DNA from: Moniliella sp. 'wahieum'
Lineage: Eukaryota
Assembly: GCA_003971905.1 (NCBI GenBank)
Contig: RSEE01000007.1
Coordinates: 124,001-188,000, forward strand
Reading direction: 5' to 3'
DNA length: 64,000 nt
Shown: one piece after another, positions 1 through 64,000 of the stretch
Layout of the letters: every line of letters starts with the position of its first letter
How positions within the stretch are numbered: position 1 is the first letter of the stretch
Notes under the pieces: generated by a model
The model's database searches: none
Told to the model about the DNA's origin: nothing
The model's input: only the letters and a program-made list of their open reading frames with translations
Position numbers and translations under genes: made by a program

Positions 1-492
1 CCCCAAGCCGTCCCACGTAAACGTGGTCGCCCCCGCAAGACACCTCTAGCCGCGTCAATCAGTCAGCCAACATTACTGGAGACCCAGACGTTGCGAGGTG
101 GGAAGGCGTTCCGAAAACGGCTGCGTGCTGCGACACGATTGCTTGCGTCCGAGTCGGAAGATGAGGAAGGCGCGATGGCTGCCGCCGAGGCCGGGCTGCG
201 TCCTGGTCGCCGCAAGAGCATTGCCGAGCGCTTGACCGACGCCGATGTGGTTTGGGCCTTGGTCGACGGCGAGTTGAAGGAGAGTGTACGGAGTGCACCG
301 AATAATGGCCTGGGCGTTTCGTTGCGCGCGATCCGTTCGCTGGTACGGGAACAGTTTCGCGTACTCAGTGCCAAGGCCACCCGTCGACGACAAATGATTG
401 CTCACTTGAACGCTCACGCGCCTACCAGCGCCAGTTGCGTCAGGACGTCTTTGCCCGCCGCCGCATTGTACTCGACCTACGACGAGAGATGA
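1..492 (+). CDS. 3' end of hypothetical protein with an AT-hook motif (5' end outside window)
   Basis: Frame open from base 1 to TGA at 490-492; encodes KRGRPRK (19-39), in frame with ORF 91..492. No other homology recognised. Confidence 0.45.
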   Translation, partial: PQAVPRKRGRPRKTPLAASISQPTLLETQTLRGGKAFRKRLRAATRLLASESEDEEGAMAAAEAGLRPGRRKSIAERLTDADVVWALVDGELKESVRSAPNNGLGVSLRAIRSLVREQFRVLSAKATRRRQMIAHLNAHAPTSASCVRTSLPAAALYSTYDER

Positions 493-1829
493 GGTGCTGA
501 AGCAACAGCGAGCAAAAAGGAAGACAAGCAAGCCAAGTACGTTGGCATTCTCCTCCATTTACCTGTAGGAAAACGTGGCTGACCTTTATTTCCTTTGACA
601 GTCAGCCAACGAAGGCCTGGCCTACCTCCAACGGCCGCCCAGGGTTCTGTTGTTGTGGACATAACGCGACTAGTGTATATGCATCTTTGCTAGTTGCTAT
701 GGCTTCTGGAAACCAAACATGATGTTGTGGTGCGGGCACGGGGGTATCTGTAAACATCAAGATTGTGGTCGACTAGCAGTCATTCACCTTGGCAGACTTA
801 CTCACGCCCACGGAAATGGCCTAACCAGGTCCCTTGTAGCCCAACCTGTCGTACCATGGCCTCCCGCTCCAACGTTTTCGCTCAAAGGCGGCAATGCTCG
901 CCTCATATCGGAGCGTGAGACTACTGTCGTCCAAACCATTGAGAAGACAATACTTGGTAAACTCAGAGATGGAGAACGAGAAGCGCGACCCATCCTCCAG
1001 CACAACCACTTAATTTGCATTTCCAAGTCCACCGTCACCGTCTTAGCCGCCTTTTGGCATCCGCCATGACCCGGTCCACCTCTGCCTGCGGCACCACCCC
1101 CACCGCCCCCACATTGCCATTCCTTGCCAGATTGGTAGCGTGGATGTCGGCAATCGAGGGCGCAATGACAGCACGGATGCCCAAATCGAGCCAAGACCGA
1201 GCAAATGCTCGCGCGACGAGCCGCAGCCCCCATTGGACCCTGCTACCCCAAACTTGGCGTGCGACCAGGGCTCTTGGTTCAAAACAAAGTCCGGATTGGG
1301 CGCCCCTGTATCATCCTTGTTCTACCGCAACGTGTTCAACAGGCTGTGACACCCCAGCCTAAGCGAGAATCACTTTGAGGAACTTGGCTGCAGAAAAGGG
1401 ATCAAATCCGTATCCACATTCGCCTGCTCTCCATTGGCGCTGCAATATCTGAGAGAGTGGTAAACTGTTGCAGACCGCTGCCCACCGTCGCCTACTCCCT
1501 GGGCGGCACATCCTCCAAACGGTTCTCATCTGTTTGGTGGGCGAGTACGTCAACGGGAGGTTGTGGGTCCGGCTTGCAGCGCAGGTGGGGCCTGAGATGG
1601 GGAGAGGAACGCTTTAGTTGCGCGGCATTCGCAGTCTCCCCTTCAGCATGTGCCGCCGCCTTTTGCCAGCAGGAAGAGTCCGGTCATCCGTCAAACGCCC
1701 CGTCAGAGCGCCAGCAGCGACCATGGCAGGCAATACAAGAGGAGTGCGTCCTTCTGGGCCCTGACGGGCTTCTTCAAAGCTGCAGTTGGACGTAGAGGCA
1801 CGCCGCTTGCCAGCGTCCAGCTGGTCTGG

Positions 1830-2205
1830 ATTCAATGTTCAGCCCCACTTTTGGAGCAGCCTGCCTCGCGCCAGTGAACCTCAGCCTCCTTGAACCTCTT
1901 GTCCAGATCCTCAGCCACGTGACGGCCGTGGAGCACCTGGGCCGCACGGCACAGAAATCCTCAATGTGGGAGTTGGGGCAGGACCCAATAAAGACCTTGC
2001 CAATGTCGAACTGCTCTATGGGTTGGGCTCCAGGCACATCAGTATGAGAGCGAGCGCTCCCAGGAGTTTGTGTCTCGTCCTTGGCTTTGGCCGGGTCGGG
2101 CACCGAGGCGATGCTGACCGCATCGGGAAAAGAGAGGTTCCCCACATGACAGTAGAGGGAATGTTTTTGGCGTCAATCTTGATCCGAGGGTCGCATAAGC
2201 CTCTG
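1830..2205 (-). pseudogene. LEU1: Degenerate internal fragment of 3-isopropylmalate dehydratase
   Basis: Two frames give IKIDAKNIPSTVMWGTS and QPIEQFDIGKVFIGSCPNSHIEDF, resembling the LeuC/Leu1 motifs TVTWGTSP and KVFIGSCTNSRIEDL. Conserved residues are substituted and no N- or C-terminal part is nearby. Confidence 0.75.
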
Positions 2206-2920
2206 GGCAAGATGTAGCGGCATCTTTCCAAAGAATAGACTCTTCTCGGTATAAGATTTTTCCAGTGCTCGCCAACAATCTTGTCTCCCCCCTGCCCAGT
2301 CCGCCAATAACTGCTGTTTGAACCGCATTTTTCTGATCTTCGCCGTGTTATGGTTCGGTTAAGTCTTCCTTGCTTCTCGTTAAGAAGAGAGAAGATTCGT
2401 CCACAGCAGCGATTGAAGATGAAATAATGAGTCTAATACTATCACGCACAGACCACAGATATACGAACTAGCGGTCATATCACAAGATCAAACTTGGGAG
2501 GATGAATACGTTCGACTGGATCAACAGAGGTAGTGGGAAATGTGATACAGGCCAGAAAGGACAAGACAAGAGACATGGAGCAGATGAAAGATAGCAAAAA
2601 GCAAAGGAGATAGTGATGAAACGAGATATCTATACGAACCCTGGGGTCATCCGGTTATCATGGTAGAGAGAAGGACGGAGGGAAGATGATAATCAAAATG
2701 GTACCATATATTATGCTTTCTCCGCCCACTTCTAGGCGGGCCCTCATCGGGAGGGACGCGGACCTGCTGTATATTACAGGTCTTCTGTTGAACACTGAAC
2801 CAAGTATATATAGTAGCTTTGTTGCGAAGCGGTACGGCAAGTATGCCAGCGGTATGCCCTGTAACGCATGTAACGCCCGCCCCCTCGCCGTGACCGGGGG
2901 AGGGATCCCGAATCAAATCA

Positions 2921-3365
2921 GTGGTCACTAGGTCACTGGTCACTCACTCATTCGTGTGCATTCAATATTCACATGCACACAGAACCTGCGCCGTATCTGC
3001 GACATGATTTACCATTGCCGACAAACGTGCGCAGCACCGCCGGCACTGCGCCACAGCGGGCGCGGACGGACCCTGGACAGCCGCGGTGCACAGTGGCGCC
3101 GTGCTAACATGATGCATGCTGCTGCGTGAGGTGGCTGGTGCCAGGTGGTGCCTGGAGGTGCCTGGTGGTGCCTGGCCGGCCGGGGGGCAGCGCAGGCCGA
3201 GCAGGCAGCGCCAGTGCCGCGCCTGGCAGCGCATCAGCACTGCGTCCGAGTCCCCAGTCCCGGCAGGATGCAGGCTGCATGCAGCGGCCCTGTGAGGAGG
3301 CGTGTTCAGTGCCTCTTGCCTGGCAGGCAAGAGGTGCGATCATGCATCATCTGCATCATGCATCG
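2921..3365. repeat. Heptamer quasi-palindrome tracts (GGTCACT; CATCATG/CATGATG)
   Basis: ggtcactaggtcactggtcact at 2923-2944; gatcatgcatcatctgcatcatgcatc at ~3338-3364. Confidence 0.6.
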
Positions 3366-3738
3366 TGCACATGCGCAGCCTAACCCTCTCTCTCTTTTCC
3401 GGCAACTCTTCGCGCGGCTGCTCAGCTCACTAGGTCACTCGGCCCCCGCCATCCCACACCCCCGGCGCCTGTTCTTCTCGCTGCCCGCCTCGCGTCTTGC
3501 CCTGCCTGGCCTCGGTGCACAGGGCACTCGACGCGCTGCATCAACCACACTCCACCCCTCGCTGCGTTTCGCCCCCTTCGCGCACCACCCACACCAGCGC
3601 CAACCCCCCCCCCCCTGGCCCATGCACCCTCCCTCACGGGGCCTCCCCAGCCAGCCCATTCCCCGTCCCCCCGCTTCTCCCACCTCCTCGCCCCCCAGCA
3701 CGCCCAATGCGCATCTTCCTCCCGACCCTTCCCTCGCC

Positions 3739-5166
3739 ATGCTGCGCGGCATGCATGCCTTGAGCCCACAGCCCACTTCCCTCCCGTCCTCCCCGCCTTC
3801 CACCAGTCACCCGACTCTTTTACCGGTCTGCAGCCCCGAGGGGCCAGCTGTTCGTGTGACCTGACGCTCTACCCCCCCTCCTGCCCTTCCTCCTGCCCCA
3901 AGAGGCAAACCTGTGTACAGACGCTGGTCGCCATGAGCTGTGGACGCTCCTGTCCTTCGAACCACTGTCAAGTGGAGCCAGGCAGTGGCTCTTCTCCAAC
4001 AGCTCTTCCCCTGTTGCGGGTGGAGTTGGAGGCGGCGTCGGCGGACTCGTTCTCATCCTTCTCATGGTTGCGGCTTGGTGGTTTATTTGGCGAAAGAGGG
4101 CCCAACGGCGCGAGGCTGCCGCCTGGGCCGCCCGGACACGAGCCAAAGAGGCCGCAGCTGCCGCCCCCTTCCGCCCTGGCGGGCAATCCCAACTAGCCAA
4201 CGAGAGTGAGGCAGACGCACAAGTGACCGCTATCTCGAGCTCGAGTACGGCCCACCGGAGTATTCATGTTCAACAACGTCTTCCCCCCGTCGAGACCGCC
4301 CCTCCCCCTGTCGCCTCTTCCAGCTTGGACGAGGGGGACGTGGAGTACACTGAGCTTAGGGTTGACGGTCTTACCGCCTTTTCCAACGACGCCGAGCAAA
4401 ATGAGGACGGAGACGAGCTTGCGATGTTGGAAGCGTTCCAAAGACGCTTTTCCACCTCGGCTGCCACCCATCTCTCTCGCATCAGCGAGGCCGAGGACGA
4501 AGAGTGGCGCTCTACTCGAACCGGACGTACAGGGCGCACAGGCAAGACAGCAAAGACAAACACCGGACGGTCGAAGGTGATGATGGCAAATGGGCTTTTG
4601 GCCCCCTCAGTGCGGAGCGGACGTCTGCCCCCTCCTCCTGTACCACCCACTGTCCCTCTTCCTCAAACCCCCTTGGCAACAACCAATGAGGAGGCCGATT
4701 CCCATGCCACTTCCCCTGACCCATCTTCTGGCCACTTTACCTCTGCTCACTCTTCTGCTCCGCTTCCCGCTCCGTTTTGGGGAGTGGAGGAGAAAAAAGA
4801 GCAAAGAGTTCGTTTGAAGAGAGAGATATCTCGGATGCTGGCATTAGTGATACGGAACATGCCATGCGGGTGGAGGAAATCGTTGCAGGTGATGAGAGCG
4901 AGGGTGTTTATCCTCCTTCCAGGGACGAAACGGGACTGTTGGCCATTCTAGGGGAGTACGAGGACCCCAACCCACATTCTCCCCCGTCTCCGCCACCGAT
5001 ACCATCACCACCACCGTCCTCGGGCGGCACCTCCCCCAAGCCGCCCTCCTCCTTCCTCTCCGGCCTTTCCTCCCTTCCCATGCCCCCTTCATCCAAAAGC
5101 CCCAGCTCGTCCATTCGCTCCCCGAACGTCCACTCCAAACGGCGGTTTGATTGGAATGAGCAGTAG
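3739..5166 (+). CDS. Hypothetical single-pass membrane protein, Ser/Pro-rich (frameshifted; ends approximate)
   Basis: GGVGGGVGGLVLILLMVAAWWFIW followed by RKR is a typical TM plus stop-transfer pattern. Long ORF 4064..4951 appears to continue into 4777..5166. Confidence 0.45.
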
Positions 5167-8100
5167 CTTCGCCCGCTCCCAGTCACCTGCATCAGGAGTG
5201 TAGGGCCCCTCCGCTTGGATACCGGGCCACCTGTCACTCCCTTCCTCTCCTTCTGGTTCCTTTTGGCTCCTCTGTCTTACGCTATGACCACACCCTCCTT
5301 CCGCATTTACCCCTTGCCCTCCAACATCACCTTTCCACCTGTCTATCGCTTTCCTCTCCTGATCATGGGAGATACCTCACCTTCATTTCTTTGTACATGT
5401 ACCTGTGCCCTCCGCAGGAGGAGGGCAAAGTTTGTTATTTGTGGCATCCCTGTTTCTTTTATCTTTCCTTTTTCTCGCATCTTGAAGTTCACGGGCCTCT
5501 ACTCTGGTACTCACGCAACGGATTCGGAGCATGCAACCCCATCTATACATTTGGCCCATTATAATGCGGCCCCCACTGAAGAGGGCACCATAGCCTTTGT
5601 GCTTCCTTAGAGATTCTTCAGCCGCCCAAAGCTACTCACTTCATTGATCATTACCTTGGGGATTGGAAGTGGATATGAGTTGGCAGATAGTAAGTATTGT
5701 TGAAGATCGGGCCTCTTCTGTATTCTCCGTATACATGATGCATATCCCCCTTCCTGTTATTAGTTAGTCTCCGAGTAAAAACGTGGCCACAGACCCACAG
5801 AAGCCAACTTCAATGAAAGCCTTATTCGCACACAGTTGGTACAGAGAGGAGAAAACTACTAAACATGATAACGTTTTCATTCATTGATGTGGTCTCCCTT
5901 TGTGCAGTTGCCAGCCACTTGTCCGCTTGAACCCTTCTGATCTACATTTATGTGCTACCCCAAAGAAATCACGGTAGGCTATAGGAGACAGATGCAATTA
6001 AAGATAGGGACCGACGCCTGCTAGGTCACCACCTCTCATCATCCTACCCAAAATCTGACCAGTCAGACTGCTTGTCGAGTTGATGGAGAGTGGGGTTTTC
6101 TATGTCCTCTCCAGTCTCCAGACTTCCACAAAAATGCGGAACTTCCAATCTTCACGACTCCCGTTTGGACACCCCTCTGTGATCTGGTAAGAGTCCACTT
6201 CTATCGCCCCACAGATCGTGCATGTGTCATCTTGTCCTCCTCTAGTGAACCGATCGACAATGGTTCTTTTCTAAAGAAAACACTGATATTATGATGAGCT
6301 GGAACAGAAAGGGATACTAGAATTCCGTCGCCGGGGACCTTTGCTGCCGGCTTTTGGATGTCGAACATGTGGATAGGGGGAGTTACATGCATTACAGTCG
6401 GTGGCCGTTATATGTCCGTTGCTTCGCCCGAACTTGAGTTCCGTGAAAACACCGGGAGAGTCTCTCCACGGTTCAACTGCATATAACCCACTGCAGTTTC
6501 ACGATACATCGTAATAGTCGTGTGTAAGGCCAGTGTGGCCTCCTGGTTGACAATTTCGCCTGAAGGAGGCCGAGAAGGAGCCAGACCTCTGGCTCGTAGT
6601 GAACAGGGGCCAGACGTAGGCTCAAAGCACAAGTTTCGTACCAAGAGCCGCCGTCACTTTGCCTTGCTAGCGGCATCCTCCCTCTGCTGAGTCCTAGCGA
6701 GGCCGGTGTTGAAAGATCGACGACGTAACACAAAACGATTGGTCGCTTGTCTCCCAATGCAGACTTAGTACGGAGTGGGTCTTGGTACAGGCAGGCAAAA
6801 ACCCGCGAGCTATGTATGCAATAGGAAAACGGCCAAGAGCTGTTTCTGATGGCTGTGCTGCGCAACATCGCCCTGCGACACCATGGTTCCATCACCATAT
6901 TCACTGCCATACAGAACAATGCTCGATACAGCCAACCGTTGCAGAAAAGAATGCGTAACCGAGCCGTGACACCCGAGGAAGAGCTGGTCATGAAAGAAAC
7001 GTTTGGGGTCTCGAGCTGGGTGTATGTCGTACTTGTGAAGCCATTAGGTGAATACCACTGGGGGTGGGGTGGGGCACCAGGAAGCTGATGTTGGCGCTGT
7101 ATGAGGAAGTGTCGGAGGGCAACGCAGCGAGAAATGTATCAGGAACGTATACGGAATCAGAAGGGACAGAGAGAGAGAGGAAGGCACAGGCGAAGGTTGT
7201 TTGCCAGATTCTGGAAACATCCGATCTCACGATTGCGAGGCAAGGGAGGGCGCAAAGGGGATGCGTATACTCTAGAAGGAGGTTCCATGTTGAGAAACAC
7301 AAAAGCAGTGTATCAAAAACGCCTTTTTCGAGTCGGAACTATATAGGATGCCACTGAGTCACACTTTGGATCCCGATGAGGTGTACTAAGTAGTACAGAC
7401 TACATATTACTTTTACTGCATAGTATACAACAGGGAAGGACTAGGCACGAGGTGAAGGGCTACGTATGTAGCGACGTACTACGGCAGGCAGACAGCGGGC
7501 TCTGAGCCACCAGAAGCACAGATGAGCGAGAACGAGGTAACGAAGAGTTGAGCGAAGAGGTGGCAGTGGTAGGGAAGAACAGAGAGGAAAGCGCCAGTGG
7601 TGTCTAGGACTACATCTGAGGCTTACCATTGGAGCAAGGTGAAGGCGCCACGGATAGATAGGACGCGCGCGGGGTAGTAGGTTATATAAAAGCCTAAAAC
7701 AAACCTCTAACAGTAGGGCAGTTCCCCTCACAACAGCCTGCGCCGTAGTACATGGATGTTTTTTGATCTCCCCTCTTCGGGTGCCATGTAACACAGATGT
7801 AACAGCGTATCAAAGCAGTCTTGAATTGGTTGCCATTTTCAGTGTCAGACGATGATTACCAGAACGGGGAAGAGGCGGAAGAGAAGGGCGGGGTCTGAAA
7901 GTGAAAGGGCAAGTTAGAAGGATGGTCGACGGAGCTAAAAAAGGGCAGCAGAGCGTATAGGGCAGGAACGCAGGGAAGAGTGAGATCCCGAGACTGAGGA
8001 GGGGAGGTAGTGGCTGGGAATGGCGGGGGATAGCCTGTTGACAGTGGGATAGCTGCTTGCAAGAACGGGTTATAGATGGCGAAACAAGGTTTCTGCTTTC

Positions 8101-8411
8101 ATTAATTTCAAGCCGCCCATGGCCCACCGTTCCACAGCCCCCACATGCCACAGCCCACCGTTTCCACAGCCCACCGTCTAGACCACCGAAAGCGCAGGAG
8201 AGGATGTGCCACGCTGTTCCACTGCTACTTCCGAAACCTTTTTGGTGAAGCTTTGCTTCCAACATCATTAATGCATCAAGATTTTTATAGTGTTTTTGGC
8301 AAATGTTCGATGTCGATGAGACGCGGTAAGTGCAACGAACCACACAAGGCCACCCAACCTTCTGAAGAGAAAACGGCATCAATCACCCTAATACCCTTGT
8401 CTGGGAGGCTT

Positions 8412-8491
8412 CCACCGGCCCCGACCACCGGCCACCGACCACCGGCCACCGACCACCGGCCACCGGCCACCACCACATCCACCGGCCACCG
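8412..8491 (+). repeat. 7-bp-period tandem repeat CCACCGG/CCACCGA
   Basis: ccaccggccaccgaccaccggccaccgaccaccggccaccggccacc read directly. Confidence 0.85.
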
Positions 8492-8540
8492 ACTCACACC
8501 GCCAGCCACTCAAGGGACTCACTCAACTGCCGGCAGACGC

Positions 8541-9730
8541 CTCAGTCACTCAGTTGAGTACCTGAGTACTGAGTGTACGCATGCTCTCAGACCTCAGATT
8601 CTCAACCTTGAACTTCAAGTTGGAGCTTCAAGCTTCAAGCTTCAAGTTTCAAGCTCAAGCTTCACGCTTTGCTAGTGCCTACTAGCGACTTGTGACTAAT
8701 GGCTATTGCATAGGATCACCGGGCACATCGCCAATAATTGGATCGATCGAAATGATCGATGATCGATGATGTATGATGCATGATGGAGAGTTCGGTGACC
8801 GGTGACCGGTAGACGCCGTTTCTACAAGTAGCATGAAAAAACCACTGTAGAGAGGGGGCCTGGCCTCAGGGTAGGGTGGTGTAAGGCCGGTACTGGTAAT
8901 GGGCCTTAGGGGACGCTAGGGGCTGCCAACAGGCGGTTCAGTCTGAATCTGAGCCCTGAGCGTCGGAGCGTCGGAGTGTCGGAGCGTCTGAGCTGTGAAT
9001 ACGTGAATGTGAGCTTGCAACACACATGCGGCAGTCTGGCGGCGGCAGCGGGGCCTGCGCATAGCCCGCCCTGAGGAGTTGCGTTCCTGTGGCCTCAGAC
9101 CCGAAGCCTGAGGGCGTGGGCTTGACGCGTGACGATGGTGGCTGAGGCTTGCGGCAGCGGAGATGTGGGTGGGATGTGGTGGGATGGGATGGGATGGGGT
9201 AGGATGGGTGATGCGTGGGGTGGCATTGCCGGTCACGTGTTGCATGGCGATCGGACGTTGGGCTGTGGGGATGCTGGGATGGATGATGGGGATGGATGAA
9301 GACGCGAGACCCTCTGCGATCTGACCGATCCGCGATGTGAGATGTGAGATCTGAGTGATCTCGGATCCATGATCTCGTGTGGGAAACCAGGGGGACTGAG
9401 TACTGAGGCGCTGCGTCTGAGGTCTGCGGCCGGCCATCCACCTTGCATCGTCGCAGCGCACGTCCCCATGCACCAGCTCTGGAGCGCGGTGGGGCGAGGA
9501 ACGGAGCGGGCTGCTGAGCGCTCGGCTGGCCAGTCCCTCTGTCTGAGGCCTTAATTGGTGTAAGACTTTTCCAGCAACCTTGGGGTCCGTAGGAGATGGC
9601 GGCCTCAGCGCCTCAGCGCTCAGCCTGAGCCGAGGCCGAGGCCTGAGGGCAAGTCTGACTAACACGTACTCAGTTACTCAGTACTCGGTACTCAGTCTGA
9701 GTACTCACGCTCGATATCACTCAGTACTAG
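8541..9730. repeat. Cluster of heptamer quasi-palindrome arrays
   Basis: (CTTCAAG)x3 8626-8646; TGA every 7 bp 8753-8783 (tgatcga tgatcga tgatgta tgatgca tga); (GGTGACC)x2 8794-8807; TGTGAGA/TCTGAG 9336-9356; CCTCAGC/GCTCAGC/CCTGAGG 9601-9648; ACTCAGT/ACTGAGT-type units 9667-9730. Confidence 0.9.
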
Positions 9731-10276
9731 GTACTGGACCCGTCTCGAAAGCCGGCGGCCATGCATCGTGGCCGAGCTGACCACCCCGCCCGTCTCTGGC
9801 CAAAAGCGTCTCCGTTTGCCCCCACGACCCCCTTGGGCGCTCTACGCCGCCACCTCGTCTCTCCTTCGCCTGCCCCTCCCCTGGCTTCGCTGGGCAACGC
9901 GCCTACACCAACCGCTCTCTTCTGCAGCAGCGCCATCTCGTTCTCAACGCGGCCCGTTCAGCAAACATCTTTCCTCTCCCGCAGTGCCGCCCATCCGTCC
10001 CGTCCGCATCCACCCCATTGCCGCTCCACCACCTGCCTTCATTCCGCTCCGGCCCCAGTGTCTCATTCATACCTTTCGTCTTCGCTTTGTCCCTGCCCAA
10101 ATGGCGTCCCAAGCGTGCTACTAGCCGTGGCGCCCCCACCCTTACCCAGCTACCGCAGCGCTCGTAGCGCTATTACCATCTCGCCTCAGTGGTGTTGCAG
10201 TGCAAACCCTGCTCCCATATCCATCTTGCTCGTTTCCCCCCCCATCCCTCTAATCCTCGCACTGCTCTTCTCCGTC

Positions 10277-12673
10277 ATGACGCTCGACCCCCCTTGCCCT
10301 TTTCTTCTCCGGCACACTTCAAGAAGCATTTACCGCCTGCCCACTCTGCTACCCCGCCCGCTCCTTCCTCACCTGCCCAACCGTACTCGCCGCCTCTTCC
10401 CGATCCCATCGAGCACACGTTTGCCCGGGTTCGCAAGTTCAGCGGAAAGATGCCTCCTCCCGTGTGTCCTCCCCCCCCCCTTTGCATGCCTCTCCTTGCC
10501 AGATCAAGACTAACCGTGCTGTCAGTCTATCTTTGCCACTCCAGGGCGCCGTAGTCGGAGCAAAAGCAGTGTCGAGTCGATGCGCGCTTTGTTGGCCCTC
10601 CAGCAGGAGGGCGCCGCGCCGTCGCTTCCGACACACTCTCCCGCCCTGGTTCACCTCAGCTGCTGCACCGGCCCGAGTTGGACTCGTTGCCTGGAACTTC
10701 GCGCACTGCGCCCACGGGGGCATCCCAGGGCAAGTCCGCGCAGTGGTTCCAGCGCCTCGCTCGATCCAAGGCTGGGACTGGGATCCGATTGGCCTCCAAT
10801 GACACGGTGATTGAACGACGCGATTCCGGCGATTCTTTCGAGTGTGCGGGCGCGAGCGAATTGATCGTCAAATGGACATTTTAGAGTCTCAACCCCTACG
10901 CCATCGTCATCGACACGCGATTTGCCTTGGCCAGCCAAGGATGGGTCCAGTTTTCCAGGCACCTTATCCATGGCCTTATCCCCCAGCCAGTCAGGTACTT
11001 CTACGCCCAAGGAAGAACGGGCACGCAAGCCCTCTACGCCCGCCACTAAGGAACGGCAGGGCATGCTCGATGGCGTGTTCCACTACCCACCATGCGCCGC
11101 GATGGCTCTGAACGTTCCGCCCGCTCTCGAATGGCATCCCACCATACATCTGCTAAGAGCGCTGTTACGGCCGACGATCTTGGCCGCCGGCCTATTGCTC
11201 ATATGAAGCAGAAGCGCAGCATGCCCAACCTAAGTCACGTTACCAAAAATAGCACCCTGCGCTCGCCCTCGTCCGACTAAAGCACGACCCTTTTTCATCT
11301 GTCGAGACTGCCGACAGCGCGCAGACACCTCATCTCCCGACTGGGACGTCGCGGACGATGCGCCTCGCCACTCGGCCGATTACTTGTCGAGCTTCCCATC
11401 CGCTGCACAAGATCCTGCCTCCCCGCTTTCCCACCGGTCCCAGGCGCGGCCTGTGGGGATGTATGGAGCGAGGGAGTGGATGGGGTACCCCATGCGCAAA
11501 GCCCAGAGCGCCAATCCTCGGCCAGAAATGAACTTTGTCTTCCCCCGCCCGCAGGTGACACCATTGGATGACGAAGAGACGCCGGTGTTTGGCACTTCAC
11601 TGAAAGTGAGTGACGGGTCTTCGCCCGTCCCATTTCCCTGTTCCCCTTTGCCCTTGGTTCAACCGTACCATCCTTCGGCTTCATCAACGGATCTATCGTT
11701 CAGGTCAATGCAGTCCTCCTCGCCCATACCGTCGTCCTCATCGCAAACGGAAGTGCGGCCGCTGATTTTCCGTCACCTCAACTCCAGTTACGTTGAGGAC
11801 AGCCCACGCAAGCCCCGTGCCCACGAGAAGGGGCACGCTCACTCCTTTCGGGAAGCAGCACGGGGACGTCACTTGTCATGACGGCGGACGAAGCGGAGCT
11901 GCCTGGCCGATTGGGGGCGTGCATGTCGCCATACGGTTCGCCACTGTCCACCTACCGTCCCTGGATCAATTCGAGCCAGAGAGGAGTGTAGACAGCCCTA
12001 GTATCACCCACAGTCCTCTAGGGAGTACTCGTACAACTCCTTGGACGTGGTCGAAAGTAGGGACCTCGGCATGCACGACAGCAGCCAGTTACCCCCCTAC
12101 GTTCCCCGTTCGCTCCGCTCCCTTCACTCCGGGGACGAGTGTTCAGAGAGCCCCATGGGCTCTTCAGCCTCTGTCTGCACCGCGCCCCAGCAGTGGTACC
12201 TCCTCCTCTGGTGCCTCATTCCTCTGGTGCTTTGGCCCTAGGAGAGACGGTGCGGAGCTTGGCTTTGGGTCTATCGGATGAATCTGACTCAGAAGGCCAG
12301 CAGCACGTGCTGACACCCAAGGCAAAAGGATGCAGGCCACCGCCTCCCTCCCCATCCCAACGCAATATCAGCTCTCGGCCTCGGCATGCCGACCCCCATC
12401 GACCGTTCAAGCTACCGCCAGCTCACTCACCACACCGACCCGTCCTTCACATTCCCTTGTCCTGCCATTCCGACCGCCGCTCTCCCCGTCCCACGCCTCC
12501 CGCCCCGGTATCCCCTCTCCCGACCGCGGCTCCGCATGCATACACCTTTCTCAGCTGAGGACAGCATCTCAATCAGGGAAGAGACGCACCTACGCTCTCC
12601 CTCGGAACCGGTATCGTCTCTTGTCGGGGCAGCCTCTTCTCCCGCCCGCCCAGCGGGCTCCCGAGTCGTTTGA
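10277..12673 (+). CDS. Hypothetical Ser/Pro-rich low-complexity protein (several frameshifts)
   Basis: Chain of overlapping plus-strand ORFs of similar composition (9761..10513, 10678..10884, 10922..11206, 11092..11280, 11384..11881, 12041..12558, 12386..12673) after a pyrimidine-rich leader. No domain recognised. Confidence 0.4.
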
Positions 12674-14030
12674 TGTGATCTCGGCGTATCTGGACAATGG
12701 CGAGGTTGATGGAGTCGCGGCCGTGCCCGCGGAAAATGTAGGCATGCGCAGTGAATTGATTCGATCCTCGCGGTTATGGAGTGCAAGTTGGGAAGGCGTG
12801 TTGCGTACACACCCCCGCCTTGCATGGGACTCCGTTTTTCTGGATTTTGTTTGGACTGGCTTAACCGAAGAGGTTACGTGCGTGTTGCTGTACTTATTAT
12901 CCCAATGTAGCATCCCCATTTCCTTCGTACTCGGCCATGGTTGTGCAGCCTACGGATCATTTGCCTCTCTCCGGTGCGTCTTGGTTCGCATGATCGAATC
13001 GGCCTCGCTATTCGTTTCATACAAACAAAAGAACGAATGCATCCTACTAGCCATCTCTCTCTCCGACCCTCCCACAGTATATGACCAAGTTCAAGGATAT
13101 AGGCGTTAGGACGATATGCTCAGCCCGTCAGCGCCGGTGTGGTCTCTACAGGTTGTCGCACTTCGCCGTCCCACATCAATCAAACAACATAAGTCCAGGA
13201 TCAGCAGACCTTGCGCGCCATGTTGGGCGCACCTTCCTTACTAGCTTATTCCTATATTTTTGGGTTTGCTGGCCAGCTTTGGTCGCTCTTCTCGTTCCCT
13301 CCCGCCTACCGGGATCACTTGCAACATGTCTATCGGTCGGTCGTTCGAATATATGTCGAAGGCTTTGAGAGCACCGGCTGCGTATCAGTCTTTTACCTTT
13401 CTGGAAAATTCCCCCCGCATTCTGTTTATACCTGTCCTATGAGGTACTTGAGGCTTGGATCCTTCAGTATATAAGCAAGCCCTGTCGAAGGTTTGCTAGC
13501 TGGGTCTTTTATATCGACCATCCTGTCCCTGTTCCAGCCTGTTCCAACCTGTTCCTTTTCCTTTTCCTCTCCCCCTCCACCTTCTACCGCCTTACGAATT
13601 TACGACTCAGATCGGTTACATTGCCAGTCACGGTTATACTCTCAGTATAGCGTGCTCTCCATTAGGATTCCGTCTTCCGAATCCCCCTACTATCAGCGCG
13701 TCAAGTGTGTGGTAACGAGTAACCTTTACCGGCGTTTTTACCGAGTTACCCCCGAGATCTGGACCCCTTCAACGGGAGTCTTGACGACGTATTACGCGTA
13801 CGCATGCTGCCCGGTCTGCGGAGAGGGTCTAAGATGTTCGGCCTTATTGCATACGCACAGACAGCTACCCAAATTAGAGGGTCTCTCTCTCTACCTCGCC
13901 TATATACTGGCTCGGTTCGACCAGGAACCAAAGACGGGAAAACCATACGTGTGGCTCCGATTGGCCGCCCATGGGTTTGTACCCCTAAGCTACAGGGGTG
14001 GGTCCCACCTCGGGACTCCCCCCATGACAC

Positions 14031-14233
14031 AGTCAGAGTTTGGCTGATCGATGATCTCGCTCCCATTTCCAATTTCTCCGTCCCGAACGTCTCGCTCCTT
14101 TTCCCTGTATACTTCACCCGCTTCGCAACTATGTCCTCTGTGCTCTCTTTTGCTTCTTCCCCGCGAACAATTGCTACATTCCTTTTGCCTAGTCTCGACT
14201 CTGGTCTCCCTCGCTTTAGCCCCGACTGTGACA
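14031..14233 (-). mobile_element. LTR copy (family A)
   Basis: Aligns by eye end to end with 43120..43410 and with the reverse complements of 44005..44185 and 62503..62685 (shared ctcgctcccatttccaattt, cgaacaattgctaca, tggtctccc, agccccgactgtgaca). No TSD seen. Confidence 0.8.
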
Positions 14234-14242
14234 GTATCGATT

Positions 14243-14382
14243 ATCGTTCGTGGGGTAGAAGCAAGACAGATGACATCAGTGATAGCAAGCGGAAGAACAG
14301 GAAAAGAGCGATACGCTCGGGACAAAAGTCGTTGGAAAAATAGGAGCGAAATCATTAATCAGCGCTCAGCCAAGCTATGGCA
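14243..14382 (+). mobile_element. 5'-truncated LTR copy (family A), inverted relative to the adjacent copy
   Basis: atcgttcgtggggtagaagcaaga...aagcggaagaacagg...gagcga...caagctatggca matches 44064..44185 on the same strand. Confidence 0.75.
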
Positions 14383-14544
14383 GGTACACTCCTTTGTCTT
14401 CTCGCCTTGTCTGAAAACTGCTTTGTAGCTGATCCCCTAGGGTTCCCCGAGTGCTCCCACTAGACTCTAGTACCAACATATTCCGAGCACCTATATACCT
14501 TCCCTCGCTCCCGCTATTCGTCTCCAAAAATCGGATGCGGCGAG

Positions 14545-14830
14545 ATGATTCATCGATTATCGATCATCGATCACGTCCATCACAACCAGTCGGAGATCCT
14601 CGTTCAACTGAACGTTCAACGTTCAACGTTCAATGTACGTACTCTATTCAATATTCAACGTGTTCAACGTGTTCAACGTACGTTCAACTATATATATTAC
14701 GTTCAACGTTCACGTTCACGCGTTCAGTACCAGCAAGCTCAGTACGTTCAGTACTGCCAACTGAGATCGTACTGAGATTTGAGAGTACTAGACGCACTAC
14801 ACGCTGTGCTACTGAGTTGGTGCGTTCAGT
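14545..14830. repeat. Dense heptamer quasi-palindrome array (GATNATC, GTTCAAC, ACTGAG-type)
   Basis: catcgattatcgatcatcgatc at ~14551-14572; GTTCAAC at 14614-14627 and many more to ~14720; agtac/actgag units to ~14816. Confidence 0.9.
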
Positions 14831-15289
14831 ATTTCGAGTTTAAGCGTTAAGACCTGAATGATCGGCGGCCAACTATAATTCGCCACAGGCATGCGGTGCG
14901 GGTGGGCCTGTGGGCGGCGTGTGGATTGCTGCGGAGCGGCCCAGGGCGGCTCGGCTGGTGGTGGCAATGATGCAAATCTCTCGCTCTAAACCCTTTCCCT
15001 ATGGCTCTGTTCCCTGCCGATGCCTCTTGTGGTGTCGTCATTGCAAACAAACACCGGCTTGCCAGCATTGTGTTGGGACCCGTGGTCCCGTACTTAGGCC
15101 AAGGTGCCTCATCACCCTTCACCCCTGATTTGTCCTCCCAAGCCTCCACGTGTATACTCAGGCTTGTTTGAACCCCTGTCTCTAGGTGTGGCACAAGGCT
15201 TAGACCGGAACCACCACCATCGCGATTGCATTGCTCTACATCTCCAGAGGTTCTTCACCCAATCCCTTGGGTTCCTCCGGTCTTACAAT

Positions 15290-15455
15290 TTGTGACCAGA
15301 CCATGTTCTCCAATACTCTTCCCTTTGTATCTTCCTCTGTTGAGATCTCTCTTTTGGAATAGAACATCATATGTCCCTCTCTCTCTTTCCCTCTCGTCTT
15401 CCATATCTTGTTTCCTTCTGCGAACGATCTTTCCATCCCCCGTGTGTGACGACAG
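15290..15455 (-). mobile_element. Diverged LTR-like remnant related to the 62.5 kb copy
   Basis: tgtttccttctgcgaacgatctttccatccccc resembles the reverse complement of ~62550-62584; begins tgtgacc versus tgtcacc. Confidence 0.4.
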
Positions 15456-15575
15456 CACCACGGTGTGATTAGACCTCTGGAGTCCGGATGGTCCTCGAAG
15501 GTGAAGCAATCACACTGGAGGTGGTGGTAGACTAAAAGCCAACCAGCAACCCTACAGAGGAACATCAAGCAGCGA

Positions 15576-15753
15576 GTTGCCACCAGGGGCCCAGCTGCGG
15601 AACAAAAGGGAAAACAGGAGAGAGAGAAGGCAACGGAGCTCCTAGGCTTGAGGAGGAACGCAAGGGACGTTGGCCAAAGCACGAGCCACCTGGTGGCTCA
15701 ACGCATGTGGTCTCCCTCGCTTATAGCGCTTAGCCTAAGCCCCGACTGTTACA
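15576..15753 (-). mobile_element. Deleted LTR-retrotransposon remnant: first ~46 bp of LTR joined to internal leader
   Basis: Minus strand starts TGTAACAGTCGGGGCT...GAGGGAGACCA (the LTR start). 15576..15686 matches 44193..44303 (gccaacgtccctt...ctcctca...taggag.tccgttg...gcccctggtggc), which follows the LTR at 44 kb. Confidence 0.7.
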
Positions 15754-16350
15754 TGTTACGTGTTCTTATTGCAGTTGGGAACAGACTGACTATAGACTGA
15801 CTAGTTCCTGTGTGACTAGTGACTAGTGACTAGTGACTGATGATTGATTTGTACTCGACCCTTGGTCAGGAAGATAGCACACAGCTGCGAGCGAGCAGCC
15901 AACAAGATCATCGCTACATCACTAACATCACTCTCACAACACTCATCTCAGACTGACGGCTCGGATCTGCGTGGGGCAAGGGCGCATTGGGCCAGCCTAA
16001 GGCCTAATAGCGTTTCCAACTTCCATCCCTGTTGGCCCGTCGAGAGCATGGCGGCCAATTAATGTATCCTTCGACCGTAGAGCGCAGGTCTGCATAGCGC
16101 TTAGTAGCTCGGCCTGCTTGGCGCTGAGGCTGAGTTCGGTACTTCGTACGAGGCCCGAGGCCTCTTAGGGCTTCGCATCTTGGGCCTTAGTGCCTCAGCG
16201 CCTCAGCCCGTAGGAACTTTGAACTTTTAGCGGCATGCGTTGATGATCGACCATCGATGATCGATCGGCCTGAACAGAACGTTGCACGGATTGATGATCA
16301 TCGATCATCGAACCTATCTGCATTCGTAAATCCTCCAGTTACATGTTACA
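15747..16350. repeat. Cluster of heptamer quasi-palindrome arrays
   Basis: TGTTACA-TGTTACG 15747-15760; (AGTGACT)x3 15818-15838; cctcagc units ~16190-16207; GATGATC/GATCATC ~16242-16310; gttacatgttaca ~16338-16350. Confidence 0.9.
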
Positions 16351-16488
16351 CACACTTGGTGCATGTTGGTACCGGTGACCTCACCTGTTATACCGGCACG
16401 ATACCTTCTGGCTTGTCTTCCTTTCCTTCCGATCCACCACCTGTGTGCCGTACCCTCTCTGGCGTTGCGTGCTGCTACTCGTCTGGCC

Positions 16489-17844
16489 ATGCCTCTCTCT
16501 CCAGTAACAGCGACTGCCACCACTGCTCCGCCCGCCCCCGCTCCGCGCCCTCCCCCCATTGCCCCGTCGCAGAGCTCGCGCAACCCTCAGCCGTCTCCTC
16601 AAACCGGCGTCCCGACGTCCGTCCATCGAGAAGCAGGGCTCACTCCCCCCTTTGCCGAGTCTGCCAAGCATTTCAATGGCCAAGTTCAAACTGGGTGGAA
16701 AGCGAGGCGCCAACGCCCCTGCCTCTCCGCATCCAACCCAACGGCAACGGCAAACCGCAGCGCAACCGCAGCAGCAGCAGCAGCAGCAGCAAACGCCCAA
16801 GCCCAGCCCCCCCGGAGAAGGTGGAAAGACACGCGAGAGCTGTCACTAATTCGCGCGAACTATCTGCCGCCGCCGCTTCCACTCCCGTCTTGCCCTCCAG
16901 CAATGCGTCTTTAGCCTCCTCGCCCCACCTCCTTGGATCAGCTGTTGATTTGCGTGCCCCCACCGACCTATCTCGTCCTTTGGGCCTCTCACCGTAATCT
17001 GGCCTCCACAAGCACAGGCAACCTAACCGATGTACGTCCTTGTTGTTTTCCCCCCTCGCTGAACACTGACCCTGATTGAATCGCAAAGCCACGGCCACTG
17101 TATAGCAGCGTGCACGGAATGCTTAGCACGCCCACCCTACCGCGCCCATTTCGCTCTCCCACGATAGGCGGACAGGAGCTGGTCAGTGTGCCTACTGAGC
17201 TCATGATTGGGTTGGAAACCACTCCGTACTCTGTCCTCCTCTTCCCGGCTCGCCTCTGGCGTCGCCGTCGTTAACGCCACGCCTTGATGCACTTCCAAGC
17301 GCGTCCCTGCACCTCCCTCGCCGTTGGTCCCTACTCGTATGGCCCCGCCTCCGGGGCCCACCGCCGCAGCGACACCGAACCTTGCCTCCCCTCGCTCCAT
17401 TTCCAGTCTGTCCAGCGGATCGGTTTACTTGCCCGCGGGCCCCGAGCAAGGTAATGCCGGAATGGATGCGGACAACAGGTCGATCGAGGAGAGCTGGGAC
17501 GCACCTTCCCTGGATCATCTCCTTCCTCTCGCTCCACCCATCCGTCTGACGAGGAGCCTGCACTGTACTTCCCTGGAGCGTCGTCTCCCGCTACGCCGGA
17601 GCAAGATAGCGCATGGCATGCATCAGCGCCTTTGCAAGTACCTACCACCTCAATCTCCATGCCGAAGGCAAACGAAAATAACTCGACGGGCGGAACAGTG
17701 CTATCAAAGCTGAGGATGCGCAACAAGAGTTGGTCTCGGTTGGGGGAAGCAGTTGAAGGGAAAACGAGGATCACTTCTGTTCTACCGAATGGACAGAGTG
17801 TACCTGCTCTCTGCTCCAGCTGGAAAACCCTCACAACAAAGTGA
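16489..17844 (+). CDS. Hypothetical Pro/Ser-rich protein (frameshifted; 3' end uncertain)
   Basis: ATG at 16489 (MPLSPVTATATTAPP...); probable intron gtacgt..tag ~17032-17104; overlapping ORFs to ~17844; (GCA)n tract ~16768-16791. No domain recognised. Confidence 0.35.
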
Positions 17845-19042
17845 ATCCAAAGCTCTCTGGGGTCTGGAAATGGGGGGCAAAACACCAAGCAAGCCGACGG
17901 CCCTCAAGCCCTTTCTGTTTCTTCAACAGACCGACGCGGTTCTGCACCGAACCTGCGCGCAACGGCATGGAAAGCGCTCAAGTTGCCTGGAAAGAACGCG
18001 CTTAGTTCGGTTCCTAGCCCAAGAAATCCCCAGTTGTGCCGCCTTCAGGGAAGGATAGTACTAACTAGAGTGGCCACTATCCAAAAGTGCGTTTTGCCCC
18101 TCACTATTCGGATTGTTCGACGCACTTCTCTGGCCATCCCCGCCCCTGTGCCCACACCCTTGCTGTTCTCTTGTCTATTGTTTGTTCACAAGTTTGCTCT
18201 TTGCATCTGTACGTGGACTCGTCCCTTGACAGGACGCACCACTCTCACCCCATGCCGTCCCCCAAACAACCCTGTATCGTTGATCTAGTTGCACTTCCCA
18301 TTTATCAAACTCAATGTACGGAAACCATATTAGTAAAACACAACACGATGCAGGTTAGAACCCAAAGTGCTAAGTCCAATGTAGCGAAAAAGCTATCTTG
18401 TTCTAATTTCTGGTCCTTGAGCACACCTGTTCTTGATGATATCCCGAAATATAGGGCAAAGTAGGCTATCTTCTCGGTAAAGCCCGGACGCGATGAACTG
18501 GAACGAGTTTCTTGTCCAAACGCTGGGAAGAATAATTTGATGATGGGATAGCCCTAAATAATCCCTTTCCACGACAACGCCTGTAAGAAGAAGTCGAACT
18601 CAAATGCGTGCGCTCGTATTGCTATAGGAGGGGAAGGGGAGGGGGGGGGATACAGTGCCATCCATGACACTGATCGTCGATCCTTGCGCCATCTGCACAG
18701 GCCAAATTGGTCCATAGACCCGTGCAGCAGCAATGCGCATCGTACCCGGAGACGTTGTACAAAAAACTGCAAGAGTACTTAGGCCCCCACAGTACAAGGT
18801 ATACAACGGCCAGGCCGAGGGGACTGGCAATTAGCTATCCCGAAAGGGGTGCCCTCAAGTGTTGAACGTTGAGTCAGGCCCGACAAGCTGGCTAGAGATG
18901 TGACCCCATTTAAGGAAGCTGTATACAAACCCAGATCCACCTAGGGGCTCTATTATCCAACCTCCATCAGTCCCGCAGTGATGCACCAACATTGGTTGAT
19001 ACAATGGTGTCGATGATGGGGACATGTACACTGAATGTCATT

Positions 19043-20910
19043 TTAAAGGTCCGTCACACACCCATGGCTGGCGTCCGCAACGTTGCGGGCGTACTTCAAC
19101 AAAGTGCCTTGGGTGGGCTTCAGCGGCGGCGCAACAAACTCCTGGCGGCGTTTGGCCAGCTCTTCCTCCGACACGTCCACCAGGTCAAGCGTGTTCTTCT
19201 CCCATCAATCTTGATAGTGTCGCCATCGCGCACCAGGGCTATTGGCCCACCCACCTGGGCCTCGGGCACCACATGACCAATGACAAACCCATGCGATCCG
19301 CCCGAGAAGCGGCCGTCGGTCAAACAAGCCACATCCTGTCCGAGTCCAGCCCCCATGATGAGTGAGGTGGGCTTCAGCATTTCGGGCATGCCTGGACCGC
19401 CCTTGGGACCCTTGTACCGCAACACCACCACCGTCTTCTCGCCCTTCTTGATCGTGTTCTGTTCCACGCGTGGACCAGATCGTCTTCCGTGTCAAAGACA
19501 CGTGCCTTGCCCGTAAAATGCAGACCTTCCTTGCCTGTAATCTTAGCCACGGCACCACCAGGGCAAGGTTGCCCTTGAGGATACGCAGATGGCCCGTGGC
19601 CTTGAGTGGGTTCTCCTTTGGCCGCAACAATTTTTGAGACTCGGGAAGCTTGCCGCGCTCATGCGTCCACCGGTCCACGTTCTCGGCCAAAGTGCGGCCA
19701 GTGACCGTCATGTGCTCACCCTTCATGAACTTGTTCTCAATCAGGTATTGAATGATGGTCGGCATACCACCGCATTGGAGCCATAGATCCCCATAACGTA
19801 CTTGCCACTGGGTTTCATGTCAGCCAAGAAGGGCGTTTGCTCTGCAATGCGCTGGAAATCGTCCAGAGAAAGTTCGACGCCCACCGTGCGAGCAATGGCA
19901 ATCAGGTGAAGCACCACGTTCGTCGAGCCACCCAGGACCATCGTCAGGGCAATCGCATCCTCAAAAGCGCTCTTAACCATAATGTCACGCGGCTTGATAT
20001 CCTTCTCCAGAAGGTTGCGCATTGCCGCCCCCATCGAGTCGCACTCGGCCAGCTTCTCGGGATACTCAGCGGGGAAGCTGGAGGAGCCCGGGAGAGACAT
20101 GCCCAGAGCTTCTGCACACGATGCAATCGTATTGGCAGTGTACATCCCACCACATGCACCAGGTCCAGGGCAGCAGTTACGGATAACATTGGCCCGCTTG
20201 GTTTCTGCCTCAGCTGTTTGGCCATCAGCCAGGTAAGAACCATAGGCTTGGAAGGCCGAGACAATGTCCAGCGTCTCGCCACCGCAGTGGCCAGGGCGGA
20301 TGGTACCTCCGTACAACATGATACCAGGGCGGTTAAGACGGCCCAGCGCCATAAGCACACCGGGCATGTTCTTGTCACACCCAGGGATGACAACCGCGCC
20401 GTCGAGCCAGTGACCGCCACAGGCACTCTCGACCGAGTCGGCAATCAGGTCACGCGAGGGCAAAGAGTACGACATGGCCGACGTTCCCATCGAGATACCA
20501 TCACTTACACCAACGGTGCCAAACTGGTAGCCCGTCAGACCGGCCTCATTGATCGACTTTTGACCCGCTGGCCAACCCCAGCAGATGCCGGTTGCAGGGG
20601 TTGCCCTCGTACCTGGGTTAAGGGTTAGCTCTGTGAACAACAGGGAAGGAATGGCGTACATACCAAACGCTGGCTACACCAACCATGGCACGGGACAGGT
20701 CCTGCTTCGAATCAATGCCCTCTGTAGCGTAGAGCATGGCCTGAGACGCGCCCTGATCTTTGGGGGCGGTGATGTGGATGAGTATTTGTTCAGGTTTCCG
20801 GGCGGAGGGCGGTTGGCGGTACGCGCGGAGGACGAGAAGGCGGCGGCGTGGCGCGCGGGAGCCACCGCCAGCGAACGCGCGGCTGACCTACTCGCACTGA
20901 GAAGTCCCAT
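19043..20910 (-). CDS. ILV3: Dihydroxy-acid dehydratase, mitochondrial
   Basis: Motifs VWYEGNPCN (after intron 20613..20663), [62 protein letters not shown] and C-terminal [17 protein letters not shown]. Ala/Arg/Ser-rich presequence; several frameshifts. Confidence 0.95.
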
Positions 20911-21209
20911 GCTGGCCCAGAGAGACGAGAGGGGAAGGAGCGGGGGTGGTGTGGTGGCGGTGGGGACAGCCGGCCAACGTGTAATTTGAGGTCAGAAACA
21001 GCTATGTCCATGCGAAGAAGCGGCGGAGAAAACACACGGCCGCGGAGAAGAGACGGGGGGAGGCTGACAAATCCGAAGAATCAGCTGTTTTCCACAGGCA
21101 CCAGTCCGCTGCTTGGGTGCGCCCGCGGGACGTGTGACAGCCTGACGCGTGAATTCACCCGTCTGCGGATCTGAGGCCCGGAGATTGAATAGGGCATGCC
21201 GTGCGGGGC

Positions 21210-21450
21210 ACGTGACATGTTGTCCACGTTGAACGTGTTGAACGTTCAAGCATTCAAGTCAATCTTTCAACCTTCAAGCTTCCAGGGCAAGTTGAACGTT
21301 TAGATTCGATGGGCAGGTGAATGGGTGACCGGTGACCAAAGATCGGTGAGATCCCACTTGAATCATCGACGCCTCTCAGGGCCTCACCGCTCACCGGTCA
21401 TGTGACTGGCCACCAGCTGTGGTTTGGCGCTCAGACGCTCATGCATCATC
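21210..21450. repeat. Heptamer quasi-palindrome cluster in the ILV3/GSP1 divergent intergenic region
   Basis: cgtgacatgt; gttgaacgtgttgaacgttcaag; cttcaagctt; (GGTGACC)x2 ~21324-21337; ctcaccggtca; ctcatgcatcatc. Confidence 0.85.
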
Positions 21451-21680
21451 CACTGCACCATGCGTGACAGGCTTACCCACGCATGATCCACGCAGCCTCC
21501 GGTGACCCTCCTGATCCACCACGAGCGCATGGCCAGTGTCCAGCTGGCGCGCACGCCTCACACTGGTGCCGTGCTCCGTGTTGGTTTTCGTTCATTTCTC
21601 GTCCAGCGGTGTGTAGTTGGCAGCCTTGCCACGGCCCGCCACTCCTCCATCCCTCCCACCACCCCCTTCTGTCCTTCCCC

Positions 21681-22387
21681 ATGGCTGCTGAGGTCCCCAC
21701 ATTCAAGCTTGTGCTCGGTGCGTACCCCCGTTGCTCCTGTGATGTCTTGGCGTTTTAAAGTCTGACCTCCGCTCCCCCTAGTCGGCGACGGCGGCACTGG
21801 CAAGACGACGTTCGTCAAGCGCCACCTGACGGGCGAGTTTGAGAAGAAGTACATTGCCACCCTCGGTGTCGAGGTCCACCCCTCTCTCTTCCACACCAAC
21901 TTTGGCAACATCGTTTTCAACGTCTGGGACACGGCTGGCCAAGAGAAGTTTGGTGGTCTCCGCGACGGCTACTACATTCAAGGCCAGTGCGGCATCATCA
22001 TGTTTGACGTCACGTCGCGCATCACGTACAAGAACGTGCCCAACTGGTACCGCGACCTGGAACGCGTGTGCGAGAACATTCCTATTGTCCTCTGTGGAAA
22101 CAAGGTCGATGTGAAGGAGCGCAAGGTCAAGACGGGCGCCGTCACCTTCCACCAAGAAGAACCTGCAGTACTTCGAGATCTCTGCCAAGAGCAACTACAA
22201 CTTTGAGAAGCCCTTCCTCTGGCTCGCCCGCAAGCTTGTAGGCAACAACAACCTCGAATTTGTTGCTGCCCCAGCCCTTGCGCCCCCGGAGGTTCAAGTT
22301 GACGCTGCTCTGATGCAGAAGTACCAGCAGGAGCTCGACACTGCTGCCGCTGCTCCGCTGCCCGACGAGGATGACGGTGACTTTTAG
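21681..22387 (+). CDS. GSP1: Ran GTPase
   Basis: [12 protein letters not shown] | intron 21718..21781 | [24 protein letters not shown]...[16 protein letters not shown]...NKVD...acidic tail LPDEDDGDF*. Apparent 2-bp deletion near 22152 (FH-R-KKNL). Confidence 0.97.
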
Positions 22388-22786
22388 GTTATGCACTTGT
22401 ACCTCCCCTCTGCACCTTTCCCCATCCTCAAAATTTGTGCGGCCGCTATGCATTTGGTTGGCTCATCCTATTCCACCTTCTCTTCACCTTTTGAACCTCA
22501 TAGGGAGGCGTTTTGTCAGAGGAGCTTAAACTTGGACTACTTCTCTACACGCTTCCGTTTCCGCCTGATCCACACCTGGAAACATTGTACTAGAGCATTG
22601 GGCAAGCTATGACCAGGGTCATATGGAGACAGGTTCGGGTAACAGGCATTGATTGATTGAGGGGATGAGTGTTGCATGAGGGGGAGTAATAGTACACGAG
22701 ACCAGAAAGTAGAGGCATCCCAATCCGCACCGATACAGTCCCAGCCCCAGCCAAGACCTGAGCAAGCCAGGGCGAATATGCACAGC

Positions 22787-24831
22787 CTACCGGCTGCGGC
22801 GGCTGCCAGCAGACATCTTGCCGCGGTAAAGCCATTGAGGTCGGGCTTCCTTGATGGCGCGGTCTCCTTCGCCCTGATGTCCATGGTAGTTGCGCTGGCG
22901 GATGGAGAGGTCGTGCAGCTTGAGAGCCTTTTTGGCCTGCGCCTCGTCCTTGAGCCCGGCAGTGGAGCGGGTTCCCAGCTTGGTGCTGGACTTGGTCGCA
23001 ACGCCCCGACCCTCGTTGCTCTTGCGTGCCTTGCGGCGGGGGGCGTCGTCCGGTCCATCGCCTCCTCTGCATCGCCCATCTCCTCATCCTCATCCCGGCG
23101 CTTCCGCTTGCTGTCCAGCCCCTTGGCCTTGGCCAAGACGGCGGCCCGGGCCTCGATGCTGGAGGGTCAATGCCTGATTCGCGGAGCTTGGTACCCATTT
23201 CGCTGATCGAGTGCTGCTGGAGTTTGCGCGGGATCTTGACGGCCGTATGTTTGGCCTTGCGCCGCTGGGCATCCTGCTTGGCCACCGCCTGCCTGTACCG
23301 GATCTCTTTGGCGTCGCACGGATCTCATCAGCCTCTTCATCAACCTCCTCGTCCGACTCGTCATAGAAGCCATCCGCCTCCAGCTTCTCCTCCTCCTTTT
23401 CAAGTGCCTCGAGCTTCTCGAGAATGTCGGGTCAACAAAGTCGGCAATGTTCTTGCCATCGGCAATCTCGGGGATCACATCGTACTTCCACTCGTCGTTT
23501 TCCAGCAGATAGTTCTTGCGCAGATCCGACGAGTACACGCCCGCACCACCGTTCTCCGCCTCCAGGTCCCGTTCGAGCCTGCGCCGGTTAGATCGTCCTT
23601 GTCGTACTTGGCCTTACCGACGACGCCGGCGGGAATAAAGGGCTTCCGCTCCACGTTGTCGCGTGTCTTGGGCATGGCAACGTGCAGACGGTTCAGAACA
23701 TCGTCTTGCGACGCCTTGTGCGACTTGGATTTGGCCTCGACACGGAGCGAAAGCAGGGCATCGCAAGCTGCATTGCGCACATCCATGATACCCTCGTCCG
23801 TAAAAGTGGAAGCCTCCATGAGGTGGACCTTGCCAGCGCCCTCATCAACGATGGACTGGAGCAGCTTGGCCCGCGGCTCGTCCAGATCGGCGGGGCGGAG
23901 AACGTCCACCTTGTTGACGACCACAAAGGTGGGCTTTCCACCAAACAGGGGCTTGATCGAGTTGAACAGCTGGACCTGGGCCTCGACCGTGTAGCCGCAC
24001 TGTTCGGACAAGTCCATGAAGTACAGCACAGCCGAGCGCAGATGGGCCAACGCGGTAATAGACTGCATCTCAATCGTGTTCATCTCCTCGAGGGGATGGT
24101 CCAAGATACCAGGGGTGTCAATAACCTGCCAGCGAAGGTACTTGTAGTCCATGTGGCCAACAAACAGACTCTTGGTCGTAAACGCATACGGTTGCACATC
24201 TACATCCGCCCGGTCACCTTGTTGATGAAGCTAGACTTGCCCACGTTGGGGTAGCCGCAAATGAGTAGTGTACGGGCGGAAGGGTCAATTGAAGGCAGAC
24301 GGGAGATGTGTTGGCGAACTTGCTCGAGGTATGCAAGCGAGTCCTTCTGGCGGCGCATGACGGTCGCCATGCGGCCCATTGCGGCCCGCTTGAGCTGCTT
24401 GCAACGGTATAGACTCGCCATACTTAAGAGGCGGGTGTAGTCTTTTGCCACCTGTCAATGAGGTGCTTAGCTGGTTGAGCTGGCCGAGGGCGAGCTTGTA
24501 GTGGTTCTTATCGTACAGGACGTTCATGAGCGACGCAGTGAACGGGTGGAGGTTCTAAGAAGAGTGGAGAAAAGGTCAGAGCCGGAGTGCCATCAAAACG
24601 GACTGCACCACATACATCCAGAATGGGGAACTCCTCAAGAATAGCAGCGAGCTTTTCAGTAAATGAATCCTTGGTGAACATGACCTTGCGCATGTAAAAG
24701 CTGCGGATGCGGGTGATCTTCCATCCGGGATGGACAACGGTGGGGGTTCGGCGCTGTGTCTTGGACAGGACAATGTCCAGAAAGTCACTGGCCGTGGGCA
24801 CAGGCGCAATGTTGCTCTTGAACGTCGCCAT
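22787..24831 (-). CDS. NOG1: Nucleolar GTP-binding protein 1
   Basis: [74 protein letters not shown]. One intron ~24557-24615; several frameshifts. Confidence 0.95.
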
Positions 24832-25071
24832 GGCGGGGTGGTATAGTAGGTGTCCAAGGTGGTGGCAACAGGAAGGGAACGGCGGCCAAGTTGTGGGTTG
24901 CAGCCAATCAGGTCGCAGCAGTCACTAGTGCTTTTGTGTCGGCCGTCTGTGCCGCCTCCCGCAAAAAAAATGGCCTGCGGAACCCCACTCGCAGCTGTGC
25001 GCGTGGCGGAAGGAGCGGGGAAAGTTGCCCGAACCAAGGTGGCGGCCGTGGGTTATTGTTACGCCAGAGAG

Positions 25072-25092
25072 GGTCACCGGTCACCGGTCACC
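25072..25092. repeat. (GGTCACC)x3 upstream of NOG1
   Basis: Three perfect units read directly. Confidence 0.9.
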
Positions 25093-25340
25093 GTGACTTG
25101 AGGCCGGGAGGCCTCTTGACCGGCTGACCGATTTCCCGCTTTCGTCGCCCACGGCCTTATACACTTCCACGCCACCTGCTAATCGTCTTCGACGCCTGGG
25201 GGACACATTTAACAACAATCGTATGCCATACCAGTACTATACGGACTACAAGGGGAGGCAGCAGAAGATGACATATCATGCATGAGCGCCAAACGAAACG
25301 GAAGACAAGGTTGGATGAACGTAATTACTCTCTCGCAGAC

Positions 25341-26602
25341 TTAGTTCTTCTTCTTGGGAACGCGCACAGGTTGGGCCAGGAGCTCGAGTAGCTTGGCATC
25401 TTGCACCGTCTGTGTGGACTTGATTTTCTCCGGAGTGTAGAAGCCCCCGGCGTTCTCGGGTGTAAGGCGGATAGCCCCCTTACTGTTTGTGGCAACAGTA
25501 AAGAAGACTTGGGCGGTCAGCGCCTCCTTCTCATCATACAGCACCTCGAAAGGTTGCACCAAATTGTGTGAGACGGCCGCTTGGATACCGAACCGGGCTC
25601 GGACCAGCTCCGACTCGGGCAGAACCGAGCCGAGTTGGAAGGGGAACGATCCTGCCTTTCTTCGACACGGCAGCAAAGACTTTCCGGGCGGTCTCAAGCT
25701 TAAGCTGGTACGTTTGTCCTGTCTTCTTGAAGATGGTGGGCGGGTAGGCACCCGACTTGGCCTTGCCCGACTTGGACGTGGTCAAGTTCAGGTCAAACCC
25801 ATATACTTCGTTTTCTTCAATTTTGACGGTGTCCGGCCGCGCGCCCGACTCGGGGGCCAGCACAATCTTCTTCTTGCCATCCACCACATTTTGCGACATA
25901 AGGTTGGTCTGCATGTCGGCGACAAGACGCACGCCAGTGAACTCCTTAACCGCCTCTTCAATCTTCTTGGCTACTTCGTGGTTCGTGGCGCCCACTTTCA
26001 GCGCACGAAGTGCAACCTGCTCGGCCACCTTGACCGCGGCAATCAAGTCGGCCTTGGGACCGGTGACCTCGGTCGCACCCACCACAGCCGTCTCGGCAAG
26101 GATACCTGCAAAGCCATCGATGTGTGCACCCAGCTGGATCTTGATCACATCGCCATCCTTGAGCTCGGTGATCTGCTCAGCATGCTCCTGGGCAGCCAGC
26201 TTGGCCTCGGTCGGGTTGAGCGATGTCTTAACAGGCAGCGGCGAGTAGTTACAGATAATGTGGTTCACGCTCACCGTGGTAGGGAACGAGATGCCCTTGG
26301 TGGCTTTTTTGAAGGGAGCCTGGGCCAACGCCTCGGCCAATGCCTCGTCACCGGCCTTACACAGATCAATGATCTTGGCTCCGGCTACCGCTTGGGGTAG
26401 AACCTTTCCCAGCGCAGCAGCAGCCGCATCACCAGCCGCGGTACTGAATAGCGAGAGTCAGCGCTCTGCACGGGCGGAAAGGTGGGGCGGGCGCGCACCC
26501 GCCGGGAGAAGGAAAGCGTATTACCTTGGGTACCTCAACGTCCATGAAGGACGTTGCCGAGGCTGGTGCAGGTGTGGTGGTAGCAGTCTTAGCAGCTGGC
26601 AT
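25341..26602 (-). CDS. cdb4: Curved-DNA-binding / PA2G4 (Ebp1)/Arx1-like protein, MetAP (M24) fold
   Basis: KGISFPTTVSVNHIICNYSP, LKDGDVIKIQLGAHIDGF, IEENEVYGFD, YQLKLETARKVF. Intron ~26445-26524; frameshift near 25650. Confidence 0.8.
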
Positions 26603-27392
26603 GGTGATGAGAGAGAGGAAGCGGTGGTAGGCAGACAAGCTTGCAAAGCCAGACTTGGACCGAGCGAGCTGTGGGTCCGTGTGTCCCCCAAAGAGGCACC
26701 CCGCCTAATAGCATGAGGTCTTGCAATGGCAGGGAGAGTTATGTAATGCACGCCATGGCCCCAGAAGGACCGCGCCCCCAAGCCAATATACAAAGGAGGC
26801 CCGTGCGCGCTCACGTTCCTCTCCCAGCTTTCTGCCCCACGCATATAGTGGGTCGACGACGACCACCTGCATCCGCTTTCCCATCTACAACCTTTCCATC
26901 GCCTCTACTGCCGGATAGGCTTGTATTGCGTTTCAGCGAGAAGCTACGCGCAACCCGGACAAATAAACCCCGAACTTAACTTTTCAAGACCAGATAGTTG
27001 CTCATCGCACACCTCAAGTTGTGCACGACCCCCATTAGCGACAGCTTTCCATGTGGTACAACAAAGAGTATAGGTCCCTTTCATCTCAGTAGAGGAGTCT
27101 AACTAACTGCTTCACTCTGAGTTAACCTGCTCCGGCAACAGCGCCATCAGGGCACGAAGAAGCGCCAGAGTGTGTGCCTAATCAGATAGCCTTTGTGTGT
27201 GTTTTGGTTTTGGTGTGGCACAGCAAGTCAAATCCATATTAGTCTTCCCCGGGTCATCCGGTTTACCGGCTTTTCCCTGTCCATCGTAACCAGGAGAAGG
27301 GCTGGGAGGCGGAAGGAGAGGCGGTGGTGATTGTGGTAGTGCAGATTTTGACTCCTTGGGTGGTTGGCTATCGGGCCGAGGGGTTAAAATGA

Positions 27393-27645
27393 ACCAAGTT
27401 GACAGAGCTGCTGGTCACGCTGGACAAGTCGACGGGCGAAGTCAAACGACGGAGGCCACGCGTGCTAGGCCACAAAACTTCAGCCGAAGTCAGGATCAGT
27501 GTGCTGCATGCCGGAGGTGCAACGGCTGAGGCAGAGCAACTGGGATTGCCACTGGAGGACGTGAAGACCAACAAGGAAATGGCGCGGCTGCTGCTCCGCA
27601 AGGATGGCGAGACAGTGACTGCTGGCATGGCGCTGGCAGTGGATA
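27393..27645 (+). pseudogene. HBS1: Isolated C-terminal (domain III) fragment of Hbs1, an eEF1A-like GTPase
   Basis: LLVTLDKSTGEVKRRRPRVL...AEVRI...LPLEDVKTNKEMARLLLRKDGETVTAG fits the Hbs1/eRF3/eEF1A domain III pattern. In-frame TGA immediately upstream (27390-27392); no GTPase domain nearby. Confidence 0.7.
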
Positions 27646-27824
27646 CGGAGCAGCAGTATACACCGTGGATGGACTTTATCATCGCTGAGCAGTTCAGGAT
27701 CGTCTCCTTCACTGTATCGATTGACGATTTTCCTTGGGAGATAGGGTCGAACGCGATACGGTGACGCCTCGGTGTGAGGCTGGACAGGGCTGGACACTAC
27801 GCACGATAAATCCGTTGCCGGGAC

Positions 27825-27872
27825 CCTGAGGCCCTGAGGCCTGAGTGAGGCTCGGGAGCCTCGGCCTCTGAG
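27825..27872. repeat. CCTGAGG-type array upstream of DNM1
   Basis: cctgaggccctgaggcctgagtgaggc read directly. Confidence 0.7.
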
Positions 27873-28183
27873 ATCGGATACGATAAAAACCTAGGATCTG
27901 GAGAAATTATATCACGGCTGCAACCCTAGCCCCATTTTGCCATTTGCGTCGTCTGCGTTGACACTGTCCCCGTGCAGGCGCGTCAGACAGCGCGCCAGTT
28001 TGCGAGCTACGCGTTCGGATGCGAGTGTGAGCAGAGGGTGCCACAGGGGCAGTGCCAGCCTGGTGTTGGTTGACGCGGGGGGGGTGTTGGCCAGGCCGGG
28101 GCAGAAACAGAGGCCGTCACATGCCATTTTCAGCGCCGCCCCCTACCTCCACCACGACCACGGCAGGCAGTTCTGCGGCCACC

Positions 28184-30689
28184 ATGTCGCTGATCGAGTC
28201 GGTGAACAAGCTCCAGGAGACGTTTGCCTCCATCGGAGGCGAACAGGTCGACCTGCCGCAATGTGTCGTCGTCGGCGCTCAGAGCTCGGGCAAGTCTTCT
28301 GTGCTCGAGACGTGAGTATGCCAGGCCACCTCCACTGACTGTTTGCGCCGCCTCAGGCCTTATCGCCTCATCGCTGACCCGTCTCTTGATTGTTTCTGCC
28401 CCTAGCATTGTTGGGAAGGACTTTCTCCCGCGCGGAGCGGAATCGTTACCCGCCGCCCGCTCGTGCTCCAGCTTATCCACACACCCCTCCCCCCGGACGC
28501 CACCACCCCCGGATCCAACGGACACTTCGACGACAGCCTCAGCGGTTCCTCGCGCATCTCCCCCCCGCGGCATGCCGAGTGGGGTGAGTTCCTCCATCTT
28601 GATCGCCGCTTTACCAACTTTGACGACATCCGCCGTGAAATTGAGAACGAGACGTTCCGCGTGGCGGGTCAAAACAAAGGGTGTCCAAGCTCCCGATCCA
28701 TTAAGATCCACTCGCCCAACGTGCTCAACCTCACCCTTGTCGACCTGCCCGGTCTGACCAAAGTGTGTATCATTCTTCCCCCCCCCCCTCCACCCGCCCC
28801 CCTTCCATGTTTGGATCCCGGCTGACTCTGGCTAGATTCCGGTCGGGGACCAGCCCTCGGACATTGAGCGACAAATCCGCGATCTGGTGCTGGATTACAT
28901 TTCCAAACCCAACTGTATCATTCTCGCCATCAGTCCGGCCAACGTCGACTTGGCCAACAGCGATAGCCTCAAACTTGCCCGGAGTGTCGACCCGCAGGGC
29001 CAGCGGACAATTGGGGTACTGACCAAGCTGGATCTGATGGACAGTGGCACGCACGCTATGGACATTCTCACCGGACGGGTCTATCCGCTCAAGCTGGGTT
29101 TCATCGGTGTGGTCAACCGCTCGCAGCAGGACATCAATGGCAATGTCTCGATGCTTGAGGCACGGCAGGCCGAACAGGAGTTTTTCCGAAACCACCCTGC
29201 GTACCACAGCATTGCCCATCGTGCAGGGACCAAGTAGTTGGCGCGCACGCTCAACGCGGTTCTTATGAACCACATCCGGGAAAAGCTTCCGGACATGAAG
29301 GCACGTCTCAACACCCTCGTGGGTCAAGCACAGCAGGAATTGGCTGCCTTTGGTGATGCTGGTTCTGTCGACGCGAATGAGCAGGGCGCGATGGTGCTCA
29401 AGCTCATGACGCAGTTTGCTCGCGACTTTATTGCGTCGATTGATGGCACCTCGTTTGAGATGTCGACCAAGGAACTCTGTGGCGGCGCGCGTATTTACTA
29501 TATCTTCCATGATGTCTTTGGACATGCGCTCGAGGGGTTGAACGCGACCAGCAACCTGACTGTGCAGGACATTCGCACCGCCATTCGCAACAGCACAGGC
29601 CCTCGTCCCAGCCTCTTTGTACCGGAACAGGCATTCGAGCTGCTGATCAAGCCGCAGATCAAGTTGCTGGAACCGCCGTCACTGCGCTGCGTGGAACTGG
29701 TATACGAAGAGCTGATGAAGATCTGCCACAACATCACCAATCCGGAACTGCAGCGCTTCCCCGACTGCATGCGCAACTGATCGAGGCGGTTTCGGAACTG
29801 CTACGGGAACGATTGGGCCCAACGAGCGATTATGTTCAGAGCTTAATGCCATCCAGGAAGCCTATATCAACACCAACCATCCTTCGTGCAGGATTCGATC
29901 GCGATTGCCGAGCAAACCAAGCAACTGCAGCGGGCACGCACCACCGGTAACCCTCCCAGTCGCCGTGCGCCTGGGCTAGCGGGAGACGACACTGATTCAC
30001 CCGATTTGAGTGCAGATGGAGGCAAAGAGGGCGCAGGACTTCCTCCACGTGGTCGCGGCGTCCATGGCGGGCGATATGGCAAGACAGGAACCGGTTTCGA
30101 GCCAGGGCATGGTCGGTTATCAAGCTCGTCGCAGTCTACCACCCCTTCGGCTGGCGGCAGGCCCAAGCAGGGCGACGGGTTCCTCACGTACTTTTTCGGT
30201 GCGACTGCCGGGCCAGGAGCCGCGCTGGGCGGGGCGTCTGCCGTCGCGCCGGCGCGAGCGAACACAAGCCTGTTCGCCGGGCGGGGGGGGGGGCTGGATG
30301 GTTCGAGCGCAGCCTACGACATGAAGTCGCTGGGCAAGCATTTGGAAGCGGCTCCGATCCCTGGAGATGCAGCCGAGCCAAGATTGTCGGAGCGGGAGGA
30401 GATGGAGACGTCGTTGATCCAGGGGCTGATCACATCGTACTTTGGGGTGGTGCGACAGATGGTTCAGGACCTAGTACCCAAGGCGATCATGCATCTGCTC
30501 GTCAACTTTACTCGGGACTCGGTGCAGAACCGGCTGGTCAAGGGACTGTACAAGGACAACCTCTTTGCTAGCCTGCTGGAAGAGGACGAGGGAATCCAAG
30601 CGGAGCGCAAGCGCGTGCAGTCACTACTGGACGTGTACCGGGAAGCATTCAAGATCCTGTCGGATGTGACGCTGAAGCCGACGGCATAA
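28184..30689 (+). CDS. DNM1: Dynamin-related GTPase (Dnm1/Drp1 type)
   Basis: [73 protein letters not shown] region [14 protein letters not shown]. Introns ~28312-28405 and ~28762-28835; frameshifts and an in-frame TAG at 29235. Confidence 0.9.
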
Positions 30690-31253
30690 GAGTGCGCAAG
30701 AGAGCGTCGCAGCGGGACGCCAGGGCTATTACGGGGGCGGACAATGCGTGGCCCAGCAGGGAGGGTGCACAAGATGTCCGAGAGGGTGCTGGAAGGAGGG
30801 CGAGTCGTGAGCATGAGGATGCTCCGGCCGAGGACCACGAAGACTTATGAGTACTGAGTGATGCACATCCCGGGGGGTTGCACTGCGCCCCCCCACCTGA
30901 GCGGCCATCTACCAGTTCTATTTTATTCGCCACGGTCTGGAGGGCTTACTTCCATGGGCTGGCAGCACAACGGACGTGATCTGGTGTTCTGCAGCTGGGC
31001 CACAGGAGTCGGAATGGAGAGGAGAGTGCGGTGCGCAGAGAAGAGAGCAGGGCCGTTGCATTCGAGATGAGCAGCGAGGCAGCCACCCGTTCGCCAGAAT
31101 CTGCCTTACGTGCTGGAGCAAAACCACCACACGACTCGTGCGCCGGGAGAGAAGAGATTCGGTGGAAAACTAAAAGCAGGCAGGAGGAAACGATAGCACA
31201 CATAGATCTTTTCTGGCAGCGAGAGGGGGAGAAATCCAAGCAGTACACTCTCA

Positions 31254-33416
31254 CTACTTAGGTTCGCAGCGCATGGACATCACACTAGATGCCCGGGCCC
31301 GAAGAGGGGGTATGGGCGGCCACAGCTTCGGGTTGCGGCTCGCTGCTTGTGGCCATGCCGGCGGCGGGATCGGCGGAAGGAGCCAAATCGGCCGGCGCAT
31401 CAGTGGAACTGGGACGAGCGTGGGCAAGTTCCAAGCCCCATTTTCAAGCGACTGCAGTGCCTGGTTCGCCGCGTGCGTGGCTGCATCCTGTCCCGACAGC
31501 GTGGGAGCGGGTGCCGGGGGCGAGGGGCCGTCACCCTCCGGCCCTTCGATAGGCTCTGATGGCTTGTTCTTTCGCTTCTTCTTGGGAACTTCGAATGGCT
31601 CTGCCGGGGCAGCGGCATGTTGGTAGGCAACTTGCTGGGCTTGCGCATGCGCTGCGTACTGCTGCATTTGCGACTGAAGATGAGCCATGTCCATCCAGGA
31701 GGAGCCGCATGGCCGCGGCTTGCGCAGCTTGCGCGGCTTGCGCTGCCGCCGCCTGGGCCTGTGCCTGGTCCGGAAGGAATCGCTGCATGTGCAAGTGCCA
31801 GGCATGAATACTAGCCTGGGCCGCCGCCTGGGCCGTCTGGTGTGCCGCGCATGGAGGGAAGAGATCTTGGCATTAGACCTGCGTTGCGAACTGCCCGAAC
31901 GTTTGCCGGCCTGTTGTTGCTGGTTGACCGCGGCAGTGTAGGTGGCAGCGGCTTGCTGGGCCTGCATGTGCAGCTGCGCGGCGGCCGCCGAGGCGGTAGC
32001 TGCCTGCGCCTCCAACTGGTGCCGCCGCAGCGCGTTCGCCTCTTCGTCCCACCCCCACCCATCGCAGCCGCGGCGGCGGCAATCGCTTCCGCCTGGGCAT
32101 CCTTGCGCTTCTTGCTCCTTCGTTTTCCCCCCTCGGCGTCATGAGTGGCTTGGGCAGCGGCTTCCATGGCTTGGCTGCTGTGCTGCTGAGCCGTCAATCC
32201 CGCCACAGGCGGCGGAGGAGGCACAAGCTGGGCCAACGCAGCCTGGGCCTGGGCATGCGGATCAATCCCCTGTTCCATCCCCTCCTCCTCCTCCCCATCC
32301 TCTGGGCGGCGGGACCGGCGCACCTTCCTAGACGCTGCGCCTACTCGAGCCGCACGGGACCGCGTACCAGGCATGCCTCGCATATCGCCATGGCCACCAC
32401 CAAAATCACTTGGTACCCAGCCGTGCCCCAGGGCTTGGTCGATGGGCGGCACGGGCGGGTTGGGTTCCACGACGATTCCTTCCGCCTCGTCATTCTGCCC
32501 GGCCGGAACAGGTCAGTGATACGGATGAAAAAAAAAAACAGAAAAGGGGAAGCACGCACCCACAGGGTCTGTGCAGCAAGTTCTTCCAGAACGGGATGGG
32601 TTCGTTGGCGCGCTTGAGCGGAGGAGCTCATTGCGCGACTTGTCCTTAAGCTGCATATTATTGCGGTTGGCCAGAATGGTGGAACGCTCACATGAACACC
32701 ATGCCACCGGAGCACAATCGCATACGGCTGGATCCCATTGTACTCCTGCTTGAAGCTGCAGATCTCGTACAAGGACGACATGAGTTCAGCTGTCTCCTCG
32801 GGAAGCCAGGCCTTGCGTCCGGTGGCATTACCGCCAGTGTTGTAGAGTGACGGCCGCTTGCTCGGGTCCGTCTTGACTGCCATCGACGCTGCCGCCGTCT
32901 GGGTGTACGGCACAATTCCAGCTTGAATCACATCAAAGCCAGGCGGATAGCCCCAGGACGTAGGCGCCTGTGTTGCGTCGTGCACATCCACCCGCTCCCC
33001 AGCCGACGCGTCGCGCTGCGGGTCCACCGCGGCTGCAGCCGCAGCTGCAACAGCCAACTGCATCTGCATGTTCAGGTCATACGGCGGGGGCTGTTGCGGC
33101 GGCGGGCTGGGCGGGGGCTGCTCCTCATGCGCCGGGTGGGACATGTGGTGCACATCGGACTCGGGGGCATATGCTTCGGGGGTCACGGCAGAGGGCGCCT
33201 CGGCGGACTGGCCGACCGAGGGGACGGCGGGGACGGGCTGGTGAGCGTCGTCGGCGGCGGGGCGTCTGGCGCGCCCTGGGGCTCGTTTTCGATGGGGGGC
33301 GCGGGCGGGGGCACATGGGCGGGCTGGGGGTCGGGGGTGGGGGCGGGTCCTCGGCGGGTGCTGGAGCAGGCGCAGGGCGGCGGCGGCGGCGGCTCGTCGT
33401 GCGGGGTGGCGGCCAT
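31254..33416 (-). CDS. Low-complexity protein with a Tbf1/TRF-like telobox Myb domain
   Basis: RKAWLPEETAELMSSL...ILANRNNMQLKDKSRNELLR resembles the Tbf1 telobox (W..EE..L...RNQVQLKDKARN). Pro-rich N-terminus, Gln/Ala-rich C-terminus; intron ~32510-32560; frameshifts; 3' end approximate. Confidence 0.65.
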
Positions 33417-33585
33417 GGTGGTAGGGTTGGGCTGGCAGCGCTCATCGAGTGTGAGGGTTGCTGCTCTCCTTCCATCCCGCCTCCCGCCCATCGCTCCGCC
33501 GCCTCACCCCAGGGCGGAATCGCACGCCGCTCTTCGGCGGACAGTGGCTGTTGCACCGACCCAGCACACCGCCAGCCTCACCAAC

Positions 33586-33605
33586 TGATGCATGATGCAT
33601 GATGC
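33586..33605. repeat. (TGATGCA)x~3 in the divergent promoter between the Myb gene and VMA1
   Basis: tgatgcatgatgcatgatgc read directly. Confidence 0.9.
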
Positions 33606-33851
33606 TTCGCCCCGCCCGCAACCCCCGTGCGTCGGCCCAGCACCACATGGGCAGCCTTGTACCAATTGAACAACCTCCCTTGCAACGTTCAATTCCCGCG
33701 GGCGAACCAGCATGGCGCGATTACGTACGCGGCAGGAGTTCGAAAGCAGGCGGGCGGCCTCGCTGTTTAGGGGAGCGCTGGCGCATGTTGGCCGCGAGCG
33801 AGCAAACCCCACCACCCCTACCCCCTCTCCTTCCCCTGCGCTCTGCCTGCC

Positions 33852-35742
33852 ATGTCTTCTGGCCTGGCCAAGATCCGCGATGAGGAGCGCGAGTCCCGAT
33901 TCGGCTCTGTGTTTGGAGTGTCCGGCCCCGTCGTCGTTGCCGAGAACATGATCGGCTCGTCGATGTACGAGCTGGTCCGCGTCGGCCACGACGAGCTCGT
34001 CGGCGAAATCATTCGTATCGACAAGGACAAGGTCACGATTCAGGTCTACGAGGAAACATCCGGAGTTAGTGTCGGTGACCCTGTGCTGTCGACCGGCAAG
34101 CCGCTGAGTGTTGAGCTCGGCCCCGGTCTGATGGAGAACATCTACGACGGTATCCAACGCCCGCTGGAAGGCATCATGAAGCAAAGCGGCGGTATTTACA
34201 TTCCGCGTGGCATCAACACCCAGGCCCTGGACCGTACCAAGCAGTGGGACTTTAAGCCGGTCAACTTCAAGACTGGCGACCACATCTCGGGTGGTGACAT
34301 CTACGGCTCGGTGTTTGAAAATGCCCTGCTGAAGGACCACAAGCTCATGCTTGGTCCGCGTGCGATGGGCACCATCACCCACATCGCCGAGCCCGGATCG
34401 TACAGCGTCGAGGATGTAGTGCTCGAGACCGAGTTCCAGGGTGTCAAGACGCAGCACACCATGCTTCAGCTCTGGCCTGTCCGTGCCCCGCGCCCGACAG
34501 CTGAGAAGCTCAAGTCGGACACGCCCTTCTCACGGGCCAACGTATCCTGGACGCACTCTTTCCCGGTATTCAGGGTGGCACGACCGCCATTCCCGGTGCG
34601 TTTGGGTGTGGCAAGACAGTTATTTCTCAGGCGCTGTCCAAGTACTCGAACTCGGACATCATCACCTATGTTGGGTATGTTCAATTCGGCCCCGCCCCCT
34701 GGCTCTGCATACTAACTCTTCTCCACCTCTAGGTGCGGCGAACGCGGCAACGAGATGGCCGAGGTCCTGGCTGAGTTCCCCGAGCTTTCCCTTGTCAAGG
34801 ACGGGGAGGAGCATCCGATCATGAAGCGTACCACGCTTGTCGCCAATACGTCCAACATGCCCGTGGCTGCTCGGGAGGCGTCCATTTACACGGGTATCAC
34901 CCTCTCTGAATACTTCCGTGACCAAGGGTACAACGTGGCCATGATGGCCGACTCGACCTCCCGCTGGGCCGAGGCGCTGCGTGAGATTTCGGGTCGTCTG
35001 GCTGAGATGCCGGCCGACTCTGGGTACCCTGCGTACCTGGGTGCCAAGCTCGCCTCCTTCTACGAACGTGCCGGCAAGGTCAAGTGCTTGGGTAGCCCCG
35101 AGCGCGAGGGTAGTGTCAGCATTGTTGGTGCTGTCTCTCCACCTGGTGGTGACTTTTCTGACCCGTTACCTCGGCCACACTGGGCATTGTGGGTGCGTTC
35201 TGGGGGTTGGACAAGAAGCTGGCGCAGCGGAAGCATTTCCCGTCAGTCAACTGGGACCTATCCTACTCCAAGTACTTGAACCCATTGGAGGGCTGGTACG
35301 ACAGCTGCCAGCCCGACTTTACCCAGTACCGATCCAAGGCCAAGTCGCTGTGCAGAAGGACACTGACTTGGCGGAGATTGTGCAACTTGTGGGCAAGTCT
35401 GCGCTGGGTGAAGGGGACAAGATCACGCTGGATGTGGCGGCGATGTTTAAGAACGACTTTTTGGCGCAGAATGGTATCTCGGACTACGATGCCTTTTCGC
35501 CGTTCTCCAAGACGAGTGCGATGTTGAAGAACATGATTGACTACCACGAGAAGGCGCAGGCGGCGTTGGCCAACAACCCGGACCTGACCTGGGCGCGGAT
35601 CAAGGACCACTCGTCCGAGATCCTCTACCGCCTCACGCAGCAGAAGTTCGAGTCGCCGAAGGAAGGCGAGGCGAAGTACATGGCGGTGTACAACAAGCTC
35701 AACGACGACATTGCCGAGTCGTTCCGTTCGCTGCAGGACTAA
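33852..35742 (+). CDS. VMA1: V-type ATPase catalytic subunit A (no intein)
   Basis: [29 protein letters not shown]-loop, [11 protein letters not shown] across intron 34675..34732, [28 protein letters not shown]. At least three frameshifts. Confidence 0.97.
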
Positions 35743-38163
35743 GCCAGCCGCGTGGCGCTGGATGTTATTGCCCGGAATCAACCCATCCGTTATTTTTCCA
35801 CTCAGTCCTCTCCAATCTAATCTACCTAGACGACAGCGAGTAGGGCAGAGGCAGGCGAGGTATGTGACGTAACCGGTAACCTGTGATCTTTGAGCTTGAA
35901 CACGCCCCAGGCGATCAGGGCTAGGGTTGGGTTAGCAACAAAACCTCTATCTCCAGGGCGCCAACTCGGCCAGCCTGGTTGCAGGGACGCATGCAAACGC
36001 CAAGGCTGATGCCAATCGACAGAAAAGTCTTCCCCCGATAAGGAAGAGCAAGAAGAGGTTGGGTTGGTGGAGCTGGATCCGAGACAGCGAACAACGTCAT
36101 GGCGGAGGATAGGATGGACGAGACAATGGAGAGGGTACAACTGGTGTGGGGCCCGGACGTGAATCAAGACGTTGAATGGACGCTTGCGTGTACGTTGTTG
36201 CAGGTGAACCCGCGTACCTTCTCGGGCCAAACGTATGGGTTTGAGAAACTGCTGAGTGCGGGCGATGCAGTGGTGCTGGGGGTGCTGCACGCTCCAGTGT
36301 CGGAGGAGTAGCAACTCCACCCAATCGAGATAACAATAATTATACATGCGTCTCTCCTTGTTCCACCTTATTAGCCATGGATGCAAAAGAAAAAGAGCTA
36401 AGCCTCTCTGTTGGTCGGAGAAGGTATTGGTGGCGATCCAAGATGCGGCACTGGTCAAGGTGGGCCGCAGCGCATTAACTCGTGCCCGGGGGGGTGGGGG
36501 GTCTTGGTACGAAAGGGGGACAAAGCGTGTTGTTCGATTGAAGCAGCCCAGCGAGAACTCCGGCTGGTTTTGTTTACTCAATCCCGCATGACCTTGCCGG
36601 CTTCTCTGGCCGTGAGAGCGTCAGTGCTGCCGCGCAGGGCGACGGCTACCGCAGGCCCGGAACCGCCCACCGCGTTGCACCACAATAGCTTGGGCCCGTG
36701 AGAGTGGGCGTCCAGTATGTCGGCCCATGCCTCTACCTTTGCCAATCTTGGCCCACGGTGACGACGAAGTGCGAGGGCGCTCGAGCGCCTGACTGGGTTA
36801 AACCGTTTCTAGCTGCGTTCCGCTCACTCCTGTGCCCCTTGGCCTTGCCCCCTTGGAGAGTGAACAGGTGGCAAACAAGGCGCTCAGCCGACGTGTCTTT
36901 CTGCGCGACCGGCGCTATCGCCAAGCTAACATGTGAATGTCCGGAGAGGTGGTTGTTCTCTTCACTCGTTGTGTGCATGCGTATGCGTTTGTGCCAGTGT
37001 AGATGCTGGAGGATGAATGGAAGGTCGTAGAAGAAAGGTAAGAAGCATGAGGCAAAACAAGAGTCGAGAACAGGGATCGCTTCTCTGCGCTATTTGACTG
37101 TCCACGCGCAATGAGGATCGTGGCCTTGTTTGAATGCAGGTGGGCCAGGCAATTTCCCCGTCGAGACAAATCAAGGCTGTCGTTTGCGCACAAGGAAGAA
37201 GGGTCGCTTCTGACGTTCCACCGGCACCGCGCTCCATGCACCGCACCTCCCGTCTCAAAAAATATATGGGAAAGAGTAGCAGGCCTTGTTGCACCCCTCC
37301 TATACTTACTCTGTTGCCCGTCGTGCCCCCTTGCCTTCCTTCCCGAGTGGGACTACAGTCTAACCAACAATGGCTAGTCCGTTTACTCACTTTCCGTTGT
37401 GGTTGAATACGTCTTCCCATTGTCCTGCATCGGATTCCGATTTTCCCGTATCACCAACCCAGTTCGCCAGGCCCACGGACGAACCTTCAAGCTCCACCCG
37501 GGACTCTCGGAGCATGCCCCTGCCGTCGATAAGGCATGGATCGTTCGAGCAAAGGACGCACGCATTGGGGTGTTCAAATGCCGGATTTTCAGGTTGCGCG
37601 GTACGCCGGGATGGATCCAGGATCTCGTGGGTACTAATGGTGAGGACGAGAGCCAGATTCGTGCCTTTCTCCAGGAGAGACTTCCTACCCCCTATTGGGT
37701 ACCGAGCAAGCTCGGGAGCCAAGGCACTGTCCCATGGCCCGGACACTTAAACAGTGGGCCAAGGGCATAGCACAGTATCTAGCCAACACGCAGTGGGCAC
37801 CGGCTTCAGACCATGACACCACTGGATCGCCACAAGCCTCCACGCCGAAGATGGGAGTGTCCCAACGGAGTTCTTCCGGTGCACCTACCAATGTCCAGCC
37901 GCTTTTGTGTATGTGCACCTATAGGTGTGTAGGGGGGAAGAGCACGACGAGAAAAGAAGAGCAAGCGATGCAAAGCGAATACATTAATCCCAGTGAGCCG
38001 AGCCTGAGCCTAGCATTTTTAGCGGCGGGGAAGTACGTGTGAATGAAGGGAAGGAAGCGAACAAGAGGACGAGAGGACATTAACGGTAGCCAAGAAGGGT
38101 GAGGATAAAACGGGACCAGTAGAGGCTCGTGAGTGCAAGCCAATTGAAAGCTAGAAAGACGAA

Positions 38164-39747
38164 CTACGCGGGAGGGGCGAAGAGGAGAGATGAGACGGGA
38201 GGGGAGGTAGCCTCAATATAGCCCGGGGGCCCGTCGTGGTTCGGATGGTCGGACAAGCCGACGAGCCCGGCCGGGAAGAGGGGCGAAGCACAGCTTGGGG
38301 GCAAGTGAGGGTGCAGGGAGACGGGCGAGAGCTTGTGCCACTCAGGAATCGGGGCAGGCTCACGTGCCGCGTTGGGAGCGAGAATGGCATGCTTGCCTGG
38401 TTCCATATCCCAAGGCGCGAGACAGGAGAGGCGGGCACTACCAAGGTGCGGCGCGAGAGGCAGCGCACTTTGAGGAGGTGGGTGCGGGCGGGACGTGGGC
38501 GAGACAGAGAAGAGAGGGGGAGCTGCCATGCTTGTGTGCGGTGGCATGTCCGCTACAGCCGGTTCACCCGGCCCACTGGCTTCCGTGGCTACGCCCACCG
38601 CGTTCAACACTGGAAGGAAGTTGGGACCGTCAAAATCGGAAAAGACAACCGGGTTTCCAAATGGAATCGGTCGAGAAGGAGGAGAGGGCTGAGAAAGCGC
38701 TGGCGTGGAAAGGGTAGAGCTGAAGCTAGCAGAGCCGGGCGCCAACCCGGCCGGAAGCGTGAGGTCGGTAGAGTAGGAATGCGATGGGGCCGGGAACGAG
38801 TGCGCCGAGAATAGAGGGGTTGGGGTTGAGCCGGGCAGGTGGCTTGTTGAAGCGGGCTTCGAATCCCCAGCTACTGCCGGCGATGGGGCCTGGGCGCCGA
38901 CCGAGGTGGAAGGCAAGTAGAATGCCTCACTCGATCGGTGGGAAAGAGGGTACGTGGGGAGCACCCCACTTGGGCTGAAGGCAGGGTGGTGGAGGTGTAT
39001 CCCGCAAACGAGGCACGCGAGTCGAACCCCATCGCCGACCGTAACCTTGACTCTCCCCCTCGAGAGCTGGAACGGATCAAATGAGCTGTGCCGCCGGGCC
39101 GCATACATGCTCCCCTTTGCCTCGCCCGACCGGCGCTTGGGACGGTATTTGTAGTTCTGCGAAACAATTACCGTGTCAGTCATCCGTTGCACAAGCAAAA
39201 CGAAAGCAACATACCGGATACCGGCGTCGGTGCTCTTTGCGCTCCTGTTCAGCACGGCGCGTATAGTTCTCCTTGATGCTCTTGCTCTCGTTCTTCCACA
39301 ACACCGAGATCTGGCGCGACATCTCAGCCTGCCGCTGTCGGCTGCTCATGCTGGCTAGGTGAGGGTTGGAGTTCATGTGCCGCTTGAGCTCCTGGCTCTT
39401 ATCGCTCCGATACAGGATCCACGCATTCGGCGGCCGAGGCGCCCACTCGTCCCCCTCATCGCAACGCGAGGCCTTGCTGTCGGTCGTGTCGGCAGGCGAG
39501 GGGGGCGTACAAGCAGCGGATGATTGCCTGAACCCCGGCGGGCCATCCAACAAAGGGCTTGGGGTGGTAGAGGAGGGGTCGTCGTGTGGTGGCGTGTGAG
39601 CGAGGGGGAGGCAACTAGAATTAAGAGAGTTAGTCAAGCACGGAAGACAGCGGAGACCACCATCCAAAAAGGAGAAAGGCAGATACGGCGACATACCCCA
39701 GGGGGTGTAAACGGGGTGGATGCGGCGATGGGTAAGGTGCTCATCAT
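38164..39747 (-). CDS. HMG-box (MATA/Sox-type) transcription factor; may extend through further exons toward ~36.7 kb
   Basis: PRPPNAWILYRSDK...QAEMSRQISVLWKNES...YTRRAEQERKEHRRRYP | intron | NYKYRPKRR. First intron 39615..39696 after MMSTLPIAAST; a frameshift is needed to join exon 1. Confidence 0.85.
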
Positions 39748-40117
39748 CGCTGACGGTCGAGCGGAAGCGGAGGCAGAAGGAACTGACAGCGGGGGGAGTG
39801 AGACGGTGGCAAGAGGATAAGTGTGGTGGGATGGGCGGTGTGCGTCGGGGTGGGGACGGAAAGCGAGGGTACGGGTGCCAGAGCACCACGGCTTGGTGGT
39901 GTGTGGGGAGGAAGGAGGCCAAGTCGGGATCGGAACGGGGGAGAAGCGCGACGGGGCAAGGCGAGCGTCGACTGGATCTATATACCTGACTCGCGTTCTA
40001 CCGCAGTTGCAACTGGGTCAGAGCCAGCCACAGCTGTTCCAGCCTGCTTGTTGTCGTCCAGCAGGGATGCAGCGGCTGTCGCTTGGAGCCCTTCGGATGA
40101 GAGCATGGTGAACGTGT

Positions 40118-42740
40118 GAATGTTCAGTTGAACGTTGAACGCGCTGAGGCGCTGAGGCGCTGAGGTGGGGAAAGGGCCAGCGTCAGCGGCTCAGCCCCCG
40201 CTCGGCCGCGCTCAGGCGCTCAGGCACGTACACTGCCAGTACTTGCGACCCTCGTACTCACAGCTCAGTGGCCTAGTGGCTGGATTCCCGTTCCGCGTTG
40301 CCCGTTTACATGCTCGTTACGTTACAGAAAAGTGGCAGGAGCAGCGCTTGGTCTGTCGACCGCCCCACAGGCAGCCCTCTGCCCTTCTTCCTGCCCTGTT
40401 TTTTCCTGGCTTCGGACCTGGAAAATGTAATCGATCTCTCGCTAATCGATAATCGGCCGCTGCGATAGTTCTCCTGAGCGCCGCTCTGCGCTCAACATAC
40501 TCAACGTTCAGCGTGTTTAACGTTTACGTTTAGCGTTCGACGGCAACCAGGCTTAGTGCTCAAGTGCTTATAAGCGCGAGAAGAGTGATATACGTATGTC
40601 GAGAAGGGTGTGTGCGCCGTGTAGAACGACGACGATGCCAGGGGACCTGCAGTACATACAGTGCGAGAAACCACCCTGTACGTATTCGACCGCTTTCATG
40701 TCTCTCTGTGTGGCTTGTTGCTGGTAGCCCTGCCCTCGCCGCGACGTTCTGTGGTTTTCGCCAACTGCAGCCGCCACCCCCCCACAGTAGCCCACGGCGC
40801 CCGCTGTATTCTTAATGCAGAACTGGCATGCTCCCCGCAGGGTATCGCACCCCGAAGCCCTCTACATGGTAACCCCTTTCACCGCGCCCACTTTTGCCTA
40901 GCTCTCCATCAACCATCATACACAGCGCATTCCCGCTGCATCTGTCCCTCTACGTCCGTCCCTGGGGCCTGGTCGCTGTCAACGGCCACGGGCACATGGT
41001 CACACGTCGCATCTCACAAACATGCTAGTCATGCACATGTATCATGGAAGCCTGCCAGTCCCTCTCGCTTTGCAGCCACGCTTGTTGGGCGCTTGGGCAG
41101 TCTCTTGCTGCTATTTGGCTGGGCGCTGAGGGGCTGAAGCTGCACGTTGAGCTCAACCTCGACGCTCTGGAAGCTTAAAGCTTAAAGCTTAAACGCTTAA
41201 TAAGCTTTGAGTTCGCCATATTCCCGTGGCCGCGATGATTGGGCCACTAGGCCACTACTTGCCCGCCACCTACCCGATGGTGGCCCACGCAGTGCCCACG
41301 CTCTCTTATGGCCAAATCAGGCCTTGGGCCTTAGGCTAAGGCCCTCAGGCCTCAGGCCTCGGGGCCTCAGGGGGGCCGCAGGCCTCAAGCTCCCCACGCC
41401 TCAGACAAGAAGTGGGGAGCAACTTCTATCTCCGTCGTCCGAAAGACCGAAGGGGGCGCAGTCTGTTTGGATCTCCAAGCTGACTGAGTAAGTGCCTAGT
41501 GATTAGTGAGTACTGAGTACACTGAGTACGAGTACCTAGTGAGTGAGTACTGAGTCCGACACTGTCTCGCACCTGTTTGTTTTTACATAATCACCGGTCA
41601 CTGATCACACACCCCTTCCTCGCTATCATGCATGCGATGCATGACGACGGTGACCCGGCCGGTGGGGCGGGTGAAGCTAGTACAATTTGAAAGCGAGCAA
41701 CCAAAGAATAATATTTCCTGGTTATCGATTCTCGATTCTCCAAGGACTAGGGACTGTTGATATATGATCGTGATCTAGGGACGAGTGAGTGTGATAGGGC
41801 AAGTGAAGCTAATGACCTAGTGGCTAGTGCTTGGGACCGATGCGCCGGTCAGTCAGGCGGCCGGTGGATTTTGGATCCCGAGTCGGTGAGAGCGGTGACA
41901 TATGATCGGTGATCTGTAAACTCAAATGGATTAGTGCGTGCCTGGACAAATGAATGTGTGGCCGCCGCCCCACCCAACGTCCAACGGGGCTGGTGCTTGC
42001 GTTGAAGCTTGAAGTGCTGAGGAGGCTGAAGCTGAAGCTTGAAGCACGATGCATGATGCACTGAAGGTAGCGACCAAGGACGCCGAGATCGATGACACAT
42101 CTCAGCCTTGTTTATAACCGCGTTATCCGCGCTGTCCATGCTCCAACGCCCCGTTTGCTGCGGCTCAGGGCAGCTCTCGGTGCTGGCGCAGGAGCCGCAC
42201 AGGTGATCAGTCATGCATCAGCGCGACCAGGTTGATCCGTGTGCTCAGGCTCTGGCGGCGCTGCTGAGTGTGCTGACGTACTGAGGCAAAGGGTACTGGT
42301 ACTGGGGCGCCGCGGCTCAGAGCCACTGGGCATGGCAGGCCAGGACGCATGATGCAGGATGCATGATGCATGACTAGGACTGGAGTGCCAGGCAGTGCCC
42401 CGTGCAGCGGATGCCGAGAGCCCAACAAACAAATAAACCTCGAGCGCACGTGGGACAGGGTGCGGAGCGGCGGCGCCCGCCGGGGCCACTGATATACTGA
42501 TGCGTCGGGTTATGAGGCCGAGGCGTCCGAGGCCCAGTGAAGCTTGAAGCCAGTGAATATTGAATCCGCCCCACAATCCCCCAGCTCGCCCCAGCGCCCC
42601 CAGCACTGCCCGCGCACTGCCCCACCCATCCCAATCTATCACCTCCGGCAGCGGAGCACAGTGACTAGCTAGTGACCCTAGTGACCGTAGTGACCGGTGA
42701 CCACCCCCATCGGTGGAGGGTCATCGATCATCGATCAGCC
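40118..42740. repeat. Long intergenic region dense in heptamer quasi-palindrome arrays
   Basis: gttgaacgttgaac ~40127-40140; (AAGCTTA)x3 41171-41191; (CCTCAGG)x2 41343-41356; ACTGAGT units 41505-41555; cttgaag ~42001-42045; catgatg ~42348-42372; gtgacc/ctag 42661-42702; gatcatc 42721-42737. Confidence 0.9.
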
Positions 42741-43119
42741 ATTAAGCTGTAAGCATCATCATCCACGTCACAGGCCATATGCACACACGACACAGCGTCT
42801 CCATCCCCAAATCTTCGCTATGGACACACTCTAGCCTTTCCTGTGGTGGCGACGCCATTCAACCGCACCAACGCAAATAGGCAGCAACGAACAACTGCGC
42901 TAAGGGCCTCCTCGTCTCAACACTGAGGTACTGAGGGTATACCAGTGAGTACACTGGGCGAGCAGCGTCCGCAACGCGTAACGAGAGATTGGTTAATCAG
43001 GCCTCAGGACGGAAGGTGTCCCACCGGGGTGGTAGCCCTTGTGGAGCAAGTTGAGTTGTGGAGTGGGGGGATAAGCAGGTCATCAAACAAGACGACGTTT
43101 ATGTGGAAAGGAATGTCAC

Positions 43120-43410
43120 TGTCATCAACATGGCTTGGCTGATCTCGCTCCCATTTCCAATTTCTTCGTCCTGATGAGCATCTCGCTCTTTCCCTGTTCT
43201 TCCGCTTCGCACCATGTTTTTCCGCTTCGCACCATTTCTTCCGCTTCGCCACCATTTCTTCCGCTTCGCACCATTTCTTCCGCTTCGCACCATATTCTTC
43301 CGCTTCGCACCATGTCTTCTGCTCTTGCTTCTCCCCCACGAACGATTGCTACATTCCTTGACCAATGTCTCTCAACTCTGGTCTCCCCCGCCTCAGCTCC
43401 GACCGTGACA
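43120..43410 (-). mobile_element. LTR copy (family A) with an internal minisatellite expansion
   Basis: TGTCA...GTGACA termini; homologous to the other copies; no TSD seen. Confidence 0.8.
43200..43313 (+). repeat. Minisatellite, six copies of a 19-20 bp unit TTCCGCTTCGCACCAT(TTC)
   Basis: Units start at 43200, 43220, 43239, 43259, 43278 and 43298; other LTR copies have one unit. Confidence 0.95.
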
Positions 43411-44004
43411 TCCGCCCATCCTATAAGCTTGACGCTTTTGACTGTTGTTCGACATGAAGATGCGCCGGTGGAAACCGGGGGAAAGATGGGGTCGACCTGC
43501 TCGGCCATAGCAGTTTGGACCTACAAATTAAGTAGAGCCAATGTCAAACGGAACTGTCTGGTCTAGGACCCTTCAGAGGAAGGGTTTTCTCGGACCTCAT
43601 TTTGAGAAGTAAATGAAGACGGCGAGCCCGGTGAGCTTAGTGGTGGTGGGCAGCAAAGCAAACACGGGTTTTTCTCTTCTTGGAGGCCTGGACAAAGTCC
43701 ATGGGAACAAAAGTGGAAGAAGACTGGCAATAAAAGGGAAATGGCCTCTGTCCAGTTGGTCAGCATACAGGCTGAGGTGGTCAGCGTGTGGATTGAGGTG
43801 GACCGTGCATCAATGCCAGGGAGACAGAAGGGACTGAAAAAAGTCGCCGAGGTCCGGATTTGTGCGTGGCACCCCCTTAGATGTGGCCGCCACACAAACA
43901 TCGCCAATGGAAGGGTCCAGATCCTGCGTGGCTCTGGGCGCAACGCCTGTGGTCCAGGGTGAAGTGTGATTTGGAGGACGCGAAAGAGCTGTCGAGCCAC
44001 GGCG

Positions 44005-45845
44005 GGTCACAGTCGGGGCTAAGGCGAGAGAGACCAGAATCGGACTAGGCCAAGGGGTGTAGCAATCGTTCGTAGGGAAGAAGCAAGAACAGAGGACATG
44101 GTGCGAAGCGGAAGAAACAGGGAAGGAGCAAGACGCTCGAGACGAAGAAATTGGAAATTGGAGCGAGATCAGCCAAACTATGACAGCAGGAAGCTTGTGT
44201 TTTTAGCCAACGTCCCTTCAGTCCCTCCTCAGGCGTAGGAGTTCCGTTGTTTTCTCGCCTTTTCAGTTTTCCTTCTTTCGCGCCTATAGCCCCTGGTGGC
44301 GACCGAGGACTTCAGATGTCATCAGCGTTACAACTCTTCGCTTATCCGGCACTGGTGAGCAACGGTGATTACCTAGCACTCCCCACTCCCCTTCCCTGGC
44401 GTATTTTGTCAACGATGGGCGCCACTCCACTCCCTACCCCTCGCCTTTCGAACCCGGACGGGGTGGAAGAAGACCCTCTTCTGTCGCCTTTTCCGACAGG
44501 AGGAATTCCCTTCGATCGTGCTTCTCAACAGCTGGCGAAGGGCCAGTTCGGCCAATACCAAACCATTTCCCAGCTTCTTACCAGAAGGCGCCTATGGTGG
44601 CTACCGAAGGCGCCAATCATCTTCGTGATTTCAACCACCATCTGGGGAATGTCACAAGCAGGCTCTCTTCACTCTTCCACCATCAGAAGGTCGTGAACGG
44701 CCCCGCGAAGCGGGTTCCCAGCGATTGGCCTGCCCAAGCGGCTGTGGTGCGTCTTCAGTTCAATGAATTGCGTGGATGCTCCTCAGTTCCGGCTTGTCTA
44801 GGGAACGTCTCGCTGACGAGGCCGAGAAACGGTGGGGCGCTGACGTCTGGGCAGACGCGCTGCTATGGCGGTTCTATAGAAAATGTCCTTCGGCGCGATA
44901 TACGCATCCCGCTGTTCTGCCAAACGAAGTCTTCCCCCTTTCTCCTTCTCCCGTGGATAGGGATGCTGCTGTCCACCATTTGCAAAATGTATAATTGACT
45001 TGCGGTGTGGCATGCGCTCTTGGAACCAGCTCCCCCATGCTGTTGGCCTGTATGTGGTAGGGCTTCGCGCCAAAATGGTATTGTTTCAACGACTCCGTGA
45101 CGAAGGCAAGGATCCCGAGACAGTATCCGCTGTGAAGACCCTGACTACCACGTTGGACAAAGACGACAAATTCAACGCCGAACAACCATTCTGGCCATGG
45201 GTCAAACAAGTACTTGCGGTGATGGAACGGGCCGTTGCGGGGGCACGGGAGACTGTTAAGCATGGGCCTACCGGCGACCACTACAAACCCGGTCTATAGA
45301 CCGTATATGGTCTTCGAACCCCTTTACGTCCGGCTACACCCTTAGTACTGTTCATGACTCTCGTTCCATGAGAGTGTAGTGGATTCTCGTGCATCGTCCC
45401 TGTTTGGTCTCCTGCGGGAACGCTACGGCCACATGTCTCCGTCCGAGAAAATCGACACGGTGACGGTAATCGTACCTTTGTTTCGCGAACCGGGGCCCAA
45501 TTTGTTCAACCAAATCGCATGTTGGTACACAAGACCAACTTATGGCTGGGCTCCTCTTCCAGAAACCCTTCTCCGTACAGTGGTAATTAATGCGATATAG
45601 AACAACGGCATGCCGGTCGCATATGCCTGCAAAACATACGAGGAACTCTTTGACTGACGCTTGTGGCAACTCACTCATCTGCCGTTCATCGCACCTCGTC
45701 CTTTTCCCCTTCCAGCTCTCGGGGACGCGGTTTTTACAGCATCACTAGTTCCCGCGGTGGAGCCTTCCGAGGGGGACGTGCGTACCGAGGTGCCACCTCA
45801 TCTCCAGCGCCTGCTTCTTCTCTGAGCGGTAGTAACTTTAGCTAA
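44005..45845 (+). mobile_element. Truncated, decayed LTR retrotransposon: 5' LTR (44005..44185), leader and possible gag-like remnant
   Basis: LTR homology, and a leader shared with 15576..15686. Followed by stop-interrupted plus-strand ORFs (SLFGLLRERYGHMSPSEKID; RGRG/RGG-rich end). The gag identity is inferred from position only; no pol motifs seen. Confidence 0.55.
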
Positions 45846-47207
45846 TAGGGTGGGGGAAGTTCTGCTGAACGAAGCCTTTTTTACTCCCTGGCGTGGCAGG
45901 GCGCTGCACACCCTTTGGACTGCTATTACGCTCCCTCTGTCTTCCCTCTCAATACCGCCCAATCTCTTGAATCCTCCACCGTTTTGGACAAGGTCCGCCG
46001 AGTCCACATGAGCAGTGGAACATACCTCCCTTGACCAGCTCCCACGTACCCGCTACCCGCTTCGCAGTCTCCCCCCTCATGTGTTTTTCCTCAATATTAT
46101 GCGATGATGATAGAGAGTTTATCCACACTGTGGCATTGCCCTTCTCGTGTATTTTCGCATGCCATCGCTCCCTCTCATCCCCTTTCTTATACTACTACAG
46201 GAGGCACCTAGCGACCCTTTCCCATACTCCATGTTGATGTCGTCGACATTCCTTGCCACGGTGGCGGAGAACACAAGTGGGGGCTGGTTATGGTCGACAA
46301 CTTCACCCGGTACGTTATCTTCCTGCCTCTTTGCTCCAAAAAGTGAGGCCACTCGTTCACATCCCTATTCCGCAACCTGGTTATCCGCGAGCAACGTCAA
46401 CACCCTCATCGTTCCCTCCAGGTGGTCCGCTCCTACAATGCTCCCGAGTTGACCCCCGCCATGATGGAGGACGAAGAAGGTATCATCGCAACCGAAACGA
46501 CCAATCCAGGTTAAAACGTGCCTCATCCAGTGGTATTGCAGAGAGGGAGATCCGTTCCATCAAAAAGACAGCACAGCAGCGGGACGCTCAGTGGAATCCA
46601 CTCACAGGGTCGATACCCAACACCAAACATAAGTGAATAAGCGGCATCCTGGGCCTGCAAAGTCTGTCAGGCACAAAGTAGGTTGTGATGGAGGCGCAGT
46701 CAAGGAACCGCACCCCGCCACCCCGGCCATCTACTACAGGAACATCAGCATCCGATACGATAACCGCTTTGAAATTCGTCCTTGGCCGCAGAGGGTTGTG
46801 GCGGTGGCCGTGATAGTAGCAGCTGTCGTCATTTTCTTTATCTTTACCGTCGGGTTGCCGACAGATAGCAGTCCATGGCGACCTACTCAGACGGCAGCGC
46901 TTCTTGGCGCGCAGGCGTGGGGCAAGGACACGAACGAGGCCGGAGAACGACACTAGATGATGATGAGACCCAGGCCAACCACTCATTCTCGGTTTCAAAA
47001 CTATACACGTGACCCTAGCAGGGTCGGCGGCCATTCCTCTACCTTTCAACCCGCGGTCCTTGCGGCGGGCGCAATAAATGGCCTGTACAGTGCCATCATG
47101 CGTCAGCCCAACCCTACCTTGCGTCCTTCCCCCGCCGCCGCCGCCCCCCGCCGTAGTAGCCTGCTTGGCGCGCTGTTACTCCCATCGACCGACGCCGTCA
47201 AAGAACA

Positions 47208-47584
47208 ATGTCGCGCCTGTACGTCAAGGGTCGCATCCAGGGCCACCAGCGCTCGAAGCACGTCAGCCACGCCCACACCTCCCTCATCCAGATTGACGGT
47301 GTGACGAGCCAGGCTGAGGCCAAGTTTTACCTGGGCAAGCGTGTGGCCTACGTCTACAAGGGCACCAAGGAGATCCGTGGCACCAAGGTCCGCGTCATTT
47401 GGGGCCGCGTCACCCGCCCCCACGGCAACTCGGGTGTGGTTCGCGCTAAGTTTGCTACCAACATTCCCCCGCTGCCTTTGGCAAGAGCGTGCGCATCATG
47501 CTCTACCCCTCGAACAGTATGTTGTTTTCCTTTTTTGCACGAAAGAGTCATACTAATTCCCCCGCTTTACCTCCGTCAGTCTAA
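47208..47584 (+). CDS. RPL33: 60S ribosomal protein eL33 (L33/L35a)
   Basis: MSRLYVKG...[12 protein letters not shown]...[22 protein letters not shown]...VRIMLYPSN | intron 47517..47579 | I*. Apparent 1-bp deletion near 47472. Confidence 0.95.
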
Positions 47585-48343
47585 ACATTGATTGTACAAC
47601 ACGTTCGCCCCACCTCGAATGGCTTTGCCGCACCACCCCAAAAAATTCCCATTAGCCCCTGTGCTCTCGAGACGCAGTAGTCTCCCGTTCCTCCCAGGGG
47701 TGGTAATGGCGCTGCTCATGCTTCATGCATTCTCTTGGATGAGGTCGCTGGCCTGTCCGTATGCGCTCTACTGTCTGGGTGACATGGGTCTCGTTGATTG
47801 ATAGGGATTAGAAACAAAACCATCCATGCGTGTCGTGAGCCGTCGCTTTGGTGCCCCGACAGAGCATCGCCCATCGACCCTTCTGTAGAATGGGGCCGCC
47901 CCAGAGTGGACAGATCAGATATCAATAGCTGAATAATATCGCGGACAATGCAATTCAGGGACAGGTACAGCCCAGGAGAAGGGCGGATCTTCATCCCGTG
48001 AAAGCAATGGACTTTGGGGTCCAACAAAGGGTACTTATGTATCACCTGCCCAGTCGAGGTCTACGGCTTCAAGACCACACCGGATCCGAACATACTAGCG
48101 TATGAGCATTTTGAGAGGCATAGCGCCGGAGGTACATGGCGAGGCATGAGGAAAGAGGGGGCCATCAGTATTTGGCCCCGGAGTTGTAAACACCACGTCC
48201 ACAAGCCACCCCCTCTAATCTGGAGGCAATGATCAGGCCAGGGGTGAGACAAGCCCAGTGGTTGGGTGGACGAGGCTCCCACCTTCTCCCAGCTGCACAG
48301 GAAGGATGAAGGGACATGCAGGCCGGGAATGGGGCAACATCGC

Positions 48344-48938
48344 TTAGAACTTCATAGCGTGGGGCTTGTCCGAGTTGCTGAGCGAGAAGGTCGTGGCAAG
48401 GTACTTGAGGTGGGTGGGTCCCGCCTTCTTGACGGCCGCAATGACAGCCTGGTCAATTGCCTTCTGGTCAGCAACCTTGGCAGCGGGGTGGGCCGCCTTG
48501 TTGGCCGGGTCCAGGAAGAAGGCCTGCTCGGGCTTGGGGCCACGGGTCTTTTCCTGGGCAAAGTAGGCGTCCGTCACGTTCTCAGGCACCTTCACGTCGC
48601 TCACATCGATCTTCGTCGAGGTAGCAATCACGTAGGCCTGGTTCACGCGACGGAGGGGCACGCCGTTCACCTTGAAGGGGCCAGTGACGAGGAGAAGGCC
48701 CGAAGCGAGCTGCTTCAGGAAAACAACACGCTTGCCGGCAAAGCGCCCAGCAAGGAGAATGAGCACAGTGCCAGGCGTGATGCTAGCACGCAGCTTGGAG
48801 GTTGTTGATCTTGCGCGTCACCTTGGGCTGAGGGGCGTCGACGGCAGGGTAGTACTTGTGCGCCCGCTGCGCCGGAAGCGTGCGAGTGCCCTTGCCGAAC
48901 GGCTTGGTCTTGGGAGCAGCAGCGTTGACGGCAGCCAT
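48344..48938 (-). CDS. RPL6: 60S ribosomal protein eL6
   Basis: KYYPA...LRASITPGTVLILLAGRFAGKRVVFLKQL...LLVTGPFKVNGVPLRRVNQAYVIATS...DKPHAMKF*. Frameshift near 48800; apparent intron just upstream of the ATG (gtgagt 49021, ctaac branch, aag 48945). Confidence 0.95.
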
Positions 48939-51370
48939 TGCGTTCTTTGGAAGGGAGATGGGGGGAAGCAAAGTTAGCGTCGGCTACGTCGGCAGGGACT
49001 GCTTGTAGTGCTCTTACTCACCAATCGAGCCTTGATGGTCTTGCGGTTAGTGGGGCGTCCAGAGCGAGGACAGCGGACACCACCGCAGCGGGGAAGACAA
49101 GAGTAGGGTTGGCCTTCAAAATATTTAGCGTACACACTTGTGCAGTGCGGACGTCCCGATAATTGTGCCGCAGCACTACACGGCCGGAGTGCAGGCATTG
49201 ACTCGAGGGATATTGACCGGGGCCATGCGCACGTGACCCGTGCTGGCTGGCTTCCTGGTTCAAACGTTGAATCATCCGCCGGCATCACGTGATGCGTCGC
49301 CTTGGGGCGGTGGTCCCAGCCCACGCCGATTGGCTGCTACGATCCCAATTAAACCTGGAGCTCACCTCCTTTCCAAGGGCGTAGCAGGGGCAGGGGCTCT
49401 ATGAATCTTGGACATAGAAGCAGTGATGACTTCATCGCTCTTCAGCAGTAGTCGTGCCTGCGATGACTCGGTGTATCGTCGCGAGGATAAAAAAACGCAT
49501 GCTCCCTACATATTACAACCCTTTTTTTCGAAGAGAAGAAGCACACTTTGTCAGGTATCCAGCAATCTGTGGAATAGCTTCTGGCCGTATATCATCACTC
49601 TATCAGAAGTTGAACCTCTTGAGCCACGGGGTTGCTCGTGCGTTTGTCTAAAAGGGTTTTTCAGTCCCTCCTCAGGCCTCAGATCTATAGGAGAGAGTTC
49701 TACTGTTTTCTCGATCGCTTTTTTGTACGTGCTTTCCTTGCCCTGCAGCCAGACCGGAGGGGGAGCAATTGCGCGTGGCTGCTTACTCATGTCCTTCTGT
49801 AGGTGTTGCTAGTTGGCTTATACCATAACCGTCACCATCGATGCAATTGATTCACCTTCGAAGGCGTTCAAGACTCTCCACAGGTAATAGTGATAACATC
49901 TCGGCACCTTTGTGTGCGTTGCGTGTTGAGTCATGTTAGATGGCTATAATAGTACCGTAGTTTGCCACACACGTTCAGAACGCTCTTCTGTTCACTCTCT
50001 GTGACAGAGTGTGGGTGGCCACATATAGCGATCAGTCTGTTTTTGGTCGATCTCCAGCAGCTTCAACGTCTTCAACCTATATCAAAAAGCTACATCATCT
50101 CTCGTAACGTGCGTAACGCGTAATGCACGTAAGGTATCGTATCAACAAGTCGATGTAGGTGGGGAAGATAAAAACGTGATAAACAGAAACGCGTTCGCCA
50201 CATGTAGCTCCGCAGACATATTTCGGCAGAAGATGACATCTGTGTGGTGAAGTAGTGAGATGTGACGATAGAACATCAGCAGCCGTGGCGCATATGTGTT
50301 TCGTGTTCCCTCTCTCCGACTCTACGCCTCCGCGATATTTGGCCACACAACCACACCCCACTGATGCGAGTCATCCAACATGATGCCATAGGCGCCTGTG
50401 GACGATGATGTAGAACATGAGCGATGATCGCATCTGTAACCGGACCCTCTATAGGTCAGTGCGGGAGCGACAATGGGGTCGAGAGATTGGGTCCAAAACG
50501 CACAGAGAGTTATAAGGAGAGGCCTGCCGACGGATCGGCGGGCCTCATCACTAGACCGCGGGATCCACATTTGAAATTTGCGCGATGTCGTTGGTAAACG
50601 AGATGCACATGGCCAGGTGATTCAGACCAGAGCACACCAGATACTTGCTGCTACGTGTCTGCGTTATGTGCCTACGCCGCGTCCCAGGCAACCGTCCCAA
50701 CCCCGGCGCGGTCGGAGATGCTGCAACCATGCCTACACCTCCGGACCCCCCGAACCCACACGGCCACTATCGCCCGTGCTGCCTTTTTACCGGCCTGCCA
50801 CTCCCCACTCTCGGCCCCCTTTTGATTCGGCTGCCCAATTAAACGCCCCCACGTGCCCTGCCCGCGTCCCGTGACAATCAATTGCGGTTGCCTGCGCAGC
50901 AGTTGCACGGCAGAAGAGGAGCTGCAATGGTCGATGGCGCGATGAGATCGTGAGAGACGGATGAAGAGCGATGCCGCGTTGGAGAGCGGTCGGTGTCATG
51001 GTAGCGCCGATATTTGGGGCCTCGCAGCAGCGCTCTGTACCAGTCTGTACCAGTCTATACCAGTCTTAGATATCCCCCCCTATCCCCCCGACGGCCTTAT
51101 AGAGCAGCGGGGAACAAGGAACCGCGCACGCGCAAACTTACCGGCCTGCGGATAACAGGCCGGCGTGTGGTCAGCTCAGCAGTGCCAACGGCCTCTGACT
51201 AGTGACTGCGCCCAGGTACTAAATCAAATAACAGTAGCAACCGAATAAACCCCCATGTGGCGGTGGGGAGGTTAAAAGACATCTGTTGCCCCTCTCTCAG
51301 ATCTCAACCCCCCACACTATTCCTACCCTACCACCCCATCCACCTCCATCTCTACTACCTACCCAAGTTC

Positions 51371-51604
51371 ATGTCCATACTCGCTGGCCGACCTTGTAGG
51401 TCCCTCCCCTTTCCCTTGCTGCTTTTCCACACACTCGGCGCACAGACCAAAGGGGGACTGACACGCAACTGCGCCTCTGCAGGCAACCTGATGGCGCTTG
51501 GACCTTACGTCCGCTGCCCCTTTTGCGATAACATTATTGTCAAGCTGAACGAGTGCACATCTTGCCACCATTCACTCGTGGGGGTCCGATGCAACGAGCC
51601 ATAA
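51371..51604 (+). CDS. Possible small spliced Cys-rich peptide (48 aa, two CxxC motifs)
   Basis: ATG 51371; intron gtaggt 51396, ctgac branch, cag 51482; product MSILAGRPCNLMALGPYVRCPFCDNIIVKLNECTSCHHSLVGVRCNEP*. Confidence 0.3.
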   Translation: MSILAGRPCRSLPFPLLLFHTLGAQTKGGLTRNCASAGNLMALGPYVRCPFCDNIIVKLNECTSCHHSLVGVRCNEP

Positions 51605-52783
51605 GTATGGCCTGCCGTCCCCCCTTTCCCCATTCCCATCGGTCCTGCTCTCCGTGTATAATACGTTCCTCTCTCTCTCAATTCTCACAATTCTCTTCTC
51701 TTCGTCAACGTCAATATCTGCCTGTTCATACCCGCACCATTTCCCTCCCATCCAATACCCCCCCGCCCCGCTTCCGTCGGGTCTGTGGCCATTTGTTATC
51801 CCTTGCAGCGGGACAACGGTCCCATTCCATATCCAGTATCTCAGCATTCATAATGAGAGGGGCCTGGGGTCCCGGATCATACAAGTCAGGAGTCAGAGCT
51901 AGTCAGGAGTCAGGCCTCTCGTCAACGCGTCAGGCTAGCACCATGCGATTTTACATTTGCATGTGATCGGATAGTCGCGTCCTCTAATTGTGCTTGCCAC
52001 CCCAAGAGGAACCATCGCGCATTCATATCAGGTACCTACCTAACGTAGACATTCATACTTGCGTCTCTGTTGGCTCAGGTGTACTCAGGCAAAATGTCAC
52101 GCCCTGTGGCTCTTGCAGCGGCATGAACGTAACGCGTAAACGTACCAGAACCATGAGCTGAAAGAATGGGGGTTAGGGCGAAGCACTAGACAAGGCCATC
52201 AATGGCTGAGGGCGATGAATCGGTCACACAAATGAGAGCCCAGAACCGCGATTGTCCGCTAACTGAAAAGTAGCTACGCTAAAACAAGCTAAGGACGATT
52301 GCACTATTAAGGGAAGATAGGAAACAGTCAGAGATAGCTTATTCTAAGCTCCTGACGCTATTAGTCCGACGGTGTGCAACCGGGAGAGAGAGGAAGGAAG
52401 GAGGGGGAAAGGCGCGCAAGGGATAACCAGCCCAAGGTGCTCGGGAGGCGAAACAATGAGGAGACTTCCGCATATCAGTGGCTTGGCCGCAAAAGGCAAT
52501 GGCATGTGAGCGTACGATCAGCCATACTCTAACATGAACAGCGTGAACATCGAACTCCGTGTTGTCGCGACGCAGAGTACTGGTGAGGTCAACGTTGCCT
52601 TCATATGTAAGTCATCCATCGTGCATCATACATCTTTGCATTATCATGGAAGATGGGTTTGCCTCGTATAGAACGTGTAGATTGACCCTACGTGCATCTG
52701 GAGTTCTGGACTCTCCCGTAGTCTCCGAGTTGAGCATGAACGTCCTCAATACTGAACATTGGGTCAACGTTCAAGAGAGACTT

Positions 52784-54222
52784 TCAAAAGGAAAAGTCGA
52801 GGAGCTTGCCCTGCTGCGCGCTCAAGCGGGCCAGCTCGAGGGTGCGAATGGCAATCGCCACCTGCTCCACCTTGACGGCCTGAACAGCGTCGATGGCGGC
52901 ATTGCGCGCGGCCACCTCGGTCCCCGGAAGCGCGTTGGCTGCAGCCACCGTCTGGGCCAGATTGCGGTATAGGTCCATGTACCGTCCCTGCAGCTGCGGC
53001 ACTTCCTCCTGCTCCAGCGCCAGGGGAGCCGCACGGTCCTGAATGGGCTCGGTGGCAAAGTTGCGCGTGCGCGCGGGACCGGCCAAGAGGGTGAGCGTGG
53101 CGCGATCTTCGTGCCGACCAAAGGTATCGGCGCGTACGTCAGCATGGGCCTTGAGCTGCGCTTCCTGTGGGTCCAGACCATAGGTCAAAAAGGACCCCCG
53201 CGACCCATACACCTTGAACCGTAGCATCTTCTCGTTCGTGAACGGGGCCAAGACCGAGGCAGTGAGGCGGCAGTGCAGCCCAGCAGCACGGTGCCTGCCG
53301 CGGGCGAGTCGGCCGGAAGCGGGGCGCCAGGAGGATAAAAGAGTGCACCTCGAACCCATCGTCCACCTCGGGCGACTGCTGTCCTCGCGAGTTACGCAGC
53401 AGACCCAAGACCGACTGCGGCGGACCAAACAGGCTGATGGCTACCCACCGAGCAACGCATCAGTATCGCCGCAGTTTGTGAGCAGAGAAGGACGTACCTT
53501 GGTCAACGAGGTGGCTGCCCAGATCCCACAGCATCCCACCTCCCTGTGCTGGCAGCACCTCTTCTCTCCACCCCCCTTAGACAGGGGCCGGTATCGGTCA
53601 AAGTGCGACTCGAAAAAGAGAGGCACACCAATGGTCTGCGGCGCACGGGGGTACCCGGCGATCGAAAGGGATGAGGGCGCGTTCTTCACTGCATCTGCAG
53701 GTAGGAGCGATTGGAGCGTAAGAAAGTCGGCATCAAAACGGCGGTCTAGCACGGCACAAAACCGGAAAACAAGTTAGCTCGATCGCTCAATCATCTCGCC
53801 CTGGAGGATAACAACGAGAACGTACTTTGGTAGGTGTAGCAGACCACTCCATGCTGCTCTGCCACCGCCTGAAGTGTCTTGACATCTTCCGAGCTCAGTG
53901 CCAACGGCTTCTCACACAGCACGTGGCAGCCATGCTCCATAGCCTTCTTGGCCGTGGCAAAGTGGAGGCTGTTGGTGATGGTAATAACCACCACTCCACC
54001 TACAGGCAACCGGTTGGGACCCTGAAAGATGTCGTCAATGGTAGGGTGGATGTGGGCGGAGGGGAAGGCTTGGCTGGCCGAGGGCTGGGAAGAACCCGGG
54101 CGCTGCTGGATGGAGTGCAGGACAAACTGCGGCAAGGCCAACAGGAAGGGCAGGTGGAATGTGTGAGCGGAGCTGCCGAATCCCACGAGCGTGACGGGGA
54201 TGGGAGCCGATGAGGAGGACAT
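52784..54222 (-). CDS. Gfo/Idh/MocA-family NAD(P)-dependent oxidoreductase
   Basis: VTLVGFGSSAHTFHLP, HVLCEKP, Y-Q-(N)-RRFDADFLT across an intron ~53746-53825, FESHFDRYRP, GSFLTYGLDPQEAQLK. Frameshifted. Confidence 0.88.
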
Positions 54223-54404
54223 GACAGGCGAAGGGTGGATGAGATGCAAGCCGATGGTGGTGGGAAGAAGGGTCAGGTGTTGAATGTTAGACGCTGGACA
54301 GAAGATGCCAAGGAAATGGCAACCACCCGCCCCCCATCTGAGACTTGTGCCGCTGCAAAGCGGATGGTGTAACATGTCACGTGACACACCACAGTGGCGG
54401 AGTT

Positions 54405-55503
54405 TAGCCTCTCAGCCTCTCAGCGCTCAGGCTGAGCAGCAAGGCTGCCTCTGTCGAGGCGGTTGACTAGTAGCGTAGGACCGAATAGTTGCAAGAATGG
54501 CGCAGGGCAGTGGCAGAGCACAAGGGGTCCGTGCGGAGCGGAGCCATCGGTGGGTGAGGACGCGGGACGAGGAGTGGGTCACCGGTCACCGGAGAGAGCA
54601 CTCGAAATGTGGCTGTCGCTTCGGGCTTAACGTTTAACGTTTAACACGCTTAACGTTAAGCTTAACGCTTAACGCGGGGAGAGCTACGAGCTTCCAACGA
54701 GTTAACAAAAGGACCTCTGCAGGTGCACGAGAAGGGAACAATCAGAGTTCGTTTCTTGTAAGCCCCTCAGGCCTAAGGCTTGATATTCGCCCAATCTTGA
54801 GTGCAACCGGGCAGAGAAGGAAGGAGGAGGACGAAGCGTGGCGTTATGTGATGGATTCGGGGTGCGGGGGTCGCGCGACACTGCACGCTTTAGTAGTTCT
54901 GCCTAAGCTTCAAGCTCCAAGCTTCACAACACACCCCAACACTGGTGACCACCAGTCTCTCCGCCAAACTCGTGCTCCTTCAGTACTGAGCTCAGTGGTA
55001 ACGGGGATCAGTCCGATGTTCGATTGATTCCCGGAATTCGGACGATCGCGAGAACCGTGAACGCTCAACGTACCGCGTACACGTTCAACGGTGACATCGC
55101 TTCTCGCAATTGCTTCACCTCTTCGAATCCCGCTGGGGAATTGAACATGAACCTGAACGGCAGGCTCGGCAGTGTGAACGTTGTAAACAGCGAGTAGATT
55201 CGCCCTGCCATGCAACAATGGCCAGCGCCCCCAACGTGGCAATGGGGACGACTACCACGGCAACGAGCAACGACTAGTAACTAGTGACTAGCAACGCCCC
55301 CTCCCTACTGACAGCTTGAAGGGCTGGCACAGCCTGAGGCTGCCGAGGGCTTATTAGACGAAGGCAGTATGCCCTCCCCGCAAGGCAAAGGAAGAGAGGG
55401 GCATGGGGCACCCGGCACTGTTGCTACATATGTACAACCTTGTATGCGAGTGTGTGGTATGCAGTAAGGTACGAAGCCCCGGTCTCGGGTAACATGTAAC
55501 ATG
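54405..55503. repeat. Cluster of heptamer quasi-palindrome arrays
   Basis: ctcagcgctcag ~54419-54430; (GGTCACC)x2 54577-54590; (GTTTAAC)x2 54632-54645 with ttaac/ttaag units to 54675; aagcttcaagc ~54905-54925; AGTAACT-AGTGACT 55276-55289; GGTAACA-TGTAACA 55488-55501. Confidence 0.85.
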
Positions 55504-55590
55504 AGAGAGGAAAGGGCGTTGCTCGCTGAGCGCTGAGGGGCTTACTGCGCTAGGCTCCCTTCCCGAGAGTGGGGAAGCTCAGGCTGGGGC

Positions 55591-56048
55591 TTAAGCGGTT
55601 TCCGTGCCAAAGAGGGCCGGGAACTTGTACTGCAACTCGACGAGGCGTTGCACCATGCTCCAATCTATCGATGCACGCAGGACAAGTAAAAAAAACCAGG
55701 GAAGAGAGAGAAAAAAAGAGTTAGTCCCATCGAAGCAGACGAGGAACGCATGATGCGATAGAGGGGAACGGAGGACGTACTCAACGGCTCCTCACTCGGC
55801 AACGGCACCCCTTTCAACTCGCGCACCACCCTCCCATCCGCACTCACACGCGCAATCACCTCCACGGCCTGGCCCGCTTCAAGCTGAGGCAACAGCGACT
55901 CGGGACTGAGGTGGACCTCAATCGTGCCCTGGTCAGCGGCTTGGAGTAAGGCCGTCTCCCCCGTCACGCGCTGCAGTACGCCCCATACCCGTACCGTGTG
56001 GCCCACGTGCTCCGAGAGCGAGGCAGAGTTCACTAGGGGAACCGACAT
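55591..56048 (-). CDS. RFA3: Replication protein A 14-kDa subunit (Rfa3/Ssb3)
   Basis: MSVPLVNSASLSEHVGHTVRVWG...AADQGTIEV...AVEVIARV; intron gtacgt ~55780 to ~55666; last exon WSMVQRLVELQYKFPALF. Size and motifs fit the RPA14 OB fold. Confidence 0.8.
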
Positions 56049-56140
56049 GCTTGGGTGGGACTAGGAGGGTAAAGGTGGAGGTGGAGTAGGGCGATGGGAG
56101 AAGGTGGGGGGCGAGAAGAGCCCGCCACGCAGCTTTGCGG

Positions 56141-56160
56141 ATGATGCATGATGCATGATG
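56141..56160. repeat. (ATGATGC)x~3 upstream of RFA3
   Basis: atgatgcatgatgcatgatg read directly. Confidence 0.85.
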
Positions 56161-57140
56161 AGCGCACACCGGCCACCGCCGCGTCGCGTCGCGTCGTATC
56201 GCGTCCACTTCCGCTTGTGCCTTTTCCGCTGTGCGCACGCGGCCGCGTCAGGCTCCGTTTCGCTGCTTTCGGTGGCGCATCTCACAGCAACAATGGTCAC
56301 GTGCTGCCCTTTCGGCGTTAAGCTTTAAGTGGTTACGCGGCCGGTTACGTCAGATCTAAACATAGGGCTCGTCACGCGTCATGCGTCGCACGTCACGCAT
56401 CACACGTCAGCGCTTCAGGGAGCATCCAGGGCAGGGGAAAGGGGCTGTGACACGTGACATGTGATTCTGACTTCCTGTGACTCAAACCAGCCACCGTATT
56501 AAGCCACCGTGCCTAGCTAGTCACATGCACAATGGCTAGTGACTTCAACGTAGCGACTCGGGAAGAGTAGAGGGTTAGAGACAACTTCTGCGGATCTGCA
56601 ACCGTCTGGAACAATACTGGACACAAAACGACATGCAGCTACTGCAACAAAACACACACGCCGCACTCCCAAACGGCCGAAAATGGCAGTAAAGAATGTC
56701 CCATATGGAAACCCTGAGTTCAACATGGACGCGCCCTTCGCTTTGCACATGGTACCCACGCACCCAGCGCCGCCGGCTCGCTATCCAGGTGATCAGGGGC
56801 GGGAGTACGCCGGACAAGCAAATGCAGTATGCCCTCTGACAAGGAGATGAGAAGAGGGGCGTCGAGTACAGAAAATGCGGACACGAACCAAGAAAGGAAA
56901 AGTGAAGCCTAAAAGTGGTGGAGGAAACCTGGCTTGAGCGAGGCACGGAAGTCCGTACGCTCCCATCGCGTGCCGTATACATGCCCCGACAGACTGGGGC
57001 GGGAGTAAGAAGAAAGTGGATGGGGAAGGCACGGGAGCAGGTAAGCAAAGCGTGAGGGAGAGGATGGAGGTACGAAAGGACAGGGAAAGGGAAAGGGAAC
57101 GAAAGGTGAAGGGAGAAGGGGAGGCATATGGGTGGGGGCC

Positions 57141-59046
57141 CTACCCATGAGCAAAGCTCGACCGGGCGCGCAGAGCGGGGCCAAACTTGAACAGCACAAT
57201 CGGGATCGGAGCCAAGAGGACAGCAACACAGCCGAGCAACAGGCTGGCAAATCGCACATTCATCGCTTCAAACATTTGTGTTGCAAACAGCGGCATTCCG
57301 GCGCCGGCGGCAGACCGGACGACCGTGTTGGACGCCAAGGCCGAAGCGGCGGCAAAGAGGTAGGCCTCTACCACGTAGCTTAACATGCTGAGGAACAAAA
57401 GGAGAATACTGAACCCCAACAAACCCAAAGACATAAGTGGACTCCAGAAGGAAATGGAGGGGTAAGAAGTGAACCCAAACCTAAAAATTCCAGTATTAGT
57501 GAGGGTTCCAACACCGGCCAGGGGGAAAGGAGGATGGAGGCGTACCAGAAAAAGGAAATGAAGAAGGTAGCCCCGCCGAGGATGCCAACAACCAGGCGTT
57601 GCTCAGGAGCGACCGTGCCGGTGGGCGAGGCCTTCATCAACCGCACGTATCGAGGGTTCTCGATAAACACATAGCTGAGCACGCCGATCATGCCACCCAA
57701 AAAGAGAGGAAGGAACATAAGCCCGCCAATAAGACTGTTAAATCCATGCCCCTTCGGTTTGGGCGTCTCAAACTCAATGGGCACCGCTTCGAAGAGGAGG
57801 TAAAGAACACCGTAAACAAAGCTGGTCCAATTTTTTATGTTAGTGCACTGCGCGTCTAGGAAGGGAAGAGGAAACAGGAGAGTGGGAGAGCGGAAAAGAA
57901 AGGAGCGTACCTAGTGTAAACAGTGACTGCCATAAGCATGGGTTCCTTAAAGAGCATAATGAACGGTTTTAGCAAGGTAGCCTTCAGCATTTCGCGAACT
58001 TGAGCTTGATCATTTCAATGGGCCAACGTAACGCTCGTCGCCGGTTTCCTTGCGGATGCGCTTGGCCTTGCGGGCAAGAATGATAGGGGCATAGGTTTCC
58101 TTGATTGTGAAGGCGGTGGCGAGCCAGCAAGCGCACGAGAAGAAAAAGCACGTCCAATACGTCCATCGGAAATCCACCCCGCGCACCGCAATGGCGCCTG
58201 AGACTACTGGGCCGAGTGCAGGTCCTGTAGGGTCGGTCCAAGTCAGTCATACAGCCCAGAGGTAATAAGGTAGCGAGAATGTGAGTGACGGTGTGGGGAA
58301 GGGGGATACGCACCAGCAAAGGGGGCGAGAGAGAAGAGTGACATGGCTGTTCCACGGGTCCCTGCATCCCAAACGTCGGCGATCAAACCGCCACTGTTGG
58401 TCAAAGGCGAAGAAGCAAATGTGCCTGCCAGGAAGCGGAAGACAAGCAACCCTCCCGTGTTGGGAGCGAGGGCACATCCGAGATTGAATGCGGCATATCC
58501 AGTCAAGGCAATCATAAACGTGGGGTACCTCCCTACCCGCTCACTCAGCGGGCCCCATAGGAGAGGGCCGACAACGTAGCCACTATCGTTGGATTAGCTA
58601 ATTGAACCACTGTACAAAGAGAGAGAGATTGGGTCACGGACGTACCAGATAAATATGGAGATTGTCAAGGTGGCCACCTCACGTCCAAATCCAAACCTCT
58701 TCATCACAAAGGGCACTGTCCCACTTGGGGCGGACGAGGTGAAGGTGGAGTTGAGAACGAGGAAGCCGGACAAAATGGTAATGTACCATCGGTAGGTGCG
58801 GGACCAGTTTTGTGGGTTCTCTGGGTCGTCCTCGCCCTCCCAGCCAACAATGATAGGGCCGTCACCATTATCGGGTTGGGGTTGTTCCTCGCTATCTGCC
58901 CGTTCCCCGTTCTTCTCGATGTCGGCAACAGGGGAAATGGGGGTGTCGACTGGCTTGGCATTAGGGTGGTCGGGATGGTCGTCAGGGTGGTCGGAGATGG
59001 TGACCGACGAGCTGTGCCGGTCGGGGTTCTGCTCGTCAAATACCAT
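57141..59046 (-). CDS. MFS transporter, DHA1 (Tpo1-like drug/polyamine:H+ antiporter) family, multi-exon
   Basis: VGWEGEDDPENPQNWS, GPLLWGPLSERVG, LLVFRFLAGTFASSPLTNSGGLIADVW, ETYAPIIL, ASALASNTVVRS, LFKFGPALRARSSFA. About four introns. Confidence 0.9.
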
Positions 59047-59417
59047 GGCTGAAGGTGAGGGGGCCAAGGCAGATGGGGGACGGGACGCAGACAGGGCAAG
59101 GCCGACGGCAAAGGCGGACCAGCTGCTGAAGGCAGAGTAAAGGCAGGGGAGAGATGGTGGGGGAGAAGAGAAGGGTGTGCTGGGGGGCGGGCAAAAGGAA
59201 GGGGGTTGGACGGTGGGCGGAGGGCGGGACAAGGAATGGGTGAGTGCCGTTCGAGTGTTACGTCCGAGATCTAAGTGAACGAAAGGCAAGGGCTGCTAGT
59301 ACCCGGGTGCTGTCCATCCAGCTCCAGCCTGGTTCCAATGGGCAACCCCGACGATACCCGCGGGGTCGGACCAATTTTTCAGAGGCGCACGACCAGCCAC
59401 GAGTAACAGAGGGACCG

Positions 59418-61660
59418 AGTAACTAGTAACTAGCCACTAGCACGCGCAACGGCTCACAGATCACAGATCCCGTGCCACCATGTCACCGTCAGCGGCGATC
59501 GATGATGTGCCTCTCAGCGTATCAGCACTACCGAGGGCAGGCGGTGGGCGTTACGTTGAAGGGTCGATGATCGCAATGATCGGTGATCGATGAATCTTAA
59601 TCGATACCGGTAAGCGCCTGTCGCTGGGGCGTCGGACGCCTGGATCTGGCCACCGGTCACTGGTTCCCGTTAGGCGTGCTGGGACCCGCTTGGAGCTGCT
59701 CCCACCGAGCCTGGCTAGCGCGCTGAGATCAGCCTCAGGCCTGAGCCTGAGCCTCAGGGCCCCAGTATCGGTCATGCGCGAGGCCGACTGCCGCCGGTCA
59801 CCGGTCACAGTCACTAGTCAGTATACGTACCCAGTACTCCGTCGCTAGTCACCTAGTCACTCCTGTGACTGTCTGGAGTTTTCCTAGCCTGCCCTAGCCA
59901 ATCCCACAGCAGGTGCAGCTCTGCTAGCTAGTCCTTGCCAACTCCAGCGAACCAGTACCGCTAGCCAGGCCGCGCCGGCCGGCAGAGGCGCTGCAGAGCG
60001 CTGCCTGGCCTGCTGGAAGTCAAACCACCAGGGCCTGCCAGGACACGCCCCCATGCCTACGGTTTATCCGGGGTCTTTGTCGCTGGTGCCCCGACACTCA
60101 TCCTATGGGGAGCCGCAGTCCGGTTTCAAATCTACCGACGCAGTTGGCGCCGTCCACCAGCTTAACGCCGGTACCCCCGTCTGCTCTGGCTGACCACCGA
60201 AAATGCATCCTCGTCATGATCATCGAACATCGATCATCGCTCGAAGCGCTAATTCGAAGACCAGGCAGAGAAAACGTTGCAGAACCTGTGGAAACAGGCC
60301 GAGCCACACTGCCTCTGTGCCCGCTCCAGCTCCGCGGACGCGGACGGCCTGCCACCGCGGTGTTCCTGTTTCTATCGCCCCGTCGGGCGCAGGTGGCACA
60401 GGAAAGACCATGGGCACAACCAACAACAAGGGTGCTGGGTGCTAGGGGCTAGGGCTGCATCTTTCAGGATGATTCGGTGATCAGCGATTGCGATGCATGA
60501 TATGTGACGTGGGAAAGCATGATGCGTTGCAAGAAATCCGCTACCGCATTGCTCAGCCTGGGCGCTCAGCCACCCAGTGGGCATGTGCGTACACCGCCTC
60601 AGTACCTCAGTACCACTTGCTCACTAGATTCCCACTACTAGTGCATGTGATGGTACTCATGCGAGGCAGGCACTAGTCACTAGTCACTCAATACGAGTCG
60701 CTCACTACTCGGGTCGCATGCCACATGTCGCGTTTAACGTTTGCCAGTCTTGGCCTTGCCTTGGGCTGCAAGCGCTGCACATTCCTTTCTGCGGGATCCT
60801 TTTTTCCGGCTGACTGGAAACGCTGGACGTTGCGCAAACCCAATAGGGCCGCGATCCACTCTATCCACTCCGCACTCCGTGGACCAGGGACCCATGTTGC
60901 CCTGGCCGCTTTGCGGCGCCGCCAGCGCGGTCACCATCCCCGGTCACCGGTCACCGGTTGCACACCCTCCGTGGCCTCCGTGCATGCGCATGCGCGCCCC
61001 GCTTGTCCCCGCACAAGAAATGAGGCTTTTCGGCTGCAGAGCTTGAGCGCCACAGGGCTTCAAGCTCCAGCGCCTTCCACGTCATCTCATCATCCGCGCT
61101 GAGGCCTGCTGAGGTCGGCTGAGGCACTGCTGAGGAACTGCTGACGCACGGTGGGTTAAGCTCCTGAGGCTCAGGCCTGTTCATGTAAATTCGATTGCAT
61201 TGCTTCGCCGCCCCCCCCCCGAGCTTCGTCCAGAAATGCCTCCGATTATCAATTACTACGGTACTCCATCAGCTTCCTGCCACGATGCCCCCCTCCCTTA
61301 TACCATCGACCAACACGCCATTTCCATTGGCTACTGTCTTTTTAGCTCTGGATGTCGGGTATGGGGGCGCAGGGGTCTGGGATCTGAGGCCGCGTATTCC
61401 GAGCTCGCTATTCGTGGCCTCGCCGCCCTTACTAGTTACCAGTTACTAATAGTGACTGAAGGCACATCTGCTTTGGAAAAGCCAATATTGGCGTGTTGCC
61501 TTTTTAGACGCTCCACTCGCACTTTGCAATTGGTGAGCCCAGTGACCGGTGACCAGTGACCGTCGCTCACGGTGATGAGCCTCATCACTGAGCCACAGTG
61601 CGTTTGGCCAAAAAGAGGACCTTCAGTCCTCCTTACAGGCCTCATGCCTCGGGCCTAGGT
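59418..61660. repeat. Long MFS upstream region dense in heptamer quasi-palindrome arrays
   Basis: agtaactagtaactag 59418-59433; gatgatc ~59565-59592; ctcaggcctgag ~59733-59758; ggtcaccggtcacagtcactagtca ~59796-59820; ctagtcactagtcact ~60673-60688; (GGTCACC)x2 60942-60955; agtgaccggtgaccagtgacc 61541-61561. Confidence 0.9.
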
Positions 61661-62502
61661 GCTCGCGGTTTCCTCTAATTGATTTATTGTCTTTTCCTTT
61701 TTGTTCCTGTAGCGACACAGAAAAGGAATCGTCGAGACACCTAGCCTCTAGAAAGATCGGTCAGAGAGTATAGTGATTCAACTATCCAACACGTCGAGCG
61801 AAACAGACAGGGAAGGGAAGGGTGGTGTGGCGAGGAAAAGCGAGGTGATCTATGACATGATGCGGGAGAGTGAGAGAGGAAAAAGAGGCTGCGCGCGCGC
61901 GCGACCGTGGCTTGCTAAATATCCCTTCACATGCCACGTGCATGGCAAAACGTTCCGCACCGGGAAGTCTCTCTGTACTGTGCTTGGTTGGCATATACCT
62001 CCTCCTCGTCCTCGACCATCACAGCTAGTGCGTTTGCATCGGGCTCTCAAAGGCCATTGGACTCCAGTTCTCTCATCACACATAGCATCGCTGTATCCTC
62101 TTAGCATTTGAAGCTGTAGGGGGATACATATCTTCGCGAAACCGACTCGCTCGCTCAGGGTTTGCTATAATAGCTTCTCGACACTGACCAAGAAGCCAAC
62201 GGCCTCTCTTTGGCTTCCGTCTTTTCCTTCCAAATGTTTGGATGTAGCGCAAATTTTGCTTACGAGTGAGCGTGGTGGGCATGCAATATGAGAGTGAGAA
62301 AAACGCAGCTCCAGTAGTAAAACTCTTTGGCAGGCTTCTTTTATATAGTGGTCAACCTTTTGGCTGTCTTTTTTTCGAATGGCGTTGCACTTGTGTCGTA
62401 CCCTAGTGTCGTCGTGGTCAGAGGAAAGAATGAGTCTGGAGTGCATTCGTGGCATTAGGCGTTTACTGTTTTGCCTCAACATGCGAAATAAACAGCACTC
62501 GT

Positions 62503-62685
62503 TGTAACAGTAGGGCTAAACGAAGAGGGAGACCAAGGTCCTGTCAGAGGCGGGGGGAAAGGCAAGATCGTTCGTGGGAGGAAACAGAAGGCATCAGGCA
62601 GAGAACAGAAGCAAAAGGGAAGGGAAGAGCGAGAGACACAGGATGCAGAATTGGAAATTGGAGCGAGCTTAGTCATTCGGTGACA
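62503..62685 (+). mobile_element. Solo LTR (183 bp) with perfect 5-bp target-site duplication
   Basis: TGTAACA...GTGACA termini flanked on both sides by CTCGT (62498-62502 and 62686-62690); homologous to family A. Confidence 0.9.
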
Positions 62686-63739
62686 CTCGTTCTCCCTATG
62701 TTCTCCATGAGTGGACATCTTCTCCTGATCTGACGTGCCACACCATGTGTGCCACACCTTCCGGAAGCTTGACTCCCTTGTTGGCTTTCCTCGTCCTCTC
62801 GAGTTCGTCATTTTGTGGTCCACCTCTATCCCTAATCCACAACAAAGACCTACATTGGTGCCATCTTCAAAAGCTCATTCTCCCAATGGGCTTGTCTTCC
62901 CCATATCTTTTTCCGAGTAGGATTGCTCATAGGCACGCTGCCACATATCCCCAAGTCTGTGTCTATACACAGCCTTTCCACACAAGTCGACGCTTCTTCT
63001 GCGGAGTGTACTAATAGGTCTCACCTTGTCCCCAGCATCATGTTCGGATTCATCTCCGAACAGAAAAGGACAAACTCCCGTGAGTGTGCTTTCCATGCTC
63101 TCATAGATTTGGGCAATTCCGAGAGACGCCAACAACCAACACATGCCGGATGAGCGGGTCGCGGTTTAAACGGAGCGTTACTTTGCCCCAGCCATAAAAG
63201 CACTGTCAATGATATGGTTGGTGAGTGGATGGCGGATGTTTCGGCATTCACATCCCCAGCGCCTTTTCAAGAGGGCTATAGAGAGGGAGGGTAAACAGGT
63301 GAAGAGCTTTGTATGTACATTGCATTCGGGCCCGAAAAGCCACATAGAATTCATACCGTCGGCATTCCTGCGCAACACGCAACTCATCTTCAGTTCTCTG
63401 TCAACAATTTACCGCGTACCCACTCTGGACTGTCGATGAGATGTCTTGCCCACTATAGTCTCCGTGTTGTTCCCTAAGAGAAGGTGTAGACAACTAATAT
63501 ACTAATCTAGCCAGAGTTCATTGTGTCAAGTGCCAGGGACTGGAAGGCATCTCACTACTGTGTGCAGAGGTCCGCAAAATCCACACACCTTCATATTTTC
63601 CTGCTGGACGTCGGAGACTGTGTTGGGGGGGAAAGGGCGTGGGAAGGACGCGCAGCATGGACCACACGTAGAGGGGAGTGCGCCGATGCTTTTGATTGGC
63701 GAGAGCACAGAAGGAGGATGAGGAGCCAGACTGGTATGG

Positions 63740-63880
63740 CCATCGATCGTCATGCATTTTGATGCAGTATGGTGCGACGGATCCAGATCTGGTTGATGAG
63801 ATGATCATCGAGATCATATCGACGGTATCGATCACCGGGGTGGGAGGGCCAGGTGACCGGTGATGCAGGTGATGTGATGT
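63740..63880. repeat. Heptamer quasi-palindrome cluster
   Basis: catcgatcgtcatgcat; gatgatcatcgagatcatatcga; ggtgaccggtgatgcaggtga. Confidence 0.7.
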
Positions 63881-64000
63881 AGACACGGCCGCCGGCAAGC
63901 AATAGGACGCTCGCTTGCAGCGGCCAACCCCCCGCGTCCGCCGCCACCACCCTCTCCCTTGCTGCCGCCCTCCATGTCCTCCCCCCGCCCGGCGGGCCCG

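Follow-up and report, generated by a model that had tools for sequence, protein, structure and literature searches.

Short tandem arrays in the 64-kb window (the whole stretch of DNA that we analysed) follow a single rule, which combines a period of 7, dyad symmetry of the repeated unit, a T-N-A centre and freely varying arms. At period 7 there are 52 perfect tandem arrays with two or more copies, where 3.5-4.4 would be expected, and 27 of these 52 repeat an odd palindrome of 7 bp (expectation 0.4-0.6). All 27 palindromic arrays are centred on T-N-A, and T-N-A palindromes make up 14 of the 16 perfect arrays of at least 17 nt in the perfect-array table. With a threshold of at least 11 nt, we found 93 T-N-A fragments, where about 3 were expected, in 74 clusters (1262 nt, span 2960..63863; neither these nor the arrays below have an assigned strand). 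The initial annotation had proposed this shared rule; our observation confirms it in a stronger form than was first stated, at a level far beyond chance. Such regularity points to an undescribed way of generating or retaining repeats. In agreement with the initial annotation, which knew of no earlier account of the class, our search of the literature on heptamer repeats found no published description of T-N-A palindromic 7-bp arrays.

Period, centre and arms of the repeat unit

We compared the window with simulated sequences of Markov order 1, 3 and 5 (40 each). Period-7 arrays in these simulations had means of 3.5, 3.5 and 4.4 (maxima 8, 7 and 10), and palindromic period-7 units had means of 0.4, 0.4 and 0.6 (maxima 3, 2 and 3), against 27 observed. 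Perfect arrays of at least two copies were counted at period 5 (92), 6 (48), 7 (52), 8 (11), 9 (5) and 10 (1). Palindromic units of period 5 were not enriched (18 vs 12-16 expected), and none of the five period-9 arrays in the window was palindromic. For arrays of at least 11 nt compared with 30 order-3 simulations, the T-N-A centre was observed 93 times against 3.1 expected, whereas A-N-T (6 vs 3.0), C-N-G (6 vs 5.3) and G-N-C (7 vs 7.5) were at chance level. Period 7 is thus dominant and the excess is limited to T-N-A-centred palindromic units, as the initial annotation had anticipated for both centre and period.

The arms are free. Junction palindromes do occur as described earlier, but the figure of at least 12 of 16 was too low, since all 16 arm pairs are used among the 93 fragments; after collapsing strands, 25 of the 32 possible T-N-A units are in use. 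The centre base is G in 38 arrays, C in 34, A in 11 and T in 10, without strand bias, and among 23 pairs of adjoining units it is the same in 20, different in three and complementary in none. The pentamer z-TSA-z' is invariant, while spacers and period (6-10) vary. Array ends represent all phases of the unit, and one-substitution variant units flank the arrays. Outside arrays, lone T-N-A palindromic heptamers are not enriched (137 vs 123-144 expected), and lone A-N-T, C-N-G and G-N-C heptamers are at least as abundant, yet their arrays remain at chance.

Catalogue, growth and placement of the arrays

All 13 unit types named in the initial annotation are present within about 10 nt of the positions given for them, although CG-TAA-CG near 50103 and GC-TCA-GC near 14364 form arrays of only 13 nt and about 11 nt. 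T-N-A arrays also lie at 2960, 3108 and 3339, 5' of the region that was first described. The longest array and the largest copy number belong to CCACCGG (8412..8493, ~12 copies by TRF), which is one substitution (T to C) from GGTCACC, its nearest T-N-A palindrome. Imperfect arrays found with TRF consist of CT-TCA-AG (8601..8669, ~10 copies, perfect core 8624-8646), TC-TGA-GA (9313..9355, ~6), CC-TCA-GG (41317..41371, ~7.7), AC-TGA-GT (41507..41555, ~6.7), GT-TTA-AC / GC-TTA-AC (54625..54675, ~7.3), CG-TCA-CG (56370..56409, ~5.7) and GG-TCA-CC (60928..60958, ~4.6); TRF also detected CA-TGA-TG (42341..42373, ~4) and a GG-TGA-CC-type array (61542..61562, three copies, 85% match). Shorter arrays are formed by AG-TGA-CT (15812..15838, 3.9 perfect copies), CT-TAA-AG (41171..41193, 3.3), AG-TAA-CT (59418..59433, 2.3) and AG-TCA-CT (60671..60688, 2.6).

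Different units often occur side by side. Adjoining GA-TGA-TC, CA-TGA-TG and GG-TGA-CC arrays (8752..8810) are joined by intermediate units that differ in outer bases only, and the centre of GA-TNA-TC units at 14552..14573 varies (T, then C). At 55273..55291, AG-TAA-CT is followed by AG-TGA-CT, with identical arms and a different centre base. Further combinations are GA-TGA-TC with GA-TCA-TC (16253..16311), fragments of CT-TGA-AG and CA-TGA-TG (42002..42060), TG-TAA-CA with GC-TGA-GC (55489..55537), and GG-TCA-CC followed by an AG-TCA-CT fragment (59794..59820). Units of other lengths accompany the heptamers: the 8-mer array GCCTCAGC (9602-9619) clusters with GCTCAGC, CCTGAGG and ACTCAGT fragments (9602..9686), the derived 9-mer array TTCAACGTG (14654-14679) with GT-TCA-AC and AT-TCA-AT arrays (14611..14712), and the 9-mer arrays CTAGTGACC and TAGTGACCG precede GGTGACC and GA-TCA-TC arrays (42669..42737).

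Growth of the arrays looks like slippage because copy number shifts by whole units: for the 12-nt GATGATC array (1.7 copies) at 14045..14056, alignment showed that both paralogues, at 43.1 kb and at 44.2 kb, lack exactly 7 bp at this site. Arrays that lie next to each other share descent: GATGATC passes to CATGATG via intermediates, and GTTCAAC to ATTCAAT. Expansion persists after loss of symmetry (CCACCGG and the 8- and 9-mers). The earlier dismissal of ordinary slippage therefore holds for its unbiased form, which fails because the other three palindromic centres are at chance, but not for array growth.

The arrays avoid Pfam-supported coding sequence. Under uniform placement 4.8 perfect palindromic arrays and 13.1 clusters would overlap the 11.3 kb of Pfam-supported reading frames, whereas none of the 27 arrays and one of the 74 clusters did so. 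Six such reading frames are preceded by arrays, ~10-460 bp from their 5' ends. The divergent promoter of IlvD and a Ras-family gene holds two copies of the 9-mer GTTGAACGT, CTTCAAG, two of GGTGACC, and CATCATG (21226..21449). GG-TCA-CC lies ~150 bp outside the NOG1 reading frame on its 5' side (25072..25093, 3.1 copies) and upstream of a GFO/IDH oxidoreductase (54577..54592, 2.3 copies), and CA-TGA-TG upstream of V-ATPase A (33586..33605, 2.9 copies) and ~93-112 bp before the start codon of Rfa3 (56141..56160, 2.9 copies). On the upstream side of an HMG-box gene, GT-TGA-AC (2.1 copies) is followed by the 8-mer GCGCTGAG (3.1 copies) and its inverted copy GCGCTCAG (2.2 copies; 40127..40225).

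The host is an Agaricomycete-like basidiomycete. Seven eukaryote-like (fungal-like) metagenome contigs held 11 T-N-A arrays of at least 12 nt against 1.3 expected, with other centres at chance, and in 46 bacteria-like loci the long arrays (at least 17 nt; 55 vs 1.8 expected) were non-palindromic.

Possible origins of the arrays

Our best reading, held with low confidence, is that a symmetric 7-bp staggered-cut duplication was followed by slippage; the arrays would then, equally tentatively, be products of a mutational process rather than copies of a single regulatory motif. A two-fold symmetric protein would bind a dyad-symmetric T-N-A heptamer and nick the two strands 7 bp apart, and fill-in and re-joining would yield a direct 7-bp duplication by the chemistry of target-site duplications. 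From two copies on, replication slippage or unequal exchange would gain and lose whole units, a step that our data support. Later point substitutions and 1-2 bp insertions would create variant units, including the 8- and 9-mers, some of which might re-expand, leaving arrays concentrated in promoter-side intergenic DNA. Arrays would survive only outside coding sequence because a 7-bp insertion shifts the frame and adds a stop codon on one strand.

Several observations fit the staggered cut. Because adjoining units share their centre base, the duplication appears direct rather than inverted; nick/hairpin repair or strand switching, as first suggested, predicts complementary neighbouring centres, and none was found in 23 pairs. 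Because lone heptamers are at chance, the excess seems to arise in the duplication step, and the lack of enrichment of period-5 and period-9 palindromes suggests that a fixed 7-bp geometry suits a protein better than DNA folding. To our knowledge, the Kyakuja group (KDZ DNA transposons) is the sole 7-bp staggered-cut source in Agaricomycetes, and the Agaricomycete-like host may count in favour of such a link. Kyakuja elements occur in five orders of Agaricomycotina and generate target-site duplications of 7 bp (PMC12730594).

Nevertheless, other results count against the staggered cut. No transposase family matched any of the window's 150 longest reading frames, and no element flanked by T-N-A heptamers was seen in the window. 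Array ends fall at all phases, whereas fresh duplications would end at unit boundaries, and 74 clusters in 64 kb would require very many events without a residual element. The transposase footprints suggested earlier are possible only as target-site duplications of this kind, with no direct evidence in the window. We know of no transposase whose palindromic target preference goes beyond the consensus level. Independent half-sites would give ~18% palindromic units (estimated from arm frequencies), against 14 of 16 arrays of at least 17 nt; perfect complementarity at each site with free arms thus exceeds independent half-site preference, and the model leaves the dyad symmetry itself unexplained.

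In a second account, somewhat doubtful in our view, DNA structure alone acts with no dedicated enzyme: self-complementary slip-outs would fold, their intermediates would persist or evade loop repair, and foldable units would out-expand others, so that intergenic "array fields" evolve in place. Arms that are free yet strictly complementary are a signature of intrastrand pairing, 8 of 10 real arrays folded better than their shuffles (z <= -2.3), and the growth and decay of the arrays, the descent of adjoining arrays from one another and the expansion of units without symmetry all resemble ordinary microsatellite dynamics or accord with evolution in place. However, mean fold energies of three copies (T-N-A -3.2, A-N-T -3.4, C-N-G -5.2 and G-N-C -5.6 kcal/mol) show that T-N-A, to which enrichment is confined, is on average less stable than any of the other three centres. 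Hairpin stability therefore cannot explain the T-N-A centre, and the structural selection proposed initially, if taken in this sense, would not single it out. A one-unit slip-out pairs just 2 bp around a 3-nt loop, and folding would not account for the behaviour of period-5 and period-9 palindromes.

It is rather improbable that the arrays are selected promoter elements, whether a homodimeric factor or chromatin/architecture protein binds dyad T-N-A sites, with slippage merely supplying variation, or self-complementary DNA or RNA of the arrays shapes promoter activity. Their position beyond 5' ends, their avoidance of coding sequence and the constancy of the z-TSA-z' pentamer would suit such a role, and tandem palindromes in Boletales promoters offer a precedent (see below). 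Yet coding avoidance is expected of any 7-bp insertion, the centre base has no strand bias, and period 7 forces a self-complementary 2-nt spacer that a pentamer-binding factor would not need. A single transcription-factor motif, already judged inadequate in the initial annotation, fails because the arrays draw on 25 of 32 units and on every one of the 16 arm pairs, so that no single sequence-specific binding motif fits, and because lone sites are unenriched. An assembly or sequencing artefact is highly improbable: the arrays are diverse, lie outside Pfam-supported reading frames with point variants typical of real evolution and recur in independent metagenome assemblies, diverged paralogues differ at one array by a single whole unit, and no type of sequencing error known to us would produce heptamer palindromes.

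Comparison with known systems

Kyakuja shares with the arrays the 7-bp direct duplication proposed here and matches them in fungal class. Palindromic targets occur among transposons: Galileo has a palindromic target consensus, the Tn10/IS10 hot spot is GCTNAGC, PIF targets a 9-bp palindrome around a TTA/TAA duplication, and transposon duplication events usually fall in open, non-coding DNA, as the arrays do. Galileo of Drosophila is reported to make 7-bp duplications (PMC2775673). Two-fold symmetry of the site is common to transposon targets and arrays, and the T-N-A centre to some bacterial and plant examples. However, transposon targets have a consensus with defined bases, whereas the arrays use every arm pair and each site is perfectly symmetric; transposon duplications have two copies, the arrays up to ~12, and the 150 longest reading frames gave no element or transposase match. 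Unstable tandem repeats in yeast promoters were reportedly described by Vinces et al. in 2009. Such repeats and microsatellites are, like the arrays, short, head-to-tail and promoter-side, with whole-unit copy change, but they are not known to follow a dyad or centre rule or to favour heptamers, whereas unit sequence here is tightly constrained.

In Boletales atromentin synthetase genes, GGACGTCC occurs twice in tandem 90-130 bp upstream, an arrangement interpreted as the site of a dimeric factor (bioRxiv 10.1101/2020.03.25.008516). This motif is likewise a tandem short palindrome in an Agaricomycete ~100 bp upstream of a start codon; it has a single defined sequence, an even palindrome of 8 bp that different species conserve in one gene family, whereas the arrays comprise 25 different 7-bp odd palindromes, all T-N-A, at most intergenic regions. 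In Xanthomonas, GGGAATC heptamer repeats provide a bacterial example (Rehm et al. 2015, PMC4692102). Bacterial heptamer repeats and heptamer-armed hairpins share with the arrays a preference for period 7, intergenic location and hairpin capacity, but most of the bacterial units are not palindromes, and their symmetry arises between two arrays in inverted orientation, whereas the arrays of this fungus have units that are palindromes in their own right.

Period-7 arrays and the T-N-A centre

We used Tandem Repeats Finder on the 64-kb window, and period 7 accounted for 47 of the 126 rows. Counted separately for each period, perfect arrays with two or more copies numbered 92 at period 5, 48 at period 6 and 52 at period 7, and 11, 5 and 1 at periods 8, 9 and 10. 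For each of orders 1, 3 and 5, we simulated 40 sequences with the statistics of the window; they held on average 3.5, 3.5 and 4.4 period-7 arrays, respectively, with a maximum of 10 (vs. 52 observed). In 27 of the 52, some rotation of the unit is a 7-bp odd palindrome (simulated 0.4–0.6, maximum 3), and every one of these has T as its third and A as its fifth base, a centre that simple arithmetic from base composition alone would predict in about 18% of palindromic units. These T-N-A palindromes (yz-TNA-z'y', with arms yz/z'y' and centre base N) make up 14 of the 16 perfect arrays that are 17 nt or longer (hand count), and the other two, CCACCGG and GATGTGA, are each one substitution away from a T-N-A palindrome. 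The 52 perfect arrays lie at a distance of 0 (27 arrays), 1 (12), 2 (10) or 3 (3) from the closest such palindrome, compared with null proportions of 3%, 23%, 59% and 15%.

We compared centre classes using arrays of at least 11 nt and 30 order-3 simulations. T-N-A arrays numbered 93 (3.1 expected), and the other centres were near chance (A-N-T, 6 observed and 3.0 expected; C-N-G, 6 and 5.3; G-N-C, 7 and 7.5). The initial annotation had proposed that many different heptamer units share one rule, palindromy about T-N-A. Every unit it named as an example is present in the window, and the enrichment implied by the rule is found both for the T-N-A centre and for period-7 palindromes (27 vs. 0.4–0.6). 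It had also counted at least 12 of the 16 possible junction palindromes, and all 16 arm pairs occur among the 93 fragments, together with 25 of the 32 possible strand-collapsed units. These fragments fall into 74 clusters covering 1262 nt, with a centre base of G in 38, C in 34, A in 11 and T in 10. The array observation itself is confirmed as real, at overwhelming significance.

The palindrome rule is not valid at other periods, because palindromic period-5 units are near expectation (18 observed vs. 12–16 expected) and none of the window's five period-9 arrays has a palindromic unit. Arrays of periods 8 and 9 also exceed expectation in number (11 vs. about 1 and 5 vs. about 0.2, respectively), and nearly all of them contain a z-T[C/G]A-z' pentamer and a longer, non-symmetric spacer; to judge by their sequences, they look like 1–2-bp insertion derivatives of heptamer units.

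Single T-N-A heptamer palindromes number 284 over all positions (vs. about 171–221) and 137 outside arrays (50,481 unmasked nt; 123–144 expected). Since they are at chance outside arrays, the excess lies in the duplication and not in the word. Adjoining palindromic heptamers that share their arms agree in centre base in 20 pairs, differ by a non-complementary base in 3 and have complementary centres in none. The arrays are therefore made of direct repeats rather than disguised inverted ones. By hand tally, the preferred unit junction is CpG (y = G in about 18 of the 27 perfect arrays, giving ACCGGT, ATCGAT, AACGTT or AGCGCT), and about 7 of the 27 have a GpC junction. The window has no Rfam match.

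Genomic position, dynamics and occurrence elsewhere

If placement were uniform, 4.8 of the 27 perfect arrays and 13.1 of the 74 clusters would be expected to overlap the Pfam-supported reading frames (11.3 kb in total); none of the arrays and one of the clusters do so. Where neighbours are known (six Pfam-supported frames, with position judged from the frames and not from transcription start sites), arrays sit beyond the 5' ends of reading frames. A cluster between IlvD and a Ras-family gene lies 232–455 bp before the Ras-family ATG, one array is about 150 bp from NOG1, another precedes the Rfa3 ATG by about 100 bp, and the V-ATPase A, HMG-box and GFO/IDH frames likewise have arrays upstream. 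A codon-usage gene map of the window gave a signal too weak to sort intergenic regions. The stretch at 44000–54000 (about 10 kb) contains the two ribosomal-protein genes, RPL35A and RPL6; unlike its flanks, it lacks any perfect T-N-A array with two or more copies and has only a few short fragments.

Imperfect arrays reach up to about 12 copies, and the units beside perfect cores are mostly one-substitution variants. Adjoining arrays intergrade, as at 8745–8785 (AATGATC, GATGATC, GATGATG, TATGATG and CATGATG). In an alignment of three diverged promoter-plus-first-exon copies, the 14-kb copy (14045–14056) reads TGATCGATGATC and those at 43.1 and 44.2 kb read TGATC, exactly one 7-bp unit apart (unpolarised); whole-unit differences were examined in this one case. 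Copy number, variant units and the one-unit difference between paralogues therefore provide reasonable support for growth and shrinkage of the arrays by whole units, as in any microsatellite. Expansion is also seen in units that are no longer symmetric (CCACCGG at 12 copies, 8-mers and 9-mers). What is left to explain is why only T-N-A palindromic units start or persist.

The duplicated promoter and first exon (an ATG and then a Ser/Ala-rich start) occurs three times at 77–87% identity, at 43129–43416 (+), 44006–44184 (−) and 14032–14232 (+), with two copies facing each other 684 bp apart. A second sub-segment pairs 15576–15695 (+) with 44184–44303 (−), so that the two sub-segments are contiguous at the 44-kb locus and 1.3 kb apart at the 14–15-kb locus. 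Immediately before the ATG of one duplicated gene start is a 20-bp tandem repeat (43197–43323; 91% match over about 6.5 copies), which is single-copy in the paralogues. An inverted-repeat search of the window returned nothing but the duplicated promoter and exon.

The IlvD fragment is 77–80% identical to Agaricomycete proteins (Heliocybe, Fibroporia and Serendipita), with no closer match, and on sequence grounds the host is Agaricomycete-like. We scanned metagenome contigs for three copies of GGTSACC and obtained at least 122 stretches. Most of the contigs listed are considered bacteria-like because they are GC-rich and densely coding. Seven among the matches listed are eukaryote-like (66.5 kb in all), one with a fungal Zn2Cys6 domain and another with an S10 carboxypeptidase. 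With seed arrays left out and a threshold of 12 nt or more, these seven contigs among the matches listed hold 11 T-N-A arrays (vs. 1.3 expected), and the counts for the other centres are 2 vs. 1.1, 0 vs. 1.7 and 1 vs. 0.8. Two of these 11 arrays adjoin a seed and six have other units (CTTGAAG twice, GATCATC, TTTGAAA, ACTCAGT and CTTAAAG). T-N-A arrays are far denser in the window than in the eukaryote-like contigs among the matches listed. In L036, the best array-bearing metagenome contig, one array of GGTGACC and one of CTTGAAG / AAGCTTGA are found about 500–650 bp upstream of a gene start, and the 69 residues of this start gave no match when used as a query; two other contigs, L079 and L042, led only to 'eukaryote, fungal-like'. 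In the 46 bacteria-like loci among the matches listed, the long heptamer arrays are non-palindromic (55 vs. 1.8 expected); a single locus, L066, contains 16 perfect period-7 arrays. A comparison of 121 metagenome loci with the window revealed no overlap outside the IlvD gene.

Candidate origins of the arrays

Several processes could lie behind the arrays. The one that we rank first, if tentatively, is duplication by a symmetric 7-bp staggered cut, with slippage afterwards. A two-fold symmetric protein would cut at a dyad-symmetric heptamer centred on T-N-A and leave a direct duplication; Kyakuja, a group of KDZ DNA transposons of Agaricomycetes, makes target-site duplications of this length. 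A 7-bp staggered cut at a symmetric site would account for the period, the direct duplication, the shared N and the base-specific centre, and slippage would then expand the arrays. This model leaves the perfect dyad symmetry of each site unexplained, the window's 150 longest reading frames include no match to a transposase family, and array ends lack a clear register: 5 of the 13 arrays of 14–16 nt begin at the unit's first base (1.9 if phase were random) and longer arrays show all phases.

Structure-assisted slippage alone ranks a close second and is no less tentative. We folded all 256 palindromic heptamers as single strands of 2–4 copies with DNA parameters. This reading is favoured by the better folding of 8 of 10 real arrays relative to shuffles (z of −2.3 or below), but it explains neither the strict 7-bp period nor the T-N-A centre. 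Mean energies at three copies were −3.2 kcal/mol for T-N-A, −3.4 for A-N-T, −5.2 for C-N-G and −5.6 for G-N-C, and array frequency does not track these stabilities: C-N-G and G-N-C, the best folders, are at chance, whereas T-N-A, the worst, is about 30-fold enriched. Because T-N-A is the weakest-folding class, stability cannot explain the centre rule, nor does it account for the absence of palindromic 9-mers. Structural selection, which the initial annotation had entertained, finds no support in its hairpin-stability form from the same result, the weakest folder being the only class enriched. The annotation's argument that unbiased slippage is insufficient agrees with the chance-level counts of the other centres and with the 27 of 52 arrays that are T-N-A palindromes.

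Selection of the arrays as promoter elements ranks third and seems improbable, even with the precedent of a tandem palindromic promoter motif in Boletales, on record in bioRxiv 10.1101/2020.03.25.008516. A single binding factor is at odds with the free arms and with single sites that are not enriched (137 vs. 123–144), both of which uphold the earlier view that one motif would not suffice, and the 2-nt spacer at period 7 would have to be self-complementary.

Other candidates were rejected. Inverted duplication, fold-back priming and hairpin-opening (P-nucleotide) repair predict complementary centres in neighbours, as does the nick/hairpin repair first suggested for these arrays, and 0 of 23 pairs are complementary. 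Footprints of the Tc1/mariner kind (a duplication plus element-end bases), like a 3-bp T-N-A duplication plus 2+2 element-end bases, need fixed termini, yet all 16 arm pairs occur. Birth from direct repeats of the three-base T-N-A, or from 4-bp duplications, would favour particular phases, and short arrays are not in excess at these. Selection for stop codons would fit T-N-A as the sole palindromic centre to place TGA or TAA on one strand, in arrays whose period of 7 passes through every frame, but the centre base has no strand bias (G 38, C 34) and varies inside a single promoter. Zn-cluster or bZIP-type sites match only units with a CG or ACGT junction, and a dispersed repeat or MITE is excluded by same-unit arrays that have no common flanks. 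The T-N-A excess in eukaryote-like contigs means that the class is not confined to this assembly or to one sequencing technology, and an assembly or sequencing artefact ranks last, as exceedingly improbable.

Extended beyond the window, the staggered-cut reading would make the arrays the product of an unrecognised genome-wide mutational process in some Agaricomycetes, in which a two-fold symmetric nuclease or transposase, of Kyakuja type or a domesticated relative, duplicates any T-N-A dyad heptamer, so that promoter-side DNA is seeded again and again with self-complementary arrays and slippage expands them, with possible co-option of the arrays as a general promoter-architecture element; we regard this combined proposal as conceivable but rather unlikely. 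In yeasts, poly(dA:dT) tracts are used as such an element. Should the rule hold across the genome, much of the non-coding DNA of this fungus would derive from a single symmetric process, blind to sequence but specific for shape; this would be a new mutational signature in eukaryotes, with tens of thousands of arrays at the window's density (an extrapolation, not a count). It could also tie the 7-bp target duplications of Kyakuja/KDZ elements, which are poorly understood transposons, to the unexplained preference for heptamer repeats across microbes. The arrays would serve as highly polymorphic markers, and their location could let them tune promoters.

Comparison with known repeat classes

We found no description of such an array class in fungi among open-access papers and preprints. 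Standard microsatellite surveys end at hexamers and would therefore have missed a heptamer class. Like microsatellites and other slippage repeats, the window's 52 perfect period-7 arrays are head-to-tail direct copies of a short unit, and related copies differ by whole units (one case, at 14045–14056). The unit of a microsatellite is free apart from composition, however, whereas 27 of the 52 here are T-N-A palindromes (vs. 3% in the null). Clusters of transcription-factor sites lie upstream of genes, as do the arrays beyond the 5' ends of six Pfam-supported frames, but such clusters use one or a few defined motifs and are accompanied by enriched single sites; the window has 25 of 32 units and all 16 arm pairs, and its single sites are at expectation.

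Kyakuja transposons make 7-bp target-site duplications and are reported from five orders of Agaricomycotina (PMC12730594), and the window shares both the 7-bp period and an Agaricomycete-like host. Such duplications would be expected together with an element or transposase in the same DNA, and the window's 150 longest reading frames gave no transposase match. For KDZ elements of Cryptococcus, the duplications are 8 bp (bioRxiv 10.1101/2024.08.15.608186). Bacterial heptamer-armed hairpins have a non-palindromic unit and owe their symmetry to inverted pairs of arrays, whereas the units in the window are themselves palindromic. The sole case in the window that resembles these bacterial repeat-armed hairpins is an inverted 8-mer pair upstream of the HMG-box gene, with three copies of GCGCTGAG at 40141–40165 and two copies of the reverse complement GCGCTCAG at 40208–40225, about 40 bp apart.

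Follow-up and report, generated by a model that had tools for sequence, protein, structure and literature searches.

The window (the whole stretch of DNA analysed here, 64 kb in length) encodes proteins with housekeeping domains, the only domains that Pfam recognised among its 211 stop-to-stop open reading frames (ORFs) of 110 amino acids or more; no transposase domain, reverse transcriptase or integrase was detected in these ORFs. The window also carries a dispersed repeat with the termini TGTCA...TGACA, represented by five full or truncated copies and a sixth, partial copy (15576-15753), with identities of approximately 77-88%. The repeat has the attributes of a solo LTR, i.e. TG...CA ends with a short inverted repeat, a length of about 0.2 kb and a dispersed distribution. 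By eye, the flanks of the copies show no clear target duplication of 4-6 bp, and at two loci the similarity reaches about 120 bp past the presumed 5' end. The copies considered here are listed below, the last of them having been added by this analysis.

14031-14233, forward strand: LTR-like dispersed repeat (14.0-kb copy), in which the site GC-TGA-TC is lengthened by 7 bp to GCTGATC-GA-TGATC, with a mirrored +7 junction at 14043-14056
14243-14385, reverse strand: inverted, truncated copy (14.3-kb copy), with the site lengthened by 14 bp through a mirrored unit on each side, 14350-14370
15576-15753, forward strand: partial copy (15.7-kb copy), exceeding four other copies by 14 bp at a TTAGC site, 15720-15745
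43129-43410, forward strand: reference copy with a single unexpanded site, 43138-43144, and also a 20-bp minisatellite
44001-44184, reverse strand: reference copy with a single site, 44167-44173
62503-62685, reverse strand: fifth copy, more diverged, with single sites at both positions

The initial annotation had proposed that these copies preserve before and after states of sites that gained short palindromic units, and all strings and coordinates that it cited for them are present in the window sequence. The unexpanded site reads GCTGATC at 43138-43144 and GATCAGC at 44167-44173, and is single in each of these two copies, while the 14.0-kb copy carries GATGATC (14050-14056) as an extra unit and the inverted copy reads AATCATT-AATCAGC-GCTCAGC. 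The copies were aligned with MAFFT to compare site lengths. In this alignment the first site is short in three of five copies, longer by 7 bp in one and by 14 bp in another, and four of five have a short site near the 3' end, which is longer by 14 bp in the 15.7-kb copy. The longer forms are not ancestral: the additions differ from copy to copy and therefore represent private gains, with no common ancestral form, and the polarity of gain between paralogous copies is a direct observation. The 15.7-kb copy follows the annotation in part. AGCGCT is found at 15725-15730, the terminus TGTTACA (15747-15753) is followed by TGTTACG (15754-15760), and the copy is indeed 14 bp longer around its TTAGC site, but the added bases, which hold the palindromes AGCGCT and GCTTAG-C-CTAAGC, have no unique parse into two events by the mirror rule that is discussed below.

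Heptamer units with similar junctions recur across the window, and are referred to from here on as scars. The following loci, which are not assigned to a strand, illustrate their range; P nucleotides are palindromic to the adjoining flank.

8561-8807: intergenic scar clusters, namely ACTGAGT, CTTCAAG (three units), GATGATC/CATGATG and GGTGACC
14562-14575: GATCATC-type scar in a GATNATC cluster (about 14540-14580)
14602-14714: compound GTTCAAC/ATTCAAT array with fillers of 0, 2, 4 and 5 nt, i.e. junctions T7, T9, T11 and T12 in one cluster
14760-14777: +11 scar at a non-palindromic site, ACTGAGA-TC-GT-ACTGAGA (class P2+P2)
15747-15760: mirrored +7 scar at the terminus of a repeat copy, TGTTA-CA-TGTTA-CG
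15811-15838: AGTGACT array in which the first dinucleotide, TG, is non-matching, marking a mirrored founder site
40127-40224: GTTGAAC (two units), then 8-bp GCTGAGG-C / GCTCAGG-C units, a 7-bp duplication plus one P nucleotide
41173-41555: CTTAAAG (three units), CCTCAGG (two units) and an ACTGAGT cluster that includes the 9-bp junction ACTGAGT-AC-ACTGAGT
54577-54674: GGTCACC (two units) and a GTTTAAC/GCTTAAC cluster with a 5-nt P filler, GCTTAAC-GTTAA-GCTTAAC

The fillers at 14602-14714 are the reverse complement of flank bases (e.g. GT, GTAC and TGAAC), and at 14760-14777 TC mirrors the end of the left copy and GT the start of the right copy. A 12-copy CCACCGG/CCACCGA array at 8412-8493 has the core TGG, not TNA.

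About 63 scar clusters were counted in 64 kb, or approximately one per kb, and none of 62 lies inside the Pfam-supported ORFs (12.9 kb), so that the clusters are restricted to non-coding DNA. In the weighing of a transposon origin this very high density was counted against it. Perfect period-7 duplications number 52 in the window, whereas 20 simulations with a first-order Markov chain, a simple null model, lead to an expectation of 4.05. Of the 52, 27 can be read in a palindromic register, and every one of these has the form NNTNANN. The mirrored 12-mer TNAwx-x'w'-TNAwx occurs 93 times in the window (0.55 expected), and no core other than T-N-A yields more than 9 such 12-mers. In-register tandem duplications of a palindromic heptamer carry the TNA core in 20 of 20 cases, and the spacing from one TNA to the next peaks at 7 bp (154 observed, 35 expected), 8 bp (72 and 32) and 9 bp (68 and 31). 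The heptamers themselves are diverse, comprising 68 different sequences that have in common T at position 3 and A at position 5. Palindromic sites are typical for dimeric DNA-binding proteins, and with all clusters in non-coding DNA the arrays could be taken for selected arrays of regulator-binding motifs, the differences among LTR copies then being unrelated drift. This seems extremely improbable, as 68 different heptamers share nothing beyond T and A at those two positions, one site gained different units in two decayed repeat copies, and the P-nucleotide grammar of the junctions, described next, has no rationale in terms of binding sites.

According to the initial annotation, the underlying event is a 5-bp duplication plus two inverted bases and not a plain duplication. 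The mirrored dinucleotide is borne out window-wide, but what is duplicated is a unit of 7 bp. On the two strands together, 132 TNAwx 5-mers recur at a distance of 7; the spacer is mirrored (the reverse complement of wx and not a copy of the upstream dinucleotide) in 53 of these cases, plain only in 14, compatible with both in 40 and with neither in 25. Isolated single events comprise 23 that are mirrored, two that are plain at a non-palindromic site and seven at palindromic sites, which are uninformative. Exact NNTNANN heptamers recur at distances of 7, 8, 9, 10, 11 and 12 bp in 27, 11, 10, 2, 5 and 6 cases, respectively, against 0 to 0.5 expected. At 8 bp the extra base complements the adjoining flank base in 10 of 11 recurrences, and the filler fits the P pattern in 8 of 10 at 9 bp and in one of two at 10 bp. 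Two of the five 11-bp recurrences have 2+2 P nucleotides, with both flanks mirrored; in one of these two junctions the site is non-palindromic, and the two halves of the filler each mirror the flank beside them. Three of the six rows at 12 bp fit, corresponding to two distinct events with 5-nt P fillers. Non-P fillers account for 1/11 recurrences at 8 bp, 2/10 at 9, 1/2 at 10, 3/5 at 11 and 3/6 at 12.

Whole heptamers that recur around fillers, and the strictness of the T-N-A core, uphold the earlier suggestion of a target of about 7 bp with the form NNTNANN. A 5-bp duplication with two P nucleotides was rejected, as it fails on the whole heptamers found on either side of 1-5-nt fillers. Judged from the sequence, a 7-bp NNTNANN target duplication joined through hairpin-derived palindromic nucleotides appears to be the better description, in which the apparent 5+2 form would result if only one of the two opened hairpin overhangs were retained. 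The proposed reuse of newly made palindromic sites is likewise supported: junctions of different types occur together in 21 compound clusters (e.g. 14602-14714).

Short tandem repeats commonly slip in replication, and it may be asked whether minisatellite dynamics are sufficient, with palindromic heptamers that arose by chance being expanded by slippage and no transposon being involved. Many arrays are perfect head-to-tail series of two to four units, some reach 7 to 12 copies, and the array at 8412-8493 is long yet has no TNA core; long perfect arrays could arise by slippage alone. Slippage, however, copies bases that are already there, and the reverse complement of a flank is beyond its reach. 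It accounts neither for the 23 isolated mirrored events at non-palindromic sites, against two plain ones, nor for fillers of 1, 2, 2+2 and 5 nt that are palindromic to the flank, and it offers no reason for the strict T-N-A core or for the surplus of recurrences at distances of 8 and 9 bp. As the general explanation it is very unlikely.

An alternative without a mobile element is breakage at NNTNANN by a host nuclease (e.g. a domesticated transposase), or end joining with snap-back synthesis at such sites. Templated snap-back insertions at breaks are a feature of polymerase-theta-type joining, the window holds no element or transposase, and the density of scars is very high, all of which would agree with a host activity. 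A single break, on the other hand, gives no 7-bp duplication, whereas the scars combine an exact 7-bp duplication with palindromes from both flanks, as at 14760-14777. If a nuclease made a staggered cut that was then filled in, plain copies alone would be expected, and plain copies are the minority. We therefore consider a host nuclease unlikely.

Two known kinds of element suggest themselves from the TNA core and from the hairpin-like fillers. TNA is the target duplication of PIF/Harbinger elements. The length of the Harbinger duplication is given as 3 bp in a passage of PMC12730594, and hairpin footprints appear as the hallmark of classical hAT elements in the relevant part of PMC5873905. 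It is nevertheless highly improbable that the scars come from either a PIF/Harbinger-type element or a classical 8-bp hAT. Heptamers, not triplets, flank the fillers, and TNATNA hexamers are weakly enriched (49 observed, 33 expected); a 3-bp TNA duplication was ruled out on this weak enrichment and on the duplication of whole heptamers. At the +8 junctions, fits made by eye to an 8-bp duplication succeed in about 2/10 cases with the extra base on the right, or 1/9 with it on the left, against 10/11 for the 7-bp model. These fits, and the single occurrence of the Ac form, ruled out an 8-bp duplication with odd palindromes of the Ac type.

The window DNA is best read as a natural archive of transposon excision and repair that is unusually dense, and the sequence supports the hairpin-excision reading of the first observer. 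Since no transposon or transposase is present in the window, the agent is one that we infer: the extra units are quite probably scars left by the excision of a cut-and-paste DNA transposon, itself absent from the window. Such an element would integrate by a 7-bp staggered cut at NNTNANN, preferring fully or half palindromic sites, and would thereby place the heptamer on both of its sides. On excision, the transposase would leave covalently closed hairpins on both flanks, which host nucleases may open at the tip itself or at a distance of 1 or 2 nt, rarely 3 to 5 nt, from it, so that flank bases would become P nucleotides. End joining of two hairpins opened at the tip would give a plain +7 scar; one flank contributing 1, 2, 3 or 5 P nucleotides would give +8, +9, +10 or +12; and two P nucleotides from each flank would give +11. 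The mirrored +7 scar, the commonest class, would form if both hairpins were opened 2 nt from the tip and only one of the 4-nt overhangs survived into the joint. Where the site is palindromic, the pair of 4-nt overhangs would be identical and self-complementary, and their direct ligation would yield a perfect tandem copy. Each mirrored scar would create a new perfect palindromic heptamer, allowing the site to be reused and the array to grow, a growth to which slippage may contribute.

This hairpin chemistry and the associated repair steps, which we also infer, can be compared with characterised systems. In plants and yeasts, P-nucleotide palindromes with microhomology are an established mark of hAT excision through hairpins, according to the passages of PMC5873905 that concern it. 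The resemblance to Ac/hAT footprints noted in the initial annotation is confirmed insofar as the filler mirrors the flank, as hairpin repair predicts, but does not extend to the palindrome centre. As for Ac/Ds excision in plants, S. cerevisiae and Candida albicans, neither copy of the target duplication is lost, one remaining on either side of the scar, with the filler consisting of P nucleotides of the adjoining flank. Ac, in contrast, makes an 8-bp duplication with a palindrome centred on the complement of the element-adjoining base (same passages of PMC5873905). The scars depart from the canonical hAT pattern of Ac, hobo and Hermes in having a unit of 7 bp instead of 8 and predominantly even-centred palindromes (x then x'), with the double transversion seen once. 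Unlike Ac/Ds footprints, they are natural and fixed, at approximately one cluster per kb.

Flank hairpins are attributed to hAT, Transib, RAG and MULE systems alike in the portion of PMC5499845 devoted to them, where the MULE Muta1 has flank hairpins with both strands in full (43+43 nt), predicting even P palindromes such as those seen here, and the excision of Muta1 in yeast is given as mostly precise; the scars share this likeness with Transib elements and with the coding joints of V(D)J recombination. Given the even-centred palindromes, the chemistry looks more like that of the MULE/Transib/RAG class, or of a non-canonical hAT. Target duplications are 8-9 bp or more in MULEs and 5 bp in Transib and RAG. 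Galileo, a member of the P superfamily in Drosophila, has 7-bp target duplications, as here, and a palindromic target consensus, but it is an animal element, and excision of the P type leaves behind bases of the transposon end and is not known to produce flank hairpins.

Rust fungi (Pucciniales) are known to harbour hAT families that duplicate 7 bp (hAT7), and Kyakuja elements of Basidiomycota also make 7-bp duplications (Kojima 2025, PMC12730594, in the passages on these groups). The window scars share with hAT7 a basidiomycete host and the 7-bp target duplication; the hosts are rust fungi in the one case and Ustilaginomycotina in the other. The hAT7 passages of PMC12730594 carry neither a target consensus nor footprints, and the window contains no such element or transposase; the corresponding part of the supplement gives consensus sequences for hAT7 and Kyakuja and no target consensus. 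Kyakuja (KDZ) elements of Agaricomycotina, with the same length of duplication as here, have CA..TG termini and no inverted repeats according to the same passages, which give no excision chemistry for them, and none was seen in the window.

The initial annotation had looked to terminal inverted repeat (TIR) elements with matching target duplications as the source, and none exists within the 64-kb window. When the window was searched for inverted termini beside identical NNTNANN heptamers at separations of 20-8000 bp, there were no hits at either 12/14 or 10/12 matches (shuffled sequence also gave none), and no element remnants were found in the window between identical heptamers 13-400 bp apart. 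A metagenome scan for three GGTCACC units returned at least 122 stretches, of which 121 loci were analysed. Neither relatives nor an element emerged among the matches listed: the richest loci among these (L030, L032 and L062) are bacterial and have a different kind of heptamer array, and three others (L034, L067 and L074) have a few scar-like junctions and no informative genes. The literature search turned up no account of heptamer scars arrayed across a genome, nor of such a pattern in smut-related fungi; the portions consulted of a paper on Ceraceosorus rDNA (PMC11687029) and of one on Tm1 (PMC3169594) contained nothing pertinent.

We tentatively raise the possibility, to which we would not give even weight, that the agent belongs to an undescribed and highly active lineage of flank-hairpin transposons in Ustilaginomycotina, or is a domesticated descendant of one, with a strict 7-bp NNTNANN target and with scars that regenerate perfect palindromic targets, so that insertion and excision would reinforce themselves at a site and seed palindromic heptamer minisatellites. 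Transposon scarring would in that event be a dominant source of intergenic indels here, at about one cluster per kb. If the excision reading is correct, the scars constitute a natural catalogue of hairpin-excision repair products, with about 63 clusters in the window alone, from which the target rule of a transposase (NNTNANN, 7-bp stagger) would have been deduced without the element in hand. The hairpin-opening preference of the host would also be readable, the main mode apparently being 2 nt off the tip, with opening at the tip, at 1 nt and rarely at 3 to 5 nt in addition. Ustilaginomycotina would join the hosts of 7-bp-duplicating elements, and there would be a concrete route from a transposon to short palindromic tandem repeats and self-made preferred targets. 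Finally, 7-bp indels at TNA sites would be usable as strain markers, and could mislead alignment-based analyses of promoters.

Tandem Repeats Finder returned 126 rows in the window, among which period 7 is by far the commonest. There are 52 perfect period-7 tandem duplications, where 20 Markov simulations predict 4.05, and excesses over Markov simulations are also seen at period 8 (11 versus 1.05 expected) and period 9 (5 versus 0.15). Palindromic register is found in 27 of the 52 period-7 units, all 27 of which fit NNTNANN, and the T-N-A core is present in 20 of 20 in-register tandem duplications of a palindromic heptamer. The spacing of identical TNA sites has a sharp peak at 7 (154 versus 35), flanked by shoulders at 8 and 9. 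An array of binding sites is an unlikely explanation, given that 68 different heptamers are involved.

The initial annotation proposed that the added unit carries a mirrored dinucleotide, i.e. that the two bases before the second TNAwx reverse-complement wx. This rule extends across the window: TNAwx-x'w'-TNAwx, a 12-mer for which 0.55 occurrences are expected, is present 93 times when both strands are counted, and mirrored 12-mers with any other base pair at core positions 1 and 3, which serve as an internal control, occur at most nine times. TNAwx pentamers are repeated at distance 7 in 132 cases in the window. In 53 the spacer matches the reverse complement of wx but differs from the upstream dinucleotide, in 40 it matches both, and in 14 it is only a plain copy (several being shifted registers of palindromic arrays); 25 are neither and do not fit the rule. 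Slippage alone cannot make such arrays, as it has no means of making the reverse complement of a flank and leaves the T-N-A core unexplained.

Extra units at NNTNANN sites (scars) fall into 62 clusters by the main criteria, or 63 once the +10 class is included, where +7 to +12 denote the distance in bp between repeated heptamers.

Scar clusters in the window, by class
Single mirrored +7 where the founder site was not palindromic: 23
Single plain +7, site likewise not palindromic: 2
Single +7 that is uninformative, the site being palindromic: 7
Single +8: 5
Single +9: 3
Single +10: 1
Single +11: 1
Compound (at least two junctions): 21

Isolated +7 events at non-palindromic sites are mirrored in 23 cases and plain in 2. 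Scar density is about one cluster per kb of window. Clusters are absent from Pfam-supported ORFs (0 of 62, in 12.9 kb), which is expected because a 7-bp insertion would shift the reading frame. The array at 8412-8493 (12 copies, CCACCGG and CCACCGA alternating) has an opposite-strand core of TGG, not TNA, and is outside the scar grammar; its origin may lie in a GGTGACC array that mutated and was then expanded by slippage.

Whole TNA-core heptamers also recur exactly at 8 to 12 bp, with filler bases that can be predicted from the flanks as P nucleotides (palindromic bases derived from an opened flank hairpin).

Whole heptamers repeated at 8-12 bp
8 bp: 11 cases, 10 P-type; the extra base complements the left copy's last or the right copy's first base
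9 bp: 10 cases, 8 fitting the flank-derived P pattern
10 bp: 2 cases, 1 fitting, with a 3-nt P filler
11 bp: 5 cases, 2 fitting, with two mirrored bases per flank
12 bp: 6 rows, 3 fitting, which are 2 distinct events with 5-nt fillers

By hand estimate, P agreement as good as this would arise by chance with a probability of about 2 in 1000 at 8 bp and about 5 in 100,000 at 9 bp. At the +11 junction at 14760-14777 (ACTGAGA-TC-GT-ACTGAGA) the site is non-palindromic, and the two filler halves each mirror the flank next to them. Since whole heptamers stand at 8-12 bp around flank-predictable fillers, the duplicated unit, as read from the sequence, is a 7-bp NNTNANN target, accompanied by even P nucleotides. 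The event was initially described as a 5-bp duplication plus two inverted bases; the mirrored form exists, but the unit is 7 bp, and the 5+2 scheme fails on the 8-12 bp classes. A 3-bp TNA duplication fails on the same whole-heptamer classes, and if 8 bp were duplicated and an end base complemented, about 2 of 10 or 1 of 9 +8 junctions would agree (rows judged by eye). Several fillers in the window do not fit the P grammar. At 61098-61149, GCTGAGG heptamers recur at intervals of 10, 10 and 11 bp, the fillers being CCT, TCG and CACT, of which CCT alone is P-type. The unexplained fillers CACT, in this array, and CAGA (7787) start with CA, a common transposon terminus, in too few cases to interpret.

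Before and after states can be compared in a dispersed, LTR-like repeat of about 0.2 kb with ends TGTCA...TGACA. All strings and coordinates quoted in the initial annotation are present in the sequence.

Copies of the repeat (the first four from BLAST of the window against itself)
14031-14233, + strand, copy
14243-14385, - strand, truncated copy
43129-43410, + strand, copy
44001-44184, - strand, copy
15576-15753, related piece
62503-62685, - strand, fifth copy, more diverged

Pairwise identity among copies is about 77-88% (same BLAST). In the alignment, three of five copies have GC-TGA-TC as a single site; 7 bases are added in the 14.0-kb copy and 14 in the adjoining inverted copy. A site close to the 3' end is single in four of five, the 15.7-kb copy being 14 bases longer. 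These fourteen bases resist parsing by the scar rule. As the additions differ between copies, they are gains of individual copies and not an inherited long form, which upholds the polarity originally suggested. No reverse transcriptase was found in the window. About 120 bp beyond the presumed 5' end are common, in inverted orientation, to 15576-15695 and 44184-44303, so the true unit may exceed 0.2 kb, in which case the 15.7-kb copy would have lost an internal part. The copies form tail-to-tail inverted pairs at two loci (14031-14385, adjacent, and 43129-44184, 590 bp apart), and no flanking target duplication was seen at either. A 20-bp minisatellite at 43197-43323 (about 6.5 copies of TTCTTCCGCTTCGCACCAT), expanded in one copy only, is an ordinary tandem expansion outside the TNA rule.

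That a staggered target is duplicated exactly, with palindromes from both flanks, points to integration followed by hairpin-mediated excision, the reading first put forward, and we consider it likely, on the sequence pattern, that these are transposon scars. Integration would duplicate the heptamer exactly, and excision via flank hairpins would leave palindromes on both sides. The 5+2 form would arise where both hairpins opened two bases off the tip and one four-base overhang was kept and the other lost. Where the site is palindromic, both overhangs would be identical and self-complementary, so that direct ligation would give a perfect tandem copy, which would explain the clean arrays of palindromic units. 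Each mirrored scar creates a new perfect palindromic heptamer, open to reuse. Such reuse, also anticipated initially, is borne out at 14602-14714, where about nine GTTCAAC/ATTCAAT units are joined by fillers of 0, 2, 4 and 5 bases; as slippage copies one type of junction, the mixture indicates separate events at one locus. Slippage may have contributed to the longest arrays.

No elements with inverted termini beside matching heptamers were found within the window, nor any transposase domain among its 211 ORFs (Pfam). Because the element is unseen and the scar density extreme, we retain a slim chance that a host nuclease or snap-back synthesis acted with no mobile element, though neither process duplicates exactly 7 bp while adding mirrored bases from each side.

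The probable transposon scars can be compared with known systems. Hairpins on flanking DNA are left by hAT, Transib, RAG and Mutator-like transposases, as stated in the portions of PMC5499845 consulted. Ac/Ds footprints in plants, budding yeast and Candida comprise P-nucleotide palindromes, short deletions and microhomology, the palindromes being centred on the complement of the element-adjacent base (excerpts of PMC5873905). The proposed likeness to Ac/hAT-type footprints holds for the P palindromes and the duplicated target, but the palindromes of the window are of the even type, an Ac-type double transversion being seen once. They agree better with the full two-strand flank hairpin of Muta1 (43+43 nt; passages of PMC5499845). 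Duplications of 7 bp, as in the window, characterize both hAT7, a group of hAT families reported in 2025 from rust fungi, and the Kyakuja elements found in Agaricomycotina (parts of PMC12730594). The proposed mechanism is of a familiar type; what sets these scars apart is their target, their even palindromes, their density and the way in which palindromic heptamer arrays would seed themselves. No description of the heptamer-scar pattern was found in full-text literature, with subscription journals and figures outside the scope, and an earlier description is possible.

Window genes are intron-bearing housekeeping genes, including ILV3, NOG1, dynamin and V-ATPase A. The ILV3 exon is 78-83% identical to proteins of Pseudozyma flocculosa, Ceraceosorus, Ustilago and Sporisorium (Ustilaginomycotina), and 93% identical to one further protein of that group. 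This places the host in the same subphylum, with no close relative among the named species compared. A scan of metagenomes for three GGTCACC units gave, among the matches listed, mainly bacterial contigs with heptamer arrays of a different kind. In soil-metagenome loci these arrays are intergenic (L030:3470-3570, L032:2620-2730, L062:3060-3280 and 12220-12400), on contigs with genes for secretin, acetate kinase, PrpD and similar, and their heptamers are variable and mostly non-palindromic, of type NGTGANN or NATCACN. They are probably a different phenomenon; two 8-bp junctions in L032 resemble one-base P fillers. Three further metagenome contigs (L034, L067 and L074; 50-55% G+C, no informative Pfam match) have two or three scar-like junctions beyond the seed array, e.g. 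TGTCAAC-GT-TGTCAAC and AGTGATC-T-AGTGATC, and their source may be other eukaryotes in which this process operates.
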